Shown here piece by piece: positions 1-64,000 of a stretch of DNA of 64,000 nt (positions are counted from its first letter, which is position 1; each line of letters begins with the position of its first letter). The stretch comes from a bacterium. GTDB lineage: Bacteria; Eisenbacteria; RBG-16-71-46. Below the pieces are notes generated by a model, which was given only the letters and a program-made list of their open reading frames with translations, was not told the origin of the DNA and made no database searches. The DNA is taken from positions 3,674 to 67,673 of the forward strand of contig JANNWR010000153.1 of assembly GCA_031408715.1 (NCBI GenBank), read 5' to 3'. The translations under genes were made by a program, and so were the position numbers.

Positions 1-1
1 G

Positions 2-460
2 GTGGCGATCGAACCCGGGCGCTTCGCGGTCGAAGCCGTACCCGAGACACTGGCCCGCACCACGCTCGGGCTCTGGCAGCCGGGCACGCCGGTCAATCTC
101 GAGCGCTCACTGCGGCTTTCCGACCGGCTGGGCGGGCATCTGGTCCAGGGGCACGTCGATGCCGTCGGTGAGGTCGCGCGGGTCGTGCCCGAGGGCGATG
201 GCCGGCGGATGACGCTGGTGCTGCCGCGTGAACTGCACCGTTTCGTCGCGCTCAAGGGCAGCCTGTCGGTCGATGGCGTCAGCCTGACCGTGGCCGGTCT
301 CACCGACGCGGGCTGCGAAATCGCGTACATTCCCCACACACTCGCGAACACCACGGCTGGTGACTACCAGCCCGGCACGCGAGTGAATCTCGAAGTGGAC
401 CTGTTGGCCCGATATCTCGAGCGCATGCTCGAGACCACGGGAGAGGAAGCCGGATCGTGA
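2..460 (+). CDS. ribE: riboflavin synthase (alpha chain), 5'-truncated by window edge
   Basis: ORF 2..460 runs off the 5' edge. The translation shows lumazine-binding barrel motifs ([20 protein letters not shown]). It is followed by ribBA-ribH-nusB. Confidence 0.85.
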
Positions 461-1830
461 CCCCCGTGAAGAGTCCCGCACGCCCTCGCCGCACCCGCCC
501 GAGCGCTCCGCGCCGGAAGGCGACAGCCCGCCGGCCTGTTGCTGCCGCGGCCCCGCACACGAACGGCAAGCGTCCGCCCATGGCGCGACGCAGCAGCGCA
601 TCGGTCGATCACGACTCGGTCATGATCGGGGTCGAGGAAGCACTGCTGCGCATCGCCGCCGGCGACATGCTGATCGTCGTCGATGACGAGGACCGCGAGA
701 ACGAAGGCGACCTGGTGTTCGCGGCCGAGAAGGCCACGCCCGCCAAGGTGAACTTCCTGCTCAAGCACGGCCGCGGCATCCTGTGCGCGCCGATGGCACC
801 GGAGATCTCGGACCATCTCGGTTTGAAGCCCCTGGTCTCGGACAACACCAGCAAGTACGGCACGCCATTCACGGAGTCGGTCGATGCGAAGCGCGGCACG
901 ACCACCGGTGTCTCGGCATTCGATCGTACGCGCACATTGCTCGCGCTCGCGAAGCCGCGCGCCGCGGGCACCGACTTCGTGCGGCCCGGGCACGTCTTTC
1001 CGCTCCGCGCCGTGCCGGGTGGCGTGTTGCGCCGTGCCGGCCATAGCGAAGCGGTGCCGGACCTGTGCCGGCTCGCCGGGTTGCGGCCCGTCGGCGTACT
1101 GTGCGAGGTGCTGGCCGAGGACGGGCACATGATGCGGCTGCCCGAGCTCAAGCGCTTCGCCGCCGAGAACGGGCTCGGGATCCTGACCATCCGTGCGCTC
1201 ATCGAATGGCGCCGGCAGCGCGAACAACTCGTGCGTCCGCTGCTGCAGGTGCCTCTGCCGACCGCGGAAGGCGAGTTCCAGCTGCATCTCTATGAGAGTG
1301 TTCTCGACGGCGACCACCACATCGCGCTCGTCAAGGGCCGCATCAGTGCGAGCAAGCCGGCGCTCGTGCGCGTGCACTCGCAGTGCCTGACGGGCGATGT
1401 GTTCGGCTCGCAGCGCTGCGACTGCGGCTCCCAGTTGCACGCCGCGTTGCGCGCGATCGCCCAGCGCGGTTCGGGCGTGCTGCTGTACCTGCGGCAGGAG
1501 GGCCGCGGGATCGGGCTCGAGAACAAGCTGCGCGCCTACCAGCTGCAGGACAAGGGCTATGACACGGTGACCGCGAACCTGAAGCTCGGTTTCGCCGCCG
1601 ACCTGCGCGATTACGGCATCGGTGCGCAGATCCTCGCGGATCTTGGGGTGCGCCGCATCGACCTGCTCACGAACAATCCGCGCAAGGTGGTCGGTCTCGA
1701 AGCGTATGGCCTGACGATCGAGAAGCGGGTCGCCGTCCAGATCAAGCCGAACAAGTACAACCGGCGCTATCTGTCGACCAAGCGCGATAAGCTCGGCCAC
1801 CTGCTGGACCTCGCGAAGGAGGACGCTTGA
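457..1830 (+). CDS. ribBA: bifunctional 3,4-dihydroxy-2-butanone-4-phosphate synthase / GTP cyclohydrolase II
   Basis: The N-terminal half has DHBP-synthase motifs ([26 protein letters not shown]). The C-terminal half has GCH-II motifs ([29 protein letters not shown]). GTG 457 overlaps the ribE stop (GTGA). An in-frame ATG at 580 would drop a 41-aa Arg/Pro/Ala-rich leader, so the true start is uncertain. Confidence 0.9.
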
Positions 1831-2279
1831 CCGCCTCGGCATCGCGCTTCGCCATCATCGCCGCGCGCTGGAACGAACAGTACGTGCAGCGCATGGTCGA
1901 CGCCGCGCTCGAGACGCTCAAGCGGCAGGGTGTGCCCGACGAGCACGTCACGCTGACCTGGGTGCCGGGGAGCCATGAACTTCCGGTCGCGGCCGCGTGG
2001 GCCGCGGACTCGGGACGCGCCGATGCCGTGCTGGCGTTCGGCGTCGTCATCAAGGGCGAGACCGAGCACTTCCGGCTCGTCTCGGATGGTGCCATGCAGG
2101 GCCTGCAGCGCGTCGCGCTCGATACCGGCGTGCCCGTGCTGAACGGCGTGTTGTCGGTGTACGACGCCGCGCAGGCGGACGCCCGAACGGGCGGCACGCA
2201 CGGCAATACCGGTTCGCAAGTGGCACTGGCCGCGCTGACGATGGCCAAGCTGTACACCGAGCAGCGGGGGGACTCATGA
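1827..2279 (+). CDS. ribH: 6,7-dimethyl-8-ribityllumazine synthase
   Basis: The 150-aa ORF has lumazine synthase motifs ([28 protein letters not shown]). The TTG start overlaps the ribBA stop (TTGA). Confidence 0.9.
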
Positions 2280-2713
2280 ACGCTCCGACCGGGGCCCGGC
2301 GGCGGGCACGTGAAGTGGCCTTCCGGGTCGCGTACCAGGCCGACATCGCCGGCGACTCCTATCCGGTGGCGTGGGAGCTCCGGAAGGAACAAGAAGAGGA
2401 GAAGCTCAACTCCGACCAACTCGAGCTCATCGGCGACATGGTCGCCGCGCTCGAGGCCCGGGGGCCGGAGATCGACAGCGCACTGCAGTCCGCGCTCGAC
2501 GATCGCTGGACCATCGCGCGACTCGCCGCGACCGATCGCGCGGTGTTGCGCGTCGGGGTGGCGGAGCTCATGAGCCGGCCGGGCTCTCCGGCACGCGTCG
2601 TCATCGACGAGGCCATCGAGATCGCACGCACCTATGGCAGCGAGGAGTCCGGCCGGTTCGTGAACGGCGTACTCGACAAGGCCGCACGCGCCCAGCGTCC
2701 CGGCGAGTTCTGA
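2276..2713 (+). CDS. nusB: transcription antitermination factor NusB
   Basis: The in-frame ATG at 2276 overlaps the ribH stop (ATGA). The sequence RRRAREVAFRVAYQADI...DRAVLRVGVAELM...VIDEAIEIARTYG...FVNGVLD matches NusB. ribH-nusB is a conserved gene pair. Confidence 0.85.
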   Translation: MNAPTGARRRAREVAFRVAYQADIAGDSYPVAWELRKEQEEEKLNSDQLELIGDMVAALEARGPEIDSALQSALDDRWTIARLAATDRAVLRVGVAELMSRPGSPARVVIDEAIEIARTYGSEESGRFVNGVLDKAARAQRPGEF

Positions 2714-3438
2714 TGCTGCACGCGCTCGTCAGTGACATTCACGCGAACCTCGAGGCGCTCGATTCCGTGCTCGCCGATATCGAACGGCGGGGCGCGGACG
2801 ACATCGCGTGCCTCGGGGATTTCGTCGGCTATGGCGCCTCGCCGAACGAGTGCATGGCGCGGCTGCGTCCGCACATCGAGCTCGCCGTGCTCGGCAACCA
2901 CGATCAGGCTGCCATCGATTCCACCGTGCTCGTCGACTTCAATCCGGATGCCGCTGCCGCGGCGCGCTGGACCGGCCGGCAACTCCAGCCCGAGAACGCG
3001 GCGTGGCTGGCGGCCCTGCCGTACTCGGTGGTCTGGCATGGCGCCCGGCTGGTGCACGCCGCTCCGGCCGATCCCGAGGCCTGGGACTACGTGCTGTCGC
3101 CCTATGCCGCGGAGACCGAGATGGCACACTGCGCCGAGCCGGTGTGCTTCGTGGGCCACTCTCATGTGCCGTGCACGTTCGAGCTGCAGGGCGAACGCGC
3201 GACCGTCTTTCGCGATCCGCTGGTGCAGGGTAGCCGTCATCGGCGTTACTTGATCGTGGTGCCGAGTGTGGGGCAGCCGCGCGATGGCGATCCGCGCGCG
3301 GGGTATCTGCTGTGGGACGATCAGGCATGGACGTTCGAGCACGTGCGGCTGGCTTACGATCTCGAGGGCGCACAGACGCGCATTCTTGGCGCCGGCCTGC
3401 CGCCCTCGCTCGCGAACCGCCTGCGCTGGGGCGAATAG
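2713..3438 (+). CDS. metallophosphoesterase family protein (calcineurin-like, YfcE/MJ0936 type)
   Basis: ATG 2713 shares 1 nt with the nusB stop (TGATG). Motifs SDIHAN, GDFVGYG, GNHD and GHSH are the metal-binding signature of this family. Confidence 0.75.
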   Translation: MLHALVSDIHANLEALDSVLADIERRGADDIACLGDFVGYGASPNECMARLRPHIELAVLGNHDQAAIDSTVLVDFNPDAAAAARWTGRQLQPENAAWLAALPYSVVWHGARLVHAAPADPEAWDYVLSPYAAETEMAHCAEPVCFVGHSHVPCTFELQGERATVFRDPLVQGSRHRRYLIVVPSVGQPRDGDPRAGYLLWDDQAWTFEHVRLAYDLEGAQTRILGAGLPPSLANRLRWGE

Positions 3439-3449
3439 GGGGAATCCGG

Positions 3450-4226
3450 ATGGCTCGTGTCTCGACACTCGATCACTGGGAGTCCTATTGGAAGGGACAC
3501 CAGCAGGATATCGACGACACCTACTCCACGGGCGGACGGCTCGTGCGCGAGGTGCTGGCGGATGGTCCCGTGGCAGGCAAGCTCGTGATGGAGATCGGTG
3601 CCGGTTCCGGCCGTGACCTCCTGGAGCTCGCCCGCATGGGCGCGCATGGCATCGTGCTCGATTATTCGCCGGCGTCGCTCGCGCTCGTGAAGCAGCAGTC
3701 GGTCGCACAGGGCATCCCGGTGATGTTCGTGCAGGCGGACGCGACGCGCATGCCGTTCCGCGATGGCGCGATCGACGTGTCGTTCCATCAGGGATTGCTC
3801 GAGCACTTCCGGGATCCGCGGCCGCTGCTGGCCGAGAACGCCCGCATCACCCGTTCGGGTGGGCGGGTGCTGGTCGACGTGCCGCAGACGTTTCACCTTT
3901 ATACCGTCATGAAGAACGTTCTCATCCTGGTGAACCGCTGGTTCGCAGGCTGGGAGACCCAGTTCACGGTGTCCCAACTGGAACGCCTCGTGTCCGAGTC
4001 CGGCCTCGAGGTGAAGCGCACCTATGGCGACTGGATGGTGCCGGGATTGTGGTATCGCGTCGTGCGCGAGGTGCTGAAGCGCGGATTCCAGCTCCGACTG
4101 CCGCTACATCCCGCCGGTCCCGGGTTCTGGGCGCGTGGCTGGGAGGGCTGGCGCGGCTGGCTGCGCGCTCAGCGTTGGGCGCTCAACACCTGTCACGTCA
4201 TCGGCACTGTGGGCCGGCGCCGGTGA
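3450..4226 (+). CDS. class I SAM-dependent methyltransferase
   Basis: Start is ATG 3450 inside ORF 3312..4226. SAM motif I is VMEIGAGSGRDLLELA, followed by the post-I acidic residue (VLDYS) and FHQGLLEHF. Confidence 0.75.
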   Translation: MARVSTLDHWESYWKGHQQDIDDTYSTGGRLVREVLADGPVAGKLVMEIGAGSGRDLLELARMGAHGIVLDYSPASLALVKQQSVAQGIPVMFVQADATRMPFRDGAIDVSFHQGLLEHFRDPRPLLAENARITRSGGRVLVDVPQTFHLYTVMKNVLILVNRWFAGWETQFTVSQLERLVSESGLEVKRTYGDWMVPGLWYRVVREVLKRGFQLRLPLHPAGPGFWARGWEGWRGWLRAQRWALNTCHVIGTVGRRR

Positions 4227-4237
4227 GGCGCTGAGCG

Positions 4238-5350
4238 GTGCATCTGCTCGCCATCAACTTCCGCGACCCGGGCCATCCCGAGGCGGGCGGGGCCGAACTG
4301 CACCTGGAACACGTGCTCTTGGACGCCGTGCGCCGAGGCTGGCGCGTGACCTGGCTGGCGAGCGGGTTCCCGCTCGGGGCGGCCGAGAGCGAGCACCGGG
4401 GCATGCGAGTGCTGCGCCGCGGCACCTGGTGGAACTTCAACTTCATGGTGCCGGGTGTGCTGAAACGGGAGTTCGCGGGTGCGGCCACCCCCGACCTCAT
4501 CGTCGAGGACGTCAACAAGGTGCCGTGCTTCACGCCGTGGTTCACACGCGTGCCGGTGGCCGTGATCATCCCGCACCTGTTCGGGACCACCGTGTTCCGC
4601 GAAGCCAACCCGCTCGTCGCGGCCTATGTGCTCGCGCTCGAGGCACTGTTGCCGTTCGCTTACGCGCGCTGCCGGTTCGTGGTCATCTCGGACAGCACGC
4701 GTGACGATGTGGTGATGCGCGGTATCCCGCGCGAGCGTGTGCGGGTGGTGGAGTGCGGGCTCGATCACGCTCGCTACCGCACCGACGCCAGCGTGGCGAA
4801 AGCCGCGCGGCCGACGCTGGCGTTCGTGGGCCGGCTGCGGCGCTACAAGGGACTCGACTGGGTCCTGCGTGCGCTGCCGGGTGTGCTGGCGCGTGTGCCG
4901 GACGCCCGGTTGCTGGTCATCGGCGACGGGCCCTACGGTGACACGCTGCGCGCGCAAGTGGTGCAGAGCCGGCTGGCGAACGCGGTCGAGTTCCTGGGCT
5001 TCGTGCCCGGAGCCGAGAAAGTGAAGCATCTGCAGTCCGCGTGGGCCGTGGTTCAGCCGAGCCCCAAGGAAGGCTGGGGGCTCACCGTGGTCGAGGCGTC
5101 GGCGTGTGGCACCGCCGTGGTGGCGAGTGACGCGCCGGGGCTGCGCGACTCGGTGCGCCGCGACGAGACCGGATTACTGGTGCCCTACGGCGACACCTCG
5201 TCGCTCATCGAGGCGCTCGTGCGCATTCTCACCGACACATCGCTGCGGCAGCGCATGGAATCCGCCGGAGTGCAGTGGGCGGCGCGCTTCCGTTGGGACG
5301 ACTGTGGCAGGCGCACCATCGATGGCCTCACGGGCGAGGGGGCGAGATGA
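4238..5350 (+). CDS. glycosyltransferase, GT-B fold (GT4 family-like)
   Basis: GTG start. The C-terminal half carries the GT4 signature KEGWGLTVVEASACGTAVVASDAPGLRDSV...GLLVP. Confidence 0.8.
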   Translation: MHLLAINFRDPGHPEAGGAELHLEHVLLDAVRRGWRVTWLASGFPLGAAESEHRGMRVLRRGTWWNFNFMVPGVLKREFAGAATPDLIVEDVNKVPCFTPWFTRVPVAVIIPHLFGTTVFREANPLVAAYVLALEALLPFAYARCRFVVISDSTRDDVVMRGIPRERVRVVECGLDHARYRTDASVAKAARPTLAFVGRLRRYKGLDWVLRALPGVLARVPDARLLVIGDGPYGDTLRAQVVQSRLANAVEFLGFVPGAEKVKHLQSAWAVVQPSPKEGWGLTVVEASACGTAVVASDAPGLRDSVRRDETGLLVPYGDTSSLIEALVRILTDTSLRQRMESAGVQWAARFRWDDCGRRTIDGLTGEGAR

Positions 5351-6342
5351 GTGCCGTGAAATCCCCGAAGACCGTCGCACTGCTGGCGCTCAAGGTACTC
5401 GTGAGCGTGGCGCTGTTCTGGTGGTTGTTCCACCGCCTGCAGTGGTCGACGATCGCACCCGTGCTCGGCCACGCCGATCCGGCATGGGTGAGCGCGGCCG
5501 CCGTGTTGTTGCTCGCGAGCCACCTGCTCGCCTCGTGGCAGTGGGGCCGCCTGCTCGATGCGGCCGGGATCGACCTGCCGTTCTGGAAGGTCGCGTCCTA
5601 CTACTATGTCGGACTGTTCTTCAACAACTTCCTGCCGGCGAACGTCGGGGGGGACCTGGCGCGCACGCTCGACGCGTCGCGGGCCGGCTCGACGCGTCCC
5701 ACCGCGCTCAGCACCGTGTTGCTCGACCGCCTGATCGGCACGGTGGCGCTCGGCGCGATCGCCGTGTTCACCACGCTGCCGGCGATCGACCACTTCCATC
5801 TGGCCGCCGCGTACGCGGGCGTGGTGGCGTTCTTCGCGCTCGCGGTGCTCATGTTGCGCGCCGTGCTCGAGCCGCGGGTGCTGGCCGCGCTGGAGCGTCT
5901 GCTCGCCCGGGTGGGTCTGGCGCGCATGAGTCCGGCGTTGGACGAGCTGTCCGGGCGCCTGGCGGCGTTTCGCGGGCGGCGCCGGTTGCTGTTCGAGCTG
6001 CTCGGTGTCGCGCTGATCGTCCAGGTCATGCGTATCGGTGTCCATGTCTTGTTCAGCCGCGCACTGGGGCTGCACATCGACACCGCCTACTTCTTCCTTT
6101 TCGTGCCGCTGCTGGCGGTGATAGTCTCCCTGCCCATCTCATTGAATGGCATCGGGGTACGTGAAGGGGCCGGGATCGTGTTGTTCGGCCTCGTGGGGCT
6201 CGACCGCACGAACGCGTTCGCGCTCCAGTTCGGCACGTATCTCGTCGCTTTCGGGGTCAGCTTGATCGGCGGGGTGGTATTCCTGGCGCGAATCCCCAGC
6301 CGCCGGGCCCAATCCCGTCATCCACGGAGGTCCACCGAATGA
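5347..6342 (+). CDS. UPF0104 / LPG-synthase-TM (MprF flippase-domain-like) membrane protein
   Basis: ATG 5347 overlaps the upstream stop (ATGA). The protein is polytopic and hydrophobic. It has the FFNNFLPANVGGDLAR motif typical of this 'flippase-like' family. Confidence 0.7.
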   Translation: MSAVKSPKTVALLALKVLVSVALFWWLFHRLQWSTIAPVLGHADPAWVSAAAVLLLASHLLASWQWGRLLDAAGIDLPFWKVASYYYVGLFFNNFLPANVGGDLARTLDASRAGSTRPTALSTVLLDRLIGTVALGAIAVFTTLPAIDHFHLAAAYAGVVAFFALAVLMLRAVLEPRVLAALERLLARVGLARMSPALDELSGRLAAFRGRRRLLFELLGVALIVQVMRIGVHVLFSRALGLHIDTAYFFLFVPLLAVIVSLPISLNGIGVREGAGIVLFGLVGLDRTNAFALQFGTYLVAFGVSLIGGVVFLARIPSRRAQSRHPRRSTE

Positions 6343-8936
6343 TCCCGACCCAGCGCTCTGCGGCGCTGATCTCGGTGTTCGTGCTGCTGTTCGCCGCCAC
6401 CGTCTACTTCCTCACGCTCACGCCGACCGTGCCGTTCTGGGATTCCGGCGAGTTCATCGCGGTCGCCACGATCCTCGGCATCCCGCACCCGCCGGGCACT
6501 CCTTTCTATGTGCTGCTGGCGCGCATCGCGACGCTGGTGCCGTGGGCGAGTATCGCGCAACGCGTCAATGCGCTGTCGGCCGTGGCCGCCGCGCTCACCG
6601 TGTGGCTCACCTACCTGAGCACGCTGCGCTTGATCCGGGTGGCGCAGGGCGACGACCGCAAGCCGTGGCAGGAGTGGGTGGCCGTGCTGGCCGCCGCCGT
6701 CGGTGCGCTCCTGCTCGCGTTCTCGGATGCGTTCTGGGGGAACTCGGTCGAGGCCGAGGTCTACCAGCTCATGAGCCTCGCACAGATCCTCGTGTTCTGG
6801 CTCGGGCTCAAGTGGTGGGAGGCGCACGGCAGCAAGCCCAGCGTCGGTCCGCTGCTGGTCGCGACCTACGTCATGTGGCTGTGCGTCGGGCTGCACCTCG
6901 GCGTCGGCATCATGGGCCTGCCGCTGTTCGTGTTCCTGCTGTTCGTCGATCGCACCATCGCGCTGCTGTTCCTGATGCCGTTCCTGTCGCTGCTGCGCGT
7001 TCCGGCCGGCCTCGAGAAGATGGCCGGTGCGGTCATCATGCTGAGCCTGGCGACCGCCGCCGGCATGGTGTGGAAGAAGAAGCTCAACGGCTGGGTCGTG
7101 CTGGGCGCGGCCGCACTCGCGCTGCCCGGGCTGCAGGCCTCGTTCTCGGACGCCAACTTCTCGATGCAGACGGCGATCCTGACGACGCTCGCGGTCATCG
7201 GGCCGATGGTGTGGCTGGCGCGCGGTCACCGCGAGGGGCGCGTGCTGTTGCTGTCGCTGTTCCTCATGGTGGCGGGCTATTCGACGCATCTCTACCTGCC
7301 GATCCGGGCCGCACAGCACCCGGCCGTGAACGAGGGCGCGCCTGCGACGTGGGACAAGATGCGCGACCTCCTGGAGCGCAAGCAGTACGGCGAGATGAAC
7401 CCGCTCGTGCGGCGAGCGCCCTTGATGGCACAGCTCGACAAGGAGTTCTGGCGCTACTTCCAGCGCCAGTGGCCGCTGTTCCCGACGAACCGGCTGTGGG
7501 GCGCGCTGCTGCCCATCGCACTCGGCCTGGCGGGCGGCTTCTGGCAGTTCCGCCGTGAGAAGAAGTCGTTCCTGCTGACGTTCACATTCCTCGGGCTCTC
7601 GACCGTTGGCATGATCGTGTTCTTGAACTTCACGGACCACGAGGTGCGCGACCGCGACTACTTCTTCCAGAGCGGATTCCACGCGTACTCGATGTGGATC
7701 GGACTGGGCGTGGCGTGGCTCATCCACTGGGTGCGCGAGTCGTTCGAGGGCAAGGACGCGCAGCGCATGGCCACGCTCGGCATCTCGGCGTTGCTCGGTA
7801 CCATGCCGGTGCTGCTCTTGGTGAACCTGTATCACACGCACGATCGCAGCCAGAACTACATCGCCCGCGACTACGCCTACAACATGCTGGCGAACCTGAA
7901 GCCGAACTCGTTCATGTTCACGAACGGCGACAACGACACGTTCCCGCTGTGGTACATCCAGCAGGTCGAGGGCTTCCGCAAGGACGTCCGCATCGTGAAC
8001 CTGTCGCTGCTCAACACCGACTGGTACATCCGCCAGCTGCGTGACGAAGAGCCCAAGGTGCCGATCACGCTCGACGACCGCACCATCGACATGCTCGGCG
8101 CCGGAGCGTTCCAGGACGAGAAGGGCAACATCACCTACACGAACGAGTTCATGGTCCACCATGTCCTCGAGCAGGCGCGCCGCGATTCCGGCTGGGTCAA
8201 GCAGCCGTACTTCGCAGTCACCGTGCCGCAGGACTTCGGCTACGGCGGTTCGTTCCGTCAGGAGGGCATCGTGCAGCAGGTCATGCACGACAGCACGCTC
8301 GCCGGCTTCGACGAGCCCGCGACGCACAAGGCGCTCTACGAGACCTACCAGTATCGCGGCCTGTTCAACCCCGACGGCTCGCTGGAGCCCAAGGTGTACA
8401 AGGATGACAACGCCCAGAACCTGTCGCGCAACTACGCCTTCGCGCACATGCAGCTGGCGCAGCATTACCGCCGCATCAAGGACTACCCCAAGGCCATCGC
8501 CGAGATGGAGCGCGTCACGCGCATGTTCCCCGACTGGGTCGAGATCCAGGCCCCGCTGGGCGGCATCTACCTGGCCGCGGGCGACAGTGCGAAGGCATGG
8601 GAGTTCTACGACGGACTGACCAAGCGCGCGCCGGGCAGCGCCGAGGCGCACTACTACCGGGGCGCCGCGCTCGGCTATCGCGGCAAGCCCGAGGAGGCGG
8701 TCGAGGAGTTCCGCCTGAGCCGCAAGCTCGACCCGAACTACGGCTATCCCTACTTCGACGAGTTCGGCACGCTGTGGGACATGGGACGGCGTGAGGAGGC
8801 GGTGCAGGTCCTGCAACTCTGGGTCGACCGCCATCCCAACGACGCTCAAGCCGCAGCCCAGTTGCAGGACGCGCGCGCCCGGCTCGGCATGGGCTCCGGC
8901 GGCTTCGGCTCTCCACCCGTGACCCGGCCCCGCTGA
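6339..8936 (+). CDS. DUF2723 (TMEM260-type) GT-C-like polytopic membrane protein with C-terminal TPR domain
   Basis: ATG 6339 overlaps the upstream stop. The N-terminus TVPFWDSGEFIAVATILGIPHPPGTPFY is the hallmark DUF2723 start. There are many hydrophobic segments. The C-terminal ~250 aa are TPR-like (AEAHYYRGAALGYRGKPEEAVEEFRLSRKLDPNY). Confidence 0.75.
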   Translation: MIPTQRSAALISVFVLLFAATVYFLTLTPTVPFWDSGEFIAVATILGIPHPPGTPFYVLLARIATLVPWASIAQRVNALSAVAAALTVWLTYLSTLRLIRVAQGDDRKPWQEWVAVLAAAVGALLLAFSDAFWGNSVEAEVYQLMSLAQILVFWLGLKWWEAHGSKPSVGPLLVATYVMWLCVGLHLGVGIMGLPLFVFLLFVDRTIALLFLMPFLSLLRVPAGLEKMAGAVIMLSLATAAGMVWKKKLNGWVVLGAAALALPGLQASFSDANFSMQTAILTTLAVIGPMVWLARGHREGRVLLLSLFLMVAGYSTHLYLPIRAAQHPAVNEGAPATWDKMRDLLERKQYGEMNPLVRRAPLMAQLDKEFWRYFQRQWPLFPTNRLWGALLPIALGLAGGFWQFRREKKSFLLTFTFLGLSTVGMIVFLNFTDHEVRDRDYFFQSGFHAYSMWIGLGVAWLIHWVRESFEGKDAQRMATLGISALLGTMPVLLLVNLYHTHDRSQNYIARDYAYNMLANLKPNSFMFTNGDNDTFPLWYIQQVEGFRKDVRIVNLSLLNTDWYIRQLRDEEPKVPITLDDRTIDMLGAGAFQDEKGNITYTNEFMVHHVLEQARRDSGWVKQPYFAVTVPQDFGYGGSFRQEGIVQQVMHDSTLAGFDEPATHKALYETYQYRGLFNPDGSLEPKVYKDDNAQNLSRNYAFAHMQLAQHYRRIKDYPKAIAEMERVTRMFPDWVEIQAPLGGIYLAAGDSAKAWEFYDGLTKRAPGSAEAHYYRGAALGYRGKPEEAVEEFRLSRKLDPNYGYPYFDEFGTLWDMGRREEAVQVLQLWVDRHPNDAQAAAQLQDARARLGMGSGGFGSPPVTRPR

Positions 8937-8946
8937 GCCCGCGATC

Positions 8947-9897
8947 ATGACCCACGCCCTCGTCACCGGCAGCGCCGGCTTCATCGGTTCGCATCTCACC
9001 GACCGCTTGCTCGCGGACGGTGTGCAAGTGACCGGAGTGGATGCGTTCACGGACTACTACGACCCGGCGCTCAAGCGCCGGAATCTGGAGTCCGCTCGCC
9101 GGCAGGCCGGCTTCACGCTGCTCGAACTCGATCTGGGCAGCGCCGATCTTGCCGCGTTGCCGGCGGTCGACGTGGTGTTCCATCAAGCAGCGCAGCCGGG
9201 TGTGCGCGCGTCGTGGGGCCGGGAGTTCGCGACGTATACGCAGCAGAACGTGTTCGCCACGCAACGACTGCTCGAACGCTACAAGGACACGCCGCTCGAG
9301 CGCTTCATCTATGCGTCATCGTCCAGCATCTATGGTGATGCCGAAAGCTATCCAACGTCCGAGAGTGTGCTGCCGCGGCCGTTCTCACCCTACGGCGTCA
9401 CCAAGCTGGCGGGGGAGCACTTGACGATGCTGTATGGACGCAACTTCGGGCTGCCGGTGACCGCGCTGCGCTACTTCACGGTCTACGGACCCCGGCAGCG
9501 CCCCGACATGGCGTTCCACCGGTTCTGCCGTGCGATGCTCGAGGGCGAGCCGATCACCGTCTACGGCGACGGCCGGCAGTCGCGCGATTTCACCTACGTC
9601 TCGGATGCCATCGAGGCGAACGTGCGCGCCTGGAAGCAGGCCGCGCCGCAGAGCGTCTACAACATCGGCGGGGGTTCGCAGGTCGAGGTCGTCGAGGTCA
9701 TCGCGCTGCTCGAGGCCAGCCTCGGAATCAAGGCACAGGTGAAGTTCGAGCCCCGCCCGCCCGGGGACCCGCTGCGCACGCGCGCCGATGCGACCCGGCT
9801 TGCCACCGATCTTGGCTACCGCACGACCGTGCCGATCCACGAGGGGCTGGCGTCCGAAGCCGAGTGGGCCCGCACGCTCTATGGCGGCGAGCGATGA
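8947..9897 (+). CDS. NAD-dependent sugar-nucleotide 4-epimerase (extended SDR; UDP-glucuronate/UDP-glucose 4-epimerase-like)
   Basis: It has a GSAGFIGSHL Rossmann motif. It also has the SSSSIYG and YGVTKLAGE (YxxxK) catalytic motifs. Confidence 0.85.
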   Translation: MTHALVTGSAGFIGSHLTDRLLADGVQVTGVDAFTDYYDPALKRRNLESARRQAGFTLLELDLGSADLAALPAVDVVFHQAAQPGVRASWGREFATYTQQNVFATQRLLERYKDTPLERFIYASSSSIYGDAESYPTSESVLPRPFSPYGVTKLAGEHLTMLYGRNFGLPVTALRYFTVYGPRQRPDMAFHRFCRAMLEGEPITVYGDGRQSRDFTYVSDAIEANVRAWKQAAPQSVYNIGGGSQVEVVEVIALLEASLGIKAQVKFEPRPPGDPLRTRADATRLATDLGYRTTVPIHEGLASEAEWARTLYGGER

Positions 9898-10844
9898 ACA
9901 CGGCCGTGGCACCGCGCCTTTCGGTCGTCGTCCCGGCTTACAACGAAGCCGAGAGCCTGCCCGAACTGCACCGCGAACTGGTGGTCGCACTCACGAACCT
10001 GAACATGACGTGGGAGATCCTGTACATCGACGACGGCTCGCGCGATGGCACGGACCGCGTCATCGAGACGATCTGTGCGGCTGAACCGCGCGCGATCGGC
10101 ATCCTGCTGTCGCGTAACTTCGGTAAGAGCGCGGCGCTTGCCACCGGCTTCAAGTCGGTGCGCGGGGAGTTCGTGTGCACCATGGACGCCGACCTGCAGG
10201 ACGACCCGAACGAACTGCCGCGGCTGTTCGCCGCGCTCGAGCAGGGACTCGATCTGGTCTCGGGCTGGAAAGTGAAGCGCCTGGACCCGATCACCAAGCG
10301 CTGGCCGAGCAAGCTGTTCAACCGGGTGACGAGCCAGGTGGCGGGTGTGCGGCTGCACGACTTCAACTGCGGCTTCAAGCTCTACCGGCGCGAAGTGGTC
10401 GAGGCGCTCGAGGTTTACGGCGAGCTGCACCGCTTCCTGCCGGCGCTGTCCCACTGGCGCGGTTTCCGGGTCGGCGAGGTGGGGGTGAACCATCGCGCCC
10501 GTCGCTACGGCCAGTCCAAGTTCGGCGCGTCACGCTTCGTGAACGGGTTCCTGGACCTGCTCACGGCGGCGTTCATCTCGACTTCGGCCCTGAAGCCGCT
10601 GCACGTCTTCGGCCGTATCGGGTTGCTGTTCCTGCTCAGCGGCTTCGGGCTCGCGGTGTGGTTCGTGGCGCAGTGGCTGCACGGTGATCCGTTGCGAGTG
10701 CGCCCGCTCATGCTGCTCGGTGCAGCCTGTGTGCTGCTGGGCATCCAGTTCATCCTGATGGGGCTCCTGGGCGAGATGATCGCGCACCAGTCGGCGCGCA
10801 ACGACTACCCGGTGCGCCGCCGCTTCAACGACGACCGCGCATGA
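9894..10844 (+). CDS. GT2 polyprenol-phosphate glycosyltransferase (ArnC/GtrB/DPM1-like) with C-terminal TM helices
   Basis: ATG 9894 overlaps the upstream stop. Motifs are VVVPAYNEAESL, YIDDGSRDGT and MDADLQDDP. The C-terminal tail is hydrophobic (LLFLLSGFGLAVWFV..., LLGAACVLLGIQFILMGLL). Confidence 0.8.
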   Translation: MNTAVAPRLSVVVPAYNEAESLPELHRELVVALTNLNMTWEILYIDDGSRDGTDRVIETICAAEPRAIGILLSRNFGKSAALATGFKSVRGEFVCTMDADLQDDPNELPRLFAALEQGLDLVSGWKVKRLDPITKRWPSKLFNRVTSQVAGVRLHDFNCGFKLYRREVVEALEVYGELHRFLPALSHWRGFRVGEVGVNHRARRYGQSKFGASRFVNGFLDLLTAAFISTSALKPLHVFGRIGLLFLLSGFGLAVWFVAQWLHGDPLRVRPLMLLGAACVLLGIQFILMGLLGEMIAHQSARNDYPVRRRFNDDRA

Positions 10845-11530
10845 AGGCCTTCGTGCTGGCGGGCGGATTGGGCACACGCTTGAAGCCGCGATTCGGCGAA
10901 CTGCCGAAGCCACTGGCCCCGATCGGGGGTGAGCCGTTCCTCGTGCGGCAACTGGCGTGGCTGGCGTCGCATCGCATCACGCGTGCCGTGGTGCTGGCGG
11001 GCCATGGCGCCGACCAGCTGCGCGCCGAACTGGGCGAGCAGGCGGCGGGCGTGACGCTCGAGTGGTCGGTCGAGACCGAGCCGCTCGGCACGGGCGGTGC
11101 GCTCAAGCTCGCGGAACGATTCGTCGACGGCCCGGCACTTGTCGTGAACGGAGACACGCTGGCCGAGGGCGATCCGTGGCTGCTCGAGCGCGACCGCTGG
11201 GAGCACGGCGCACTGGGCACGGTGGCGCTCTATCAAGTGGCCGATGCGCGTTCGCGTGGCCGCATCGAGGCGAACTCGGCTGGCGTGGTCGCGCGTTTCG
11301 TCGAGAAAGACGACGCCTGGACGGGCCCGGCGTGGGTGAACGGTGGGGCTTACGCGTTCAAGCCGTCGTTGTGGCGGGAGATCCCGGGCGGTAAGTCGTC
11401 CCTCGAGCGCGACGTGCTGCCGGCGATCGCCGCGCGCGGGCTGCTCCATGGCCGGCGCTGCGCGGGGAAGTTCTGGGACATCGGCACGCCCGAGGATTGG
11501 GAACGCGCCGAACGGGAGCTGGCTCGATGA
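10841..11530 (+). CDS. sugar-1-phosphate nucleotidyltransferase, HddC-like (D-glycero-alpha-D-manno-heptose-1-P guanylyltransferase type)
   Basis: The sequence MKAFVLAGGLGTRLKP...LPKPLAPIGG...EPLGTGGAL fits the family. It is translationally coupled (ATGA) to the HddA-like kinase downstream. Confidence 0.7.
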   Translation: MKAFVLAGGLGTRLKPRFGELPKPLAPIGGEPFLVRQLAWLASHRITRAVVLAGHGADQLRAELGEQAAGVTLEWSVETEPLGTGGALKLAERFVDGPALVVNGDTLAEGDPWLLERDRWEHGALGTVALYQVADARSRGRIEANSAGVVARFVEKDDAWTGPAWVNGGAYAFKPSLWREIPGGKSSLERDVLPAIAARGLLHGRRCAGKFWDIGTPEDWERAERELAR

Positions 11531-12558
11531 AGAGCGTGATCCGTTACTACCGCGCGCGTGCACCGCTGCGGCTGTCGTTCTGCGGCGGTGGCACCGATGT
11601 GTCGCCCTATCCCGAAGAGCACGGGGGCTGTGTGCTGTCGGCGACCATCAACCACTATGCCTATGCGTCGCTGCGCCCGCGCCGGGACGCGCGCTTCAAG
11701 CTGGCCTCGCTCGACTATGACGTCGTCGCCAAGTACGAGCACGCCAAACGCATCAAGTTCGACGGCCAGTTGGATCTGCTGAAGGCAGCGGTCAAGGCAC
11801 TCAAGGTGCGCCGCGGCGCCGACCTGTGGACGCACTCCGATGCGCCTCCCGGCTCCGGACTGGGGGCGTCCAGCACACTCATGGTGGCGCTGCTCGCGGT
11901 GTTGCGCGAGTGGCTGAAGCTCGACCTGTCGCCCTATGAACTGGCTGAACTCGCCTACCGTGTCGAGCGCGTGGACCTGAAGCTCGCGGGCGGTCGGCAA
12001 GACCAGTATGCGGCGTCGTTCGGCGGTTTCAATTACATCGAGTTCGACAAGAACGGCACCGTGGTCACTCCACTGCGCCTGCGCCGCGACACGCTCGAGG
12101 AACTCGAGTACCGCCTGCTGCTCTGCTACATGGGACAGACTCGCCAGAGTGCCAAGATCATCGAGCGCCAGACCAAGAGCTACACCAGCGGCCGCAAGGA
12201 CACGGTGGACGCATTGCAGGCCCTGAAGGCGCAGACGGCCGAGATGAAGCGGGCGCTGCTGCTGGGCCACGTCGACGGCTTCGGCGAGCTGCTGCATCAG
12301 GCTTGGCTGCACAAGAAGAAACTGGCCGAGGGCATCTCGACACCGCACGTCGACGAGATGTACAAGGTCGCCCGGAAGGAAGGCGCCCTGGGCGGCAAGA
12401 TGACGGGAGCGGGCGGCGGTGGCTACTTCCTGTTCCTGACACGCTTCGACCGTCGGCACCGCGTCGCGGCCGCGCTCGAGAAGCTGGGCGGTCAGGTCGT
12501 GCCGTTCCAGTTCGAGGCCCGCGGCGTGCAGACGTGGCCGGTGGCACGCGAGCGCTGA
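11527..12558 (+). CDS. GHMP-family sugar kinase, HddA-like (D,D-heptose-7-phosphate kinase type)
   Basis: ATG 11527 overlaps the upstream stop. The N-terminus is RAPLRLSFCGGGTDVSPYPEEHGGCVLSATINHYAYASL. The GHMP ATP motif is PPGSGLGASS. Confidence 0.8.
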   Translation: MKSVIRYYRARAPLRLSFCGGGTDVSPYPEEHGGCVLSATINHYAYASLRPRRDARFKLASLDYDVVAKYEHAKRIKFDGQLDLLKAAVKALKVRRGADLWTHSDAPPGSGLGASSTLMVALLAVLREWLKLDLSPYELAELAYRVERVDLKLAGGRQDQYAASFGGFNYIEFDKNGTVVTPLRLRRDTLEELEYRLLLCYMGQTRQSAKIIERQTKSYTSGRKDTVDALQALKAQTAEMKRALLLGHVDGFGELLHQAWLHKKKLAEGISTPHVDEMYKVARKEGALGGKMTGAGGGGYFLFLTRFDRRHRVAAALEKLGGQVVPFQFEARGVQTWPVARER

Positions 12559-12624
12559 CCCGCGTATGCGCCCCGAATCACGAGTCGCCCTGTCGATCCG
12601 GCCTGTCGGCCGCGGGAGCCGCGC

Positions 12625-13791
12625 GTGAGAGTCGTATCCGAGACGGGTTCGCCGCGGCGCATCGGACTCGTGGGGCCGGTGCATCCGTGGCGCGGCGGAC
12701 TGGCGCAGTATCTGCAACTGCTCGGTGAGACTCTGCAGTCTCACGCCGAGGTGCGCGCCGTGACGTTCACTCGCCAGTATCCGGACTTCCTGTTCCCGGG
12801 CAGCAGTCAGTTCGATGCCGACGCGCCCAAGCCGCGCTTTCCGACGGCCGCCTTGCTCGATTCGATCGGCCCGTGGAGCTGGCGCTCGAGCGCGGCGCAG
12901 CTCGAACGTTTCGCGCCGGGTGCGGTTGTCCTCAAGTGGTGGATGCCGTTCTTCGCTCCGTCCTTCGCGTCCACCGTGGGGCCGCTGCGCAGGCGCGGCA
13001 CGCGTGTGATCCTGGTGTGCGACAACCTGATCCCGCACGAACCGCGCTTCTACGACTCGGCGTTCTCGGCCTGGATGCTGCGCAACTCCGACGGCTATCT
13101 CGTCATGAGCGACTCGGTCGAGCGCGACCTCGACACGCTGAAGCCGGGCGCTCCGCGCCGCCGCGTGCCGCATCCGTTCTACGCTCAGTTCGATCGCGGC
13201 CGTCACACGCGCGAGAGCGCGCGCGAATCGCTGGAGTTGAGCGGCGACGTGGCGCTGTTCTTCGGCTACGTACGGCATTACAAGGGCCTCGACACGCTGC
13301 TCACGGCCTGGAAGCGCGTGCGTGCCGAGCGTCCGGGCGCGACGCTCGTGGTCGCGGGGGAGTTCTACGAGAAGGCGGAGCCCTACGAAGCACTCGCGCT
13401 CGAGGCGGGCGGGGTGCGGCTGCTGAACCGTTACATCGCCGATGACGAGGTGGAAGCGTTGTTCCGCGCGGCGGATGTCACCGTGCTGCCATACCGCTCC
13501 GGTACTCAGAGCGGGGTGACTCACGTGGCGTACGCGCTCGGTTCGCCGGTCATCGCCACGAATGTCGGCGGCATCACCGAGACCGTGCACGAAGGCGAGA
13601 CCGGGCTCACGTGCGCGCCGGAGGATCCCGAGGCACTGGCGCGCACGATCGTCCGCTTCTTCGCGGAGGGCCTGCGCGAGCAGATGGCCGCCCCGATCGC
13701 CGCGCTCAAGGCCGAGCACTCCTGGGAGGCGCTCGCCGACTCGACCATGAGCCTCATCGACGAACTGAAACCGGCGCGGGGGTGGGCATGA
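12625..13791 (+). CDS. glycosyltransferase, GT-B fold (GT4-like)
   Basis: GTG start. The C-terminal signature is PYRSGTQSGVTHVAYALGSPVIATNVGGITETVHEGETGL. Confidence 0.8.
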   Translation: MRVVSETGSPRRIGLVGPVHPWRGGLAQYLQLLGETLQSHAEVRAVTFTRQYPDFLFPGSSQFDADAPKPRFPTAALLDSIGPWSWRSSAAQLERFAPGAVVLKWWMPFFAPSFASTVGPLRRRGTRVILVCDNLIPHEPRFYDSAFSAWMLRNSDGYLVMSDSVERDLDTLKPGAPRRRVPHPFYAQFDRGRHTRESARESLELSGDVALFFGYVRHYKGLDTLLTAWKRVRAERPGATLVVAGEFYEKAEPYEALALEAGGVRLLNRYIADDEVEALFRAADVTVLPYRSGTQSGVTHVAYALGSPVIATNVGGITETVHEGETGLTCAPEDPEALARTIVRFFAEGLREQMAAPIAALKAEHSWEALADSTMSLIDELKPARGWA

Positions 13792-15338
13792 AGTCCGGAC
13801 GCACCGCACTCGCTCTTGCTCTCGCCGCGATCCTGACATTCGCGCTCACCGGCGGCGGGCGCATCGTCGGCAGCGACGAAGTCACCATGTTCGAGCTGGC
13901 GCGCGCCATGGCGCACGGCGGGATCGCGGTGCCCGAGGGAGCGACGCTGCAGGGGCCCGACGGGCGCTTCTACAGCAAGAACACCGCGGGTCAGGCGCTG
14001 CTCGCGCTCCCGCTCGTCGTCACGGGGGACGTCGCCGCGAAGGCGGGTGGTTTCACGGGCGAGCGCGCACAGCTCGCGGCGCGTTTCATCGCGTCGTTCT
14101 TCAACGCCATCGTGGCGTCGTGGTTGATCGCTGCGCTCTACCTCGGACTGCGCTCCTTGCGTGTGAGTGCGCGGGCCGCACTCGCCGCCGCCGTGCTCGT
14201 GGGCTTCACGACGCCGCTGTGGGTGTATGCCAAGAGCTTCATGGCCGAGCCGCTGGAAGCACTCGGCCTCCTGCTCGCGCTCACCGGTTCCGCGCAGGCA
14301 GGTGCGGCTCCGGCGGTCGCGGATGCCCGGCGTGGCGGGCGACTCGCGGCACTCGGCGCGTTCCTCGCCATCTCGGCGAAGCTCGGCGTCGCACCACTCG
14401 TGCTCGTGTGCCTGTGCGCGGCGGGCTTTCGGAAGCCTCGCGCGTGGTTGATGCCGATCGCCGGAGTCGTTGCCGCAGTGGCGGGCCACGCGCTCTACAA
14501 CTGGGCGCGCTTCGGCAACCTGCTCGAGACCGGCTACGGCGCGCAGGCCTCCTCGAGCGCGTTCACGACGCCGCTGCTCGTGGGCGCGTACGGTCTGCTG
14601 CTCTCGAGCGGCAAGGGCGTGGCGTGGTTCGCGCCCTTCGTGTGGCTGGCACCGGCCGGTATCGCCGCCATGGTCCGTGCGCGTCAGCACAGTGACGCCG
14701 CCAAGCGCGGTGACGACGCGCGCCGCGCCGGCGGGGCGATCGTCGCCACGTTCAGCATGGCGCTCTTCCTCTATGGCCGCTTCCAGCATTGGGGCGGTGA
14801 CGGTTCGTGGGGGCCGCGCTACCTGGTGCCGTTGCTGCCGCTGGCCGGAGTGGCGGTGGGTTTCGCGCTGGATGGGGCGTCGCGCATGCGCAAGCGCGTC
14901 GCGTGGGCGCTGGGCGTCATCGGGCTCGTGGTGACGCTCGGGGGTGTCGGCATCTACTTCGGCGCCCAGATGCGCGAGGCGGGCGACTATCCGTACACGC
15001 TGGCACTCGAGGATCCGCACTTCATGGAAGCGAGCCACTGGAACCCGCGCTTCACGCCGATCGCGGGCCACTGGCGCATGCTGTCGCGCAATATCGGCGA
15101 GCACCTGAACGGTGCCGCGCCGGTGCTCGGCCAGAGTGGTGCGATCGATCCGCGCACCGGGATCACGCCCGGAGAGCAGTTGGTGCTGTTGCACGCCATC
15201 GACGTGTGGTGGCTGTACGCGGGCTACGCGGGGCTGCCCAAGGCACCGCTGTACGCGGCGGCGGTCTTGTTGCTGCTTTCGAGCGCTTGGGCCTGGTGGC
15301 GTGTGCTCGCCGCACTGCGCGAGGAGTCGCGCGCGTGA
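13788..15338 (+). CDS. putative GT-C fold membrane glycosyltransferase (ArnT/PMT-like)
   Basis: ATG 13788 overlaps the upstream stop. The 516-aa polytopic protein has an acidic first-loop motif (GSDEVTMFELARAM) followed by many hydrophobic helices. The family assignment is by pattern only. Confidence 0.55.
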   Translation: MKSGRTALALALAAILTFALTGGGRIVGSDEVTMFELARAMAHGGIAVPEGATLQGPDGRFYSKNTAGQALLALPLVVTGDVAAKAGGFTGERAQLAARFIASFFNAIVASWLIAALYLGLRSLRVSARAALAAAVLVGFTTPLWVYAKSFMAEPLEALGLLLALTGSAQAGAAPAVADARRGGRLAALGAFLAISAKLGVAPLVLVCLCAAGFRKPRAWLMPIAGVVAAVAGHALYNWARFGNLLETGYGAQASSSAFTTPLLVGAYGLLLSSGKGVAWFAPFVWLAPAGIAAMVRARQHSDAAKRGDDARRAGGAIVATFSMALFLYGRFQHWGGDGSWGPRYLVPLLPLAGVAVGFALDGASRMRKRVAWALGVIGLVVTLGGVGIYFGAQMREAGDYPYTLALEDPHFMEASHWNPRFTPIAGHWRMLSRNIGEHLNGAAPVLGQSGAIDPRTGITPGEQLVLLHAIDVWWLYAGYAGLPKAPLYAAAVLLLLSSAWAWWRVLAALREESRA

Positions 15339-16246
15339 AGTCGCTCGCGGTCATCGTGCTGTCGTGGAACGGTCTGGCGCTGACGCGCGACACGCTCGCG
15401 TCGTTGGCCGGGTGCCGGATCCCCGCGGGCTGGAAGTTGCACACGATCGTCGTCGACAACGCCTCGAACGATGGTTCGCCTCAGATGGTGCGCGACGAGT
15501 TCCCGGCCTGCGAGTTGCTGGCCCTGAGCGAGAATCGCCGCTTCGCGGGTGGCAACAACGTCGGGCTCGCGCGCGCGCTCGAACAGGGCGCGGATGCGGT
15601 GATGCTGCTCAACAACGACGTCATGGCCGACCCCAACCTGATCGTGAAGCTGCTGGCGGCGCTGGCCGAGAACCCGCACGCCGGCGCGGCCGCCCCACTG
15701 ATCTACTTCGCGCCGCCCAGCGACCGCATCTGGTACGCCGGCGGGCGCTGCGAGCCGTGGCTGGCACACAGCTCGCACCGTGCGATCCGCGAACGCGATC
15801 GGGGCCAGTTCCGCTCCGTCGAGCCGACCGGGTACCTTACCGGTTGCTGCCTGCTGGCCACCGCGGATGCCTGGAGCAAAGTGGGTATGCTCGACGAGCG
15901 CTACTTCATCTATGCCGAGGACGCCGACTGGTGCCTGCGGGCCCGCGCCGCAGGATACGAACTGCTGTTCGTGCCGACCGCGCGACTGTGGCATCGCGTG
16001 AGTGCGAGTTCCGGAGGAGCGATGAACCCGTGGAAGGTGTACCAGCGGCTGCGCGCGAACGTGACGCTGTGGTCGCGCAACGCGCGCGGTTTCGCCCAGT
16101 TCACCTGGCTGCCCGCACTGCTGGCGCAGCAGGCGGCTTACGCTCTGCTGCTGCTCGCGCGCGGCCACACCGCCGCCGCCGCCGCCGTGCCGCGCGCACT
16201 GGCGGATGCGCTGGCGGGGAAGGACCCGGCGGAGGTGAAGCTGTGA
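15335..16246 (+). CDS. glycosyltransferase family 2 (soluble)
   Basis: GTG 15335 overlaps the upstream stop (GTGA). Motifs are VIVLSWNG, VVDNASNDGS, FAGGNNVGL and LLNNDV. Confidence 0.8.
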   Translation: MKSLAVIVLSWNGLALTRDTLASLAGCRIPAGWKLHTIVVDNASNDGSPQMVRDEFPACELLALSENRRFAGGNNVGLARALEQGADAVMLLNNDVMADPNLIVKLLAALAENPHAGAAAPLIYFAPPSDRIWYAGGRCEPWLAHSSHRAIRERDRGQFRSVEPTGYLTGCCLLATADAWSKVGMLDERYFIYAEDADWCLRARAAGYELLFVPTARLWHRVSASSGGAMNPWKVYQRLRANVTLWSRNARGFAQFTWLPALLAQQAAYALLLLARGHTAAAAAVPRALADALAGKDPAEVKL

Positions 16247-17061
16247 GCCAGAGGACAGCCGCCAAGCCCGTGCGCGCACCGCACGAGCGGCCGGTGTTCC
16301 TGCGCGAGGTCATTGCGGCACTTCCCGAGGGGGCGCGCGTGCTCGATGCGGGCTGTGGCCCGGGCTCGTGGCCGTATGCGCTGCGCGACGATCTCGATAT
16401 CACAGGCTTCGATATCAAGTTCCCGCCCGGGCCGCCGCCGCGGCACGAGCGGATGCGGGTCTTTCGAGGCGACTTGGCAAGGCTGCCGCTGCGCGAGAAC
16501 CTGTTCGACCTCACCGTGTGTCACTACGTGCTCGAGCACGTCACCGAGCTCGAGGCGTGCTGCGATGAACTCGCGCGCGTCACCAGGCCCGGCGGTCAGC
16601 TCTACCTGAGCGTGCCGCGCGCCGCGGCGTTCGACGACCGGCTCTACCGGTTCGCCGGCTACTTCGCCAAGTACGCGCTCATGAAGTTCAAGAAGCGCGT
16701 CGAGCATCAGCAGCGATTCGACTTCCACACGCTCATCGACCTGTTCTACGCGCGCGGCATGCGGCTGACCGCCAGCGCACGCGTGCCGGCGGGCTTCAGC
16801 TGGATGAACGATCCACGCACGAAGCCGCTGCAGGCTGCATTCACCGACACGCTGGCCGGCATCCACCGTGCATTCGGCCTCGACCTCGCCAAGGACGCCA
16901 ACTTCGTTCTGACGTTCGACAAGGTCGGCGACGTGGGACTTCGCACGGTCACGCATGTCTGCCGGGAGTGTGGCGAGCACAGCGTCGTGACCGGATCCGA
17001 GGGTGAGGTGTGGACCTGTCCTTACTGCAGCCAGCCGAACCCGTACGGGCGGCCGCGTTGA
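16243..17061 (+). CDS. class I SAM-dependent methyltransferase with C-terminal CxxC...CxxC zinc ribbon
   Basis: GTG 16243 overlaps the upstream stop. SAM motif I is VLDAGCGPGSW, followed by VCHYVLEHV and RPGGQLYLSVP. The C-terminus is CRECGEHSVVTGSEGEVWTCPYCSQPN. Confidence 0.7.
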   Translation: MSQRTAAKPVRAPHERPVFLREVIAALPEGARVLDAGCGPGSWPYALRDDLDITGFDIKFPPGPPPRHERMRVFRGDLARLPLRENLFDLTVCHYVLEHVTELEACCDELARVTRPGGQLYLSVPRAAAFDDRLYRFAGYFAKYALMKFKKRVEHQQRFDFHTLIDLFYARGMRLTASARVPAGFSWMNDPRTKPLQAAFTDTLAGIHRAFGLDLAKDANFVLTFDKVGDVGLRTVTHVCRECGEHSVVTGSEGEVWTCPYCSQPNPYGRPR

Positions 17062-17086
17062 GCGCTCGCGCGGGGGAGCGGTGACC

Positions 17087-18097
17087 ATGCGCGTCCTGCA
17101 CGCCCCCTCGGAGATCGCTGGCCAGCCCAGCATCCTGGCGCGGGCGCTGCGAGACCTGGGTGTGGCGGCGTGGTCGCTGGCCACGAACCCGAGCTTTGCG
17201 CAGTACCGGCCGGATGAGGCCCCGGGGTTCGACGACATGCCGCCTTTGCCGCGCTATCTCGGATACGCCGGGCTCGTCGCCAGGCACCTCACGAAACACG
17301 ATGTGTTCCATTTCCATTTCGGGCGCACGCTCATCCCACCACACAACCTCGACCTGCCGCTCTATCGAGCGCTGGGCAAGAAGCTGGTGTTCCACTATCA
17401 CGGCTGCGACGTGCGCAATCGTGCGCACATGCTGGCGACGCACCGTTGGTCCACGTGCACCGAGTGCGCGCCATTCTGCATCCCGAAACGTCAGGAACGC
17501 ATCCTGCGCGAGGCGCGTGCGAACGCGCATGCCGAGCTCGTGTCCACGCCGGACCTACTGGAGAGTGTGCCGAACGCCGAGCAGGTGCATGTCGCCGCGT
17601 GGCTGCCCGACTACGAGCCCAAGCCGTTCCGCGACACTCCCCGGTTGGTGCTGCACGCACCGACCAACCGGCTCATCAAGGGCACGAAGTACGTCGAAGC
17701 CGCGTTCGAGCAGTTGCGCCCGCAGTTCCCCGGGGTCGAGTTCCGCACCGTCGAGCAGATGCCGTGGCAGCAGTTGCGCGACCTGATGTCCGAATGTGAC
17801 GTGTTCGTCGATCAGGTGTTCATGGGCTGGTACGGCATGGTGAGTGTCGAGGCGATGGCACTCGAACGTCCCACGCTCACGTACATGCGCCCCGAGTTCG
17901 AGCCGCGCGCGCATGGTGCTCCGGTCGTGCGTATCACGGTCGAGACGCTGGCCGACGAGCTCGCGGCAGTGCTGCGCGACACGCCGCGCCGCCGCGCACT
18001 GGGGCAGGAGGGGCGCGCCTACGTCGAGCGGGAGCACGAGGCGCACGTCATCGGCAAGCGGTTGCTCGCGCTCTACCAGGGCATCGGCGCGTCATGA
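17087..18097 (+). CDS. putative GT-B fold glycosyltransferase
   Basis: Start is ATG 17087 inside ORF 17003..18097. The C-terminal half resembles GT1/GT4 (LVLHAPTNRLIKGTKYV..., GMVSVEAMALERPTL). The assignment is weaker than for its neighbours. Confidence 0.5.
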   Translation: MRVLHAPSEIAGQPSILARALRDLGVAAWSLATNPSFAQYRPDEAPGFDDMPPLPRYLGYAGLVARHLTKHDVFHFHFGRTLIPPHNLDLPLYRALGKKLVFHYHGCDVRNRAHMLATHRWSTCTECAPFCIPKRQERILREARANAHAELVSTPDLLESVPNAEQVHVAAWLPDYEPKPFRDTPRLVLHAPTNRLIKGTKYVEAAFEQLRPQFPGVEFRTVEQMPWQQLRDLMSECDVFVDQVFMGWYGMVSVEAMALERPTLTYMRPEFEPRAHGAPVVRITVETLADELAAVLRDTPRRRALGQEGRAYVEREHEAHVIGKRLLALYQGIGAS

Positions 18098-19536
18098 ACC
18101 TGCGCGAGTCGCTGAAGCGCCTGTCGGGCGAGTCACTCGTGTATGGCCTGGGCCAGGTCAGCGGGCGCGCGGTGAACCTGCTGCTCGTGCCCGTGCTGAC
18201 CCGCGTGCTCTTGAAGCAGCAGTTCGGTGTGGCCGAACTGGTGACGGGATACTCCGCGAGCCTGTTGCTCGTGCTGGTGTTCGGCATGGATGGCGCGCTG
18301 GCGCGGTTCTTCTACCAGCAGCCGGATGTCGGGGCGCGCCTGCGCATGACGTCATCGTCGTTCGCGTTCCGGCTCGTCACCGGTGGCAGCGTCGCGTTGC
18401 TGCTGACGCTTGCGGCCGGCCCACTCGCCGAACACCTCATGGGCGGTGCCGTGTACGCCAAGTACCTGCGGCTCGGCGCGCTCTCACTGCCGTTCACGCT
18501 GGTCGTGCTGTGGTGCAACGACGTGTTGCGTGTGACGTTCCAGCCGTGGAAGTTCGTCACGCTCAATGTCAGCCAGACGCTGCTCGTGGGCGGGATCACC
18601 ATCTACCTGGTGCTGGTGCAGAAGCTCGGGGTGGCCGGTGTGCTGTACGGCAAGCTCGCGGGTGATTCGATCGCCGCGCTGCTCGGCGTGGCGCTGTGCC
18701 GGCACCACATCCGGCCGCGCTTCGATTCCGTGCTGCTCCGGCACATGCTCGGCTACGGCCTGCCGCTGGTGCCCGTGGCGTTCGCCTACGGCATCATCGG
18801 CTCGGCGGACCGCTGGGCGCTCCAGCACTTCGCGTCGCTCGATGAAGTCGGCACCTACGCGCTCGCCATCAAGTTCTTCGCCGTCGTCACCATGGGTGTG
18901 TCGGCGTTCCAACTCGCATTCATGCCGTTCGCGTTCGCGCGCGCCCAGGACCCCGACGCCCCGAGGCTCTATGCGCGGGTGCTCGGTCTGTACGTGGCCA
19001 TCGCCACCGCCGGCGCGCTGGCGTGCGCGCTGCTGGCCCCGCTGGGAATCCGACTATTGGCGACCCAGGACTACGCTGCCGCCTCGCGCCCGGCCCTGTG
19101 GCTGGCTTTTGCCGCGGTCGCGCAGGGCGCTTACTATGTGGCCGCTCTGGGCATCAACCTGTCGCTCAAGAACGCTTGGCTCGGATTCTCGGCGGGTGGC
19201 GCAGCACTGGTGGCGGTCGCGACCAACCTGTTGCTGGTGCCGCGGCTGGGTGCGGAAGGGGCGGCGATGGCGACGTTCGCGGGCTACGCCGGCTCGGCCG
19301 TGCTCACGTACCTCATCGCGCAGCGCGTGCATCCGTTGCCCTACCGCGGCGCAAGGCTCGCGGCGCTGTTCGGCTGCGGACTGGCGCTCGGCGTCGTGGC
19401 GGTGCGATTCGCGCCCGAGGGTGCGGTGGGAGTGGCATGGCGGTCGGCGGCACTCGTGATCTATGGGCTGCTGGCCTGGAAAAGTGATGTGTGGAAGGAC
19501 CGAGGCGCGATCCGGCACCGGCCGGTCGCGGATTGA
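18094..19536 (+). CDS. Wzx-type oligosaccharide/polysaccharide flippase (MOP superfamily)
   Basis: ATG 18094 overlaps the upstream stop. The 480-aa protein has ~12-14 hydrophobic helices. The N-terminus LSGESLVYGLGQVSGRAVNLLLVPVLTRVL is typical of polysaccharide biosynthesis flippases. Confidence 0.75.
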   Translation: MNLRESLKRLSGESLVYGLGQVSGRAVNLLLVPVLTRVLLKQQFGVAELVTGYSASLLLVLVFGMDGALARFFYQQPDVGARLRMTSSSFAFRLVTGGSVALLLTLAAGPLAEHLMGGAVYAKYLRLGALSLPFTLVVLWCNDVLRVTFQPWKFVTLNVSQTLLVGGITIYLVLVQKLGVAGVLYGKLAGDSIAALLGVALCRHHIRPRFDSVLLRHMLGYGLPLVPVAFAYGIIGSADRWALQHFASLDEVGTYALAIKFFAVVTMGVSAFQLAFMPFAFARAQDPDAPRLYARVLGLYVAIATAGALACALLAPLGIRLLATQDYAAASRPALWLAFAAVAQGAYYVAALGINLSLKNAWLGFSAGGAALVAVATNLLLVPRLGAEGAAMATFAGYAGSAVLTYLIAQRVHPLPYRGARLAALFGCGLALGVVAVRFAPEGAVGVAWRSAALVIYGLLAWKSDVWKDRGAIRHRPVAD

Positions 19537-19573
19537 GCACGACTCAGGCTGACACGCGGAAAGGCAGGAAGTC

Positions 19574-21649
19574 ATGTGCGGCATCGCCGGACTCTACGAC
19601 CGACACGGACGAGCGGACCTGGGACGGCTGCAGGCCATGGCGGGCCTGCTTCGGCAGCGCGGGCCGGACGATGAGGGCCTCGTGCTCGTCGACCCGGTCG
19701 GTGGTCAATCGTTCACACATGGCGGCGCCGACACACCGGCGAACGTGTTCAAGTCCGGACTGCCGTGGGCCCCGGGTGTCGCGCGCGGCGCCCAGCCGAC
19801 GGCGCGCTACGGCGTCGCCCTCGCGCATCGCCGCCTGAGCATCGTCGACCTCGAGCCGACCGGTCACCAGCCGCTGTGCGACGCCGCGGGCCGCAGTTGG
19901 ATCGTGTACAACGGTGAGGTCTACAACCACATCGAGCTGCGCGCTGAACTCGAGAAATCGGGAGTGCGCTTCGTGGGGAAGAGCGACACCGAGGTGATCC
20001 TCGCGGCTTACAAGGCCTGGGGCACCGACTGCCTGTCGCGTTTCAACGGCATGTTCTCGCTCGCCATCTGGGACGCCGACCAGCAGCGCCTGTTCTGCGC
20101 GCGCGACCGCATGGGCGTGAAGCCGTTCTACTACCAGTACGATGGCGAGAAGTTCGCTTTCGCCTCCGAGGCGCGTGCGCTGGTGCTCACGCAGGGCTGG
20201 CGCATCCAGCCGAACCTCGCCGCGGTGCGTGACCTGCTCGCACTCGACTGGGTCGACCACGAGACGCAGACATTCTTCGAGGGCCTGCGTCAGTTGCCAG
20301 CCGGACACTGGATGTCGGTCGGCGAGGGTGGTTTCCAGATCCAGCAGTGGTGGCGGCTCGATCCCGCGCGTCGCGCCAGTGGGAGTGCCGCCGAAACGGC
20401 CGCTGAGTTCGGCGAACTGTTCACGGACTCGGTGAAACTGCGCCTGCGTGCCGATGTCGAGGTCGGCTCCTGCCTCTCGGGCGGGCTCGACTCGAGTGCC
20501 GTGGTGACAACGGCCGCCAAGCTTTCGAACAAGGGCCTGCACGCCTTCACCTGTGCCTACGACGAAGGCCCGGCGTTCGACGAACGTCCTTACGTACGCG
20601 CGGTCGCCGAAGCCACCGGTGCCACGTCCCATGTCGTGGTTCCCGATGGTTCGGATTTCTGGAGTGTGTTCGACACGCTTGCCGACCAGCAGGGGGAGCC
20701 CACCGCTGGCCCCGGCGTGTATTCGCAGTGGCAGGTCATGAAGCTCGCCGGCAGCAAGGGACTCAAGGTCCTGCTCGACGGTCAGGGCGGCGACGAGACG
20801 CTCGCGGGTTACTTCCGCTATCTGCCGACTCGCCTGCGTGACCTCGTCACGGCCGGCGACTGGACCGGGTTCGCGAGCTTGTGGGGACCGGTCTGCGACC
20901 GCCTCGGTTTCGCCACCACGCTGCTGCACACGTTCGAGCCCGCGATGCCTGCGGGTGTCGTCGCGCAGCTGCGGCGGCGTTTCGGTCAGGGCAAGGACCG
21001 CGTGCTGTCCGGCAAGCTGGCGAAGCTCGGCTCGCATGTGCCGCGCGCCGCCAGCTCCACGCGCTCGGGGCTCTGGGATCAACTCGCGTTCGACACCACC
21101 GTGCGCCAGTTGCCCAGCCTGTTGCGCTACGAAGATCGCAGCAGCATGGCGTTCGGCATCGAGACGCGCCTGCCGTTCCTCGACTACCGGCTGGTGGAGT
21201 TCGCGTTCTCGCTCCCCGACACGCAGCGCCTTGATGGCGTCGTCACCAAGGCGATCGCGCGCCGTGCGCTCGGGGATCGGGTGCCGAAGACGGTGCTCGA
21301 GCGCCGCGACAAGATGGGATTCGAGACTCCGACCGACCTGTGGTTGCGCGGCCGCTATGCCGCGGAGGTCCGCCGCCGCTTGAGCCGCAAGGGCCCGTTC
21401 CAGGACTGGGTCGAGGCCGGCGTGGTCGAGCGTGCGCTCGACGACTACCTTGCCGGAAGGCGCGAGATCGGGCTGCAGATCTGGCGCTGGCTCTCGCTCG
21501 AGGCGTGGTCGCAGCACTACGTGGCGCGTGATCCGCGCACGATGGGGCGCGCTGCCGACCCGTCGGTCTCGGCGGGCCGGCATCTCGGCTACGTCGAGGC
21601 GGTCGCGCATCACGCGTCCGAGCTCGCGGCAGGCGTCGCGGCGGGCTGA
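19574..21649 (+). CDS. asnB: asparagine synthase (glutamine-hydrolysing) family amidotransferase
   Basis: MCGIAGL provides the N-terminal Cys nucleophile of class II glutamine amidotransferases. CLSGGLDSSAV is the PP-loop. The length is 691 aa. Confidence 0.9.
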   Translation: MCGIAGLYDRHGRADLGRLQAMAGLLRQRGPDDEGLVLVDPVGGQSFTHGGADTPANVFKSGLPWAPGVARGAQPTARYGVALAHRRLSIVDLEPTGHQPLCDAAGRSWIVYNGEVYNHIELRAELEKSGVRFVGKSDTEVILAAYKAWGTDCLSRFNGMFSLAIWDADQQRLFCARDRMGVKPFYYQYDGEKFAFASEARALVLTQGWRIQPNLAAVRDLLALDWVDHETQTFFEGLRQLPAGHWMSVGEGGFQIQQWWRLDPARRASGSAAETAAEFGELFTDSVKLRLRADVEVGSCLSGGLDSSAVVTTAAKLSNKGLHAFTCAYDEGPAFDERPYVRAVAEATGATSHVVVPDGSDFWSVFDTLADQQGEPTAGPGVYSQWQVMKLAGSKGLKVLLDGQGGDETLAGYFRYLPTRLRDLVTAGDWTGFASLWGPVCDRLGFATTLLHTFEPAMPAGVVAQLRRRFGQGKDRVLSGKLAKLGSHVPRAASSTRSGLWDQLAFDTTVRQLPSLLRYEDRSSMAFGIETRLPFLDYRLVEFAFSLPDTQRLDGVVTKAIARRALGDRVPKTVLERRDKMGFETPTDLWLRGRYAAEVRRRLSRKGPFQDWVEAGVVERALDDYLAGRREIGLQIWRWLSLEAWSQHYVARDPRTMGRAADPSVSAGRHLGYVEAVAHHASELAAGVAAG

Positions 21650-21654
21650 TCCGC

Positions 21655-22779
21655 TTGGACCTGCTCGTCCTGTCCGAGGTGCGCTGGGGGTACTTCCGAA
21701 CGCGGAAGCAATTCCTGCTGTCGCGCTTTCCCGCACCTTGGCGGGTGTTCTTCGCGCAGCCGCCGGCGTTCGGGGCCGATGATCCGTGGGAGCCTCGCCG
21801 GGAGGGGCGGGTGACGGTGTTCACCGTACCGTTCCTGAAGCCCGGGACGACCAGCCCGCTCTACAATCGCGTGAGCGGGACGGCGTGGGGGCGGGCCGCC
21901 ATCGAAATGGGGGCGGAGCTCCACCTGAACCGCATGCTGGCGCGGCTCGAGGTCGACCCCGAACCCGTGGTCATGGCCTCCAACATCTACGCCCCGGGAC
22001 TGCTTTCGCGGCTCCGTAAGAAGCTGCTACTCTATGACTTCAACGACCACCCCCTGCAGTTCTCGGCCTCGCCCCCGTGGGCTCAGGCCTACCTGCGACG
22101 CACGCTTGCGCAGGCGCAGGGGGTGTTCGTCGTTTCGGAGTACTACCGTCGCCACCTGGTCTTGGAGACCGATCGCCCCTTGATCCTGCTCGGCAATGGA
22201 GTGGAGATGTCGCACTTCGAGGCGCCTCGAGCGCTACCGGCCGATCTGGCCGCGTTGCCCCGGCCGTTGATCGGCTACGTGGGGCTGCTCTCGCATTTCC
22301 TCGACTTCGACCTGCTCGAGACGGTGCGACGGAACCGGCGCGGGGGCACGGTGGTATTGATCGGACCGGGCTCGCCTGCGACGGATGCGGCCGTGTCCGA
22401 GTTCAGCCGCCGCGAGGGTGTCGCGGTGTTGGGCCCGCGGCCCTACGCCGACATCCCCGCCTACATGCAAGGTCTGGATGTGGGCCTGATTCCGTTCCGG
22501 GCTCAGGATCCGTTCGTGCAGGGGATCAATCCGAACAAGGTCTACCAGTATCTGGCCGCCGGACTTCCCGTCCTCACCACGCCGTTGCTCGATCTGGAAG
22601 AGAGTCCGCCGGACCTGATGTTCGCTGCCACGCCGGACGAGTTCGTGCAGGAGCTCGACCGAGCGCTCGCCGCCGCACCCGAACCGTCTCGCCGCCGTGC
22701 GCTGGCGCGTTCCCATGACTGGGACGCGCTTGCCGTGCGCATGGTGGCGGAGATCGAGGCGCGGCTGCCCGCCGCGTGA
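21655..22779 (+). CDS. glycosyltransferase, GT-B fold (GT1/GT4-like)
   Basis: TTG start, 6 nt after the asnB stop. The C-terminal half reads IGYVGLLSHFLDFDLL...INPNKVYQYLAAGLPVLTTPL. Confidence 0.6.
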   Translation: MDLLVLSEVRWGYFRTRKQFLLSRFPAPWRVFFAQPPAFGADDPWEPRREGRVTVFTVPFLKPGTTSPLYNRVSGTAWGRAAIEMGAELHLNRMLARLEVDPEPVVMASNIYAPGLLSRLRKKLLLYDFNDHPLQFSASPPWAQAYLRRTLAQAQGVFVVSEYYRRHLVLETDRPLILLGNGVEMSHFEAPRALPADLAALPRPLIGYVGLLSHFLDFDLLETVRRNRRGGTVVLIGPGSPATDAAVSEFSRREGVAVLGPRPYADIPAYMQGLDVGLIPFRAQDPFVQGINPNKVYQYLAAGLPVLTTPLLDLEESPPDLMFAATPDEFVQELDRALAAAPEPSRRRALARSHDWDALAVRMVAEIEARLPAA

Positions 22780-22796
22780 GACCCGGAGAACCCCGC

Positions 22797-25253
22797 ATGA
22801 GCCGCAGCAAGCCTGAGACTCCCAAGGCACCCGGTAAGGGCTTCACGCTCACCACTTCGTGGGTGGCCGTGTTGCTGGCCTTGCTCACCATCGTGTTCTT
22901 CCACGACGTCGCACTGCCACCACCGGGCGGCGACACGAAAGTGTTCATGTCGCCCGATGCCACGGCACCGGTCGGCTTCGTGCGCATCGGCGAGCAGTCG
23001 CTGTGGAAGGACCACGTCTACCCGCTGTGGAATCCGTTCGTGTTCCTCGGCATGCCATCGTTCGGTTCGGGCGGCTACAACCCGCTCATCTACCCACCGG
23101 ACTGGCCGCTCGCGCTGCTGCAGAAGGTACTGCCGCTGCCCGAGATGACCTGGCTGCTGCTGTATTACTTCCTGGGCGCGCTGTTCACTTACCTGCTCGC
23201 GCGCGAATGGGGAGCACGTACCGAAGGCGCATTGCTCGGCGCGATCGCATTCGTGTTCCAACCCAACCTGGTCGCCGTCGGTGCACACGGTCACGGCAGC
23301 CAGTTGGTGGACTCCGCCTACTTGCCGCTCATGGTGTGGCTCGCAGCGCGCTGGTTACGGAAAGGCACGTTCGCCGAGCTCGGATGGCTGGCGCTGGCGG
23401 GTGGCTTCCAGTTCCTGCGCGGTCATATCCAGATCTGCTTCTACACCTGGATGGCGGTCGGGCTCTACACGCTGGTGGCAGTCGGGATGACCGCGCGCCG
23501 GCCCGAGGAACTCAAGACCATCGCGTTGCGTGCGCTCGGTGTCGCCGGAGCCGCGGCCCTCGCATTCGGCATCGCCGGCGTCTACAACCTGCCCCTCCGT
23601 GACTACGCGCAGTATTCCATGCGCAGCTCATCGGCCACGGGTGGCGCGCCATTCGAATACGCGACCGGCTGGAGCATGGCGCTCTATGAACTGCCGAGCA
23701 TCGTGTTCCCCAACTTCGTCGGATTTGGCGGCGGGACCTACTGGGGCGGGATGCCGTTCACCGATTACCCGAACGGCTTCATCGGCATCATCATCACACT
23801 GCTCGCGCTGGTCGGGTTCGTGGCGCGCGGGCAGGGCCCCGCCACCGCGAAGCTGTTCGCCGGCGTGCTCGCGGTGTTCGCGCTGCTGGTCGGGCTCGGG
23901 CACAACTTCCCGCTTTACGGCTTCCTCTACGACCACCTGCCGATGTTCAACAAGTTCCGCATCCCGGTCATGATCCTGCTGCTGTTCCAACTCGCCATGG
24001 CGGTCGCGGCGGCGTGGGGCTGGGGCGCGCTCGTCACGGTCGGCGCGACGAAGGGGAAGAGCGACCTCGTCGACCGAGTCATGCTCGGAGCCGGCATCGC
24101 GCTTGCGGTAGTCGGGTTGCTCGGTCTGTTCGGGACCGAGGGCCTGCGCGCCGGCTACGTGAACATGGCGCTCGAGCACAAGCCGCAGTTCGCCGGCGAG
24201 GCCGCGCGTGTCGCGTTCGGGGCGTTCACCGGGGATCTCGCCAAGGTCGCGCGCCTCGGGCTGGCACTCGTCGCCGTCGCATGGTTCGCGCGCCGCGGGA
24301 AGTTCCCGGTCGCGCTCGCATCGGTCGTGGCGTTGCTCCTGCTGCTCGTCGAACTGTGGCCGGTCAGCGGTGCAGTCATGGCGCCGACCATCGGGGACCC
24401 CGTGCAACGCAACCTCGAGGCCGGCCGCGACGACGTCATCGACTGGCTCGAGAAGGCGGGGCCCGCCGGATCGTTCCGAGTGTTCTATCCCGAGGACCAG
24501 TGGTTCACCGACAACCGGCCCGCGGGCTTCGGCATCGGCGTGCTCGGCGGCCGGCACTCGGCCAAGACCAAGCTATGGCAGGACCTTTACGAGACGCGCT
24601 CGCTTTACCGCCTGCCGTGGCTCGCGCTGCTGAATGCGCGCTACTGGGTGTTCTCGCGCCCGGTCTCGCCAACGGACATCCCGCCGGACTGGTACGCCCT
24701 GCTGAAGCAGGTCTACGTGGGCAGTGCCGGCGTGGTGTACGAGTTCGCACTCACCATGCCGCGGGCCACCCTGCTGGGAGCGTGGAGCGTGGTGCCCGAC
24801 ACCGGACGCGCGGTCCTCGACTCGGTGAGCTTCGTGGCGCACGACCCACGACGCTTCACCTATCTCACGCAGGAACCCGGGATCGCATCCGGTGAGCCGG
24901 ATTCCGTGGGCACCGCGAAGATCACCAAGTACGGGCTGCACGATGTCGAGGTCGAAGTCGAAGCCTCGCGTCCCGCGGTGTTGCGACTCGCCGATCTGTA
25001 TTACCCGGACTGGAAGGCCACGGTCGACGGAAAGCCGGCGAAGGTGCTGCGCGCCGACCATGCGTTGCGTGCCGTGGCGGTGCCCGCCGGGAGACACACC
25101 GTGAAGTTCCGCTTCGCCTCGACGGCATTCATGGCCGGACTGTGGACCAGCCTCATCAGCACGCTGATCGCGGTCGGTCTCATGGTGGCGGGGTGGTGGT
25201 TCTCACGCCGTCCGTCGTCGGCCGCACCCGCGGCGGAGAGTGAGCCGGCCTGA
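22797..25253 (+). CDS. YfhO-like GT-C membrane protein
   Basis: Start is ATG 22797. The ~818-aa protein is polytopic in its N-terminal two-thirds (DHVYPLWNPFVFLGMPSFGSGGYNPLIYPPDW). A large C-terminal extracytoplasmic domain follows, then a final TM helix, which is the YfhO architecture. Confidence 0.6.
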   Translation: MSRSKPETPKAPGKGFTLTTSWVAVLLALLTIVFFHDVALPPPGGDTKVFMSPDATAPVGFVRIGEQSLWKDHVYPLWNPFVFLGMPSFGSGGYNPLIYPPDWPLALLQKVLPLPEMTWLLLYYFLGALFTYLLAREWGARTEGALLGAIAFVFQPNLVAVGAHGHGSQLVDSAYLPLMVWLAARWLRKGTFAELGWLALAGGFQFLRGHIQICFYTWMAVGLYTLVAVGMTARRPEELKTIALRALGVAGAAALAFGIAGVYNLPLRDYAQYSMRSSSATGGAPFEYATGWSMALYELPSIVFPNFVGFGGGTYWGGMPFTDYPNGFIGIIITLLALVGFVARGQGPATAKLFAGVLAVFALLVGLGHNFPLYGFLYDHLPMFNKFRIPVMILLLFQLAMAVAAAWGWGALVTVGATKGKSDLVDRVMLGAGIALAVVGLLGLFGTEGLRAGYVNMALEHKPQFAGEAARVAFGAFTGDLAKVARLGLALVAVAWFARRGKFPVALASVVALLLLLVELWPVSGAVMAPTIGDPVQRNLEAGRDDVIDWLEKAGPAGSFRVFYPEDQWFTDNRPAGFGIGVLGGRHSAKTKLWQDLYETRSLYRLPWLALLNARYWVFSRPVSPTDIPPDWYALLKQVYVGSAGVVYEFALTMPRATLLGAWSVVPDTGRAVLDSVSFVAHDPRRFTYLTQEPGIASGEPDSVGTAKITKYGLHDVEVEVEASRPAVLRLADLYYPDWKATVDGKPAKVLRADHALRAVAVPAGRHTVKFRFASTAFMAGLWTSLISTLIAVGLMVAGWWFSRRPSSAAPAAESEPA

Positions 25254-25969
25254 TGGAGAAGCTCATCATCGTCCCGACCTACAACGAGCGCGAGAACATC
25301 GATCCGCTGCTCGAACGGCTGCTCGCGCTGCCGTTCGGGCTCGAGGTGCTGATCGTCGATGATGGCTCGCCGGACGGGACCGCCGAACTGGTCAAGGCCT
25401 GGCAGGCGAAGACGCCCCGCGTCCATCTGTTGCAGCGTCCCGGCAAGATGGGGCTGGGTTCGGCGTATCGCGAGGGTTTCCGATTCGCACTCCGGCACGG
25501 TGCCGAGTACATCTTCGAGATGGATGCGGACTTCTCGCACGACCCGGATGCCATCGGGGACTTCTTCGAGGCGGCGAGGGACGCCGACATCGTGCTTGGC
25601 TCGCGCTATCTGCACGGCGTCACGGTCGTGAACTGGCCGCTGTCGCGCCTCATCCTGTCCTACTCGGCCAACGTCTACACGCGCATCGTCACGGGCATGC
25701 CGCTCGCCGATGCGACCGGCGGGTTCAAGTGTTTCCGTCGCCGGGCACTCGAGAGCGTCAACCTCGAACACGTGAAGACCGAGGGCTACGGCTTCCAGAT
25801 CGAGATGTCATTCCGGTGCTGGAAGAAGGGCTTCCGGATCAAGGAGATCCCAATCGTGTTCGTCGACCGCCGGGCCGGTGTGTCGAAGATGAACAAGAAG
25901 ATCATCTACGAGGCCGCGTGGATGGTGTGGAAGTTGCGCGTGCTGGACCTGTTCGGCCGATTGGAGTGA
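25253..25969 (+). CDS. polyprenol/dolichol-phosphate mannose synthase family GT2 (Ppm1/DPM1-like)
   Basis: ATG 25253 shares 1 nt with the upstream stop (TGATG). Motifs are IVPTYNERENI, VDDGSPDGT, MDADFSHDP and GGFKCFRR. Confidence 0.85.
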   Translation: MEKLIIVPTYNERENIDPLLERLLALPFGLEVLIVDDGSPDGTAELVKAWQAKTPRVHLLQRPGKMGLGSAYREGFRFALRHGAEYIFEMDADFSHDPDAIGDFFEAARDADIVLGSRYLHGVTVVNWPLSRLILSYSANVYTRIVTGMPLADATGGFKCFRRRALESVNLEHVKTEGYGFQIEMSFRCWKKGFRIKEIPIVFVDRRAGVSKMNKKIIYEAAWMVWKLRVLDLFGRLE

Positions 25970-25973
25970 TCCC

Positions 25974-28349
25974 ATGTCCCGACACCGCCGTTCTGTCCCG
26001 CTGTTCGTGACTCGCTCGATCGCGAGGCTGTGCGCCACGCTGTTCGTCACGTGGTCCGTTCTGGGATCCGCGGCGGTGGCGCATGCGCAGGGGCAATGGA
26101 CCTCGTACATCCATCACTCTTCGTGCAACGATCTCATCGTGCTCGGCGACACGGTCTGGGTGGCTTCGGGGCAGGCCGGCCTGCTGCGCTATTCGCGCCG
26201 CGATGGCACTTGGAGTTCGCTCACCCGCCAGCCCAGTGGCATCGCCGGCAATGACGTCCGGGTCCTGACTTACGACCGCACGGGCAACCTGTTCGCCGCG
26301 ATCCCGGGCAAGGGCCTGAGCCGGCTCGACACCGACGGCCGATGGTCGCTGATCAATGCTTTCGATGGCCTGCCGTCGGACACGGTGCTGTGCATGCGTG
26401 CGCAGGGTGACACGGTGTGGATCGGCACGACGCGCGGACTGGCCATCTATGACGGCAAAGCGCTCGCGGGATCGATCCCGGACCTCGGTACCACCTCGCC
26501 ATTCCTGGATGACCACATCAATGGGGTCGAGATCACCGGAGACTCGCTGTTCGTCTCGACTGCGATCGGCGTGCAGTTCGCGCGCCTGTCGGAACGGCTC
26601 CGGAACTGGACGACGATCAACCTCGGGCTGCCGGTCTTTGCCCCCCGTCCGAACAACGGCAGCGTGTCGCTGCAGATGTTCGGGATCGTGAGCGACGGCC
26701 GCACGGTGCTGGCGCTGGCCAGCGGGGCGAATCCCGACAATCCGGTGTTCAACACTTTCACGACGTTCCGCTGGTCTGGTTCCGAGGGGCGCTGGCGTTC
26801 CGACTTCCCGGCGAATGCTTCGGTACGCCGGCTGCGGGATGACTTCGGAGTGTTGCTCGCGACCACGCCCGGGGGTGTGTTTCGCTGGAACTCCCCGGGA
26901 GTCTGGACACTGCTGGCGGGTTCGCCGGCGACCGACAACGGCGACGCGGCCCAGTTGGAGGTGGCGGCGGACGCGAGTGGGCGCGTGTTCGCATCCACTG
27001 GAGGCCGATTGCTCGAGCAGGGCACTCCCGCTTGGCGGACTATCACGCCGCCCGGCCCCCCGGGAAACGACTGCCGCAATGTCGCGAATGTCGGGGGGAC
27101 CGTGTACGCCTGCTTCGAAGGCAATGGCGTGGGCCGGTTGCGCGGCGGTGTGTGGCGCACGTTCCCTGGCGGGGTACAGTGCCAACTGCCGGGTTGCAAC
27201 CCGGACACCACGTTCCTGAGTTCCAGTTTCCCCAAAGTCCTGCTCGTGGATCCGCTGGGTCCCAAGTGGATCGGGATCTGGGATGGCCCGCTGGCGAAGT
27301 TCGACGACACGGTGGAGCCGCCGCGGTTCACGAACATCCTGTTCCAGTCGGGCGACAACATCACCGTGCACCTGCACTCCACCACGCATGGCTACGCGGC
27401 CGACCTGAACCACCTGACGCCCGGCAAGGAGCCGGGCCGCTGGTTCGGGCTCGACACCGACGTCCAAGGAGACAACGCGTACAACCCGCTCGGGTTGGAC
27501 GTGTACGACACGACCGGCACGTTCATCCGGAACTTCGGCACGACCTATCCCGGGATCTACGAGGGCCTGATCCGCGCGCTCGTCGTGGACCGCAGCAACC
27601 AGATGTGGATCGGCTTTCGCAAGAACTCGACCGCGGGGCTGTCGACGTTCCCGGTCCCGCCGAGGCTCTCGGATCTTCCGACGATCACCGCCGTTCCGGG
27701 TTCGGGGGCGCTCAACGTGTTCGGGCTGGCGGCACACGGGGACTCGGTCTGGGTGCTGGCGGATGACGGGCTGCACCGCTTCGATCAGTCGGCCCGCTCA
27801 TTCGTGACAACGCTGCAGATCGCTGCGCCTCCGGCGCTGTTCAGTGTGCATCCGGTCGACGTCGGTCCGGACGGCACGGTCTACGCGGGTACGACGGGTG
27901 GTCTGCGCATGCACCGGCGCGGCGTCCCGGCGGTGGACTTCAATGCCGACAACTCGCCACTCGCGGATAACGAGGTGCGCAGCGTCTTTGTCGACAGCAA
28001 AGGGGTGGTGTGGATCGCGACCGCCGGCGGCCTGAACAGCTTCGACCCGGACTATCTGCCGCCGCCTCCGCCGCGGCTGAGTTCGCTCCGGATCCAGCTG
28101 TATCCCAATCCGGCGTGGGTCACGGGCATCGGGGCCGAGTTGCACCTGTCGGGCGGCGCCACTGCATACGAAGGCGAGATCTACGACCTGAACGGCCGCA
28201 TGGTGCATCGGTTCAAGAGTGGAGGGAACGGCCGGGTGATCTGGAACGGCCGGGACCTGGACCAGCGCTGGGTGGATCCAGGTGTGTACTTCGTGCGCGC
28301 GCGCGCGGGTGGCGCCGAGGCCACCGCTCGCGTGGTCCTGCTTCGGTAG
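25974..28349 (+). CDS. secreted beta-propeller repeat protein (two-component-regulator-propeller type) with FlgD-Ig/T9SS-like C-terminal domain
   Basis: A signal-peptide-like N-terminus ends in AAVAHAQG. Repeats of the form 'VWVASGQAGLLRY / VWIGTTRGLAIYDG / VWVLADDGLHRFD / VWIATAGGLNSFD' recur. The C-terminus is LYPNPA...IYDLNGRMVHRF...WNGRDL...PGVYFVRARAGG...RVVLLR. Confidence 0.75.
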   Translation: MSRHRRSVPLFVTRSIARLCATLFVTWSVLGSAAVAHAQGQWTSYIHHSSCNDLIVLGDTVWVASGQAGLLRYSRRDGTWSSLTRQPSGIAGNDVRVLTYDRTGNLFAAIPGKGLSRLDTDGRWSLINAFDGLPSDTVLCMRAQGDTVWIGTTRGLAIYDGKALAGSIPDLGTTSPFLDDHINGVEITGDSLFVSTAIGVQFARLSERLRNWTTINLGLPVFAPRPNNGSVSLQMFGIVSDGRTVLALASGANPDNPVFNTFTTFRWSGSEGRWRSDFPANASVRRLRDDFGVLLATTPGGVFRWNSPGVWTLLAGSPATDNGDAAQLEVAADASGRVFASTGGRLLEQGTPAWRTITPPGPPGNDCRNVANVGGTVYACFEGNGVGRLRGGVWRTFPGGVQCQLPGCNPDTTFLSSSFPKVLLVDPLGPKWIGIWDGPLAKFDDTVEPPRFTNILFQSGDNITVHLHSTTHGYAADLNHLTPGKEPGRWFGLDTDVQGDNAYNPLGLDVYDTTGTFIRNFGTTYPGIYEGLIRALVVDRSNQMWIGFRKNSTAGLSTFPVPPRLSDLPTITAVPGSGALNVFGLAAHGDSVWVLADDGLHRFDQSARSFVTTLQIAAPPALFSVHPVDVGPDGTVYAGTTGGLRMHRRGVPAVDFNADNSPLADNEVRSVFVDSKGVVWIATAGGLNSFDPDYLPPPPPRLSSLRIQLYPNPAWVTGIGAELHLSGGATAYEGEIYDLNGRMVHRFKSGGNGRVIWNGRDLDQRWVDPGVYFVRARAGGAEATARVVLLR

Positions 28350-28446
28350 CCGTCGCGATCGTGACGGCGCTCGCGCGCGGGCGCGGCTGGACCGGGGGGC
28401 AGGAGGCCCCCTGCGACATGGAACCACACGACCCGGCGGATCCTCG

Positions 28447-29487
28447 ATGAGCACCGGGGCCGCCACCGTGGTCGACCACGTTCCCGCCGGCTGGGACGCG
28501 CTGGTTCGCGCGGATACGTCGTCTTCGCCCTCACACCAGCCGTTGGTCTGGGAGGCATTCGCCGCCGTGTTCCCCGGATTCGAGTGGCAGCTGCTCGTGC
28601 ACCGCGAGGCGGGCGTCCTGACCGCTGGAGCGCCCGTCGTGCTGTCGCGCCGCGGGCCGTTCCGCTGGTTGCACGCGCTGCCGTGGTTGCTGAGTGCCGC
28701 ACCCGTCGCGGTCGCCGGCGCGCATGCCCGCAGCGATGTGGTGCTGGCGCGGAGCTTCGCCGAACTGGCGCGCGCACAGCGCGTGATCGGCGGCGAGTGG
28801 TCGTGCTATCGCCCGTGCGGCGATCCCGTCAGGTCCCAAGCGCTCGCCCACATACCGGGTACCACGCGGTGGGTCGCGACCGCGCTGATGCCGCTCGAGC
28901 ACGGTCTCGAGCCGCGCCGTGTCGCGATGGGGCGGAAGGCTCGCCAGGCACTCGATCAAGCGTCGGACCGCGGACTCGTGTTCGCAGAGGACGCGGACGC
29001 CCTGGAAGAAGTGTACGCGCTGCATGTCATGCAATCGCGGCACTGGCCGGGGCACCGGCCGTTGCCGATCGAGCTGTCGCGGCGATTGCTCGCAGCGAGA
29101 TCCGCGGGTGAACCGGTGGCGCGACTGTTCACCCTGCGCTCCGCGCGCGGACTGGTGTCGGGCACACTGGCTCTGGACGGCGCCCACGAGACATTCCCGT
29201 GGTGGGCCGGGACGCACTCCGAAGGGCGGCGGCTGCAGGCGTTCACATTGCTGCTGTGGCGCGTCGCGGAGTGGGCGGCGGCGCACGGTCGGCGGCGAGT
29301 GAATCTGGGCGCCAGCACGGGTCTCGAAGGCGTGTCGGCATTCAAGAAAGCGCTCGGTGCCGAGATCCTCGAGTACCCGGTGCACCGGCTCGATGCGGGG
29401 AACGCGAACGCTGCCGGCCGTCTGCTCGCGAGCGTGCAGGCGTGGCACCGCCGCGGCCGCACGAGCGGTGGAGCGGAGCCCGCGTGA
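28447..29487 (+). CDS. FemAB/CelD-like GNAT-fold acyl(aminoacyl)transferase
   Basis: Start is ATG 28447 inside ORF 28282..29487. The pattern RKARQALDQASDRGLVFAEDADALEEVYALHVMQSRHW...WWAG...LLLWRVAEWAAAHGRRRVNLGAS resembles BioF2-like/CelD/FemAB acetyltransferase domains. Confidence 0.6.
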   Translation: MSTGAATVVDHVPAGWDALVRADTSSSPSHQPLVWEAFAAVFPGFEWQLLVHREAGVLTAGAPVVLSRRGPFRWLHALPWLLSAAPVAVAGAHARSDVVLARSFAELARAQRVIGGEWSCYRPCGDPVRSQALAHIPGTTRWVATALMPLEHGLEPRRVAMGRKARQALDQASDRGLVFAEDADALEEVYALHVMQSRHWPGHRPLPIELSRRLLAARSAGEPVARLFTLRSARGLVSGTLALDGAHETFPWWAGTHSEGRRLQAFTLLLWRVAEWAAAHGRRRVNLGASTGLEGVSAFKKALGAEILEYPVHRLDAGNANAAGRLLASVQAWHRRGRTSGGAEPA

Positions 29488-30557
29488 GGATCGCGACCTT
29501 GTCGAACGCCGCGGTGGTGCACACGACACGCTGGGTCGAGCACTTCCGTGCGCGCGGTCATGACGTGCGCTTGTTCTCACTCGAGCCCGGGCCGGCGCTT
29601 GCGTACGATGTGCGACTGCCGAGCGCTCCGCTGCCCGGTGCGTTGCGCTACCCACTCGCCCTGCCGCGGTTGGTGCACGAGCTCGACCGCTTCGCTCCGG
29701 ACCTGATCGACGCGCACTTCGTGCCCAACTACGGTCTGCTCGGCGCGCTGTGCGGCCGCCGCCCGCTGTCGGTGGCGGCGTGGGGGAGTGACCTGCTGCT
29801 CACCGCCGGCCGGGACCGGTGGCAGCGCCTGCGCGCACGTTTCGTTCTGCGTCGCGCCGATCTGGTGTTGTGCGACGCTCGCAATCTGGCGGCCGCCGCG
29901 CTCGCCGTGGGAGCGCGGCCCGCCAGCGTGCGCGCGTTGCCGTGGGGAGTGGACCGGGCGCGTTTCGTCCCGGCGAACCATCGCGAACGCGGACTGCTAC
30001 TCTCGACGCGCATGCACGAGGACATCTACGACATCCCCACGTTGCTGAGAGCCGTGGCCCCGGTGCTGGCCGAGCACCCGCACGCCCGCTTGGTCGTGGC
30101 CGGAGAGGGTTCGCGCCGTGGCAGTCTCGAGCGGCTTGCCGCCTCGCTGCTTCCCGCTGGACGCTTTCAGTTCGTCGGGCGCATCTCACCCGTGGACCTC
30201 GCGGGCTGGCTCGGACGCGCCGAGGTCTTCCTGTCGGCCTCGCTTTCCGATTCCACGTCGCAGTCACTGTTGGAAGCCATGGCCGCGGGTGCCGTGCCGG
30301 TGGTCAGCGACATCGAGGGCAATCGCGAGTGGGTGACCGATGGGGACGGTGCTCGGTCGTTCGCGATCGGTGATGTCGCTGGTTGCACCCGTGCGATCGG
30401 ACATGCGCTCGCCGATCGGGTGTGGGCGGATGCGGCTCGTGCCCGAAACGCAGCCGTGATCGCGGCGCGCGCCGACTGGCCGACGAACCTGGCGCGGATC
30501 GAGCGCTGGTTCGGGTTGCTCGCGGCCGGCCGGCCGCTGCCAGCGGAGGGCGCGTGA
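29484..30557 (+). CDS. glycosyltransferase, GT-B fold (GT4-like)
   Basis: GTG 29484 overlaps the upstream stop (GTGA). The C-terminal signature is SLSDSTSQSLLEAMAAGAVPVVSDIEGNREWV. Confidence 0.8.
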   Translation: MRIATLSNAAVVHTTRWVEHFRARGHDVRLFSLEPGPALAYDVRLPSAPLPGALRYPLALPRLVHELDRFAPDLIDAHFVPNYGLLGALCGRRPLSVAAWGSDLLLTAGRDRWQRLRARFVLRRADLVLCDARNLAAAALAVGARPASVRALPWGVDRARFVPANHRERGLLLSTRMHEDIYDIPTLLRAVAPVLAEHPHARLVVAGEGSRRGSLERLAASLLPAGRFQFVGRISPVDLAGWLGRAEVFLSASLSDSTSQSLLEAMAAGAVPVVSDIEGNREWVTDGDGARSFAIGDVAGCTRAIGHALADRVWADAARARNAAVIAARADWPTNLARIERWFGLLAAGRPLPAEGA

Positions 30558-31858
30558 GGCGCCTGCTCGTGATGGCCTACTTCTATCCTCCTCTGGCGGG
30601 CGGTGGCGTGCACCGCGTCCTGTCGTTCACACGTCATCTGCCGCGGCACGGCTGGGCATGCACCGTGGTGTGCGCCGGCGAGCAGGACTACTGGGTGCGG
30701 GACGAGTCGCTGCTCGCGCGCGTGAGCGCGGAGACCGAAGTGATCCGCGTTGCGGGTGGCAGCGCGTTATCGGCACTCCTGCGCATGCGCGCGGCGAGCA
30801 CGGCGGGGCGGCGCTCGAGCTCGAGGTTCGCGGCGCTGCGCTCGCTTTCCGACTGGTTCCTACTGCCTGACTCCTACGTCGGGTGGGCGGCGCGCGCCGG
30901 CCGGGCGGCCGCAGCCCGCATCGCGGCCGGTGGTGTGGACGCCGTGCTCTCGACTTCGCCGCCCGACAGCGTGCACCTGGCCGCGGAGCGGATCACGCGT
31001 GCGCCGGGCTCGACGAGCCGCAGGCTGCCATGGATCGCCGACTTCCGGGACCCGTGGATCGGTTCGAATTTTCGCACTCCTCCGACCGCGTGGCACGCCG
31101 CTCGCCACGCCGCCATGGAAGCGCGCGTCACCGGGACCGCCGACCTGGTCGTGACCGCGTCACGCACGCACCACGACGAGCTGGCGTCACGAACCTCCGC
31201 CCGCCCGGCGCGGTTGATTCATCTTCCCAATGGGTTTGAGCCGCTGAGCCCAGAGCGAGCGCCGTCGGAGCGCGACCCGAACGCCTTCCGCATCGCGTTC
31301 ACCGGACAGTTGTCGCTCATGGAGGATGCCGGCACACTGCTCGCCGCCGTTCATCAGGTGCTGCAACGTGAACCTGCTTCGCGCGGGCAGCTCCGCGTCG
31401 ATCTCGCCGGGCCGTACGACGACAAGTGGGCCGCGCGCACGTCGGCGCTGGGCCTGAGCGATGTGGTCCGGTTTCCGGGGCAGATCGCACACGAGGCCAC
31501 ACGCGAGTTGCAGCGAACCGCCGACGTGTTGGTCCTGTGGAAGCCGACGGGAGGACGTTTTCGCACCATGGTGCCCGGAAAACTTTACGAGTACCTCGAC
31601 TCCGGCCGTCCGCTGCTGGCGCTGCTGCACGCCGAGGACGAAGCCGCGGGGCTGGTGAAACGAGCGGGCGGGACGCTGGTGCCGCCAGGTGACGTGGGCG
31701 CGCTCGCGGACGAGTTGTGCGTGCGATGGCGGCGCTGGCGGGACGGGGAGCGAACGGCGGACCAGCGAGTAGCCTGGCTCGGCGACTACGAGCGCGCGTC
31801 GCTCGCGGCGACCCTGGCGGGTGCGCTCGACGGGCTCATGGCAGAGCCGTCCCGGTGA
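30554..31858 (+). CDS. glycosyltransferase, GT-B fold (GT4-like)
   Basis: GTG 30554 overlaps the upstream stop. The N-terminus is LLVMAYFYPPLAGGGVHRVLSF. The C-terminal part is MVPGKLYEYLDSGRPLLAL. Confidence 0.7.
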   Translation: MRRLLVMAYFYPPLAGGGVHRVLSFTRHLPRHGWACTVVCAGEQDYWVRDESLLARVSAETEVIRVAGGSALSALLRMRAASTAGRRSSSRFAALRSLSDWFLLPDSYVGWAARAGRAAAARIAAGGVDAVLSTSPPDSVHLAAERITRAPGSTSRRLPWIADFRDPWIGSNFRTPPTAWHAARHAAMEARVTGTADLVVTASRTHHDELASRTSARPARLIHLPNGFEPLSPERAPSERDPNAFRIAFTGQLSLMEDAGTLLAAVHQVLQREPASRGQLRVDLAGPYDDKWAARTSALGLSDVVRFPGQIAHEATRELQRTADVLVLWKPTGGRFRTMVPGKLYEYLDSGRPLLALLHAEDEAAGLVKRAGGTLVPPGDVGALADELCVRWRRWRDGERTADQRVAWLGDYERASLAATLAGALDGLMAEPSR

Positions 31859-33441
31859 GCGCGCTGACACCCGAACAGCGTTTCGAGCGCTTGGGCTTCG
31901 CGCTCGCCGTGATGCTGTGTGCCGCTCTGGCATGGCCATTGCGCCACTACGTCACGGACGACACGTTCATCCATCTGCAATACGCACGTCACCTCGCGCA
32001 CGGGGAGGGCTTCGTCTTCAACGTCGGCGAGCGGGTGTACGGCAGCACGAGTCCGCTCTGGGTGGTGTTGCTGGCCGATGGCATCGCCATGGGCCTCGAC
32101 GGCCTGCTCGTCAGCAAACTGCTGGGTGCCGCCGCCACGCTCGCGGCGTTGTTCCTGTGGTGGCAGCTCGTCCAGCGCACGCTCGGTAGCCCGTGGCTGC
32201 GCGTCATGTCGACGCTGGTGTGGGCGTCGCACGCCTGGATGTCGCGTTGGTCGCTGTCCGGCATGGAGACGCCCGTCGCGGTGGCCTTGGTGATCGGCGG
32301 CTTCGTGGCGTTCACGTCGAGCGATCCGTGGGGCTCACGTCCGCGCAAGGCAGCGCTTTTGTGGGCGCTCGCGGCGCTGACCCGTCCCGAGTGCGCGCTG
32401 CTGCTCGTGCTGTGGGGCGCACTCATGATCGCCGAGGACGGCGTCACGGATGGACTGATGCGTGCCGTCCGCGGGCTGTGGCCGGCGGCACTCGTCTACG
32501 GCAGCTGGCTGGCGTTCGCGCGAGGTTACTTCGGGACATTCTGGCCCAACACGCTCGCGGCCAAGGCCGCTGGCGGGGAGGGAGTGGCCTACGTGCTGGA
32601 ACAACTCGGACGTCAGGCCGGAATCGTCGGCGCGACCGATGGCGTGCTGATGCTCGTGTTGTTCGCAGCCCTCCTGTACTGCGCCCGCCTCGGTGCACGG
32701 CCGCGCTGGCGGCCCGCCGTGCGGCTGCTGCCCTGGGCCTGGCTCGTCACGGTGCCCGTGCTCTACACGGTGCGTGGCGTGCCCGTGCTGTCCCGGTATC
32801 TCGTGCCGCTGCTACCCGTGCTGGCGTGGCTGGCGTGGCGCGCGCTCGACCGGGCCGCCGGTCCGCGTGCGAACTGGCAGCCCGGTGCGATGGCGGCAGA
32901 GCCCGAGGTCCAGATGCAGCGCCGCGCGCGCCTCGCGATCGTCGCCGGCACCGCACTCGCGCTGATCGTGATCGCGCAGAACATCGTGGTGTGGCAGCGC
33001 GTCGTGCGGCCGCAGGTGGAATCGTTCAGTGCCGGCATGCACGATAGCCTGATCCCGTGGGGGCGCTGGTTCGATCTTCATACCCAGCCCGATGCGGTGG
33101 TCGCCGCACCGGACATCGGCGCACTGGGCTACTACGGGCAGCGGCGTGTGGTCGATCTCGCCGGGCTCGTCACGCCCGAGATGATCCCCATCCTCCGGGA
33201 GTTGCCGCCCGAGGTGGCGGTGGCGCGCTTCGCGTTCGCGAGCTTCTCGCGGCCCGACTTCCTCGTCGATCGCGCTCCCGTGGCGTGGGACCTGCAAACG
33301 CGCAGTCCGTGGAGCGCCGCACTCGTGCCACTCGGCTATGCCTCGCTGCCGAACCTGGGCGTGGCGCGGCCCGGCGAGGCCGTTTACTCGTTCTACCGCA
33401 TCGACTGGGCCACCTACGACTCGCTCGCCGCAACGCGCTGA
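31855..33441 (+). CDS. putative GT-C fold membrane glycosyltransferase (N-terminal DD motif type)
   Basis: GTG 31855 overlaps the upstream stop. The 528-aa protein has ~10+ hydrophobic helices in its N-terminal part. The first-loop motif is HYVTDDTFIHLQYARHLAHGEGFVFNVGERVYGSTSPLWV. The C-terminal domain is soluble. Confidence 0.55.
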   Translation: MSALTPEQRFERLGFALAVMLCAALAWPLRHYVTDDTFIHLQYARHLAHGEGFVFNVGERVYGSTSPLWVVLLADGIAMGLDGLLVSKLLGAAATLAALFLWWQLVQRTLGSPWLRVMSTLVWASHAWMSRWSLSGMETPVAVALVIGGFVAFTSSDPWGSRPRKAALLWALAALTRPECALLLVLWGALMIAEDGVTDGLMRAVRGLWPAALVYGSWLAFARGYFGTFWPNTLAAKAAGGEGVAYVLEQLGRQAGIVGATDGVLMLVLFAALLYCARLGARPRWRPAVRLLPWAWLVTVPVLYTVRGVPVLSRYLVPLLPVLAWLAWRALDRAAGPRANWQPGAMAAEPEVQMQRRARLAIVAGTALALIVIAQNIVVWQRVVRPQVESFSAGMHDSLIPWGRWFDLHTQPDAVVAAPDIGALGYYGQRRVVDLAGLVTPEMIPILRELPPEVAVARFAFASFSRPDFLVDRAPVAWDLQTRSPWSAALVPLGYASLPNLGVARPGEAVYSFYRIDWATYDSLAATR

Positions 33442-33491
33442 ACGGCCCGCCACACGGATGAAGCGTCTTCGCGGGTAGCGTGAGCGATGTG

Positions 33492-33535
33492 GGCCGCGGT
33501 GGGGGAGTGCCGCCCCCGCGCAGGCGGCCGCGGCC
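33492..33535 (+). terminator. GC-rich hairpin after the last glycosylation gene (possible terminator)
   Basis: The outer stem GGCCGCGG...CCGCGGCC encloses GGGGG...CCCCC. It lies 51 nt after the stop at 33441. There is no U-tract. Confidence 0.3.
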
Positions 33536-33674
33536 ATCGGCCGCACGGGGTGCAGGGCCTCGCCCGGAGCGCCTCTCTGCACCAGGAAAGACGCATTCGG
33601 ACCGCGATCGATGCGGTCACAGGCCACTGCACGGGCGTGCAAGTAATTTTTCGTCCCATGCCCCACTTTTTCTT

Positions 33675-33703
33675 TTGACCCTGAACCGGACAGCGCATAC
33701 AGT
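33675..33703 (+). promoter_or_regulatory. sigma70-type promoter of the dcw cluster (Pmra-like)
   Basis: The -35 box is TTGACC (33675-33680), followed by a 17-nt spacer and the -10 box TACAGT (33698-33703). It is preceded by the only AT-rich tract in the region (AAGTAATTTTT...CACTTTTTCTTT). It lies 75 nt upstream of the mraZ ATG. Confidence 0.5.
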
Positions 33704-33710
33704 GCGCCGC

Positions 33711-33766
33711 TGTGGGGAGCTGTGGGGAAAAGTGGTGGAAGAGGGGACGCAGTGGTTCCCCGTGGA
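33711..33766 (+). promoter_or_regulatory. 10-bp-phased GTGG direct repeats (MraZ-operator-like)
   Basis: The consecutive 10-mers are TGTGGGGAGC, TGTGGGGAAA, AGTGGTGGAA, GAGGGGACGC, AGTGGTTCCC and CGTGGAGAGT. GTGG falls at 33712, 33722, 33732, 33752 and 33762. They start immediately downstream of the -10 box. Confidence 0.55.
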
Positions 33767-33777
33767 GAGTCCGGAAG

Positions 33778-34227
33778 ATGGCGACGTTTCTCGGCACCGA
33801 GACCTACTCGATCGACGACAAGAATCGACTGGTCATCCCGGCTGCCATGCGGCGCGTCTCCGGCAAGAAGACACCCCTCAAGAATTTCGTGCTGATGCGG
33901 GGACTCGACGGTTGCATCTGGTTGTACGCCGAAGAGGACTGGAAGCGACTCGAAGACCTGCTGCAGCGGCTGTCGATGGGAAACAAGGACCAGCGCATGT
34001 TCGCGAGAACCGCACTGGTCGGCGCTAGCAAAGTGGCGGTGGATGGGCAAGGACGCATCACGATCTCACCGTCGCTCATGGGCCATGCAGGCCTCGGCAA
34101 GGAAGCCGTCCTACATGGCCAAGTCGGACGCATCGATCTGTGGTCGCCCGAGCGATTCCAGTCGGCGCTCGTTGCGGATCCCGCGGACTACGATGCATTG
34201 GGTGAGAAGGTGCTGGGAGGCGAGTGA
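33778..34227 (+). CDS. mraZ: transcriptional regulator MraZ
   Basis: The sequence MATFLGTETYSIDDKNRLVIPAAMR...VAVDGQGRITISPSL shows the two SpoVT/AbrB-like DxxGR repeats of MraZ. It is the first gene of the dcw cluster. Confidence 0.9.
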   Translation: MATFLGTETYSIDDKNRLVIPAAMRRVSGKKTPLKNFVLMRGLDGCIWLYAEEDWKRLEDLLQRLSMGNKDQRMFARTALVGASKVAVDGQGRITISPSLMGHAGLGKEAVLHGQVGRIDLWSPERFQSALVADPADYDALGEKVLGGE

Positions 34228-34685
34228 TGGTGGCTCCAGTCGGAACGACCGAGGTCCGTACCTCCGTCGCCATGAATCTCCAGTTCACCCGGGGCCGTCA
34301 CGGCGCCGCGGCGAGGCTGGAGGTGCACGAGCGCCCCGCAGGCCGTGTCGGCCTGTTGGCACTTCGCGGCTGGGTCGATCTGTCGGCGGAGCGGGGCATC
34401 GAGCGGGCGCTCGACGACCTCGCCGCGCGTGGTGTCTCGCGCTTGATCGTCGACTGCTCGCAACTCCTGCACGTGGACTACCGGCTGGTTCCGCGGCTCG
34501 CCGATGCGCTGGTCCGTTTCGAGGCGCACGCCGGGGCCGTGGTGTTGTGCGGACTGTCCCGATATCTGCGGGACCTGTTCCGGATCGCGGGCTGCGAATC
34601 GAAGCTGTGCTGCTGGCCCACGGCTGCCGACCTGCTGGATGCGGCCCCCGTGGCCGCGGGCCTCGAGCGTGAGCGCGCGTCATGA
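34224..34685 (+). CDS. STAS-domain protein (SpoIIAA/anti-sigma-antagonist-like)
   Basis: GTG 34224 / ATG 34227 overlap the mraZ stop. The pattern LLALRGWVDLSAERGIERALDDLAARGVSRLIVDCSQLLHVDYRLVPRLADALVRFEAHAGAVVLCGLSRYLRDLFRIAGCES fits STAS. An alternative start is ATG 34272. Confidence 0.65.
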   Translation: MMVAPVGTTEVRTSVAMNLQFTRGRHGAAARLEVHERPAGRVGLLALRGWVDLSAERGIERALDDLAARGVSRLIVDCSQLLHVDYRLVPRLADALVRFEAHAGAVVLCGLSRYLRDLFRIAGCESKLCCWPTAADLLDAAPVAAGLERERAS

Positions 34686-35589
34686 ACCGGTGCTCGTCCG
34701 CGAGACGCTCGGATTCCTTCGTCCCGGGCCGGGTCTCTTCCTCGATGCCACGCTCGGCGACGGCGGGCACTCCGAAGCGCTGCTACTCGCTTCTCCTGAA
34801 CTGCGCCTGCTCGCCAACGACCGCGACCCCGATGCGCTCGCATTCGCACGGACGCGTCTGGCTCGCTTCGGGGACCGTGTGATGTTCACGCATGGCACGT
34901 TCCGCGACCTGCCTGCCGCGCATGCCGCAGCCGGGGAAGCGTTACTGACCGGAGCGTTGTTCGACTATGGCTTGTCTTCCCGGCAGATCGACGATCCATC
35001 CCGCGGCATCAGCTACCGCCAGGACGGTCCGCTCGACCAGCGCATGGATCCGAGCCGGGGCGTGACGCTCGCGGAGCGCTTGCTGACCGCCGAGGCGGAC
35101 GAAGTCGCGAAGGTGCTGCGCGACTATGGGGACGTCGGAGCGTCGCGCCCGCTGGCACGCGCCATTGTCGCCGCGGCTCAGGCCGGGCAGCTCGAGACGA
35201 CGGGCCAGCTGGCACAACTGGCCGCACGCGTGCTGCGCGACGACCGTCCCAGTGCGCTGGCGCCGGTGTTCCAGGCGCTGCGGATGTGGATCAATGACGA
35301 GATGGCCGACCTCGAGTTCGCGCTGGCCTGGCTGCCCGAGGCCATGGCGGATGGTGGAGTGGTGGTCACGCTCGCGTACCACTCCGGCGAGGACCGACGG
35401 GTCAAGCAGGCGCTGCGCGGCAATCCGCGCCCGGTGTCCCGACGGCTGCCGCCCTCCGCCGATGAGCAGTTGAACGGACCGTGGGAAGAGTTGACGCGAC
35501 GAGTCGTGGTGGCAGCACAGGACGAGCAGGATTCGAATCCTCGCGCACGAAGTGCGCGGCTGAGGGCCTTCCGGAGGAAGCCGAGATGA
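34669..35589 (+). CDS. rsmH: 16S rRNA (cytosine1402-N4)-methyltransferase
   Basis: Start is GTG 34669 in the frame of ORF 34504..35589. The sequence HEPVLVRETLGFL...DATLGDGGHSEALL...FDYGLSSRQIDD...FQALRMWINDE...AYHSGEDRRVK...NPRARSARLRAF matches RsmH. Confidence 0.9.
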   Translation: MSARHEPVLVRETLGFLRPGPGLFLDATLGDGGHSEALLLASPELRLLANDRDPDALAFARTRLARFGDRVMFTHGTFRDLPAAHAAAGEALLTGALFDYGLSSRQIDDPSRGISYRQDGPLDQRMDPSRGVTLAERLLTAEADEVAKVLRDYGDVGASRPLARAIVAAAQAGQLETTGQLAQLAARVLRDDRPSALAPVFQALRMWINDEMADLEFALAWLPEAMADGGVVVTLAYHSGEDRRVKQALRGNPRPVSRRLPPSADEQLNGPWEELTRRVVVAAQDEQDSNPRARSARLRAFRRKPR

Positions 35590-36023
35590 AAACGTTCCAG
35601 CGGCATTCCGTCCCGTCGTGGCGGGTGAGTGACGTGCGTGCGATCCGGCCGGGCTGGCTGCTGGTGGCCCTGCTGCTGCTGAGCATGCTGCTGCTCGAAG
35701 TCTGGCAGCAGTCGGCGGTCGCAAGTCTGTCGGTTCGCGCCGGCAAGGCGAACGACCTGCTCAAGCGCGCCAGCAACGAAATGGAATGGACGCGTGCGCA
35801 GCTCGATCGTGAGGCGACGCGAGCCGAAGTCGGCACGCTGGCGTTCAGCGCGGGTGTGCGGCCGGGCGATGCCGCCCAGGTCGTCTGGCTGCCGTCGGAC
35901 TATCTCGAGGAGGACGGAGCGATCGCGAGCGTGGAACGCTCGCCGGAACTGCTCGCTCAGGCGGGTCGCGCGCTCCAGTCACTCGTGCCGGAAGCCATGG
36001 CACGGGGACGCCACGTGAACTGA
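35586..36023 (+). CDS. ftsL: cell division protein FtsL-like
   Basis: ATG 35586 overlaps the rsmH stop. It has a short cytoplasmic N-terminus, one TM helix (WLLVALLLLSMLLLEVW), then a coiled-coil and a C-terminal ...AGVRPGDAAQVVWL. Its position between rsmH and ftsI supports the call. Confidence 0.7.
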   Translation: MKTFQRHSVPSWRVSDVRAIRPGWLLVALLLLSMLLLEVWQQSAVASLSVRAGKANDLLKRASNEMEWTRAQLDREATRAEVGTLAFSAGVRPGDAAQVVWLPSDYLEEDGAIASVERSPELLAQAGRALQSLVPEAMARGRHVN

Positions 36024-36127
36024 TCCGGTCCGCCGTCAGGCGACCGGAGCGTCGTACCGGCCGCGTCACAGCACCGCGCATGTGGGGCCGGCGGTCTGCG
36101 TGAACCGCCGTTCCATGGAGGGAACAG

Positions 36128-38281
36128 TTGGCCCACAAGGAGATGCGCAAGAGTCGGGTGCTGCTGGCTGCGGCCGGCCTTTTTCTGGGACTCACGTGCC
36201 TGTGGGTGCGTGTGGGCGTGTTGCAAACGGCGCTGCATGGCCACTTCGCGGATCGTGCGCGGGAGAACCAGCAGCATCATGAGAAGATCCTGCCGCGCCG
36301 TGGCGTCATCACGGACCGGCGCGGCAAGGTCATGGCCCATGACCTGGGTGTGAGTCAGGTGGCGATCTACCCGCCACAGCTCACCGATGCGATGGCCGCC
36401 GCCCGCGTGCTCGCGCCCGTGCTCAAGGAGCCCGTCGCCAAAGTCGCCAGGAGGTTGCGGGCGCTCAAGAGCTACACCTGGATCGCGCGCGATTTGCCGC
36501 CCGAAGTGGGGCAGACCATTCGTGAAGCCAAGGTCGGGGGCGTGGTCGTCGAGGACGAGACCCGGCGCTTCTACCGCCTGGGCGATGCCGCCTCCGAGAT
36601 CCTCGGACGCACGAATCTCGACAATGTCGGCGTCGACGGTCTCGAGTACCAGTTCGAGAACCTGCTCGGCGGCCGCACCGGCTGGGTGACGCTGGTTCCC
36701 ACCGGATCCTCGAGCATGAGCCTCCGTCTGCCCGGCGCCGAGGGCCGTCCGGCCCGGGATGGGTCGTCACTCGAGCTCACCATCGATGCCGACCTGCAGG
36801 CCATCGTCGAGCACCATCTGGCGCGCGCCGTCGACTCGCTGAACGCCAAGCGCGGCTTCGCGGTGTTCCTCGATCCATGGTCGGGCGAGGTGCTCGCGGC
36901 TGCATGCGCACCGCATCTCCAGGCGGGGCAGTCGAAGAACTGGACGTTCACCGACCAGTATGAGCCTGGATCGACGTTCAAGGTCGTGGTCGCTGGGGCG
37001 ATGCTCGAGGAACACATGGCACGCCCCGAGCAGATGTACGAGGCGGCCTCGAGCGGTCAGGCGGAGCTCGTCCCAGGCTGCATCATCCACGACACACACG
37101 CGCACGAGGCACTGTCGTTCCGCCAGGCCATGCAGTACTCGAGCAACATCGTCATGGGCCGGCTGGCGCTGCAACTGGGCTCCGAGCGCCTGTATCGCTA
37201 TTCCACCGCGCTGGGCTTCGGCAGTATGACGGGTGTCGAGTTCCCGGGCGAGACCGCGGGCCGGCTCCGTCCGGTGCGCGCGTGGCAGCCGCGCTCGACG
37301 CCGACCATCGCCATCGGCCACGAGGTGACGGTGACGCCGCTCCAGCTGGCGCTTGCTTACGCCGCGATCGCCAACGGCGGCGTGCTCATGCAGCCCATGC
37401 TCGTGCGCGCCATCCGCGATGCCGACGGGCGGGAGATCCGCCGCGGAAGCGCTCAGCCATCGCACCGTGTGTTCAGTGCGGGCACGACCGCAACGCTCAT
37501 GGACATGCTGTGCGCCGTCGTCGACAGCGGCACCGCCACGAGCGCACGGCTGGGCAGCATCCGCATCGCCGGCAAGACCGGCACCGCGCAGAAGTACGAT
37601 GCGGCGGTCGGAACCTACGGACGCGGCATGTATGTGGCCTCGTTCGCTGGGATCGCGCCCGCCGATCATCCCCGCCTGGTCGGCGTCGTCGTCATCGACG
37701 AGCCGCGCGGTTCTCAGTACTACGGCGGCCAGGTCGCAGCACCCGTGTTCCGTGAGGTCATGCTCGACTTGCAGCGCATGTCGTGGCCGGGCTTCGACAA
37801 CAGCAACACCTCGGTCGCGATGCGGCCGCCGAATGTCCCGGCCGTGACCGCGCCGGACCTGAGACTGCTGCCGCCGCGGGCAGCCGAGCGCCGGCTGGCG
37901 GAGTATGGTCTGCATGTGCGTTTCGAAGGTCAGGGCGCGCGCGTGCTGTCGCAGGTGCCACCCGCCGGACAGCCGGTCGAGCGCGGTTCCGCGGTGCTCG
38001 CGTACCTGTCGGCGCCGCAGGACTCGCTCGGGCGCACGCTGCCCGACCTCGTCGGCCTGACGATGCGCGAGGCGGTGCGGCGATTGTCACAGCGGGAAGT
38101 GCCCATGCGCATTCGTGGCAACGGCTTCGTGACGCGTCAGGAGCCGCCCGCAGGGACGCGATTGCCGCTGACGGGGCCGTGCCGTCTGTGGTGCTCGACT
38201 GGAAACGACGCCGCCTCGTCCCTGAGCTCGCCCTTGCCGGCGAGCGCTCAGCCGATGGCCGTGCGGATGCGACGGCCGTGA
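36128..38281 (+). CDS. ftsI: peptidoglycan D,D-transpeptidase FtsI (class B PBP) with two C-terminal PASTA domains
   Basis: It has an N-terminal TM helix and a PBP dimerisation region. The transpeptidase motifs are STFK (PGSTFKVV), SSN (YSSNIV) and KTG (AGKTGTA). Two PASTA-like repeats lie at 37844-38190. The start is TTG 36128 or ATG 36143. Confidence 0.9.
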   Translation: MAHKEMRKSRVLLAAAGLFLGLTCLWVRVGVLQTALHGHFADRARENQQHHEKILPRRGVITDRRGKVMAHDLGVSQVAIYPPQLTDAMAAARVLAPVLKEPVAKVARRLRALKSYTWIARDLPPEVGQTIREAKVGGVVVEDETRRFYRLGDAASEILGRTNLDNVGVDGLEYQFENLLGGRTGWVTLVPTGSSSMSLRLPGAEGRPARDGSSLELTIDADLQAIVEHHLARAVDSLNAKRGFAVFLDPWSGEVLAAACAPHLQAGQSKNWTFTDQYEPGSTFKVVVAGAMLEEHMARPEQMYEAASSGQAELVPGCIIHDTHAHEALSFRQAMQYSSNIVMGRLALQLGSERLYRYSTALGFGSMTGVEFPGETAGRLRPVRAWQPRSTPTIAIGHEVTVTPLQLALAYAAIANGGVLMQPMLVRAIRDADGREIRRGSAQPSHRVFSAGTTATLMDMLCAVVDSGTATSARLGSIRIAGKTGTAQKYDAAVGTYGRGMYVASFAGIAPADHPRLVGVVVIDEPRGSQYYGGQVAAPVFREVMLDLQRMSWPGFDNSNTSVAMRPPNVPAVTAPDLRLLPPRAAERRLAEYGLHVRFEGQGARVLSQVPPAGQPVERGSAVLAYLSAPQDSLGRTLPDLVGLTMREAVRRLSQREVPMRIRGNGFVTRQEPPAGTRLPLTGPCRLWCSTGNDAASSLSSPLPASAQPMAVRMRRP

Positions 38282-39798
38282 TGCTGCGCGAGCTGCTGAC
38301 CGGTGTGGACGTCCTGACGCTTCAGGGTGCCACCGAGTGCGAGGTCCGCTCGCTGACGCTCGACAGCCGTCGTGTCACCCCCGGCAGTGCGTTCTTCGCG
38401 TTGCCCGGCGTGCGGGCCGACGGGGCGCGCTTCGCGACCGATGCCGTGCGGGCAGGAGCGGTGGCGGTGTTCGGGCCGGCCGGGCTCCAAGTCACGGGTG
38501 CGACGCGCATCGAGGTCGCCGAACCCCGTCTGGCGATGGCTCAGGCCGCGTGCCGCTTTCACGCGCATCCGTCGCGCGCACTCCACATCGTCGCCGTGAC
38601 CGGTACGAACGGCAAGACCACCACGACCTATCTGCTCGAGGCGATCCTCGAGGCTGCGGGCCGGCGCGCGGGGGTGATCGGCACCACCGGCATCCGCGTG
38701 GCGGGCGAGATGCGGCCGTCGGCGTTCACCACACCCGAGGCCCCGGAGCTCCAGGCGCTCCTCGCCGACATGCGCACCGCGAAGGTCGACTGCGTGACGC
38801 TCGAAGCGAGCAGCCATGCGCTGGTGCAGCGCCGCACCTGGGGGCTGGCGTGCGATGCGTGCGTGTTCACCAATCTCACGCAGGACCATCTCGACTATCA
38901 CGGCACGATGGCAGCCTACCTCGATGCCAAACTCATGCTGTTCGATGGCCGGAACGCCGACAGGCGCAGCGGGGCGGGCAAGCCGTGCACCGCGATCGTC
39001 AACGCCGACGACGCTCACGCCGCAGCGGTGACCATCGCTGCCGAGCGCGGTGGCATGCGGCTGCGCCTCTTCGGTTCGCCGGAGAAGGTCGGGGACCGCG
39101 ATGGTGTGGCGTTACTGGCGCTGAGCGCGCACGCGACCGGATTGTCGCTGCGGCTGCGTGAGCGGGAGCTCGGTGTGACGACGGAATACGCTTGTGAGCT
39201 GCCCATGCTCGGTCGCTACAACGCGTGGAACGCCGCCGCGGCGTGGCTTGCGGCGCGCGCGCTCGGCCTGGATGGTGCGGCTGCGACCCGCGGGCTCGAG
39301 CATTCCCGTGGAGTGCCCGGGCGGCTCGAGCGCGTCGACGCGGGGCAGGGCTTCGTGTTGGTCGTGGACTACGCGCACACGCCCGATGCGCTGGAACGCG
39401 CGCTCGCGGCGTGTCGCGAACACGCCAGCGGCCGGGTGCTCGCGGTGTTCGGCTGCGGGGGCGATCGTGATCGCGGCAAGCGCCCGCTCATGGGTGCGGT
39501 CGCGGCGAGGCTTGCAGACCGGGCATGGGTCACGAACGACAATCCGCGCACCGAGGATCCGGTGGCGATCGCCGCGGCCATCGTCGCCGGTGCTCCGGGT
39601 GCTGCGCTCGAGGTCGAACTCGAGCGCCGGACGGCCATCGCTGCTGCGATCCGCGAGGCCCGTGCCGGGGACATCGTGCTGGTCGCGGGCAAGGGGCACG
39701 AGACCACCCAGACGGTCGGCAGCCAGGTGCTGCCGTTCGACGACCGCGTGGTCGCACGCGAGTTGCTTGCGGCCCGCGCCGGTGCGGGGGCCGCATGA
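38281..39798 (+). CDS. murE: UDP-N-acetylmuramoyl-L-alanyl-D-glutamate--2,6-diaminopimelate ligase
   Basis: The P-loop is VAVTGTNGKTTT. The sequence also has DYAHTPDALE and CGGDRDRGKRP...NDNPRTEDP, which includes the DNPR motif typical of meso-DAP-adding MurE. ATG 38281 or GTG 38278 overlaps the ftsI stop. Confidence 0.9.
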   Translation: MLRELLTGVDVLTLQGATECEVRSLTLDSRRVTPGSAFFALPGVRADGARFATDAVRAGAVAVFGPAGLQVTGATRIEVAEPRLAMAQAACRFHAHPSRALHIVAVTGTNGKTTTTYLLEAILEAAGRRAGVIGTTGIRVAGEMRPSAFTTPEAPELQALLADMRTAKVDCVTLEASSHALVQRRTWGLACDACVFTNLTQDHLDYHGTMAAYLDAKLMLFDGRNADRRSGAGKPCTAIVNADDAHAAAVTIAAERGGMRLRLFGSPEKVGDRDGVALLALSAHATGLSLRLRERELGVTTEYACELPMLGRYNAWNAAAAWLAARALGLDGAAATRGLEHSRGVPGRLERVDAGQGFVLVVDYAHTPDALERALAACREHASGRVLAVFGCGGDRDRGKRPLMGAVAARLADRAWVTNDNPRTEDPVAIAAAIVAGAPGAALEVELERRTAIAAAIREARAGDIVLVAGKGHETTQTVGSQVLPFDDRVVARELLAARAGAGAA

Positions 39799-41198
39799 GC
39801 ACGACTCCGCTCGTCACGCTGGTGCAGCTCGCCCAGTGGGCAGGGGGCGATCTGGTGGTACGCGAAGTGCCGTCCGATCCGCTCGCGCGCGAACAGTTGC
39901 TCAAGTCCGGGATCACCGGTGCGACGCTCGACACTCGCGCGGTGCAAGCGGGCATGTTGTTCGTGCCACTCCCCGGGAGCCACACGGACGGCCACGCCTT
40001 CCTCGATGAGGCGTTCGATCGCGGAGCAGGTGCGGCGCTGTGTTCGCGCACCGTCTATCCGCAGATCCAGCACCTGCCGCTCGGGCCGCTGGTGCTGGTC
40101 GAGGACGTCACGGCGGGATTGCAGCGGCTCGCCAGCAAGTTGCGCGAGTTGTGGGGTGGCTGGCTTCTCGGGGTCACCGGCAGCGCTGGGAAGACCACGA
40201 CCAAGGAACTGGTGAGCGCCGTGCTCGCCACCGCGGGGCCGGTGCTGCGCACCCAGGGCAATCTCAACAACCATTGGGGTGTGCCGCTGACGCTGATGGG
40301 CCTGCTGCCCGAACACCAGCGCGCCGTGATCGAGATGGGGATGAATCACGCCGGTGAGATCGCGGCCCTGGCAGCGATCGCGGCGCCCGATGCCTGCATC
40401 ATCACCAACGCCGGTTCGGCGCATCTCGAGAACCTGGGTTCGCTCGAGGCGATCGCCCGCGAGAAGGCCTCGCTGGCGTGGGCGCTCAAGAAAGGTTCGC
40501 CGGCCTTCGTTTGTGCGGATTCGCCGCGTCTGGTGACGGCGGTGCGTGGCTGTGCCGCCGAGGTCGTCACCTACGGACTCGACGCCGCAGCCAGCGTGCG
40601 TGCGGTCGCGGTCGAGGACCTGGGTGATGAGGGCGCGCGCTTCACGGTGGCGGGGTTCCGTCCGGTCCACTTGCAGCTCATCGGCCTGCATCAGGTGGTG
40701 AACGCGGTCGGCGCACTCGCAGTGGCCCGGCAGCTCCGGCTCGACCCCGAGGCGGCGGTGACGGCACTCGAGGCCCATCGGCCACTCAAGGGCCGCATGG
40801 AGATCCAGCACGTGGGGGGGGCGACGTTGCTCGTGGACTACTACAACGCCAATCCCGATTCGATGCGCGCCGCGCTTGCCACACTGGCGGGCTGGCCGCG
40901 CGCGACTCGCCGCATCGCCGTGCTCGGCGACATGCGCGAGCTCGGGGACACCGCTGCAGCCCTGCACCGTGCGGTGGGAGAGGCCGTGCGCAACGCCGAG
41001 CTGTGGGTGGTGGGTCAGCACGCGGACGACTATGCGGCTGGAGCGACGGCTGGTATCGAGGTGCAGAAGTTCCCCGACAAGCCCGCGCTCGCGGCCGCAC
41101 TCAGCGGCCAGTTGCAGCCGGGCACCATCGTGTTGCTGAAGGCGTCGCGTGGTGCGGCGCTCGAGGACGTCCTGGCGGCTCTGACCGTCCAGCATTGA
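39795..41198 (+). CDS. murF: UDP-N-acetylmuramoyl-tripeptide--D-alanyl-D-alanine ligase
   Basis: ATG 39795 overlaps the murE stop. Motifs are VTGSAGKTTTKE, NLNNHWGVPLTL and EMGMNHAGEI. Confidence 0.9.
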   Translation: MSTTPLVTLVQLAQWAGGDLVVREVPSDPLAREQLLKSGITGATLDTRAVQAGMLFVPLPGSHTDGHAFLDEAFDRGAGAALCSRTVYPQIQHLPLGPLVLVEDVTAGLQRLASKLRELWGGWLLGVTGSAGKTTTKELVSAVLATAGPVLRTQGNLNNHWGVPLTLMGLLPEHQRAVIEMGMNHAGEIAALAAIAAPDACIITNAGSAHLENLGSLEAIAREKASLAWALKKGSPAFVCADSPRLVTAVRGCAAEVVTYGLDAAASVRAVAVEDLGDEGARFTVAGFRPVHLQLIGLHQVVNAVGALAVARQLRLDPEAAVTALEAHRPLKGRMEIQHVGGATLLVDYYNANPDSMRAALATLAGWPRATRRIAVLGDMRELGDTAAALHRAVGEAVRNAELWVVGQHADDYAAGATAGIEVQKFPDKPALAAALSGQLQPGTIVLLKASRGAALEDVLAALTVQH

Positions 41199-41220
41199 GA
41201 TTCCGGCGAGGAGGCAATCC

Positions 41221-42312
41221 GTGTTCTACGAGTGGCTCTACCCGCTGCATACGGTGCACGGGCTGTCGTTCCTGAACCTGTTCAAGTACATCACCGTGCG
41301 TTCGGCACTCGCGGCACTCCTGGCGCTGCTCATGAGCCTGGTGCTCGGCCCGCCGATGATCGAGTGGTTGCGCCGCGTCAAGCTGGGCCAGAAAGTCCGG
41401 GAGGAAGGCCCGCAGACGCACTACGTGAAGGCGGGGACCCCCACGATGGGGGGGCTGCTCATCCTGGCCGCCATCGCCGTGCCGGTGCTGCTGTGCGGGA
41501 ACTTCCACAACAAGCAGGTCTGGCTCGCGCTGTTCACCACGCTCTGGCTCGGGGGCTTAGGTTTCCTCGATGACTGGTTGCGCGTCGTGAAGAAGCTGCC
41601 CAAGGGGCTGCTCGGCCGTTACAAGCTGGTCGGTCAGTTCATGATCGGCGCCATCGTCGGGATCTGCGTATTGGTGTGGCCCGAGCCGGGTGCGGCTCCC
41701 ACGCTCACGCACGTGCCATTCATGAAGAGCTACTACTTCGATCTCGGCTGGCTGTTCGTGCCGTTCGTCATCTTCGTCATCACGGGCGCATCCAATGCCG
41801 TGAACCTGACCGATGGACTCGATGGCCTGGCTTCCGGCCTGGTCGCCATCGCGGCCATCGCGTTCGCCGGGATGTGCTACCTGACCGGCCATCTCAAGTT
41901 CAGCCAGTACCTGAACACCGGCTATCTGCCGTTCGCGGGTGAGTTGACGGTGTTCTGTGCCGCGGTGCTGGGGGCTGCGCTCGGCTTCCTCTGGTACAAC
42001 TGTCATCCCGCCGACGTGTTCATGGGTGACACCGGCTCGCTCGCACTCGGCGGGGCACTGGGCGTGGTCGCGGTGCTCATCAAGCGCGAGTTCTGGCTCG
42101 TGCTGGTCGGGGGCGTGTTCGTCGCCGAGGCCTTGTCGGTCATGCTGCAGGTCACGTCGTTCAAGCTCACCGGGAAACGCATCTTGCGCATGTCACCGCT
42201 GCATCACCACTTCGAGCTCATCGGCTGGCCCGAGTCCCGGGTCGTGCTGCGCTTCTACCTGGCGGGCGCGCTCATGGCGCTGCTGTCACTCTCGACCTTC
42301 AAGCTCCAGTGA
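41221..42312 (+). CDS. mraY: phospho-N-acetylmuramoyl-pentapeptide transferase
   Basis: GTG start with GAGGAGG 7 nt upstream. Motifs are KAGTPTMGGLLIL, LGFLDDW, NAVNLTDGLDGLA and MGDTGSLALGG. Confidence 0.95.
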   Translation: MFYEWLYPLHTVHGLSFLNLFKYITVRSALAALLALLMSLVLGPPMIEWLRRVKLGQKVREEGPQTHYVKAGTPTMGGLLILAAIAVPVLLCGNFHNKQVWLALFTTLWLGGLGFLDDWLRVVKKLPKGLLGRYKLVGQFMIGAIVGICVLVWPEPGAAPTLTHVPFMKSYYFDLGWLFVPFVIFVITGASNAVNLTDGLDGLASGLVAIAAIAFAGMCYLTGHLKFSQYLNTGYLPFAGELTVFCAAVLGAALGFLWYNCHPADVFMGDTGSLALGGALGVVAVLIKREFWLVLVGGVFVAEALSVMLQVTSFKLTGKRILRMSPLHHHFELIGWPESRVVLRFYLAGALMALLSLSTFKLQ

Positions 42313-43691
42313 GTCTCGACCACCGCCATCCGCTGCCCGGGGAGCGCGCGCTCGTTGCGGGTGCCGCGCGCAGCGGGATCGCCGCAGCAAGGCTGCTGCG
42401 CCGGCACGGCCTGGCGGTGACGTTGTGCGACCGCCGTCGCGCGGATGCCGCGCCCCCGGCCGCGCTCGCACTCGAGTCCGAGGGCGTCGTGTGCGTGTGG
42501 GGCCGCGACGACGCCGGATTGCTGGCCGGACACGACTTCCTGGTGTGGAGCCCGGGTATCGCCATCGATCATCCGCTGGCGACGGCCGCGCGCGCGGCCG
42601 GTCTCCCCATCCTGGGGGAACTCGAACTCGGCTACCGCGCCTCGCGCGCCCCGCTCGTCTGCATCACCGGCACGAACGGCAAGAGCACGACCACCGACCT
42701 GGTCGGTACGCTGCTTCGCCGCGCCGGTCGCGAGGTCGCGGTGTGCGGCAACATCGGACGGGCCATCTGCGAAGTCGCCGAGGAGGTCAGCCCGACGGGA
42801 CTGCTCGTCGTCGAAGTCTCGAGCTTCCAGCTGGAGACCGTCGACAAGTTGCGGCCGTCGATCGCGACCTGGCTGAACCTGACCAGCGATCATCTGGACC
42901 GTCATGGCGACATGACGACCTACGCGGCCATGAAGCAGCGGCTGTTCGCGCGCCAGACCGAAGAGGACTGGTCGGTGCTGAACGCAGATGATCCCGCGCT
43001 TCGGGGCCTGCGGACCGGTGCGGGGCAGCCGGCGGAGTTCTCGGTCGCGCACCGGGTCGACGAGGGCGCGTTCTTCGAGGACGGCCACCTCGTCGTGGCG
43101 CGTCGCGGCGGGCTCGAGCGCCTCATGTCGCGTTCGGAGGTCCGGCTTCCGGGGCCGCACAACCTTGCCAATGTCCTCGCCGCACTCGCCACCGTGCTGC
43201 CGCTCGAGCCATCCCCGGAGGTCCTGCGTGTCGTCCTGCGGGACTACGCCGGACTCGAGCACCGCCTCGAGCCCGCGGGCGAACGCGCAGGCGTGCAGTT
43301 CGTCAACGACTCCAAGGCCACGAACATGGATTCCATGCGGGTCGCGCTGCAGAGCTTCCCCGCACCGGTCGTGCTGATCGCCGGTGGGCGTGACAAGGGA
43401 CAGGATTTCCGGCCCTTGGCGCCGCTGGTCAAGTCCGCGGTGCGGCATCTGGTGCTGATCGGTGAGGGGGCTGCGACCATGGCGGAATCGTGGTCCGAGG
43501 TGCCCAGCGAGCGGGCGGGGACCCTGTCCGAGGCGGTCCAGCGGGCGTTCGCAGCGGCACTTCCGCACCGCGCGGTCGTATTGCTCTCGCCCGGATGCGC
43601 ATCTTTCGATATGTTCCGTGACTACGAGGACCGTGGGCGCCGCTTCAAGGATGAAGTGAGCCGACTCACGGCAGGAGGAACGACCGGGTGA
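42309..43691 (+). CDS. murD: UDP-N-acetylmuramoylalanine--D-glutamate ligase
   Basis: GTG 42309 overlaps the mraY stop. Motifs are ITGTNGKSTTT, GPHNLANVLAA and NDSKATN. Confidence 0.9.
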   Translation: MSLDHRHPLPGERALVAGAARSGIAAARLLRRHGLAVTLCDRRRADAAPPAALALESEGVVCVWGRDDAGLLAGHDFLVWSPGIAIDHPLATAARAAGLPILGELELGYRASRAPLVCITGTNGKSTTTDLVGTLLRRAGREVAVCGNIGRAICEVAEEVSPTGLLVVEVSSFQLETVDKLRPSIATWLNLTSDHLDRHGDMTTYAAMKQRLFARQTEEDWSVLNADDPALRGLRTGAGQPAEFSVAHRVDEGAFFEDGHLVVARRGGLERLMSRSEVRLPGPHNLANVLAALATVLPLEPSPEVLRVVLRDYAGLEHRLEPAGERAGVQFVNDSKATNMDSMRVALQSFPAPVVLIAGGRDKGQDFRPLAPLVKSAVRHLVLIGEGAATMAESWSEVPSERAGTLSEAVQRAFAAALPHRAVVLLSPGCASFDMFRDYEDRGRRFKDEVSRLTAGGTTG

Positions 43692-44824
43692 GACGTGGCG
43701 ATCGCCTGCTGGTGGGACTGGCCCTGCTGCTCACCGCCGTGGGTCTGGTGATGGTGTATTCCGCAGGGTCGTTCCATGCGTTCGTGCGCTATGGCGACTC
43801 GAACTACTTCCTGCGCCAGCAGCTCATGCGCACCGTCATCGGGGTGCTGGCGCTGTTCGTGTGCTCGCGCATCAGTCTGCGCTGGCTGGAGCGCGCCGCG
43901 CCGTGGCTGCTCGGGCTCGCGTGCGGCATGCTGGGCCTGGTCGTGCTCATCGGCCACATGTCGAATGGCGCGACGCGCTGGTTGCGCGTCGGTTTCATGT
44001 CGCTGCAGCCCACCGATCTCGGCCGGCTCGCGGCGGTCATCTTCCTGGCCTGGTGGCTCAAGCGCCGGCCCGTCGCCGACCTCGGCTTCTGGCGGGGCAT
44101 GGTGCCGCCGATGCTGATGCTCGTGCTGGTCGCCGGACTCATCCTCAAGCAGCCGAATCTCAGTTCGGCCGGTCTGCTGTTGGCGACCGGCTTCGTGATG
44201 TTGTTCCTGTCCGGCGCGCCGCTCAAGTATCTGGGCGCGCCGATCGTGGCGGGAGTGGCCATCGTGACGTTGGCGCTCGCGACGCATCCGTACATGATGA
44301 CGCGTGTGAACACGTTCGTCGGATTTGTGTTCGGCGGACAGTTGGATCATCGCGGTGCCGGGTGGCAGCTCGACCAGTCGCTCATCGCGATCGGTTCGGG
44401 CGGTGTCCTGGGCCGCGGTCTCGGCGGGGGCATGCAGAAGCTGCTCTACCTGCCCGAGGCCCACACCGACTTCATCTTCTCGATCCTCGCCGAGGAACTG
44501 GGGCTCATCGGAGTCACGCTCCTGTTCGCGGCGATCGGTTTATTCCTGTGGCGGGGCCTGCGGGCCGCCGCGCGTTGTTCGGAACCGTTCGCCAGCCTGT
44601 TGGCCGGCGGGCTCACCGTGCAGATCGGCCTGTATGCGCTCGCGAATCTCGCGGTCGCGACCGGCCTTGCCCCGACGACCGGCCTGCCGTTGCCGTTCGT
44701 TTCGTACGGCGGCTCCGCGCTCATGGTGAACCTCGCCGCTGCCGGGCTGCTCTATCGCGTCAGCGCGATGAACGGGGACGAGGACGCGCTCGTGCGGCAG
44801 CGCTGGTCCCGGGAGGTGGCATGA
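43688..44824 (+). CDS. ftsW: peptidoglycan glycosyltransferase FtsW (SEDS family)
   Basis: GTG 43688 overlaps the murD stop. It is polytopic. Motifs are LQPTDLGRLAAVIFLAWW, LPEAHTDFIFSILAEELG and PFVSYGGSAL. Confidence 0.9.
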   Translation: MRRGDRLLVGLALLLTAVGLVMVYSAGSFHAFVRYGDSNYFLRQQLMRTVIGVLALFVCSRISLRWLERAAPWLLGLACGMLGLVVLIGHMSNGATRWLRVGFMSLQPTDLGRLAAVIFLAWWLKRRPVADLGFWRGMVPPMLMLVLVAGLILKQPNLSSAGLLLATGFVMLFLSGAPLKYLGAPIVAGVAIVTLALATHPYMMTRVNTFVGFVFGGQLDHRGAGWQLDQSLIAIGSGGVLGRGLGGGMQKLLYLPEAHTDFIFSILAEELGLIGVTLLFAAIGLFLWRGLRAAARCSEPFASLLAGGLTVQIGLYALANLAVATGLAPTTGLPLPFVSYGGSALMVNLAAAGLLYRVSAMNGDEDALVRQRWSREVA

Positions 44825-45984
44825 AGATCCTCATTGCGGGCGGCGGCACGGGCGGTCATGTGTTCCCCGGAATCGCCGTGGCCGAGGAGCTGAAGGCGAG
44901 CTTTCCCGAAGTCGAAGTGGTGTTCATCGGCGGCAAGCAGGGGATCGAGGCCACGGCCGTTCCCGAGGCGGGCTTTCGCCTGCGCACGCTCGCGACCGCC
45001 GGGTTCCCGCGCCGTCGCTGGTGGCGCTGGCCGTGGGCGGCGCTCGTCAACGTGTTCGGCTTCCTGCAGGCCGTCTTCGTCATCCTCAGCGAACGGCCGA
45101 AGGCGGTGCTCGGCACCGGTGGCTACGTGAGCGGCCCCGTGTCGGTGGCGGCCAAGCTGTTCGGAGTGCCCTTGCTGCTGCAGGAACAGAACAGCATCCC
45201 GGGGCTCACGAACCGCTGGCTGTCGCGCCTCGCCGACGAAGTGCACCTGTCGTTCCTCGAGGCGCGCAGCCACTTCCCGCGCCGCGATCATCTCAAGGTC
45301 ACCGGGAACCCGGTGCGCAGTTTCATCCTGTCGGGAGAACGGGATCCGGCGATGCGGGAGTTCAAACTCGACCCCAACCGCCCGACGCTGTTCGTCTTCG
45401 GCGGCAGCCTTGGCGCCAAGCGCATCAACGCCGCGGCGGTCGATGCGTTGCGCCGGTTGAAGGACCGGGTCGACGTGCAGTGCATCCTGCAGACCGGCAA
45501 GGACGACTTCGAGTCGGTCCGTGCCACGGTCGCTCAGGAGAAGCTCCCGGCCACGGTGCTGCCGTTCGTGAAGAAGATGCATCTGGCCTATGCCGCTGCC
45601 GACCTCGTCGTCTGCCGTGCCGGTGCGATGACGCTGGCCGAGATCGCGGTCTGTGGCCGGCCGAGCATCCTGGTGCCCTATCCGTTCGCCGCGCACGACC
45701 ATCAGCGCGTCAATGCCCAGAACCTCGCCGACCGCGGAGCCGCGGTGGTCATCGAAGACGGCGAGCTGACGGGCGAGCGCCTGGCCAAGGAACTGGCGCA
45801 CCTGCTCGCCGACAAGACGGCGCTGTCGCGCATGTCCGCGAACGCGCGATTGTTCGCCCGCCCGGACGCCGCCTCGCGCCTGGCGCGCTCGCTGGTCATG
45901 TGGGCCGAGGGCAAGGCCGGCGGCGTGGAGCCCGAGCATGAGTACGAGGACGGCGACTTCAACGATGTGAAAGAGGGACGGTAG
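44821..45984 (+). CDS. murG: UDP-N-acetylglucosamine--N-acetylmuramyl-(pentapeptide) pyrophosphoryl-undecaprenol GlcNAc transferase
   Basis: ATG 44821 overlaps the ftsW stop. Motifs are KILIAGGGTGGHVFPGIAVAEEL and CRAGAMTLAEIAVCGRPSILVPYP...DHQRVNA. It has a ~30-aa acidic C-terminal tail. Confidence 0.9.
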   Translation: MKILIAGGGTGGHVFPGIAVAEELKASFPEVEVVFIGGKQGIEATAVPEAGFRLRTLATAGFPRRRWWRWPWAALVNVFGFLQAVFVILSERPKAVLGTGGYVSGPVSVAAKLFGVPLLLQEQNSIPGLTNRWLSRLADEVHLSFLEARSHFPRRDHLKVTGNPVRSFILSGERDPAMREFKLDPNRPTLFVFGGSLGAKRINAAAVDALRRLKDRVDVQCILQTGKDDFESVRATVAQEKLPATVLPFVKKMHLAYAAADLVVCRAGAMTLAEIAVCGRPSILVPYPFAAHDHQRVNAQNLADRGAAVVIEDGELTGERLAKELAHLLADKTALSRMSANARLFARPDAASRLARSLVMWAEGKAGGVEPEHEYEDGDFNDVKEGR

Positions 45985-45988
45985 CCAC

Positions 45989-47383
45989 ATGTACGGGAGA
46001 ACCCACCGCATCCACTTCATCGGTATCGGCGGCAGTGGCATGAGCGGGCTGGCCGAGGTTCTGCTCAACATGGGCTATGAGGTCAGCGGCAGCGACTTGA
46101 AGGCCACCGACGTCACCGACCGTATCGTCAGCCTCGGCGGGCGCGTGTTCCCCGGGCATGCCGCGTCGAACGTGGAAGGCGCGCAGGTCGTGGTGTACTC
46201 GTCGGCGGTCAAGCCCGACAATCCCGAACTCTCGGCGGCCCGCGCGGCCGCGATCCCGGTCATCCCCCGCGCCGACATGCTGGCCGAGCTCATGCGCATG
46301 AAGTACGGCGTCGCCATCGGCGGCTCGCACGGCAAGACGACGACGACGAGCATGGTCGCGGTGGTGCTGCAGCGCGGCGGGCTGGACCCGACGATCGTCG
46401 TCGGCGGACGGCTCAAGGCACTCGGGGCGAACGCCCAGTTGGGGCATGGCCGCTTCCTCGTGGCCGAGGCCGACGAGAGCGACGGCTCGTTCCTGCGCCT
46501 GGCGCCAGCCGTCACGGTGATCACGAACATCGATCGCGAGCACCTCGACCACTACAAGGACCTGGACGACATCCGCCAGGCGTTCATCTACTTCGCGAAC
46601 CGGGTGCCGTTCTACGGCGTCAGCGTGTTGTGCGTCGACGACGAACACGTGCGCGGCATCCTGCCGAGCGTGACCAAGCGGCACATCCTGTACGGCACGA
46701 GGCCCGGCGCCGAGATCCGTGGTGTCGACCTCACGCTGAAGCCACAGGGCTCGGTGTTCCAGGTCGAAGCGGCAGGGCGCATGCTCGGCGAGATCGAACT
46801 GCACGTACCCGGCCGGCACAATGCGCTGAACGCGCTGGCGGCCGTGGCCGTGGGCCTCGAGCTGGAGATCGGGTTCGCGCACATCGCCGAGGCGCTGGCG
46901 GGCTTTCGCGGCGTGGGACGGCGCTTCGAACTGCGCGGGGAAGCGGCGGGTGTGCGCGTATTCGACGATTACGGTCATCATCCGACCGAGATCGCCGCGA
47001 CTCTGGCCGCCGCCAAGGGGCTCGGGGGCCGGGTGCTGATCGTGTTCCAGCCGCATCGTTACTCGCGCACGGAGGCGCTGCGCGCGGAGTTCGGTCGTTG
47101 TTTCGGCGATGCCGACATGGCCTGGGTGCTCGACGTGTACGCCGCGGGCGAACCGCCGATTCCCGGCGTGAGCGGGCGGACCGTGGTGGATTCCGCGCGT
47201 GAGCAAGGGGCCTCGCACGTGCACTTCACGCCCACGCATGCGGAGGCGGTCGAGGCCGCACTGCGCGAGGCGCGCGCCGGCGACGTGCTGCTGACGCTGG
47301 GTGCGGGCGACGTCTCGAAACTCGGGGACCTCCTGCTGGCCGGGCTGCGGCGCACCGGCGCGGTCGCTGGCGGCGAGCGATGA
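45989..47383 (+). CDS. murC: UDP-N-acetylmuramate--L-alanine ligase
   Basis: Motifs are IHFIGIGGSGMSGLAEVLLNMGYEVSGSD, GSHGKTTTTSM and DDYGHHPTEI. Confidence 0.9.
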   Translation: MYGRTHRIHFIGIGGSGMSGLAEVLLNMGYEVSGSDLKATDVTDRIVSLGGRVFPGHAASNVEGAQVVVYSSAVKPDNPELSAARAAAIPVIPRADMLAELMRMKYGVAIGGSHGKTTTTSMVAVVLQRGGLDPTIVVGGRLKALGANAQLGHGRFLVAEADESDGSFLRLAPAVTVITNIDREHLDHYKDLDDIRQAFIYFANRVPFYGVSVLCVDDEHVRGILPSVTKRHILYGTRPGAEIRGVDLTLKPQGSVFQVEAAGRMLGEIELHVPGRHNALNALAAVAVGLELEIGFAHIAEALAGFRGVGRRFELRGEAAGVRVFDDYGHHPTEIAATLAAAKGLGGRVLIVFQPHRYSRTEALRAEFGRCFGDADMAWVLDVYAAGEPPIPGVSGRTVVDSAREQGASHVHFTPTHAEAVEAALREARAGDVLLTLGAGDVSKLGDLLLAGLRRTGAVAGGER

Positions 47384-48267
47384 GCGCGCGCCCCACTGCT
47401 GGCACGAAGGGGAGACGCAGCATGATGACGCGTTACCAGGGCAAGGCACTCGAACGCGGGCCGGTCGCTCGTGGCAAGAACCCGCGCCAGACCGGGCTGC
47501 CGGTCCAGAAGTCACTGCGCATCCTCGCGGTCATGGGGGGATTGATCGCGCTCGCCATGGTTCCGTGGGCGGACCTGCGGAAGAAACTGCTCGTCATCGA
47601 CCGCATCCAGGTCACCGGCCTGCGCTATCTGGATGCCAGCAAGGTCCGCAAGCGCTCAGGGCTCGCCACCGGGCAGGACCTGTGGGACCTCGACGTCACG
47701 CGAGCCCGGCAGATGGTGCTGCTCGAGCCGCGCATCGCCAGCGCGCGCGTGCGCCGCTCGGGTTTGCGCGGCGTCGAGATCCAGATCGTGGAACGGGTGC
47801 CCATGCTGGCGGTCGACCACGGCGAGCCGTGGGAGATCGATGCCGAGGGCGTGCTGCTGGAGCCGCTCCAGGCCGGCGTCGTCGCCGACGTGCCGCTGCT
47901 GGCGGGCCCGGATTTCTCGAACCGTCGTCCCGGCAGCCTGATCCAGACCCCCGAGGTGCGAAGAGGACTCGCGTGGACGGCGATTTTGAGCGACAATGCG
48001 CTCCGGCTCGCCGGGCAGGTCTCGGAGGTGGACGTCTCCGATGCCCGCATCACCCGACTCGTGTTGTTGAACGGTGTTCGGGTGGTCGCTCCGGCGTGGC
48101 CGAATGGCGCGCGGCAGTTGTCCGGACTGCGCGCCACGCTCGCCGATCTCAGTGCAAAGGGCATGACGCCCCGAGAGGTCGACGTGCGGTTCAAGGATCA
48201 GATCGTCGTGCGCGGTGCCAAGCCGGATCACCCCATCGCCACGACCACGACATCTCGCGAGAGTTGA
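47380..48267 (+). CDS. ftsQ: cell division protein FtsQ (POTRA domain)
   Basis: ATG 47380 overlaps the murC stop; an alternative start is ATG 47422. It has one TM helix (LRILAVMGGLIALAMV). A POTRA-like segment follows (IDRIQVTGLRYLDASKVRKRSGL...G.DLWDLD). Confidence 0.75.
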   Translation: MSARPTAGTKGRRSMMTRYQGKALERGPVARGKNPRQTGLPVQKSLRILAVMGGLIALAMVPWADLRKKLLVIDRIQVTGLRYLDASKVRKRSGLATGQDLWDLDVTRARQMVLLEPRIASARVRRSGLRGVEIQIVERVPMLAVDHGEPWEIDAEGVLLEPLQAGVVADVPLLAGPDFSNRRPGSLIQTPEVRRGLAWTAILSDNALRLAGQVSEVDVSDARITRLVLLNGVRVVAPAWPNGARQLSGLRATLADLSAKGMTPREVDVRFKDQIVVRGAKPDHPIATTTTSRES

Positions 48268-48289
48268 AGCCACCGAGGGAGGGACCCCC

Positions 48290-49525
48290 ATGGCGCAGGC
48301 TGCAAAGATCTACGCTGGACTGGATATCGGCACCACGAAGATCTCGTGCATCATCGCCGACCAGAGCGCCTCGGGTGAACTGCGCATCGTGGGAGTGGGT
48401 AACTCTCCCAGCGAAGGACTGCGTCGCGGTGCCGTGGTCGACCTCGAGAAGACCGTCGCCAGCATCATGCGCGCGGTGGAAGAGGCCGAGCGCATGGCCG
48501 GTGTCCAGGCCAAAGGCGTGCACGCCGGTATTGCGGGCGACCACATCCGCAGCCTCAACAGCCGCGGGGTCGTGGCCGTGTCGCGCAAGGACAACGAGAT
48601 CCATGCCGCCGACGTCGCGCGGGTGATCGAGGCCGCCAAGGCCATCGCGATCCCCACGGACCGCGAGATCATCCATGTCATCCCGCAGGAATTCATCGTC
48701 GACGATCAGGACGGCATCAAGGATCCGGTCGGCATGAGCGGCGTGCGCCTGGAAGCCGAAGTGCACATCATCACCGGCGCGGTCACGAGCGCGCGCAACA
48801 TCTGCCGCGCCATCCAGCGCGCCGGGCTCAAGGTCTACGACCTCACACTCGAACCGCTCGCCTCGGCGGCCGCGGTGCTCGACGAGGACGAGAAGGACCT
48901 GGGCGTCGTGTTGCTCGATCTGGGCGGCGGCACGACCGACGTCGCGGTGTTCCACGAAGGTGCGGTGCGCCACACCAGCATCATCCCATTCGGTGGCGCG
49001 AACGTCACCAGCGACATCGCCATCGGGCTGCGCACACCCATCGACAAGGCGGAGACGATCAAGATCCAGTTCGGCGCCGCGCTCGCTTCCATGGTGCACG
49101 GCGATGAGACCGTGAGTGTGTCGGGCGTCGGGGGCCGAGGCGACAAGGAGATCTCGCGCCAGCTGCTCGCCTCGATGATCGAACCGCGCATGGAAGAGAT
49201 CTTCGCGCTCGCGAACAAGGAAGTCCGCAAGAACCACTTCGCGCCCCTGATCGGTGGCGGCGTCGTGCTCACCGGCGGTACTTCGCTGCTGCCGGGCGCG
49301 GTGGAGCTCGCCGAGCAGGTGTTCGAGATGCCGGTTCGCATGGGGCTGCCTCGCGGCCTCGGTGGACTGTCCGCCAATGTGTGCGATCCGCGCTACGCCA
49401 CGGGTGTGGGGCTGGTGCTGCACGCAGCAAGGTCACACGAAGGGACGTTCGATTTCGTCGAGGTGGGACCGTCCAAGACCCGGGCGAGGTTCGACCTGCG
49501 CAACTGGTTCGCCGACCTTTTCTAG
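48290..49525 (+). CDS. ftsA: cell division protein FtsA
   Basis: Start is ATG 48290 inside ORF 48215..49525. Actin-fold motifs are YAGLDIGTTKISCII, LLDLGGGTTDVAVF and VLTGGTSLLPG. The C-terminal amphipathic helix is RNWFADLF. Confidence 0.9.
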   Translation: MAQAAKIYAGLDIGTTKISCIIADQSASGELRIVGVGNSPSEGLRRGAVVDLEKTVASIMRAVEEAERMAGVQAKGVHAGIAGDHIRSLNSRGVVAVSRKDNEIHAADVARVIEAAKAIAIPTDREIIHVIPQEFIVDDQDGIKDPVGMSGVRLEAEVHIITGAVTSARNICRAIQRAGLKVYDLTLEPLASAAAVLDEDEKDLGVVLLDLGGGTTDVAVFHEGAVRHTSIIPFGGANVTSDIAIGLRTPIDKAETIKIQFGAALASMVHGDETVSVSGVGGRGDKEISRQLLASMIEPRMEEIFALANKEVRKNHFAPLIGGGVVLTGGTSLLPGAVELAEQVFEMPVRMGLPRGLGGLSANVCDPRYATGVGLVLHAARSHEGTFDFVEVGPSKTRARFDLRNWFADLF

Positions 49526-49588
49526 ATCCATCACGCCGGGTGTTGAAGCGGGCATGACGCCCGTGAGCCCGAACCAGGGAGGGTGCAC

Positions 49589-50773
49589 ATGTCCACGTTC
49601 GAACTCGAGATCGACCGGAACAACTCCGCCAAGCTCAAGGTCATCGGCTGCGGTGGCGCCGGTGGCAACGCCGTCAACCGGATGATCGGCGCGGGGCTTC
49701 GCGGAGTGGAGTTCATCGTCGCCAACACCGACATGCAGGCGTTGTCGCAGTCGCTGGCCCCGACGCGTATCCAGATCGGCGTGGGCACGACACGCGGCCT
49801 GGGTTCGGGTGGTGACCCCGCGACGGGCCGTCGTTCGGCCGAAGAAGACGAAGCCGCCATCACCGAGGCGCTCGCCGACGCCGACATGGTGTTCATCACC
49901 GCCGGCATGGGCGGTGGCACGGGCACGGGCTCCGCTCCGGTGGTCGCGCGGCTCGCGCGACTGGCCGGTGCGCTCACCGTGGCCGTGGTCACGAAGCCGT
50001 TCGGTTTCGAGGGCCGCCGCCGTCAGCGTCAGGCTGAAGAGGGTCTGGCCGAACTGCGCGCCGAGGTCGACACCCTGCTGGTGATCCCCAATGAGCGCCT
50101 GCTGTCCGTGGTCGACAAGGCCACATCGCTGTCCGAGGCGTTCGCGGTCGCCGACAACGTCCTGCTCCAGGCCACCAAGGGCATCTCGGAACTGGTCACG
50201 GTGCCGGGCCTCGTGAATCTCGACTTCGCCGACGTCAAGAGCATCATGGCGTGCCGCGGCAACGCGCTCATGGGTACCGGGCGGGGCAGCGGCCCGAACC
50301 GTGCCATCGACGCAGCCAGTGCGGCCGTCTCGAGCCCGCTGCTCGAGGACGTCTCGATCCATGGCGCCGAGGGCGTGCTCGTCAATATCACCGGTGGCCG
50401 CGATCTCACACTGCATGAGGTCAACGAGGCCGCTCAGGTCGTCACGCAGGCGGCGGGCGAAGACGCGAATGTCATCTTCGGAGCGGTCATCGACCCGTCG
50501 CTCGACGGCGACCTGCTCATCACGGTCGTCGCGACCGGCTTCGGTGCGCACAGCCAGGGCATGCGTCTCGCCGAACGTGCCCAGCGCAGCGCGCCGGTGA
50601 TCTCGGCTGCGGCCCTGGCGGCCGCTGCCGCCGTGTTGCCCGAGGGCGCCGACCTGTCCGGGCTGTCCGCGCCGGCGTGGCAGCGTCGTGAAGGCCGGCC
50701 GCAGTGGGGACGCACGGGCTCGCGCGGAGACTCGCTCGAGGTGCCGACGTTCCTGCGCCGCCAGATGGACTGA
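49589..50773 (+). CDS. ftsZ: cell division protein FtsZ
   Basis: Motifs are [16 protein letters not shown], the tubulin signature [13 protein letters not shown], and NLDFADV. The C-terminal peptide is [14 protein letters not shown] 49589 has GGGAGGG upstream; GTG 49583 is an alternative start. Confidence 0.95.
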
Positions 50774-50952
50774 GCCGGGAGTATTCATGAACCGTGAGCC
50801 GAGAAGGCCGGATGTCCGTGAAGCGCAAGGAGCTGGCATGGCCTGCGACGCAGTCGTGTTGTCTACACCACGAGGAGCAGGCCATGTCAGCTCCGCAGCG
50901 ATTCATGGGCAGCCGGCCTTCGCAGGCCACGGGCTCATGAATACTCCCGGCT
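50773..50952. repeat. 180-nt imperfect palindrome / rod-like hairpin filling the ftsZ-TPR intergenic gap
   Basis: The outer stem is a perfect 18 bp (50773-50790 AGCCGGGAGTATTCATGA with 50935-50952 TCATGAATACTCCCGGCT). Nested helices are 50792-96/50928-32, 50803-11/50913-21 (GAAGGCCGG/CCGGCCTTC) and 50829-46/50877-94 (18 bp with one G-U). An apical 5-bp stem is 50854-58/50869-73. Confidence 0.8.
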
Positions 50953-50956
50953 AGCG

Positions 50957-52615
50957 ATGGCGTTCCTGTCGTCGCTGGTGAAGTGGGGGCACACGCGCCG
51001 CTACAACGAGGGCATCCTCCACTTCAACCACGGCGAGTTCGAACGAGCAGCGGAGTGCTTCGAGCGCGTGCTGCAGGAAGTGCCGGATCCCAACGATCCG
51101 GATCATTGCCTGGCACTCGTGCATGCCGCCGAGGCCCGCGCCAATCTGGGCCTGGCCTACCAGCATGGCGGCGACTACTCCCGTGCCGAGACCGAGTTCA
51201 CGCGCGCGCTGGAAGAGAATCCCACCTTTCCGGACTTGCGCTACCAGCGCGCCCGCATCTACGAGCGCTCGGGGCGCATCGATGAAGCCATCGCGGACCT
51301 GGAACAAGCGCTCGGCGAGCATCCCCACTATATGGAAGCGCACCTGCTGCTCGCAGTCTGCCTGGGAGCGAAGGGCGACCTCGAGCGCTCGGCCGCCGAA
51401 CTGGGTGAGGCGCTCGCACTCGGGCTCGAGGCCCCGGACTGGGTGACGCCCGAGGTCTCGCGGGAGTGGACCGGCGAGCAGTGGCGCCGGCTGCTTCCGG
51501 GTGCTTCGGACACGCGTTCGGCGCGCGGGCCGCTCGATGAGGCACTGGCGCGACAGCAGGCCGGCGATCTGGCCGGTGCCATCGCCGCGCTCGCGCACGC
51601 CGTGACCGACAAGCCCGGCTACGCCGACCTGCGCTGCCGGCTCGCGAGCCTGCTCGTGGAAGCCAAGCGCTTCGATGAGGCGCTCGGGCACCTGCGCGTG
51701 GCGCTTGAGCTCAATCCGCGTTATCTGGAAGCGCGGATGGTCGCCGCGCGTGCCGAACTCGAGCGCGGCGATGCGGCCGCGGCTGAGTCGCACGTCAGCG
51801 CCGCACTCGAGGCGCACCCGCAGTATCCCGACCTGTGGTTCTGGCTCGGCCTCGTGCGTTTCCGCGGCGGCGACCTGGAGGGCGCGGTCGAGCCGCTCGA
51901 GAAGGCGGTTGACCTGAACCGGCAGTTCGCGCGGGCGCAGCGCCTGTTGGGGCTCGTCTACCACGCTCTCGGCCGCACCGACGACGCCCTGCGCGCCGTG
52001 CGCCGCGGGCTCGCACGCGGCACTGAGGCGGCCCAGGGTGCCCTCGCCGAGTCTCAGTTGCTCTACGAGATGGGGGACCTGTCGGGGGCGGAAGACTCGC
52101 TGCGCCGTGCGGTCGCGGTGAGCCCGGACTGGCCTGATCTCCATCTGGCGCTGGCGCGCGTCCTGCGCACACAGGACCGGCTCGAGGAGTCGGGAACGAC
52201 CTACGAGCGGGCGCTCGAACTGAAGCCGGACTACGACGCTGCTTCGCTCGAACGCGCCGCCCTGGCGCTCGAGATGGGCCGCCCCGACATGGCTGCAGCG
52301 CGGCTCGTCGCGCTGCTGGAACGTCGCGCGAACTGGGCCGATGCGCACGCCCTGCTGGGTCGGGCACGGCTGTCGCTAGGGGATGCCGCGGGTGCCGAGA
52401 CGGCGTTGCGTGCGGCCATCGCCCTGCATCCCGGATTCGCTGCGGCGCGCGCCGACCTGGGCTGGGCACTGCTGCGGCTCGGCCGTGCCATCGAAGCCGA
52501 TCGGGAGTTCGCGTTGGCGCTCGAGCTGGACCCGCTGCATGCGCTGCCGCGCGATCAGATGGCGTGGCGGGAACTCCTGACGACGAGCCGCACCGAGAGC
52601 GGAGAAGCGCGCTAG
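50957..52615 (+). CDS. tetratricopeptide (TPR) repeat protein
   Basis: The 552-aa protein has 34-residue TPR periodicity throughout (e.g. ANLGLAYQHGGDYSRAETEFTRALEENPTFPDL, RARIYERSGRIDEAIADLEQALGEHPHYMEA). Confidence 0.8.
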   Translation: MAFLSSLVKWGHTRRYNEGILHFNHGEFERAAECFERVLQEVPDPNDPDHCLALVHAAEARANLGLAYQHGGDYSRAETEFTRALEENPTFPDLRYQRARIYERSGRIDEAIADLEQALGEHPHYMEAHLLLAVCLGAKGDLERSAAELGEALALGLEAPDWVTPEVSREWTGEQWRRLLPGASDTRSARGPLDEALARQQAGDLAGAIAALAHAVTDKPGYADLRCRLASLLVEAKRFDEALGHLRVALELNPRYLEARMVAARAELERGDAAAAESHVSAALEAHPQYPDLWFWLGLVRFRGGDLEGAVEPLEKAVDLNRQFARAQRLLGLVYHALGRTDDALRAVRRGLARGTEAAQGALAESQLLYEMGDLSGAEDSLRRAVAVSPDWPDLHLALARVLRTQDRLEESGTTYERALELKPDYDAASLERAALALEMGRPDMAAARLVALLERRANWADAHALLGRARLSLGDAAGAETALRAAIALHPGFAAARADLGWALLRLGRAIEADREFALALELDPLHALPRDQMAWRELLTTSRTESGEAR

Positions 52616-52670
52616 AGCGCTGCGCTGATCAGCGCGTGTCCCCGGTCGGTCCAGCGGTCGGGGAAGAGCG

Positions 52671-52700
52671 CAGGCCCGGTTCCGCGAGGAACCGGGCCTG
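52671..52700. terminator. bidirectional hairpin terminator between convergent TPR gene and rpmB
   Basis: CAGGCCCGGTTCC-GCGA-GGAACCGGGCCTG forms a perfect 13-bp stem with a 4-nt loop. It is located between the stops at 52615 (+) and 52725 (-). Confidence 0.6.
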
Positions 52701-52724
52701 CGATATCAGTCCAGCGGTCGCGCG

Positions 52725-52943
52725 TCAGACGGCGGCTGCGGCGGCCTTCACTCCGCGGACGGCCTTCTGGATCTTGCCACCGCGGATGCAGCGCGTGCAG
52801 ACCGGGACCTGCTTCGCACGGCCGTCCACCAGCGCGCGCACATTCTGGATGTTCGGCTTGAACATGCGCTTGGTGATGTTGTTGGCGTGGCTGACATTCT
52901 GGCCCGCCATCCGCATCTTGCCGCAAACGAAGCACTTCGCCAT
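52725..52943 (-). CDS. rpmB: 50S ribosomal protein L28 (Cys-containing zinc-ribbon form)
   Basis: The translation is [41 protein letters not shown]...[16 protein letters not shown] lies 7 nt upstream of ATG (52943). The listed ORF 52725..52988 was trimmed to this start. Confidence 0.9.
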
Positions 52944-53020
52944 GGGAATCTCCTTGCAGAAACACGGCCCGCGGGGGGGCTTGCGCACCCGTGGGCCTCG
53001 AGGTCATCAAGAGCCGGGGG

Positions 53021-53050
53021 ACTATAGCTGGGAGGCCCCCCGGCTGGCAA
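53021..53050 (-). promoter_or_regulatory. candidate sigma70 promoter for rpmB
   Basis: On the minus strand, TTGCCA (53050-53045) is followed by an 18-nt spacer and TATAGT (53026-53021). This lies ~78 nt upstream of the rpmB ATG. Confidence 0.4.
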
Positions 53051-53193
53051 GCGGCCGCAGGCCCGCGTCCGGGGCGGTTCCCGGGGAGCTCCGGAGGGGT
53101 CCTGTCGCCAGCCATGGCCCGCTTCCCGGACCGGGCTCCTGCCCCTTATGGTGCGGCGAGCCCCACCGCTGCGCACTTTCGCTCTGCGACCCC

Positions 53194-55302
53194 ATGACCA
53201 CGACCCGACACTCCGGCACCGCGCCCCCCATGGACCCGCGCACCCGTGTGCAGTTCCTGCCCGGGATCGGGCCCAACCGTGCGCTGGCGTTCGAGCGCCT
53301 CGGCATCGTCACGCTCGAGCATCTGGTGCGGCACTACCCGCGTACCTGGCTCGACGCCAGCAAGACGGTCGCGATCAAGGACCTGTGTGCGGGCGAACTG
53401 CTGACGGTGATCGGCGAGGTGAAGCATGCCGCCGCACTGCGCACGCGTGGCGGGCGCGGTGACTTCGCGGCCACCGTTCGTGACGGCACCGGCACGCTGC
53501 CGCTGTACTTCTTCGGGCAGTCGTGGCTGGCGCGCTCGCTCACACCCGGGACACGTGTGGTCGTGAGTGGTGAGCTGTCGGGCGGCTTCGAGCGCCAGAT
53601 GCTGAACCCGATGTTCGAAGTGCTCGAGGGCGACCTGGAAGACACGCTGCACGCCGGACGCCTGGTGCCGGTGCATGCGCTCACGCGCGGCGTGACCGCA
53701 CGCGGCATGCGCCAGGCGGTGCGCCGGGCGCTCGATCTGGTGGCGGACCAGATCGCCGACCCCGTGCCCGCCGAGGTCGCGTCCACGCAGGGGCTCTTGT
53801 CGCTCGGCATCGCGCTCAAGGATCTGCACTTCCCACACGACGCCGCGGCACTCGAAGCCGCGCGCGCTCGTCTGGCGTTCGAGGAACTGTTCCTGCTGCA
53901 GATGGTCATGGGCATCCGCCGCCGCGCGCTCTCCGAGGAGGGCCGCGCGCTGGCACTCACGGGCTCGGGTGAGCTGGCTGCCAGGGTGCGCGCTTCCTTA
54001 CCCTTCAAGCTCACCGAAGGGCAGGCAGAAGCCGTGCGGGACATCACCACGGACTTAGCGCAGCCGCGTCCCATGCACCGGCTCGTCGTGGGCGATGTCG
54101 GCAGCGGCAAGACCGTGGTCGCGCTGCTCGCCGCCTGTGCTGCGCTCGAGGCGGGCCAGCAGGCAGCACTGCTGGCGCCGACCGAGATCCTCGCCCGCCA
54201 GCACGGGGCCAGCCTGACACGGCTCGCCGCCGCCGCCGGTGTGCCGGTCGCCGTGCTGACGGGAGCCTCGACGGCGAGCGAGCGCCGTGCGCTCCAGGCG
54301 CGGCTGACGGCGAACGAGCCGCTGCTCGTGGTCGGCACGCACGCGCTGCTCGAGGAGCGCCTGAAGTTCCCGTCACTGGCGCTCGCCATCGTCGATGAAC
54401 AGCATCGGTTCGGTGTCCGTCAGCGTGCTGCCCTCGCGGCCAAGGGCGTGCTGCCGCACATGCTCGTGCTCACGGCCACGCCCATCCCGCGCACGCTGCA
54501 GTTGGCGTGGTTCGGGGACCTCGACCTGTCGGTGATCCGCGGCCGGCCGGCGGGGCGCGGCCGGCTGGTGACGCGTGTCACCGATGAGGGCCGGTTCCCG
54601 CAGGTCGTCGACTTCATGTCGAAGGAACTGGCGCAGGGCAGGCAGGCGTATGTGGTGGTGCCCACGATCGAGGAAGGCGCGCGTGCGGACCTGAAAGCTG
54701 CCGAGACCGAAGTGCAGCGGCTGCGTGGCCAGCCGCTGCTCGCCAAGTACCAGCTCGGGCTCCTGCATGGACGCATGAAGCCCGACGAGAAACAGGCGGT
54801 GATGGACGCGTTCCGCGCCGGCGAGGTGCAGGTGCTCGTCGCCACCACCGTGATCGAGGTCGGGGTCGATGTGCCGAAAGCCACGCTCATGGTGGTCGAG
54901 AACGCCGAGCGCTTCGGGCTCACGCAGCTGCACCAGCTGCGCGGGCGCGTCGGGCGCGGGCAGCATCGCTCGGTCTGCGTGCTGGTGGCGGGGGCGATGG
55001 CCGGGGCGCGTTCGCGCGAGCGGCTGGCGATCATGGCGACCACCGACGACGGCTTCGAGCTGGCCGAGGCCGACCTGCGGATGCGCGGGCACGGCGAGCT
55101 GTGGGGGACCCGGCAGGCGGGACTGCCCGACTTGAAGCTCGCCGACCTGGCGAAGGACGAGCCATTGCTGACGCGCGCGCAGGCCGCCGCCGTCCAGGTC
55201 GTGGCCGCGGATGCGCAGCTCATGGGCGCGCCCCATGCCGTGCTGCGTGCCGTGCTGCGCGAGCGCTTCAAGGAAGCACTGGAGCTGGCGCTCGCCGGCT
55301 GA
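53194..55302 (+). CDS. recG: ATP-dependent DNA helicase RecG
   Basis: Start is ATG 53194 in the frame of ORF 52564..55302; the upstream part of that ORF overlaps rpmB and is discounted. It has an N-terminal wedge/OB region. Helicase motifs are GDVGSGKT (Walker A), DEQHRFGV, TATPIPRT and QLRGRVGRG. Confidence 0.9.
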   Translation: MTTTRHSGTAPPMDPRTRVQFLPGIGPNRALAFERLGIVTLEHLVRHYPRTWLDASKTVAIKDLCAGELLTVIGEVKHAAALRTRGGRGDFAATVRDGTGTLPLYFFGQSWLARSLTPGTRVVVSGELSGGFERQMLNPMFEVLEGDLEDTLHAGRLVPVHALTRGVTARGMRQAVRRALDLVADQIADPVPAEVASTQGLLSLGIALKDLHFPHDAAALEAARARLAFEELFLLQMVMGIRRRALSEEGRALALTGSGELAARVRASLPFKLTEGQAEAVRDITTDLAQPRPMHRLVVGDVGSGKTVVALLAACAALEAGQQAALLAPTEILARQHGASLTRLAAAAGVPVAVLTGASTASERRALQARLTANEPLLVVGTHALLEERLKFPSLALAIVDEQHRFGVRQRAALAAKGVLPHMLVLTATPIPRTLQLAWFGDLDLSVIRGRPAGRGRLVTRVTDEGRFPQVVDFMSKELAQGRQAYVVVPTIEEGARADLKAAETEVQRLRGQPLLAKYQLGLLHGRMKPDEKQAVMDAFRAGEVQVLVATTVIEVGVDVPKATLMVVENAERFGLTQLHQLRGRVGRGQHRSVCVLVAGAMAGARSRERLAIMATTDDGFELAEADLRMRGHGELWGTRQAGLPDLKLADLAKDEPLLTRAQAAAVQVVAADAQLMGAPHAVLRAVLRERFKEALELALAG

Positions 55303-55370
55303 GCGGTCGGTGGGTACCCCGTGTCCGATCGGCTCGCGGCCGCGAGCGGCACGCGTTAGTCTGAGCGCAC

Positions 55371-55757
55371 ATGTCCGGACTGCCTGTTCAGTGCCCCGCG
55401 TGCTCCGCGCGCTACCTGCTTCCCGCCTCGCTGCTGGGGGAGGGTGGCGCCAGCGTGCGCTGTCCTGCTTGCGCCCACGACTTCGGCGTCGACGCGGGCG
55501 GTGGGGTGATTGCCGATGGCGGTGGCGACGCGCTGCGCGCCGTGGCGCGTGCGGTGTTCGACGAGCTGACCCTGCGGCTCGGCGACTCGCTGACGAAGGC
55601 CGCCGGCGAGCGCCGGCTGTTCGCGGAGCACGGGCCCGCGATCATGGAAGCCTGGGACGAGTTCCGGCGGCGCGCCGGGACGCAAGCCTCCTCAAGGCCG
55701 TTCCGGGACGAGATCCGCGACCGCTTCGGCATCGAGCTGTTCCCGCCCGGGGAATAG
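55371..55757 (+). CDS. MJ0042-type zinc-ribbon domain protein
   Basis: The N-terminus VQCPACSARYLLPASLLGEGGASVRCPACAHDF has the CxxC-x18-CxxC pattern of MJ0042-family fingers. The remainder has no recognisable family. Confidence 0.6.
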   Translation: MSGLPVQCPACSARYLLPASLLGEGGASVRCPACAHDFGVDAGGGVIADGGGDALRAVARAVFDELTLRLGDSLTKAAGERRLFAEHGPAIMEAWDEFRRRAGTQASSRPFRDEIRDRFGIELFPPGE

Positions 55758-55821
55758 ATCCGAGCTCGCGGGGTGTGCCGTCCCGCATGCAGCGAGCCGC
55801 GCGCCCTGCCGTGACACGCCA

Positions 55822-55847
55822 GGCCGTCCTCCGTGAGGAAGACGGCC
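55822..55847. terminator. hairpin between convergent genes (possible bidirectional terminator)
   Basis: GGCCGTCCTCC-GTGA-GGAAGACGGCC forms an 11-bp stem with one mismatch. It lies between the stops at 55757 (+) and 55887 (-). Confidence 0.4.
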
Positions 55848-55886
55848 CGGGTGCGAAGGGCGGCAGCGCCCTCTGTGCAACTCGGA

Positions 55887-57686
55887 TCAGCGGGTGATCA
55901 AGACCCGTCGCGTGGTTTCGACCGCGCCGCGGCGCAGACGGACGAAGTACACGCCGGGCGCCTGGTGCGCGTCGTCCCACATCAGCTGATGCGTGCCGGC
56001 TGCGAAAGGCCCGCTCGCCAGCACGGCCACCGTGCGGCCCTGGAGGTCGAGCACCGTGGCGAACACCGCCTCGGTATGGGTTATTGCGAACGATACGGTC
56101 AGGCGGCCCGACGTCGGATTGGGGCCGAGTGCGATGCGCGACTCGCGCACGTCGCGGTCCTCAGGTCCGGAGCCAGTTTCGTCTTCGTGCGTGACCGGGA
56201 TGGCGGCGACCGGAAGCGAGATGCCGGTGATGTACTCCTGCGCCTTGGCCCATGCCAGCGCGCCGACCTGACGTCCGAGTCGGCGTGACGCGAGATCGGC
56301 ATCCTCGAAGTGGATGCCACCCAACCGGCGCGAGAAGCCGGCCTCGTCGGCAGCTTCGGAGAACGTGTGCCAGCGCAGCGTGACGTCACGGCTTGGCGCG
56401 ACACCCGGTTCCACCTTGCTGGCCCCCGCCGCGAATCTCACCGAATGCTCGAAGCGGTCGCTGCCCGTGAAACGCTGCAGGATCTCGGCGGCGGCGGCAC
56501 TGAAGCCACTGTGACCCGAAGGATACTCGGCGAACGGCGGCGTGATGAACGTGGCGGGCTGGTAGGGCAGCCAGGCTTCGCCCTGCACCATGGTGCGGCC
56601 GACGCCGGGCACATAGGCCTCGATGAGTTCGCCCGCCTTCAGGAACCGGATGGCGGTGATCGGGCGCTCGGAATCGAACCAGCGCTTGCCTTCCCACACC
56701 GCGATGCCGGCGTCCATGAGTGCGTTGCCGAGCGTGAAGAACATCTTCACGTCGTCCGCGAACGTGTGCGCGTCGCGCGCCGACACGAACTCGGCGAACT
56801 GCGTCCAGTGCCCCGGAGGCTGCTCGGAGCGCGGTCCGTCCGCCCAGTACTCCGCGATCACCTTGCCGCGGTCGTCGAGGTGCGCGTTCAGGTGGATCGT
56901 CTCGCGGGTCTGGCGCTCATACTCACGGCTCGGGAAGCGGGCCGGGCCGGCGGGGCGAAGTGCATCGGACGAGGGCAGCGCGAACGGCGTGACGTCGCCC
57001 CAGTGCGCGCCGACGTAGCCCGGCACCACGAAGCCGCCCGCGCCGTTCGAGAAGCGCAGCGGTTGCCAGCGGTTGGGGTCCAGGATCTGGTCGAGCGTGT
57101 TGGCCGGCAGGTAGCCCGACGGGTCGGAGTACGCGCCGGCGTGCAGGTCGCCCAGCTGGTTGGAGCCATCGGCATGACGGAACGCCAGGAAGTTCGCCGC
57201 ACAGTTGTTGCCGACGCCCGCTGCCGAGGCCAGCTCACGGCTCGTGTCTTCAGGATCGTAGCCAAGCGCGAGCATCCGGGTGCGCGCCAGTCCGGCGCCG
57301 GCAGGGAACAGATCCGTGAGCGCACGGTAGAACGCGAAGCTGAACGCCTGCTGGCGGTGAGCGTCGTCACGCTCCGCCAACGGACGGCGGAAGCCGGGCT
57401 GCGGCAGCGTCGGCACCGCCGCGTCGTCATAGCACGCCCAGGCATCGAAGCCAGCGGTGTAGCTCATGGCGATGGCGCGTGCGGTCATCGGCGGACCCAG
57501 TCGTTGCACGCGGATGCACTCGAGCAGCGTCTCGTTCCACTGGATGACGAGAGTCGGCGGGCCGGCTGGAGGGACCGGGTCGCGGCCACTGCCGGTAGCG
57601 GCGGAGGCAGTCGACAGGCTCAGTGTGGTGAGCATCATCGCGGTGAGCATCACCGCGGCGAGGGTACAGAATGTGCGGATCATCAT
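55887..57686 (-). CDS. secreted PAP2-superfamily / vanadium-dependent haloperoxidase-like protein with FlgD-Ig/T9SS-like C-terminal domain
   Basis: It has a signal peptide (…LSLSTASAATG). PAP2 motifs are K-x6-RP (KRWFDSERP), PSGHSG and SRRLGGIH. The C-terminal ~80 aa read LGPNPTSGRLTVSF...VLDLQGRTV...PGVYFVRLRRG...RRVLITR. Confidence 0.75.
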   Translation of the reverse strand: MMIRTFCTLAAVMLTAMMLTTLSLSTASAATGSGRDPVPPAGPPTLVIQWNETLLECIRVQRLGPPMTARAIAMSYTAGFDAWACYDDAAVPTLPQPGFRRPLAERDDAHRQQAFSFAFYRALTDLFPAGAGLARTRMLALGYDPEDTSRELASAAGVGNNCAANFLAFRHADGSNQLGDLHAGAYSDPSGYLPANTLDQILDPNRWQPLRFSNGAGGFVVPGYVGAHWGDVTPFALPSSDALRPAGPARFPSREYERQTRETIHLNAHLDDRGKVIAEYWADGPRSEQPPGHWTQFAEFVSARDAHTFADDVKMFFTLGNALMDAGIAVWEGKRWFDSERPITAIRFLKAGELIEAYVPGVGRTMVQGEAWLPYQPATFITPPFAEYPSGHSGFSAAAAEILQRFTGSDRFEHSVRFAAGASKVEPGVAPSRDVTLRWHTFSEAADEAGFSRRLGGIHFEDADLASRRLGRQVGALAWAKAQEYITGISLPVAAIPVTHEDETGSGPEDRDVRESRIALGPNPTSGRLTVSFAITHTEAVFATVLDLQGRTVAVLASGPFAAGTHQLMWDDAHQAPGVYFVRLRRGAVETTRRVLITR

Positions 57687-57988
57687 GATGGCCCCATTTC
57701 CGGGATCGGGGGAATGCGTGCTGCGCGGCGGTCGAGCTCAGACTCGTGGGGTCGAACGGGCCCGCCGCCCGGAAGGGAACTGCACGTGCCGGGACGTCCT
57801 GCCCGGCCTGAACATGATGGTGTGTCCACCCGGCATGGTCCATTGGTATTGACTTCTTGTCGCACAATCCTGCTGAACGGAGTTTTACAGGACTGCGCCC
57901 TCCAGTCCCATGCACGCATCCGCGCGGGCTGGCATCGTGGGACCAGGCCGGGACAGCCACGAGGGGCGCGCCCGGGTGCTGATCAGCC

Positions 57989-59326
57989 TCAGCGCGGGGC
58001 GCGGGGCGGTACGCTCATGAGCTCGCGAGCCCGGCGACCCCAGGCCATGGACAGCACGCCCGCGCCGGCGATGCACACGGCGGCCACGATGAGCGTGGGG
58101 GTGGTGCCGAGCAGCGGCGTCAGCACCGTCGCCAGCGCGAGCGAGCCCAGCAGCAGCGAGCGCATGGCGAAGTCGCGCAGGCTGAACACGCGCCCGCGCT
58201 GGTGCAGGTCGGTGCCCTCCTGCACCAAGGTCTCGGTCAGTACGAACGCGGGCGCGATGCTGGCGCCGATCAGGAAACTCGCGATCACGAACACCGCGTA
58301 GCGCGTCGAGACCGCCAGGCACACCAGCCACACGCCGGCGAGCACCATGCCGACTCCGAGCAGCAGCGGCCGCGGGGCCCTGCGCCCGCGCGTGTTCACC
58401 CACCACGTTGAGAGTGCGGCGCCGATTCCGAGCGCACCGCCGAGCCCGGCGATGCGCTCGGCGCCGGGGATGCTCGCGGCCCGCTGGATGTGCTGGATGC
58501 CCGCGACCTGGATGAAGCCGCCGCCGAGCCACACCGCGCCCAGTGCGGTGAGCGCCAGTCCCACGGCAGGCGAGCCGCGCACCACGCGCAGGCCCTCGAC
58601 GATCTCCTGCCAATAACCGCCGATCGTGACCTCGGCGGAAGTGCGCGCGCGCGGCCGATAGCGAATGAGCGACAGGGACACCACCGAGACCCCATACGTG
58701 ATGGCGTCCATGGTCAGCGCGACCTGCCAGCCCCAGTGGTCGACCACCCAGCCGCCCATCGCGAAGCCCACGACCGTGCCGATGATGCCGGCGACCGCGA
58801 GCAGCGTGTTGGCGCTGAGCAGCTGTTCCTTGGGGACGATCTCGGGCGTCATCGCACTTTTCGCCGGCAGGAAGAACACATTGCACGTGAACATGAGGAA
58901 CACCATCGACCACACCGGAGCGGCGTGATGCGTGGCGGCGTACACCACGGGGATGGCGAGCACGAGCAGCGCGCGCACGACGTCCGACACGATGAGCACG
59001 CGGCGCAGGTTCCAGCGGTCCACCCACGGGCCCGCGAACGGCGCGAACAACAACACCGGCAGCACGGAAACCGTGCCGTGCAGGCTCAGCATGAGCGACG
59101 ATTGGCCGGGGTCGTGGTAGTCGCGGGTGTGCTGCTGCACGAGGCCGTTCAAGGCCAGGTAGTTGATGCGATCCCCCCACAGCGAGATGAGCTGGCCCCA
59201 CCACAGGGCGGCGAAGTCGCGCTGCAGCAACAGCGGGCGGGCCGGGCGAGCCGTTGCACCGTCGGAGCTCGGAGGCACGGCCACGCCCGGGGCGGGCGGT
59301 TCGCTGGGCACGAGCGTGTCGGGCAT
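57989..59326 (-). CDS. MFS transporter
   Basis: Start is ATG 59326 (ORF 57989..59596 trimmed). It has ~12 hydrophobic helices. The MFS loop motif GPWVDRWNLRRVL lies between TM2 and TM3. It starts 8 nt after the upstream GT4 stop. Confidence 0.8.
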   Translation of the reverse strand: MPDTLVPSEPPAPGVAVPPSSDGATARPARPLLLQRDFAALWWGQLISLWGDRINYLALNGLVQQHTRDYHDPGQSSLMLSLHGTVSVLPVLLFAPFAGPWVDRWNLRRVLIVSDVVRALLVLAIPVVYAATHHAAPVWSMVFLMFTCNVFFLPAKSAMTPEIVPKEQLLSANTLLAVAGIIGTVVGFAMGGWVVDHWGWQVALTMDAITYGVSVVSLSLIRYRPRARTSAEVTIGGYWQEIVEGLRVVRGSPAVGLALTALGAVWLGGGFIQVAGIQHIQRAASIPGAERIAGLGGALGIGAALSTWWVNTRGRRAPRPLLLGVGMVLAGVWLVCLAVSTRYAVFVIASFLIGASIAPAFVLTETLVQEGTDLHQRGRVFSLRDFAMRSLLLGSLALATVLTPLLGTTPTLIVAAVCIAGAGVLSMAWGRRARELMSVPPRAPR

Positions 59327-59334
59327 CGCCGGCT

Positions 59335-60486
59335 TCAGGCTGCGGTCGTTCCGGAGAGCGCCAAAGCGCGGCGACCGGCTGCTTCGCGGTAGACGACCTC
59401 GATTCGATCGACCACGCTCGGCCACGAGAACTCGAGTGCGCGACGGCGGCCTTCCTCGGCCAGGCGGCCGCGGCGGGCGGGATCCTCGACGAGTTGCGAC
59501 AGTGCGCGCGCCAGGGACGGCACGTCGCCCGGCGGGAACACCGAGGCGTCCTTGTTGGGCGTGACCACGGTGCGATAGCCCGGGATGTCCGAGCACACCA
59601 CCGCGCGGCCCGCGGCCATGGCCTCGATCAGCACGATACCGAAACTCTCGTTGCCGGTGGCGGGCGAACAGAAGATGTCGCCGGTCGCGTACCAGCGTGG
59701 GAGGTCCGCGCTCGGAACGTGTCCCAGGAAGTGCACGTGCTCGCGCACACTGGTGGGCACGCCGGCCATGATCTGCGGTCGCAGGTAGGAGTCACCGACG
59801 ACCAGTAGCCGCGCGCGGCCGTCCGTGCGCATGACCACCTCGGGCATGGCCGCGACCAGGTCCTGGACGCCCTTGCGCGGATCGAGCCGGCCGACGAACA
59901 GGATGTTCGTGAAGGCCGGGTCCTTCCATTCCGCGAACGGCGCCACCAACGGATGAAAGCGCTCGACGTCGACACCGTTGGGAATGATCTCGTAGGGGCC
60001 CGGATGGTAGATCTCGGCGGTCGACCTGGCCGTCGTGCTCACGGCGATGCGGGCATCGAGCCGGGACATCGCACCGACGACGAGAGGCTTGAAGAAGTCC
60101 TGCAATGCGGTCCGGCCGCCGGTCGAATGGAACGTGCCGACCGTGGGGCGGTCCGAGACCTGCACCGCCATGATCGGCAGCGTGGGTGCGGTCGGGCAGT
60201 GCACGTGGACGACGTCGAGGTCGAGATCGCGGATGGCCTTCTTCAGTTGGCGCTTGAGCGAGATGCCGATCGCGAAGTCCACGAACGCGCGGTTGAAAGG
60301 CACGAGGATGTTCCAGCCGATCCTCAGCACTCCGTCGCGGAAACCCTTCTCGCCGCGCCGGAAGAAGCTCGTGATGATGGTGACTTCGTGGCCGCGCCGC
60401 CGGAGTTCCGCCGCGAGTGCGTGCACGTGCTCCGTGACACCGCCGTAGCGCGGGTAATACGACTGCGAAACGATGCCGATCTTCAC
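59335..60486 (-). CDS. GT4 glycosyltransferase, PimA-like (phosphatidylinositol mannosyltransferase type)
   Basis: Start is GTG 60486 (ORF 59335..61482 trimmed). The N-terminus is VKIGIVSQSYYPRYGGVTEHVHALAAELRRRGHEV. The C-terminal part is FCSPATGNESFGIVLIEAMAAGRAVVCSDIPGY. A 4-nt overlap joins it to the upstream acyltransferase gene. Confidence 0.8.
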   Translation of the reverse strand: MKIGIVSQSYYPRYGGVTEHVHALAAELRRRGHEVTIITSFFRRGEKGFRDGVLRIGWNILVPFNRAFVDFAIGISLKRQLKKAIRDLDLDVVHVHCPTAPTLPIMAVQVSDRPTVGTFHSTGGRTALQDFFKPLVVGAMSRLDARIAVSTTARSTAEIYHPGPYEIIPNGVDVERFHPLVAPFAEWKDPAFTNILFVGRLDPRKGVQDLVAAMPEVVMRTDGRARLLVVGDSYLRPQIMAGVPTSVREHVHFLGHVPSADLPRWYATGDIFCSPATGNESFGIVLIEAMAAGRAVVCSDIPGYRTVVTPNKDASVFPPGDVPSLARALSQLVEDPARRGRLAEEGRRRALEFSWPSVVDRIEVVYREAAGRRALALSGTTAA

Positions 60487-61379
60487 ACGCCCGCCCGGTG
60501 CTTCTCGCCCGTGGGCTCGCCCGCCGTATCGGTGGACGGCGTGTCCCAGAGCGGGCGGAAGATGCACCATTGGTCCAAGTGCTCGCGGATGTGACGCTCG
60601 GCGGTGGACGCCACGGCCTGATGCAGTTCGGCGGTGGTGGCGTAGGCGGCCGGATCGATGGTCGGCTCGATGACGATCCGGAAGCGGCCGGGCGTGGTGC
60701 GCTCGCAGTACCCGCACAGCAGCAGCGCGCCGGTGCGCTGTGCGAGGACGCCGGGGCCCGCCGGAAACGGCGTGGGGCGGCCGAACCACTCGACCTGCTG
60801 CCCGTGCGCGTACATGTTGCCGTCGACCATGAGCGCGACCGGGTCGTTGTGGTCCAGGGCACGCATGATCTTCCGGAACCCGTCCTCGGGCGCGATCGTC
60901 GTGATCGACAGCTCCGTCTTGGAATCGCGCACCGCGCCGGACAGCCAGCGCGCCAGCTGCACGCCTGCGACCGCGTGCAGGGCGTAGCCCCACTGCGCCA
61001 CCATGACGCCGGCCAACTCCCAGTTGCCGATGTGCGTCGAGGCCAGGATGACACCGCGGCCGCGTGCGATCCCGCGATCGAGGTGCTCCTTGCCGACCAC
61101 TTCGACCGAGGCGAGCAACTCCTCGCGTGACAGGTGCGGGAGCCGGAAGAACTCGTACATCATCCGGTTGTAGCTCCGCATCATGCCGCGCGCGATCTTC
61201 GCGCGGTCGCGGCGCGAGGTGCGCGGCAGGATGACGGCCAGATTGGCCATGACCGAATGACGACGGCCCGGGAAGGCCAGCCAATGAAGTCCGGTCGCCA
61301 TGTCGGCCAGCGCGTATCCCAGCCACGGCGGCACCGAGGCGATGAACGCCGTCAGCCAGCCGAAGATCAGTCGGGACAT
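60483..61379 (-). CDS. lysophospholipid/lipid A-type acyltransferase (LpxL/HtrB/PatA family)
   Basis: Start is ATG 61379, with GGAGG ~8 nt upstream on the minus strand. It has an N-terminal TM helix. It also has the HIGNWE catalytic HX4E/D-type motif (ILASTHIGNWELAG) and ...VALMVDGN... Confidence 0.8.
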   Translation of the reverse strand: MSRLIFGWLTAFIASVPPWLGYALADMATGLHWLAFPGRRHSVMANLAVILPRTSRRDRAKIARGMMRSYNRMMYEFFRLPHLSREELLASVEVVGKEHLDRGIARGRGVILASTHIGNWELAGVMVAQWGYALHAVAGVQLARWLSGAVRDSKTELSITTIAPEDGFRKIMRALDHNDPVALMVDGNMYAHGQQVEWFGRPTPFPAGPGVLAQRTGALLLCGYCERTTPGRFRIVIEPTIDPAAYATTAELHQAVASTAERHIREHLDQWCIFRPLWDTPSTDTAGEPTGEKHRAGV

Positions 61380-61645
61380 TCCATTGCCTCCAGCTCCCGG
61401 GCCCGGTCGGATCCGCCGCGGGGAGCGGGGGCCAGTGGAGATTCGGCGACCGTAGGGGGCGTCCTCGGGGGGTGTCAAGCACTCCGGAGTGCGCCGGTAC
61501 CGAGTGGGAACGGCCGCGTTTCCATGCGCCTCCCGCGTGCGCTCCGTAGTAGGATGTGGTCAGGGGCCCCGCGCTCCGCGCCGTGTCGATATGCGCTTCC
61601 GGCCGGACAGACGGGTGGGACGGGCCCCGTGCCTATGGAGGGCCC

Positions 61646-62062
61646 ATGTCCAGTCACAAGATCGTTCGCTGTCAGCTCCGCCGGAAGGGAACGAAGGAGT
61701 CCGGGCAGGTGCGCTACGTCCCACTCGAGATCTTCGGGCTGTGGGAGCACCTCATGTCGAGCAAGCACGGCTTCGAGGTGGTCGACGCGCGTGCATCCTT
61801 GTGGCTCGACATGGAGGATTCGCCCGAGGCGGCTTACAGCCAGAACCAGTACGACCGCGTCACCGAAGTCACGGCATTCGTCTATTCGCAACGCGACGAC
61901 ATGTTCACGCGTGCGCGCCGCTATTTCCGTAGCGACGAAGCCGACAGCCTGAAGCGCATCTTCCTGTCGCATTACACGGGGGATGAATCCCGCATCCAGA
62001 CCCAGGTGCACGAGCGCACCGGCATCTGGATCGTACGCGAGGCGACGCCCGCACACGCGTAG
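61646..62062 (+). CDS. hypothetical protein (138 aa, no family recognised)
   Basis: ATG 61646 is preceded by GGAGG (61637-61641). The third codon position is strongly G/C, like neighbouring genes, and the amino-acid composition is ordinary. It is followed by a clear terminator. Confidence 0.6.
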   Translation: MSSHKIVRCQLRRKGTKESGQVRYVPLEIFGLWEHLMSSKHGFEVVDARASLWLDMEDSPEAAYSQNQYDRVTEVTAFVYSQRDDMFTRARRYFRSDEADSLKRIFLSHYTGDESRIQTQVHERTGIWIVREATPAHA

Positions 62063-62095
62063 GCCTCGAGCGGTTCACGCTTTGTTCGTGTCTGA

Positions 62096-62130
62096 AGCGC
62101 GCGGCCCCTCCGGAGCCGCGCGCTCTTCTT
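62096..62130 (+). terminator. rho-independent terminator
   Basis: AGCGCGCGGC-(loop CCCTCCGGA)-GCCGCGCGCT forms a 10-bp GC stem, followed by CTTCTT. It begins 34 nt after the stop at 62062. Confidence 0.6.
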
Positions 62131-62474
62131 ATGGCAGGCGGGAGATGTCATGCGGGCGGGTGCTGCGAGCAGGACCGGTCGAACGGGCTCGGCGGGACAC
62201 TTCGCACCCCCCGCAGGGGGTGCTCCGAGGATTCCTGCAGGAGCATGCAGGAAAGCACTGAAGTCGAGCACGGGCCCCGCCGATAAACCTCCGGGAGTCG
62301 CAGGGCGGCGCGGTAGCCGTCAGGGATGTCGGGCGCGAACCGCTCGACCGTTGTGGCGACCCCATCCGTGTCCGGTTTCGCCGGGCACCTCGAGGCCTGT
62401 GGAGAAAGGGCGGCAAGGGGCTCCATGGGACCACCTCGCGAAGGGGTGGGGTCACTACAGGGAAGGAGAGAACC

Positions 62475-63680
62475 GTGGTCGTCGTGAGCTATTCGGGAAA
62501 AGAGATCAACGCCAAGCTGGTCTATTACGGCGCTGGCCTCAGCGGCAAGACGACGAACCTCGAGGCCATCTACGAGGCGGTGCCCGACACCAGCCGCGGC
62601 AAGATGGTGAGCATGAAGACGCAGAGCGATCGTACGCTCTTCTTCGACCTGCTGCCCCTGGATCTCGGTGAGATCATGGGGTTCAAGACCCGGTTCCTTC
62701 TTTACACGGTCCCCGGCCAGGTGTTCTACAACGCCACCCGCAAGTTGGTGCTCAAGGGCGCCGACGCGTTGGTGTTCGTTGCCGACTCCGAAGTCGGCAA
62801 GATGGAGGAGAACAAGGAGTCGTTGGCCAACCTCCGCACGAACCTCGCTGAGTACAACATCAATCTGGATTCCATTCCCTGGGTCCTGCAGTACAACAAG
62901 CGTGACCTCCCGAACGTCTACACGCTCGACGAGCTCAACGCGGAACTCAACCCAGGTAAGGTGCCGTTCTTCGAGTCTGTGGCTCGTGAAGGCAAGGGCG
63001 TGTTTGAAACCTTCCGTGGCATCTCGCATCTGCTGATGGAGAAGGTCACCAAGGACCTGCGCCGTGCGCCCACCGCGACCCAGAATCGTCACGCGCAGAG
63101 CGAAACGGCACTGCCGGCGGCCGAGGACCTGTTGGCGACGCGCGAGCAGGTGCGCTCTTCCGCGCCTCCACTCGCTCCCGCCCAGGCGATCCAGCGCGAG
63201 GCGGCCAGCACGCCGGCTCCGTTGCCCAGTGGGGATGACAAGCTCGACTACGGTCGCGAGATCGAACTGCCGGGAGCTTTGTCGGCAGCCGCAAACCGCG
63301 CCCACGAGTCGCAGATTGCCTCCCTGCCATCGGGGCCGAGCATCATCTCCGACCCCGTCGCACCGTCTGCTCCGGCGTCAGCCTTCCCGCAGCCCTCACC
63401 GGTCTCTCAGCCGGTGGCAACCGCGGTGCAGGCCGTTGCGGTTCCTCAGAACGTTGCTGTCCATCAGCCTGCCCCGTCCGCACCGGAGCCGCAGGTGCCG
63501 CAGTCGGCGCCCGCAGCGCAGCGGGTGAACGCCGCACAGCCTTCGACCTTTGTACAGGTTGCACCCCAGGGCAACGCCGTCGCGGATGCCGCCCCGACCC
63601 AGCTGGTCGTGCCGGTGAAACTCGCTCCGGGGGGTACGTACGAGATCGTGCTGCGCATCGAGGTGGACAAGGCCGCGTAA
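62475..63680 (+). CDS. mglA: MglA-family Ras-like GTPase with ~200-aa Pro/Ala/Gln/Ser-rich C-terminal extension
   Basis: GTG 62475 lies 5 nt after AAGGAG. The G domain closely resembles Myxococcus MglA. Shared elements are KEINAKLVYYGAGLSGKTTN (P-loop), SDRTLFFDLLP (intrinsic Arg), LYTVPGQVFY (catalytic Gln), QYNKRDL (G4) and ESVAREGKGV (G5). Residues ~195-401 are low complexity. Confidence 0.85.
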   Translation: MVVVSYSGKEINAKLVYYGAGLSGKTTNLEAIYEAVPDTSRGKMVSMKTQSDRTLFFDLLPLDLGEIMGFKTRFLLYTVPGQVFYNATRKLVLKGADALVFVADSEVGKMEENKESLANLRTNLAEYNINLDSIPWVLQYNKRDLPNVYTLDELNAELNPGKVPFFESVAREGKGVFETFRGISHLLMEKVTKDLRRAPTATQNRHAQSETALPAAEDLLATREQVRSSAPPLAPAQAIQREAASTPAPLPSGDDKLDYGREIELPGALSAAANRAHESQIASLPSGPSIISDPVAPSAPASAFPQPSPVSQPVATAVQAVAVPQNVAVHQPAPSAPEPQVPQSAPAAQRVNAAQPSTFVQVAPQGNAVADAAPTQLVVPVKLAPGGTYEIVLRIEVDKAA

Positions 63681-63704
63681 GTCCAGCCACCGCAAAGTCT
63701 CCAG

Positions 63705-63756
63705 AGCCCGCGAGGTGCTGTCATGGTTGCCATTGACAGCGGCCTCGCGGGTTCTT
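63705..63756 (+). terminator. rho-independent terminator
   Basis: A nested hairpin has AGCCCGCGAGG / CCTCGCGGGTT as the outer stem (11 bp including a G-U) and GCTGTCA / TGACAGC as the inner stem. It is followed by TTCTT. It begins 25 nt after the stop at 63680. Confidence 0.6.
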
Positions 63757-63762
63757 AGCTTT

Positions 63763-64000
63763 GTGGTTACGGAGGTAGCTACCAAGTCAGCTCGTGCTCG
63801 TCTCGTGTTCGTTGCAATGGTCCTGGCCACGGTCATGTCCTCGAATGCACTCGCGGGTCCGTTGAGCGATGCTGGCGCTGCCGGGTTCGCGCCGCGCGTC
63901 CCGGTGAGCCTGTTCGCGCGTCCCTCCATGGGACTCGACCTTTCCCGCCTGCACTTCACCAGCACCACCACGGTGGGCAGCGGGTGGGGAGGTGGTGGGA
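63763..64000 (+). CDS. secreted protein, 3'-truncated by window edge (start uncertain)
   Basis: The frame is open from GTG 63763 to the window end and is not in the ORF track because no stop is reached. The translation VVTEVATKSARARLVFVAMVLATVMSSNALAGPL... looks like a signal peptide with an ALA-G cleavage site. No well-spaced RBS was found. Confidence 0.4.
   Translation, partial: MVTEVATKSARARLVFVAMVLATVMSSNALAGPLSDAGAAGFAPRVPVSLFARPSMGLDLSRLHFTSTTTVGSGWGGGG

Follow-up and report, generated by a model that had tools for sequence, protein, structure and literature searches.

At positions 3450-33441 of the window – the whole 64-kb stretch of DNA analysed – lie 23 consecutive plus-strand genes, the number given by the original prediction and recovered here by GC3 frame analysis and ORF tiling. 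A frame plot shows a change of reading frame within 15335-17061, which therefore holds a GT2 gene (15335-16246) and a methyltransferase gene (16243-17061). The genes, with a possible further member upstream and the spacer that closes the locus, are as follows.

2713-3438, plus: metallophosphoesterase gene, possible 24th member (Pfam Metallophos_2)
3450-4226, plus: g1, class I SAM methyltransferase (Methyltransf_11/25)
4238-5350, plus: g2, GT4 (GT-B) glycosyltransferase (Glycos_transf_1, 131 bits)
5347-6342, plus: g3, stand-alone MprF-flippase-like membrane protein (LPG_synthase_TM, 131 bits; TIGR00374)
6339-8936, plus: g4, TMEM260-like GT-C with C-terminal TPR domain (Pfam TMEM260-like, 136 bits; TPR repeats)
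8947-9897, plus: g5, NAD-dependent sugar epimerase/dehydratase (Epimerase, 192 bits)
9894-10844, plus: g6, GT2 polyprenyl-phosphate-sugar synthase, ArnC/GtrB/PgfS type
10841-11530, plus: g7, sugar-1-phosphate nucleotidyltransferase, HddC / Man-1-P guanylyltransferase-like (NTP_transferase)
11527-12558, plus: g8, GHMP sugar kinase, HddA-like (HddA model, E=1.9e-84)
12625-13791, plus: g9, GT4 glycosyltransferase (Glyco_trans_1_4, 96 bits)
13788-15338, plus: g10, probable GT-C, PMT/ArnT/Alg9-like (recurrent weak HMM matches)
15335-16246, plus: g11, soluble GT2, rhamnosyltransferase/GlfT1-like (Glycos_transf_2; TIGR01556, E=2e-18)
16243-17061, plus: g12, SAM methyltransferase (Methyltransf_23/11)
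17081-18097, plus: g13, weak GT-B (Glycos_transf_1, E=4e-5, below cutoff)
18094-19536, plus: g14, MOP-family (Wzx-like) flippase (Polysacc_synt_3, 50 bits)
19574-21649, plus: g15, AsnB-type glutamine amidotransferase, WbpS/eps_aminotran_1 family (Asn_synthase, 252 bits)
21655-22779, plus: g16, GT-B, TuaH-like (Glyco_trans_1_4; TuaH, E=2e-25, below cutoff)
22797-25253, plus: g17, YfhO-like GT-C (YfhO C-terminal match, 34 bits)
25253-25969, plus: g18, short GT2, DPM-synthase-like polyprenyl-phosphate-sugar synthase (PDB and NCBIfam matches)
25974-28349, plus: g19, secreted double beta-propeller with T9SS C-terminal sorting domain, PorZ-like (TIGR04183 and PorZ matches)
28447-29487, plus: g20, FemABX/VimA-family acyl or aminoacyl transferase (Acetyltransf_6, 56 bits)
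29484-30557, plus: g21, GT4 glycosyltransferase (Glyco_trans_1_4, Glyco_transf_4, Glyco_trans_4_2)
30554-31858, plus: g22, GT4 glycosyltransferase (Glyco_trans_1_4, 43 bits)
31855-33441, plus: g23, GT-C of AftB/ArnT-like fold (predicted model)
33442-33777, plus: spacer closing the locus (pattern scan); mraZ starts at 33778

The largest gaps between genes are, as predicted, 97 nt (28350-28446) and 66 nt (12559-12624). Possible 4-nt overlaps lie at 5347, 6339, 9894, 10841, 11527, 13788, 15335, 16243 (the start of g12, within g11), 18094, 29484, 30554 and 31855, with a 1-nt overlap at 25253; another is possible at 22776, the database-called start of g17 being instead 22797, in agreement with a 100%-identical database protein. 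The tight overlaps are thus real, although they number 13-14 and not 12. Contiguous, translationally coupled modules are formed by g3/g4, g5/g6 and g17/g18. Co-direction, also put forward as a mark of the locus, is true of all 23 genes but not peculiar to them: genes follow one another on the plus strand from base 2 as far as ~55757, through the rib genes, the locus itself, dcw and recG. The metallophosphoesterase gene stops 11 nt before g1 and is directly upstream of it in 30 of 30 spanning loci, and may be a 24th member. At the other end the spacer carries a palindrome or terminator-like hairpin (33627-33641), a promoter-like site (33675-33703) and, ahead of mraZ, three GTGG(G/T)G repeats (33712, 33722, 33732), all conserved in five orthologous spacers.

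The window comes from Candidatus Eisenbacteria, an uncultured soil phylum. Gene order in the locus is the same in all phylum members sampled, 116 related loci being collinear with zero breaks, and its slot is fixed: always between riboflavin genes and the mraZ/dcw cluster of cell-division genes, which form the flanks in more than 100 relatives where wzy, wzc or wza might have stood. Across these loci every gene but g13 is present wherever its position is spanned (g1 in 36/36, median identity 73%); g13, the sole dispensable member, occurs in 25 of 37. Median identity among relatives is 58-76% for most locus genes (g8, 76%) and lower for g19 (40%), g20 (48%) and g22 (55%), compared with 75%, 66% and 59% for the flanking ribBA, ribH and rsmH. 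Among the best conserved is g18 (median 76% in main-clade loci, 67-75% in three of four divergent loci). AsnB is absent from the orthologous locus of a deep-branching lineage. The locus proteins are conserved at the level of housekeeping genes, unlike those of a variable O-antigen or EPS locus. Much of the surrounding chromosomal region, rib genes and dcw included, is syntenic too, and collinearity alone is therefore no proof of a single pathway.

Four polytopic membrane proteins had been put forward as GT-C enzymes, and predicted folds, homology and HMM matches speak for this in each: g23 and g17 by fold, g4 by homology, g10 probably. Confident AlphaFold models of g17 (pLDDT 84.9) and g23 (pLDDT 90.8, pTM 0.91) find only GT-C proteins among their top PDB matches, and on these predicted structures both are GT-C enzymes: Foldseek returned ArnT (E=8e-8), then AftD, STT3, PglB and Emb for g17, and AftB (E=1e-9), then ArnT, ALG9/12, AglB and PglB for g23. 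Invariant residues are D54 in the first loop of g17 and T34-D35-D36-T37 in g23. A match to human TMEM260 (PDB 9rql, E=2.6e-20) is shown by g4, which retains the donor-binding D52 (WDSGE) and H67 (PHPPG) of that solved O-mannosyltransferase and is a candidate protein O-glycosyltransferase. For g10, with ~8 TM helices and a near-invariant D30 within 'GSDEVT', weak matches were to PMT (E=0.007) and the LA_3751/2 family (E=6e-8); among 18 family members PMT was matched in five, Glyco_transf_22 (Alg9-like GT22) in five and GT87 in one. No PDB sequence matched g10, and its hhalign comparison with g23 fell short of significance; the sub-threshold matches make it a probable GT-C.

All three predicted GT2 genes (9894, 15335, 25253) are present, and the two small ones (9894, 25253) are, as claimed, of polyprenyl-phosphate-sugar synthase types. 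The first, g6, matches the ArnC model over its full length (E=1e-58) and PgfS (E=2e-43), both under equivalog cutoffs, and has C-terminal TM helices (residues ~242-296); g18 matches dolichol-P-mannose synthase (PDB 5mlz, E=5e-31, full length), then ArnC and GtrB, and further PpgS, AglJ and a Dol-P-hexose transferase. Two membrane proteins resemble flippases: g14 (~10 TM helices), and g3 (~8 TM helices), which overlaps both g2 and g4 by 4 nt and exceeds the cutoffs of LPG_synthase_TM and the TIGR00374 flippase-like domain. In three-component systems polyprenyl-phosphate sugar is carried by a MATE-family flippase. We regard g3 as a candidate flippase for lipid-linked sugar or glycolipid; precedent comes from the MprF-like HexF, for which glycolipid flipping has been proposed (PMC10128005).

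Domain matches also bear out the Wzx-like and MprF-flippase-like proteins, two methyltransferases, epimerase, HddC/HddA-like pair, AsnB and FemAB-like enzyme of the original prediction; GT-B enzymes number six and not about eight. All pathway-enzyme matches fall under equivalog cutoffs and so do not specify individual sugars: g5 has no NCBIfam equivalog at cutoff, the two NCBIfam matches of g7 (128 and 99 bits) fall short of theirs, the full-length HddA match of g8 scores 284 bits against a 600-bit cutoff, and NCBIfam offers g2 nothing beyond generic GT4 matches. The match of g15 to TIGR03108 (386 bits) is likewise below cutoff; this family, WbpS/eps_aminotran_1, includes WbpS and PGN_1234 (PMC7468200), and g15 is a candidate uronamide-forming enzyme. 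For g20 the matches are to TIGR03019 (E=3e-8), into which VimA also falls (PMC7468200), and to an aminoacyl-tRNA-dependent peptide synthase in the PDB (E=3e-6).

Among the ORFs tested in the 64-kb window none matched Wzy_C, Wzz, Poly_export, O-antigen ligase, ABC2 or Bac_transf in Pfam or NCBIfam, and mraY of dcw is the sole representative of the Glycos_transf_4 family. The reported absence of Wzy, Wzz, OPX, WaaL, ABC exporter and primer from the locus holds, and extends to the window; polymerase, co-polymerase and export genes are absent from all relatives' flanks as well. The missing primer had been read as a sign of an unconventional start. This is poor evidence, since in two contigs of a deep-branching relative a GT2-CoA_binding_3-Bac_transf (WbaP-type) primer sits inside the orthologous locus, between the g18 and g19 orthologs and immediately upstream of the latter. 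Its presence there makes it likely that the cytoplasmic stage is undecaprenyl-diphosphate-linked, the pathway probably being primed on undecaprenyl phosphate by an enzyme whose gene, in this lineage, lies away from the locus. Given that this lineage's primer was not found in the window, a lipid (non-undecaprenyl) acceptor is also conceivable.

What becomes of the product is hinted at most specifically by g19, a PorZ-like T9SS protein that the original prediction overlooked. This protein of 791 aa has a Sec signal peptide and a TIGR04183 T9SS sorting domain above cutoff; it is a secreted double beta-propeller, not a transferase. Its family profile matches HTCS propellers (E=5e-42) and PorZ (PDB 5m11, E=1e-15), the latter collinear over 595-742 in both, and PorZ is the top NCBIfam match for 5/5 orthologs and 10/10 distant relatives, always under the 260-bit cutoff. 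It adjoins the VimA-family g20, and the WbpS-family g15 is close by. PorZ supplies the type IX secretion system with the glycolipid used for anchoring (PMC8545088).

We favour, with about even confidence, the view that these genes encode the central pathway by which Candidatus Eisenbacteria makes a single fixed envelope glycoconjugate, in three stages and partly outside the cytoplasm, and are not an O-antigen or EPS cluster that varies from strain to strain. We infer the order of steps, donors and acceptors as follows. In the cytoplasm g5, g7 and g8 would activate sugars, and the six GT-Bs together with the single soluble GT2 would assemble an oligosaccharide on undecaprenyl phosphate, primed by a phosphoglycosyltransferase that in this lineage has its gene elsewhere; methylation (g1, g12), uronic-acid amidation (g15) and aminoacylation or acylation (g20) would modify it. 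The MOP-family g14 and MprF-flippase-like g3 may then take the oligosaccharide, and two polyprenyl-phosphate-monosaccharide donors produced by g6 and g18, across to the periplasmic side of the membrane, where the four GT-C enzymes would use the lipid-linked donors to complete the glycan and glycosylate acceptors, g17 pairing with g18. Because Wzy and Wzz are absent, no polymerisation step is envisaged. The PorZ-like g19 would be exported by T9SS and probably bind the completed glycan on the outside of the cell. The original reading – periplasmic decoration of proteins or lipids – thus keeps its GT-C enzymes, donor synthases and non-wzy flanks and loses its primer argument; the acceptors are our proposal, strongest as proteins for g4, given its TMEM260-like TPR architecture.

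A different fate for the product, which we think unlikely but deserving of weight, is that in Eisenbacteria the conserved core produces an equivalent of the linking saccharide of P. gingivalis A-LPS. The core would comprise Wzx, WbpS-family, GT-B, YfhO-like GT-C, DPM-synthase-like GT2, PorZ-like, VimA-family and GT4 proteins; its product, a primed oligosaccharide that undergoes no polymerisation and has an aminoacyl-uronamide sugar at its end, would be presented by g19 to a PorU-type sortase that joins it to CTD-bearing cargo. The PorZ-like architecture of g19 and its family's collinearity with 5m11 fit, as do the TIGR families that g20 and g15 share with VimA and WbpS, the wzx-asnB neighbours that mirror porS-wbpS, and a published role for PorZ (PMC8545088). 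WbaP primes A-LS, and it is a WbaP-type gene that deep relatives carry next to the g19 ortholog; the association holds down to 24-30% g19 identity, and a second CTD protein in the window has a CTD 37% identical to that of g19. Yet neither the Wbp enzymes WbpA/B/E/D nor a VimE-type deacetylase is encoded in the locus, the 64 kb searched shows no T9SS core genes, the deep lineage has no AsnB, g19 never reaches the curated PorZ cutoff, the relative nearest to canonical PorZ adjoins no glycan genes, and the P. gingivalis pathway has no known role for a GT-C.

An ordinary Wzx/Wzy O-antigen or exopolysaccharide locus, its GT-C enzymes merely adding Gtr-type side-chain sugars after polymerisation, appears improbable. 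The Wzx-like flippase, seven cytoplasmic transferases, methyltransferases and AsnB-type amidotransferase are common O-unit gene content, LPS is probably made (a lipid A acyltransferase lies at 60483-61478), Gtr-like and three-component O-antigen decoration is well known, and relatives have a priming PGT; wzy, waaL, wzz or exporter genes could lie elsewhere in the genome, beyond the 64 kb searched, as would the primer. Few regions of a genome, however, usually vary as much as surface polysaccharide loci, and here order and content are invariant over 116 loci at housekeeping-level identity; the missing polymerase, co-polymerase and export genes, in window and relatives' flanks alike, and the number of GT-C enzymes and donor synthases also argue against it. 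Least probable, and very doubtful, is a lipoglycan made in the mycobacterial LM/LAM manner – GT4s glycosylating, on the cytoplasmic side, an anchor that is a membrane phospholipid or glycolipid, g3 flipping it and the four GT-C enzymes elongating it in the periplasm from polyprenyl-phosphate sugars, with neither undecaprenyl-diphosphate primer nor Wzy needed – which would account for the primer, polymerase and exporter missing from the locus and accords with the HexSDF precedent for an MprF-like flippase beside a GT4 (PMC10128005), the AftB match of g23, the AftD and Emb matches of g17, the DPM/Ppm1-type g18 and weak GT4 matches to glycosyl-phosphatidylglycerol synthase, but is opposed by the generic nature of those GT4 matches, the deep relatives' Bac_transf primer, the MOP-family flippase and the protein acceptors suggested by the TMEM260-like TPR enzyme.

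The pathway that we favour, to one fixed envelope glycoconjugate, would be a form of multi-component extracytoplasmic glycosylation, a process already known. Length, signal peptide, double propeller and CTD all liken its secreted member, g19, to PorZ. To our knowledge, no described decoration system contains as many as four GT-C enzymes together with two donor synthases.

From sequence and predicted structure, we favour reading the locus at 3450-33441 of the plus strand as a hybrid pathway to an envelope glycoconjugate that is fixed and defines its lineage. Its 23 consecutive genes (numbered g1 to g23 in order) stand as the original prediction described them, as judged from third-position GC and ORF tiling in a window with a GC content of 68%. 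An apparent single ORF at 15335-17061 resolves in the frame plot into two genes, a GT2 transferase (15335-16246) and a methyltransferase (16243-17061), and high-GC3 ORFs on the minus strand within the locus (e.g. 26447-27391) were rejected as artefacts that antisense frames produce in a genome of 68% GC. The claimed tightness of the junctions holds and the largest gaps are indeed 97 nt and 66 nt, but the predicted total of 12 start/stop overlaps requires revision: twelve 4-nt overlaps are certain, a thirteenth hinges on the start of g17, and one junction overlaps by 1 nt. The plus-strand run is itself wider than the locus, extending from base 2 (riboflavin genes) to approximately 55.7 kb, through the entire dcw cluster and recG. 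In the window a metallophosphoesterase gene (2713-3438) precedes g1 with a gap of 11 nt, and the two are direct neighbours in all 30 relatives that span this position; the phosphoesterase could be a candidate pathway member, for example a sugar-phosphate or lipid-pyrophosphate phosphatase.

Gene content of the locus (plus strand) according to Pfam and NCBIfam.
g1, g12: methyltransferases
g2, g9, g13, g16, g21, g22: six GT-B enzymes
g3: flippase-type protein, MprF-flippase-like
g4 (6339-8936), g10 (13788-15338), g17 (22797-25253), g23 (31855-33441): four polytopic membrane proteins
g5: SDR epimerase
g6, g11, g18: three GT2 enzymes
g7, g8: HddC/HddA-like nucleotidyltransferase and kinase pair
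g14: flippase-type protein, MOP/Wzx-like
g15: AsnB-type amidotransferase
g19: protein with Reg_prop propeller repeats and a T9SS sorting domain
g20: Acetyltransf_6/FemAB-like protein

This inventory departs from the predicted one in having six GT-B enzymes rather than about eight, and in including g19, which had been passed over. Every match to a pathway enzyme lies below its NCBIfam equivalog cutoff. The reported absence of Wzy, Wzz, OPX, WaaL, an ABC exporter and a priming enzyme was upheld: none has a significant Pfam or NCBIfam match among the ORFs tested in the 64-kb window, and the flanks of relatives' loci are likewise free of Wzy, Wzz/PCP, OPX and WaaL. The nearest approach to a polymerase is a sub-threshold Wzy_C_2 trace on ftsL of the dcw cluster (E=0.008, 16.6 bits vs a cutoff of 28.5 bits). 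The window holds no ABC2_membrane or ABC_tran match (no Wzm/Wzt) with which to follow an ABC-dependent route; the locus has no Bac_transf match, and the sole member of the Glycos_transf_4 family in the window is mraY of the dcw cluster. The Wzx (MOP) component is present in the form of g14 (Polysacc_synt_3, 50 bits vs a cutoff of 23). A polymerase or ligase role of the Wzy or WaaL kind was considered for g23 or g10 and rejected: among the matches that Foldseek lists for g23, which are GT-C enzymes of the AftB, ArnT, ALG and OST types, there is no Wzy or WaaL.

A critical issue is whether the four polytopic proteins are GT-C glycosyltransferases. Sequence searches of the PDB with g10, g17 and g23 returned no match, and GT-C status was therefore judged by predicted structure for g17 and g23 and by Pfam scans across the family for g10. 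The GT-C fold, a polytopic transmembrane core with a periplasmic domain, was recovered for g23 (model pLDDT 90.8, from 46 homologs), for which all of the top 30 Foldseek PDB matches are GT-C enzymes, the best being mycobacterial AftB (E=1e-9, TM-score 0.57), followed by ArnT, ALG9/12, AglB and PglB. It was likewise recovered for g17 (pLDDT 84.9), where all of the top 24 matches are GT-C – ArnT foremost (E=8e-8), with AftD, STT3, PglB and Emb among the others – and where a Pfam YfhO C-terminal match exceeds its cutoff. For g10 the claim fares less well: GT-C families recur among its relatives, but neither its sequence nor its profile finds a match in the PDB, and an hhalign comparison with g23 is insignificant (probability 4%). 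Across the 18 members of the g10 family, Pfam matches PMT in five (best 9e-6), Alg9-like GT22 in five (best 5e-5) and GT87 in one (3e-7); on these profile matches g10 is a probable GT-C. An acidic motif is found in the first extracytoplasmic loop of all four proteins, as placed by models and hydropathy: D35-D36 of g23, which belongs to an invariant TDDT motif after the first helix, the invariant D54 of g17, the near-invariant D30 of g10 and the D52-equivalent of g4.

The assignment is borne out for g4 by sequence matches: Pfam TMEM260-like PF11028 at 136 bits, together with TPR repeats, and human TMEM260 (PDB 9rql) at E=2.6e-20. Cryo-EM of TMEM260 (PDB 9rql, 9rqm, 9rqn) identifies D52 and H67 as donor-sugar-binding, and in our alignment g4 keeps both; the alignment spans residues 13-176 only, and the luminal Rossmann-like domain with the catalytic D441 lies beyond it. 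g4 resembles the human protein O-mannosyltransferase in its N-terminal GT-C core, in the D52/H67 positions and in its C-terminal TPR domain, whereas its lipid carrier and sugar are presumably other. The TPR domain of TMEM260 recruits extended acceptor peptides, and for g4, with its own TPR domain, proteins are the most plausible acceptors. Ser/Thr-rich disordered segments of the kind that serve as streptococcal acceptors were sought in the extracytoplasmic proteins of the window, and none was convincing. The literature searched describes no function for bacterial TMEM260-like (DUF2723) homologs.

That g6 and g18 are synthases of the polyprenol-phosphate-sugar type, as first proposed, is supported by the relatives of both. 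g6 aligns over its full length with ArnC (E=1e-58) and PgfS and has C-terminal transmembrane helices, and the best solved relative of g18 is the archaeal dolichol-phosphate-mannose synthase 5mlz (E=5e-31), with ArnC and GtrB next. The co-location of these synthases suggests that the four GT-C enzymes use polyprenyl-phosphate- or -diphosphate-linked donors on the extracytoplasmic face. No protein in the locus matches the GtrA flippase family; by family match the candidate flippases for a lipid-linked monosaccharide are g3 (MprF-flippase-like) and g14 (MOP family), and the MprF-like HexF provides a precedent for g3 (PMC10128005). Both g3-g6 and g17-g18 form contiguous, translationally coupled sets, and by analogy they look like complete multi-component glycosylation modules, such as have been reviewed for Gram-positives and shown for O antigens.

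Evidence that the locus is fixed came from mapping the window's proteins by tblastn onto loci retrieved from genomes and metagenomes. g23, g17 and g10 have abundant homologs, with named records mostly from Candidatus Eisenbacteria, including a closed 4.16-Mb chromosome (OY970342.1). At least two syntenic genes were found in 116 loci, in none of which is collinearity broken, and all genes are present wherever a contig spans their position save g13 (25 of 37 loci). Such invariance is not expected of O-antigen or EPS loci. The chromosomal slot is constant too, with ribE, ribBA, ribH and the phosphoesterase on the upstream side and mraZ, a STAS-domain gene, rsmH, ftsL, ftsI, murE, murF, mraY and murD downstream. 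Median identity is 58-76% for most locus genes, alongside 75% for flanking ribBA, 66% for ribH and 59% for rsmH; the fastest-evolving members are g19 (40%) and g20 (48%). Since the rib and dcw neighbours are just as syntenic, a single pathway for the 23 genes does not follow from collinearity by itself.

Several irregularities among the fetched loci deserve mention. The sole dispensable gene, g13 (17081-18097), is a weak GT-B match and is missing from 12 of the 37 loci spanning its position. Five contigs from metagenome-assembled genomes (L012, L019, L037, L039 and L046) carry the Eisenbacteria-type locus in the same order, at ~51-76% identity, under the labels Verrucomicrobiia, Limnocylindria, Saccharimonadaceae, Terriglobales and Udaeobacter, which is likely due to mis-binning. 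In four further loci (L053, L060, L120 and L139) genes occur in several in-frame pieces – g4 in L053, for instance, and most genes in L139 – and these look like assembly frameshift errors, not real pseudogenes.

The downstream limit of the block is marked by the 336-nt spacer between g23 and mraZ. Within it stands a conserved palindrome (CTGCAC...GTGCA) followed by a T-run; the elements at 33627-33735 comprise the palindrome, which is invariant, a -35-like box (TTTTGAC) and three GTGG(G/T)G repeats spaced 10 nt apart. Consensus scans of the window for promoters and terminators gave no enrichment over shuffles, and only the spacer sites gain weight, through their conservation: palindrome, promoter-like site and repeats are kept in five orthologous spacers. 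These elements resemble a terminator and a P_mra promoter, and the repeats are reminiscent of MraZ operator boxes. They indicate that the dcw cluster probably has its own promoter and that the glycosylation block ends at 33441. An Rfam scan of the window detected no RNA family.

The dcw flank has features of its own. The STAS-domain gene (34224-34685; anti-sigma-factor-antagonist-like) sits between mraZ and rsmH, overlaps mraZ by 4 nt and is kept in every relative examined, deep-branching ones included. The FtsI-type PBP (36128-38281) bears two PASTA domains in an organism that otherwise looks diderm, with a lipid A acyltransferase (60483-61478) and T9SS-tagged proteins. At 45989-48267 ftsQ directly follows murC; murB and ddl were seen neither between them nor elsewhere in the window.

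Extension of the analysis to divergent relatives bears on how the glycan is initiated. Contigs with relatives of g19 at 24-30% identity keep the order YfhO-like, GT2, propeller, Acetyltransf_6, GT4; in three of four, this set lies directly upstream of mraZ and the STAS gene, or reaches back to Wzx, AsnB and GT-B. The deepest lineage, in which rsmH is only 35% identical, carries a fusion gene between its g18 and g19 orthologs.

Priming-enzyme fusion in the deep relatives, immediately upstream of the g19-like gene.
L137, 5732-7867: GT2-CoA_binding_3-Bac_transf fusion
L139, 10001-11884: GT2-CoA_binding_3-Bac_transf fusion

Its Bac_transf match (50.5 bits vs a cutoff of 27) identifies the fusion as a WbaP-type priming enzyme. 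In this lineage Wzx lies downstream, and AsnB and g23 are missing; a second contig of the same lineage carries g8-g12 and g16-g18, and then the fusion. A tblastn search of the window and 137 other loci with the relative's enzyme found no homolog, and a database search gave seven matches, none attributable to the main clade of Eisenbacteria. Recovery of a primer in L137 and L139 nonetheless makes the missing primer a poor sign of an unconventional start; the absence of wzy or of a primer from one locus is by itself weak evidence.

The hybrid route that we favour would begin in the cytoplasm, where a primed lipid-linked oligosaccharide would be built and modified. This would then be flipped to the periplasmic face, where the four GT-C enzymes would carry out further steps with two polyprenyl-phosphate sugars as donors; no polymerisation step would be involved.

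A more specific reading turns on g19, which carries a Sec signal peptide and whose T9SS sorting domain, of type A (TIGR04183), scores above the curated cutoff. A profile of five g19 orthologs matches double propellers from hybrid sensors of Bacteroides (HTCS) at E=5e-42 and Porphyromonas gingivalis PorZ (5m11) at E=1e-15, the latter collinear over residues 595-742 in both proteins. g19 shares the architecture of PorZ, in which about 750-790 aa accommodate a signal peptide, a pair of beta-propellers and a type A CTD. PorZ was also the best NCBIfam match for every ortholog and for ten distant relatives of full length that an exhaustive search found. The PorZ equivalog cutoff (NF052228, 260 bits) is reached neither by g19 (70.7 bits) nor by the best of the ten distant relatives (215 bits). 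By these comparisons g19 may be called PorZ-like in architecture and family, not a demonstrated ortholog. The relative nearest to canonical PorZ is located among lnt and rnf genes. No T9SS core genes occur within the 64-kb window; a DUF6851/vanadium-chloroperoxidase-like protein encoded on the minus strand (55887-57686) has a T9SS CTD 37% identical to that of g19, which is independent evidence, at the level of predicted domains, of T9SS use by the organism. We found no literature on Eisenbacteria cell envelopes or T9SS.

P. gingivalis PorZ passes A-LPS to the sortase PorU (PMC8545088); its binding of the anchoring glycolipid and its part in a PorU/V/Q attachment complex are known for that species only. 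Cargo is joined by an amide link to a seryl-acetyl-glucuronamide sugar, which sits in a WbaP-primed linker and whose synthesis requires VimA together with the amidotransferase WbpS, whose gene adjoins that of the Wzx protein PorS (PMC7468200, PMC13086638). VimA matches TIGR03019 and WbpS TIGR03108 (PMC7468200), and it is through these families that g20 (E=3e-8) and g15 (386 bits) are likened to them, both below curated cutoffs. The solved relatives of g20 are exclusively aminoacyl-tRNA-dependent peptide synthases, and g14-g15 repeat the wzx-asnB adjacency. The remaining enzymes WbpA/B/E/D and VimE have no counterpart in the locus (no dehydrogenase, aminotransferase, WbpD-type acetyltransferase or CE4 domain in Pfam or NCBIfam).

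It is conceivable, if on balance improbable, that the product is a single, non-polymerised, undecaprenyl-primed linker oligosaccharide anchoring T9SS cargo outside the Bacteroidota: the VimA- and WbpS-family enzymes would make an aminoacyl-uronamide linking sugar, the GT-C enzymes would complete the linker in the periplasm from polyprenyl-phosphate sugars, in contrast to P. gingivalis, and the fast-evolving PorZ-like g19 would hand it to a sortase. No reading is more specific or more novel than this T9SS-anchor one, and those of an ordinary O-antigen or a LAM-like glycan are weaker. Were the anchor reading true, periplasmic GT-C chemistry would be part of T9SS surface attachment, and bacterial TMEM260-like enzymes would acquire their first functional context.

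Eisenbacteria are a widespread uncultured phylum of soil and sediment, and a glycan pathway conserved like division genes, and fixed beside them, likely defines the surface of the whole phylum. The locus offers a natural test bed for bacterial TMEM260-like (DUF2723) and YfhO-like GT-C enzymes in a probable diderm, suggests a possible mode of T9SS cargo anchoring outside the Bacteroidota, and supplies a set of sequence markers with which the glycan could be sought in metaproteomes and metaglycomes.

Besides TMEM260, there exist parallels with three known systems. The three-component systems – GtrA/GtrB/GtrV, CsbB/GtcA/YfhO, ArnC/ArnT, streptococcal Pgf, GtrB/PgtC2 and the GT136 pentofuranose systems – share with the locus a GT2 synthase (g6, g18), a candidate flippase (g3, g14) and an extracytoplasmic GT-C (g4, g17, g23 and probably g10), and an auxiliary epimerase beside the synthase (g5-g6 here, PgfE-PgfS there). 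They differ in having one GT-C and one synthase each, whereas here four GT-C enzymes and two synthases share one locus, with no GtrA-type flippase. Moreover, the modules here lie inside a 23-gene cluster with seven cytoplasmic transferases, and the locus is invariant across the phylum, in contrast to accessory or phage-borne decoration.

The linker pathway of P. gingivalis A-LPS (Wbp/Vim; PorS, WbpS, VimA, VimF, WbaP), with its PorZ shuttle, has counterparts in g19, a secreted and PorZ-like double propeller that carries a CTD, the putative VimA-family transferase (g20), the GT4 transferases, the putative WbpS-family amidotransferase adjoining Wzx (g14-g15) and the WbaP-type primer of the deep relatives. 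However, GT-C enzymes are found here only, WbpA/B/E/D and the VimE deacetylase there only; the P. gingivalis glycan genes are scattered, porZ is not described within a glycan locus, and g19 lies below the PorZ cutoff.

The arabinogalactan/LAM machinery of Mycobacteriales (EmbA/B/C, AftA-D, PimE, the Mpt enzymes, Ppm1 and the DPA pathway) differs in sequence (identity about 12-20%) and in its UbiA/DprE-type arabinose donor genes, which are lacking here; the present organism, in addition, looks diderm, with LPS and T9SS markers, and has a Wzx-like flippase and, in relatives, a Bac_transf primer. Common to both are several GT-C enzymes fed, or in the locus predicted to be fed, by polyprenyl-phosphate monosaccharides, with AftB as the best structural match of g23, AftD and Emb among those of g17, and a Ppm1/DPM-type synthase in g18. 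The mycobacterial emb-aft genes are clustered. In both cases the product would be a conserved, lineage-defining envelope glycan, and it is arabinogalactan in Mycobacteriales that offers the analogy for a glycan that defines a phylum.

Follow-up and report, generated by a model that had tools for sequence, protein, structure and literature searches.

A tailed MglA-type GTPase of Candidatus Eisenbacteria with a conserved C-terminal module and a structured RNA leader

MglA is a model for the Ras-like switch that sets cell polarity in bacteria. To our knowledge all MglA proteins studied so far are bare G domains that depend on separate proteins for their positioning, among them MglB, RomR/RomX and effectors. 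Here we analysed a stretch of 64,000 nt (the window) from Candidatus Eisenbacteria, an uncultured phylum. An mglA gene with a GTG start (62475-63680 (+)) codes for 401 aa there, with a tail of about 200 aa behind the G domain.

The G domain and the tail

The MglA G domain of Group-1 type was assigned to aa 1-197 (62475-63065 (+)) by similarity to solved MglA structures. Residues 3-193 matched MglA of M. xanthus (6h17, 5ymx) with an E-value of 1.2e-70 and MglA of T. thermophilus (3t12) with 9e-70. Hallmarks that had been read in the first ~195 aa were in place: the P-loop GAGLSGKTT of G1 (19-27), the intrinsic arginine finger Arg53 beside Thr54 in SDRTLFFD, which aligns with DRTLFFD of the solved MglAs, TVPGQ of G3 (78-82) with Thr78 and Gln82, and NKRD of G4 (141-144). 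In 115 aligned homologues the G domain as a whole was almost invariant, and G19AGLSGKT26 and N141KRD144 did not vary at all. By the published sequence criteria, i.e. similarity, arginine finger, TVPGQ, G1 and G4, the domain belongs to Group-1 MglA (Wuichet & Sogaard-Andersen 2014, PMC4316618). The single-domain size of ~195 aa of that group was not found, the window protein having 401 aa. The G domain begins at residue 2 and there is no N-terminal extension.

The tail (aa 198-401, ~200 aa) is rich in Ala, Pro, Ser, Val and Gln and terminates with ...TQLVVPVKLAPGGTYEIVLRIEVDKAA. The original prediction of a low-complexity tail with a short beta-type end module proved correct, and both features were conserved in orthologues. 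Disorder and structure prediction with AF2, which had been suggested as a check, gave largely low pLDDT for the tail; the terminal module and a helix at 235-244 scored highest. A first linker (aa 198-228, 63066-63158 (+)) is variable in alignments and with a pLDDT below 50 predicted to be disordered. It is followed by a conserved island (aa 229-250, 63159-63224 (+)), delimited by alignment and AF2, with the pattern APPxAPxQAIxxEAxxTP. P232, P235, E242 and T246 are invariant or almost so in 115 homologues, and the short helix at 235-244 is predicted with a pLDDT of 71-75. The alignment of 115 sequences also revealed a conserved linear motif, KLDYGREIELPG (aa 256-267, 63240-63275 (+)), with invariant Y259 and G260 and with D258, E262, L265 and P266 conserved to at least 90%. 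The hypervariable linker that comes next (aa 269-372, 63279-63590 (+)) is rich in Ala, Pro, Ser, Val and Gln (A 24%, P 17%, S, V and Q 12% each), has a low charge and is again predicted to be disordered with a pLDDT of about 45-55. Neither its sequence nor its length is constrained among homologues, with linkers in relatives ranging between about 60 and more than 350 residues.

The protein ends in a C-terminal module of ~28 aa (aa 373-401, 63591-63677 (+)), which was defined by conservation and AF2. Its pattern of VVPVKL-turn-YEIVLRIEV followed by -DKAA (consensus VVPVxL...EIVLRI) is amphipathic and of a two-strand type. The module had the best AF2 confidence of the whole protein (pLDDT 76-92), yet DSSP assigned no strands to it in the AF2 model in spite of the high pLDDT. 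In the full-length AF2 model the G domain had a low confidence, which is due to the near-invariant alignment in this region. Pfam recognized no known domain in the tail of the window protein or of 10 diverse relatives, and the C-terminal module matched nothing in a PDB profile search. The class of proteins with the hairpin-type module, including the window protein, remained below the hydropathy threshold used for terminal transmembrane segments. The C-terminus of the window protein displays an alternating beta-type pattern and not the basic and aromatic residues of a MinD/FtsA-type terminal amphipathic helix; a CAAX box or lipidation motif was absent from the window protein as well.

A tail of this composition could be an artefact of a missed frameshift or stop codon or of a fused ORF. 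High-GC DNA gives long spurious ORFs, and one homologue from long reads, L048, does have frameshifts in the tail. Yet two independent assemblies agreed over 62792-63760 without a single difference or gap, GC3 was 0.74-0.90 along the tail, and more than 100 homologues kept the C-terminal module in frame behind linkers of differing length. Orthologues did not end at ~195 aa, the length that had been named as a sign of a spurious tail, but extended to 335-480 aa or more, while global relatives had 300-670 aa. With in-frame modules in the orthologues and a base-for-base match of the assemblies we rejected the artefact, the probability of which we consider negligible, and regard the tail as genuine.

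The same plan was present in more than 100 homologues and in 351 genome loci, almost all of them from Candidatus Eisenbacteria: a G domain that hardly varies, two short motifs, a hypervariable linker rich in Pro and Ala, and the ~28-aa C-terminal module. Every complete homologue of 80 loci carried the C-terminal module, the deepest branches included. Among the 149 closest global representatives at least 83 have it too, with G-domain identities as low as ~57%. Across a phylum, strong purifying selection acts on the motifs of the tail and on its terminal module, which are thus not a neutral decoration. Our literature search yielded no paper that joins Eisenbacteria with MglA and no description of a tailed or membrane-anchored MglA; within the literature searched, the protein is indeed an uncharacterised variant.

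Neighbouring genes and the RNA leader of mglA

The lack of a nearby Roadblock/LC7 gene, noted originally for the window, was confirmed there and extended to the surroundings of mglA in ~85 related loci. A six-frame search of the ORFs in the window and in 81 related loci (1.12 Mb) gave no Roadblock/MglB homologue at E<0.1, Pfam did not detect PF03259 in the ~50 window genes or in distant hairpin-type loci, and mglB was not found within 6-10 kb of mglA in ~85 loci of the hairpin type. A profile search for MglB that was not restricted to Eisenbacteria returned mainly Myxococcota-like proteins, with none labelled Eisenbacteria among the best 120. The protein might nevertheless be part of an ordinary MglA/MglB module with mglB elsewhere in the genome. 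As a lineage-specific decoration, the tail would then leave the regulatory logic unchanged. The wide scope of the profile search is compatible with this explanation, as are a G domain ~63% identical to that of M. xanthus MglA with every catalytic residue present, the flanking MglB genes retained at two loci of membrane-anchored tailed relatives (see below) and the existence of orphan Group-1 MglAs, which account for 59/449 (PMC4316618). On the other hand, 87% of MglA genes are located within four genes of mglB (PMC4316618) as opposed to none in the ~85 hairpin-type loci, and strong purifying selection acts on the tail motifs and the module throughout the phylum. On balance we consider an ordinary module unlikely.

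Directly upstream of mglA is a gene for a 138-aa protein, up138 (61646-62062 (+)), with its true start at MSSHKIV within the mechanical ORF 61556-62062. The 535 homologues of up138 are nearly all 137-139 aa long, identity among the best 120 is 68-91%, and those with a name are listed as 'hypothetical protein' of Eisenbacteria MAGs. The up138 profile matched in 69 of 81 loci and always adjoined mglA, also in the deep branches L064, L072, L075 and L080. Because up138 is missing in one subclade (L063, L067-L071, L079 and L043) and in distant hairpin-type relatives, it is not a universal partner of the hairpin.

A diverged MglB/Roadblock protein was rejected as the identity of up138 at the sensitivity of the searches used. 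Neither Pfam nor NCBIfam nor a PDB profile search produced a match, and hhalign of up138 versus MglB resulted in a probability of 0.13%. The AF2 model was of moderate confidence (pLDDT 73.6, pTM 0.41) with the order b-b-a-b-b-b-a-b; that of the Roadblock fold is a-b-b-a-b-b-b. Foldseek did not find a match in the PDB (best E 0.15, TM ~0.3). Nor do we assign a Longin domain: the order b-b-a-b-b-b-a resembles one, yet Foldseek gave no Longin match. From its position we infer that up138 is the strongest candidate among the neighbours to act as a dedicated MglA partner.

The gap between up138 and mglA had been described as 412 nt of non-coding DNA. The length was correct (62063-62474), but the gap is not empty since it contains a conserved structured RNA. 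This 5' leader (62353-62460 (+)) consists of four helices: P1, the closing helix, is formed by GCGACCCCAUCC/GGGUGGGGUC, P2 is a variable hairpin, and P3 is followed by P4, whose core GUGGAGAAAGGGCGGCAAGGGGCUCCAUGGG is invariant. RNAalifold predicted 39 pairs, 12 of which were compensatory. In the leader alignment 97.8% of the cells were paired compared to 33-51% in slid controls, and 21 pairs varied on both sides. With the covariance model 65 loci gave a single match each, in every case directly adjoining the start of mglA, and a single-sequence fold of the window RNA recovered the structure. In a cmscan of 61400-64000 at E<=1 no Rfam family was assigned to the leader; the sole result was a weak match to CC1840 at 62026-62124, which does not overlap with the leader and scored 27 bits versus a gathering score of 50. 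The Shine-Dalgarno sequence GGAAGGAG (62463-62470 (+)) was read from the sequence with the GTG start 5 nt downstream, and a GGAGG-like block was kept in the leader alignments. The leader is a previously undescribed structured RNA, supported by covariation and located directly before the ribosome-binding site.

Transcription of the leader together with the coding sequence was evident from a metatranscriptome contig of run X21, in which both were contiguous (62311-62554). Metatranscriptome contigs over 62038-62256 were not found. An alignment of 54 intergenic regions displayed a block of conserved columns (62252-62300 (+)), in which TGAAGT-N17-GATAAA (62259-62287) is a possible promoter of mglA. 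The RNA contig of run X21 begins at 62311, downstream of this putative promoter block; a sigma-70 promoter scan reported no sites. The leader RNA probably controls the expression of mglA after transcription has started.

The view of mglA as a monocistronic gene with a terminator on each side was correct only in part. There are hairpins with U-runs on both sides, but the gene is not isolated, as the conserved up138 lies directly upstream. A terminator-like hairpin followed by a U-rich run is located 3' of mglA (63703-63768 (+); -48.2 kcal/mol, z -6.9), and a GC-rich one followed by CUUCUUAU 3' of up138 (62096-62132 (+); -28.5 kcal/mol, z -2.6). A simple terminator scan listed neither hairpin. 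Downstream of mglA begins a gene for a Gly-rich protein of ~155 aa (63770-64000 (+)), which runs off the window and is predicted to be secreted by its signal-peptide-like N-terminus. The protein had no family match; most loci have a gene of ~150-180 aa 3' of mglA, which is then followed by trpA.

With mglA the dcw cluster comes to its end, 11.7 kb downstream of ftsZ, in a synteny that is conserved. The location would suit a scaffold or condensate former, in which the disordered region and a C-terminal oligomerisation module build a polar or mid-cell hub and the G domain recruits clients. PopZ and RomR are precedents of such self-assembling hubs. A long low-complexity region agrees with this possibility, as does an amphipathic beta module with a hydrophobic face that has to be buried. 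Yet the linker has a low charge and an unconserved sequence, and the dcw synteny could simply reflect an inherited gene order. We regard a scaffold as very unlikely.

Possible functions of the tail

Anchored tails were sought among the 150 nearest relatives. The tails of P0343, P0345, P0367 and P0371 end in a hydrophobic transmembrane segment, and those of P0360, P0368, P0374, P0382 and others in a basic, MinD-like amphipathic peptide, e.g. KKKGFFxGLFRK. Like the window protein, these relatives combine an N-terminal Group-1-like G domain (55-60% identical) with a long linker of low complexity, and the chain ends in a short element. In the relatives this element can be recognised as a membrane anchor, whereas the window protein has the beta-type module. 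Furthermore, the two anchored-type loci that were examined have Roadblock/LC7 genes on both flanks, plus PATAN and TPR genes, while the window protein has no Roadblock neighbours.

Because the tails of relatives finish in a transmembrane segment or an amphipathic peptide, the far end of the tail appears repeatedly as a localisation device, and by analogy a tail of the beta-hairpin type may tether the enzyme to the envelope. Membrane binding of the window module is not implied by the relatives, because its beta-type pattern corresponds neither to an amphipathic helix nor to a transmembrane segment. Two anchored tailed relatives keep flanking MglB genes; thus a tail and MglB are compatible.

We tentatively favor the view that the window protein is a tethered Group-1 MglA switch with the C-terminal module as an anchor or docking element, a reading that is plausible if somewhat short of probable. 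A G domain that is catalytically complete by its sequence would be joined via a disordered linker to an amphipathic, beta-hairpin-like module. The module would hold the switch at one cellular site, for example at the membrane, on a scaffold or within a self-assembly, and the linker would give the G domain reach toward its effectors. The helix 235-244 and KLDYGREIELPG are candidate sites at which regulators or effectors may bind. For most of the phylum, up138 would be the candidate dedicated partner, with the GAP gene mglB not alongside, and the leader RNA would act on expression post-initiation.

A precedent for MglA-GTP reading short motifs in disordered linkers is GltJ, where MglA-GTP binds such a motif in competition with an intramolecular interaction (PMC11135422). 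The zinc ribbon of GltJ binds the linker and MglB (PMC11135422). The competition with an intramolecular contact also speaks for a built-in regulator, i.e. a tail that folds back in cis as a pseudo-effector, a GDI-like lock or a GAP/GEF-like element and replaces MglB. This would explain the absence of an adjacent mglB, which was missing nearby in ~85 hairpin-type loci and kept in both anchored-type relatives examined. In the single-chain AF2 model, confidence was highest at the C-terminal module and the helix 235-244. On the other hand, linkers of ~60 to more than 350 residues disfavor a precise intramolecular geometry without forbidding it, and the substitutions in the G domain of the hairpin class versus MglB-coupled relatives are few and mainly hydrophobic. 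A comparison with the anchored class and M. xanthus identified differences only at positions 13, 33, 43, 75, 94, 98 and 187; they do not amount to an interpretable change of an interface, and the regulatory surface of the G domain shows no clear change specific to the class. Regulation by the tail in cis is in our opinion rather improbable.

The tethered switch could also be one component of an MglB-less module of Eisenbacteria, with up138 as a non-Roadblock GAP/GEF or effector and with a riboswitch-like or protein-binding leader. As a whole this combination is doubtful.

Comparison with known GTPases

The proteins of M. xanthus and T. thermophilus share with the window protein ~63% G-domain identity over residues 3-193, the P-loop, the Arg53 finger, TVPGQ and NKRD. 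They are single domains of ~195 aa with mglB adjacent, whereas the window protein has a conserved tail of ~200 aa with its module, no mglB nearby, a different upstream gene and an RNA leader. The locus also provides a phylum-specific candidate partner protein and a well-supported new structured RNA.

SofG, a paralogue of MglA in M. xanthus, carries extensions and serves a specialised function. It has an N-terminal extension and associates with bactofilin, while the window protein has neither feature; Pfam detected no bactofilin domain among the ~50 window genes. SofG and the MglA of Bdellovibrio bacteriovorus are orphan members of Group-1 (PMC4316618), and the literature searched contains no description of a comparable tail plan of two motifs, a variable linker and a hairpin module for either of them. 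The G domain of the window protein is far nearer to MglA proper than that of SofG.

Eukaryotic Ras, Rab and Rho proteins carry a hypervariable C-terminal region and a lipid anchor, and bacterial FtsZ has a disordered C-terminal linker with a conserved C-terminal peptide. The window protein may follow the same design logic, in which a flexible linker of variable sequence connects a conserved switch domain to a short conserved end that fixes location or partner. These tails have no homology to that of the window protein, and the likeness would be purely functional. A large and varied clade with a tether and a terminal localisation element on MglA itself would add a second way to position a bacterial small GTPase, in a design that would parallel the hypervariable region plus anchor of the eukaryotic Ras superfamily. 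Together with the relatives anchored by a transmembrane segment or an amphipathic peptide, the MglB-less module of Eisenbacteria, if real, would show that localisation by linker and anchor arose in prokaryotic Ras-like GTPases either independently of eukaryotic Ras, Rab and Rho or earlier than in them.

The GTPase and its tail

The ORF of mglA, the gene for the tailed MglA-family GTPase, covers 62475..63680 on the + strand and consists of 401 codons from a GTG start, with the Shine-Dalgarno sequence GGAAGGAG 5 nt 5' of it, to a TAA stop. Residues 3-193 of the product aligned with the solved MglA structures of M. xanthus (6h17, 5ymx and 6hjh; E ~1e-70) and Thermus thermophilus (3t12; E 9e-70), and, as the original prediction had stated for the first ~195 aa, every MglA hallmark is intact (G19AGLSGKT26, R53-T54, T78VPGQ82, N141KRD144). 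Pfam and NCBIfam yielded only sub-threshold small-GTPase matches and no match for the tail. Group-1 MglA proteins are defined by an intrinsic arginine beside the G2 threonine and a TVPGQ G3 motif (Wuichet and Sogaard-Andersen, PMC4316618); both are present here. All sequence criteria tested place the protein in the MglA family, with a G domain that is of Group 1 and catalytically complete. It departs from the single-domain form of the family that is coupled to MglB, the usual Roadblock/LC7 partner.

The tail (aa 198-401) is rich in Ala, Pro, Ser, Val and Gln and almost uncharged. That it might stem from a missed frameshift or stop, as considered originally, is contradicted by two independent public freshwater-sediment metagenome assemblies, which reproduced 62792-63760 with 0 differences and 0 gaps, and by the best 119 database homologues, which are 335-481 aa long, about two thirds of them covering at least 99% of the query. 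Coding-type GC3 is kept along the tail (0.74-0.90), and the protein is also on record in assembly GCA_031361885.1.

When one genome per GTDB species was scanned, mglA relatives turned up at 351 loci; nearly all of the best 80 carry the label Candidatus Eisenbacteria or Eiseniibacteriota. Two alignments, of 23 and of 115 sequences, showed a near-invariant G domain and a fixed tail plan: a variable stretch, a conserved island APPxAPxQAIxxEAxxTP (aa 229-250), the motif (K/R)(I/L)DYGREIELPG (aa 256-267) in which Y259 and G260 never vary, a hypervariable Pro/Ala-rich linker of widely differing lengths and a C-terminal module VVPVxL-turn-YEIV(I/L)R(I/L). In the best 80 loci the module is in frame in every complete homologue, the exceptions being a few tails in which the assembly shows a frameshift or a truncation; this confirmed the predicted low-complexity tail of ~200 aa with a short C-terminal module. 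The deepest branches (L064, L072, L075, L079 and L080) keep the module at tails which are otherwise unrelated and 150-390 aa long. The linker evolves freely in length and sequence, with three short tail elements under strong constraint. No sequence relative of the module was found in the PDB.

Structure prediction of the tail, as proposed at the outset, was done by AF2 with the 115-sequence alignment. The linker was predicted to be disordered (pLDDT ~40-55). Confidence peaked in the C-terminal module (pLDDT 76-92) and in aa 235-244, a short helix; in this model the module has no strands by DSSP. The low score of the G domain is explained by the lack of variation in this part of the alignment.

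Two side observations concern individual tails. In the long-read-derived homologue L048 (10001-11197) the frame shifts within the tail and then returns to that of the C-terminal module, probably due to assembly error. The last two codons of mglA (63672-63677) encode -AA, an end resembling the ssrA-type ClpX recognition end. It occurs in 38 of 250 distinct proteins of the hairpin class, i.e. those with a two-strand C-terminal module, versus 0.2% expected from local composition, a statistic inflated by kinship of the sequences, and recurs in distant branches after unrelated residues (...RRAA, ...QYAA, ...ERAA).

Tail classes among MglA relatives

The G domain alone, searched exhaustively with HMMER against 1.84 billion representatives, had 6446 matches. 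Nearly all of the best 150 (93-55% identity) have a length of 300-670 aa and an N-terminal G domain, and the C-termini of 149 of them were classified. The two-strand module, with the pattern h-x-h-P-h-x-h, 6-12 residues, h-x-h-(K/R)-h-x-h, forms the C-terminus in at least 83, by eye in about 100. About 15 end in a basic amphipathic peptide (e.g. KKKGFFDGLFRKDK, RRFGFLGLFRKK and KKQFFLFRWLFRRG; P0360, P0368, P0374 and P0382 among them), which we take to resemble the membrane-targeting sequences of MinD and FtsA. A hydrophobic segment of ~20 residues at the end of about five relatives (P0343, P0345, P0367 and P0371 among them) would make these tail-anchored, and some of the remainder have other short endings. 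Pfam had no match in the tails of 10 diverse relatives, and a literature search found no published description of a tailed or membrane-anchored MglA.

In the two loci examined for the anchored class, those of P0374 (amphipathic) and P0367 (transmembrane), Roadblock/LC7 genes flank mglA on both sides, with PATAN and TPR genes nearby (loci of tailed relatives are numbered L082-L084). The distant hairpin types P0256, P0290, P0311 and P0330 mostly share a recG ... mglA ... trpA frame, with recG, trpA and a Zn-ribbon gene each present in three of the four and no Roadblock gene within 6 kb.

Gene neighbourhood, upstream gene and leader RNA

Codon-position GC gene calling and Pfam gave the gene order of the window. 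Riboflavin genes and a large polysaccharide and glycosyltransferase cluster are followed by the complete dcw division/cell-wall cluster from mraW to ftsA and ftsZ (34504-50773; 34.5-50.8 kb) and by genes for a TPR protein (50957-52615), recG (52564-55302) and a Zn_ribbon_4 protein (55371-55757). A secreted VCPO-like/PAP2 protein (55887-57686), an MFS transporter, a GT4 glycosyltransferase and a lipid-A-type acyltransferase are encoded on the - strand; up138, a gene for 138 aa (61646..62062), a gap of 412 nt, mglA and the start of a gene for a secreted Gly-rich protein follow on the + strand. The order recG - Zn-ribbon - MFS - GT4 - acyltransferase / up138 - mglA - small secreted protein - trpA is strongly conserved in 80 loci. 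The window holds no Roadblock, flagellar, type IV pilus or gliding genes, the last two having been suggested for a search originally. Used as HMMER queries with the filters disabled, M. xanthus MglB (checked against 6h5b) and T. thermophilus MglB gave no match below E 0.1 in the ORFs from all six frames of the window and of 81 loci (1.12 Mb). Thus the noted lack of an adjacent mglB is true for the whole family, beyond the window alone.

Several features of the neighbourhood were noted in passing. mglA is located 11.7 kb 3' of ftsZ, at the end of the dcw cluster. Synteny with mglA extends across the phylum for the TPR, recG and small Zn-ribbon genes, and for the latter two also to several distant hairpin-type relatives; zinc-ribbon domains act in MglA/MglB circuits of Myxococcus (GltJ; PMC11135422). 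At its C-terminus the VCPO-like/PAP2 protein matches Por_Secre_tail, the type IX sorting domain, with 26.1 bits (cut-off 27), which hints at an organism with a type IX secretion system. Beyond the window end, the stretch 3' of mglA and trpA is a conserved regulatory neighbourhood (L048 15714-20717 and equivalent positions in many loci). In most loci it encodes a membrane-bound SpoIIE/PP2C phosphatase that includes a PDZ domain, a small protein with weak similarity to FlgM, a histidine kinase, two regulators, one of the sigma-54 response type and one CheY-like, and an ATPase resembling MinD/FlhG.

The conserved gene up138, directly upstream of mglA and on the same strand, had gone unnoticed in the original prediction. 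Its 535 homologues are nearly all 137-139 aa long, the best 120 being 68-91% identical; those with names are all annotated as hypothetical and all from Eisenbacteria bins. up138 is a conserved family restricted to Eisenbacteria. A profile detected a copy directly 5' of mglA in 69 of 81 loci, deep branches included. There was none in L043, L063, L067, L068, L070, L071 and L079, where upstream sequence is present, or in the distant P0256, P0290, P0311 and P0330. Invariant residues include R8, C9, H41, D55, H109 and Y110. up138 had no relative in Pfam, NCBIfam or PDB sequences, and its AF2 model (pLDDT 73.6; order b-b-a-b-b-b-a-b) no significant PDB fold match. hhalign against MglB gave a probability of 0.13%. 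From all these searches, up138 is not a recognisable MglB, and at their sensitivity its assignment as a Roadblock protein was rejected. It takes the place next to mglA that belongs to mglB in Myxococcus and to a Roadblock gene in the anchored relatives P0374 and P0367. Judged by synteny, up138 is the leading candidate for a dedicated partner of the GTPase.

The 412 nt between up138 and mglA, originally taken as a non-coding gap, hold a transcribed structured leader. Across 56 loci the gap is of conserved length (median 370 nt), and its 3' half is conserved in nucleotide sequence. RNAalifold with 23 short-form leaders gave four helices at 62353-62460 (+ strand; leader of ~110-170 nt, with a conserved block from ~62252): the closing helix P1 (GCGACCCCAUCC with GGGUGGGGUC), a variable hairpin P2, a short helix P3 and P4 with the invariant 31-nt core GUGGAGAAAGGGCGGCAAGGGGCUCCAUGGG. 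Compensatory changes were seen in 12 of 39 pairs, and a single-sequence fold gave the same structure; no Rfam family matched. A covariance model built from the leaders had one match per locus in 65 Eisenbacteria loci, in each case ending at the mglA start codon, and elsewhere in 1.2 Mb only one weak antisense match and a second copy in L005. In 65 distinct sequences, aligned by fitting to the model and hence biased towards structure, 97.8% of cells were paired versus 33-51% with slid partners, 21 pairs changed on both sides versus 7-12 in slid controls, and the covariation score was 0.275 versus at most 0.084. Despite this bias, the slid controls and the GC/AU exchanges in P3 (39:25, 44:16, 38:12) are convincing support for the structure.

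mglA is transcribed in sediments: a metatranscriptome contig (run X21) spans 62311-62554 with one mismatch, from 5' of P1 into the CDS. No RNA contigs covered 62038-62256, and up138 is followed by a GC-rich hairpin and a U-rich run. Together these data point to a separate promoter for mglA, which may be the conserved block 62252-62300, and to a 5' UTR of ~170 nt that is structured and ends just 5' of the Shine-Dalgarno sequence. The leader is a candidate new cis-regulatory RNA.

The two leaders of L005 are in inverted orientation (16-143, +; 1590-1718, -), which probably reflects an assembly chimera or duplication. In the short-read assembly graphs for the source metagenomes, breaks occur in the invariant leader core and in the G domain (62396-62429 and 62400-62821). 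Since loose ends there carry P3 variants that belong to other species, the sediments harbour several co-occurring Eisenbacteria whose leaders and G domains are nearly identical.

Proposed role of the tail

Taken together, the observation behind the original prediction was confirmed, while its interpretation as a tailed, MglB-independent polarity GTPase was borne out in part only. The tailed architecture is phylum-wide and so goes beyond a lone oddity; the protein is part of a larger, apparently undescribed set of tailed MglA with alternative anchors, and the locus brings a new candidate partner gene and a new structured RNA.

We favor the view that the mglA protein would act as a tethered switch. 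Because the equivalent tails of the sister classes end in an obvious membrane anchor, localisation may be encoded at the far end of the tail. One face of the hairpin module is strongly hydrophobic (strand 1, V/V/L; strand 2, Y/I/L/I/V) and presumably needs to be covered by a partner, by a second copy or by the surface of a membrane. As candidate sites for docking we regard the conserved helix and the DYGREIELPG motif. In M. xanthus, MglA-GTP recognises a short motif within the disordered linker of GltJ (PMC11135422). In view of this finding we also retain a rival reading, autoregulation, in which the tail motifs would bind the protein's own G domain. For the tethered switch, short-motif binding by MglA-GTP as in GltJ is the precedent to which we liken the docking sites proposed for the mglA tail.
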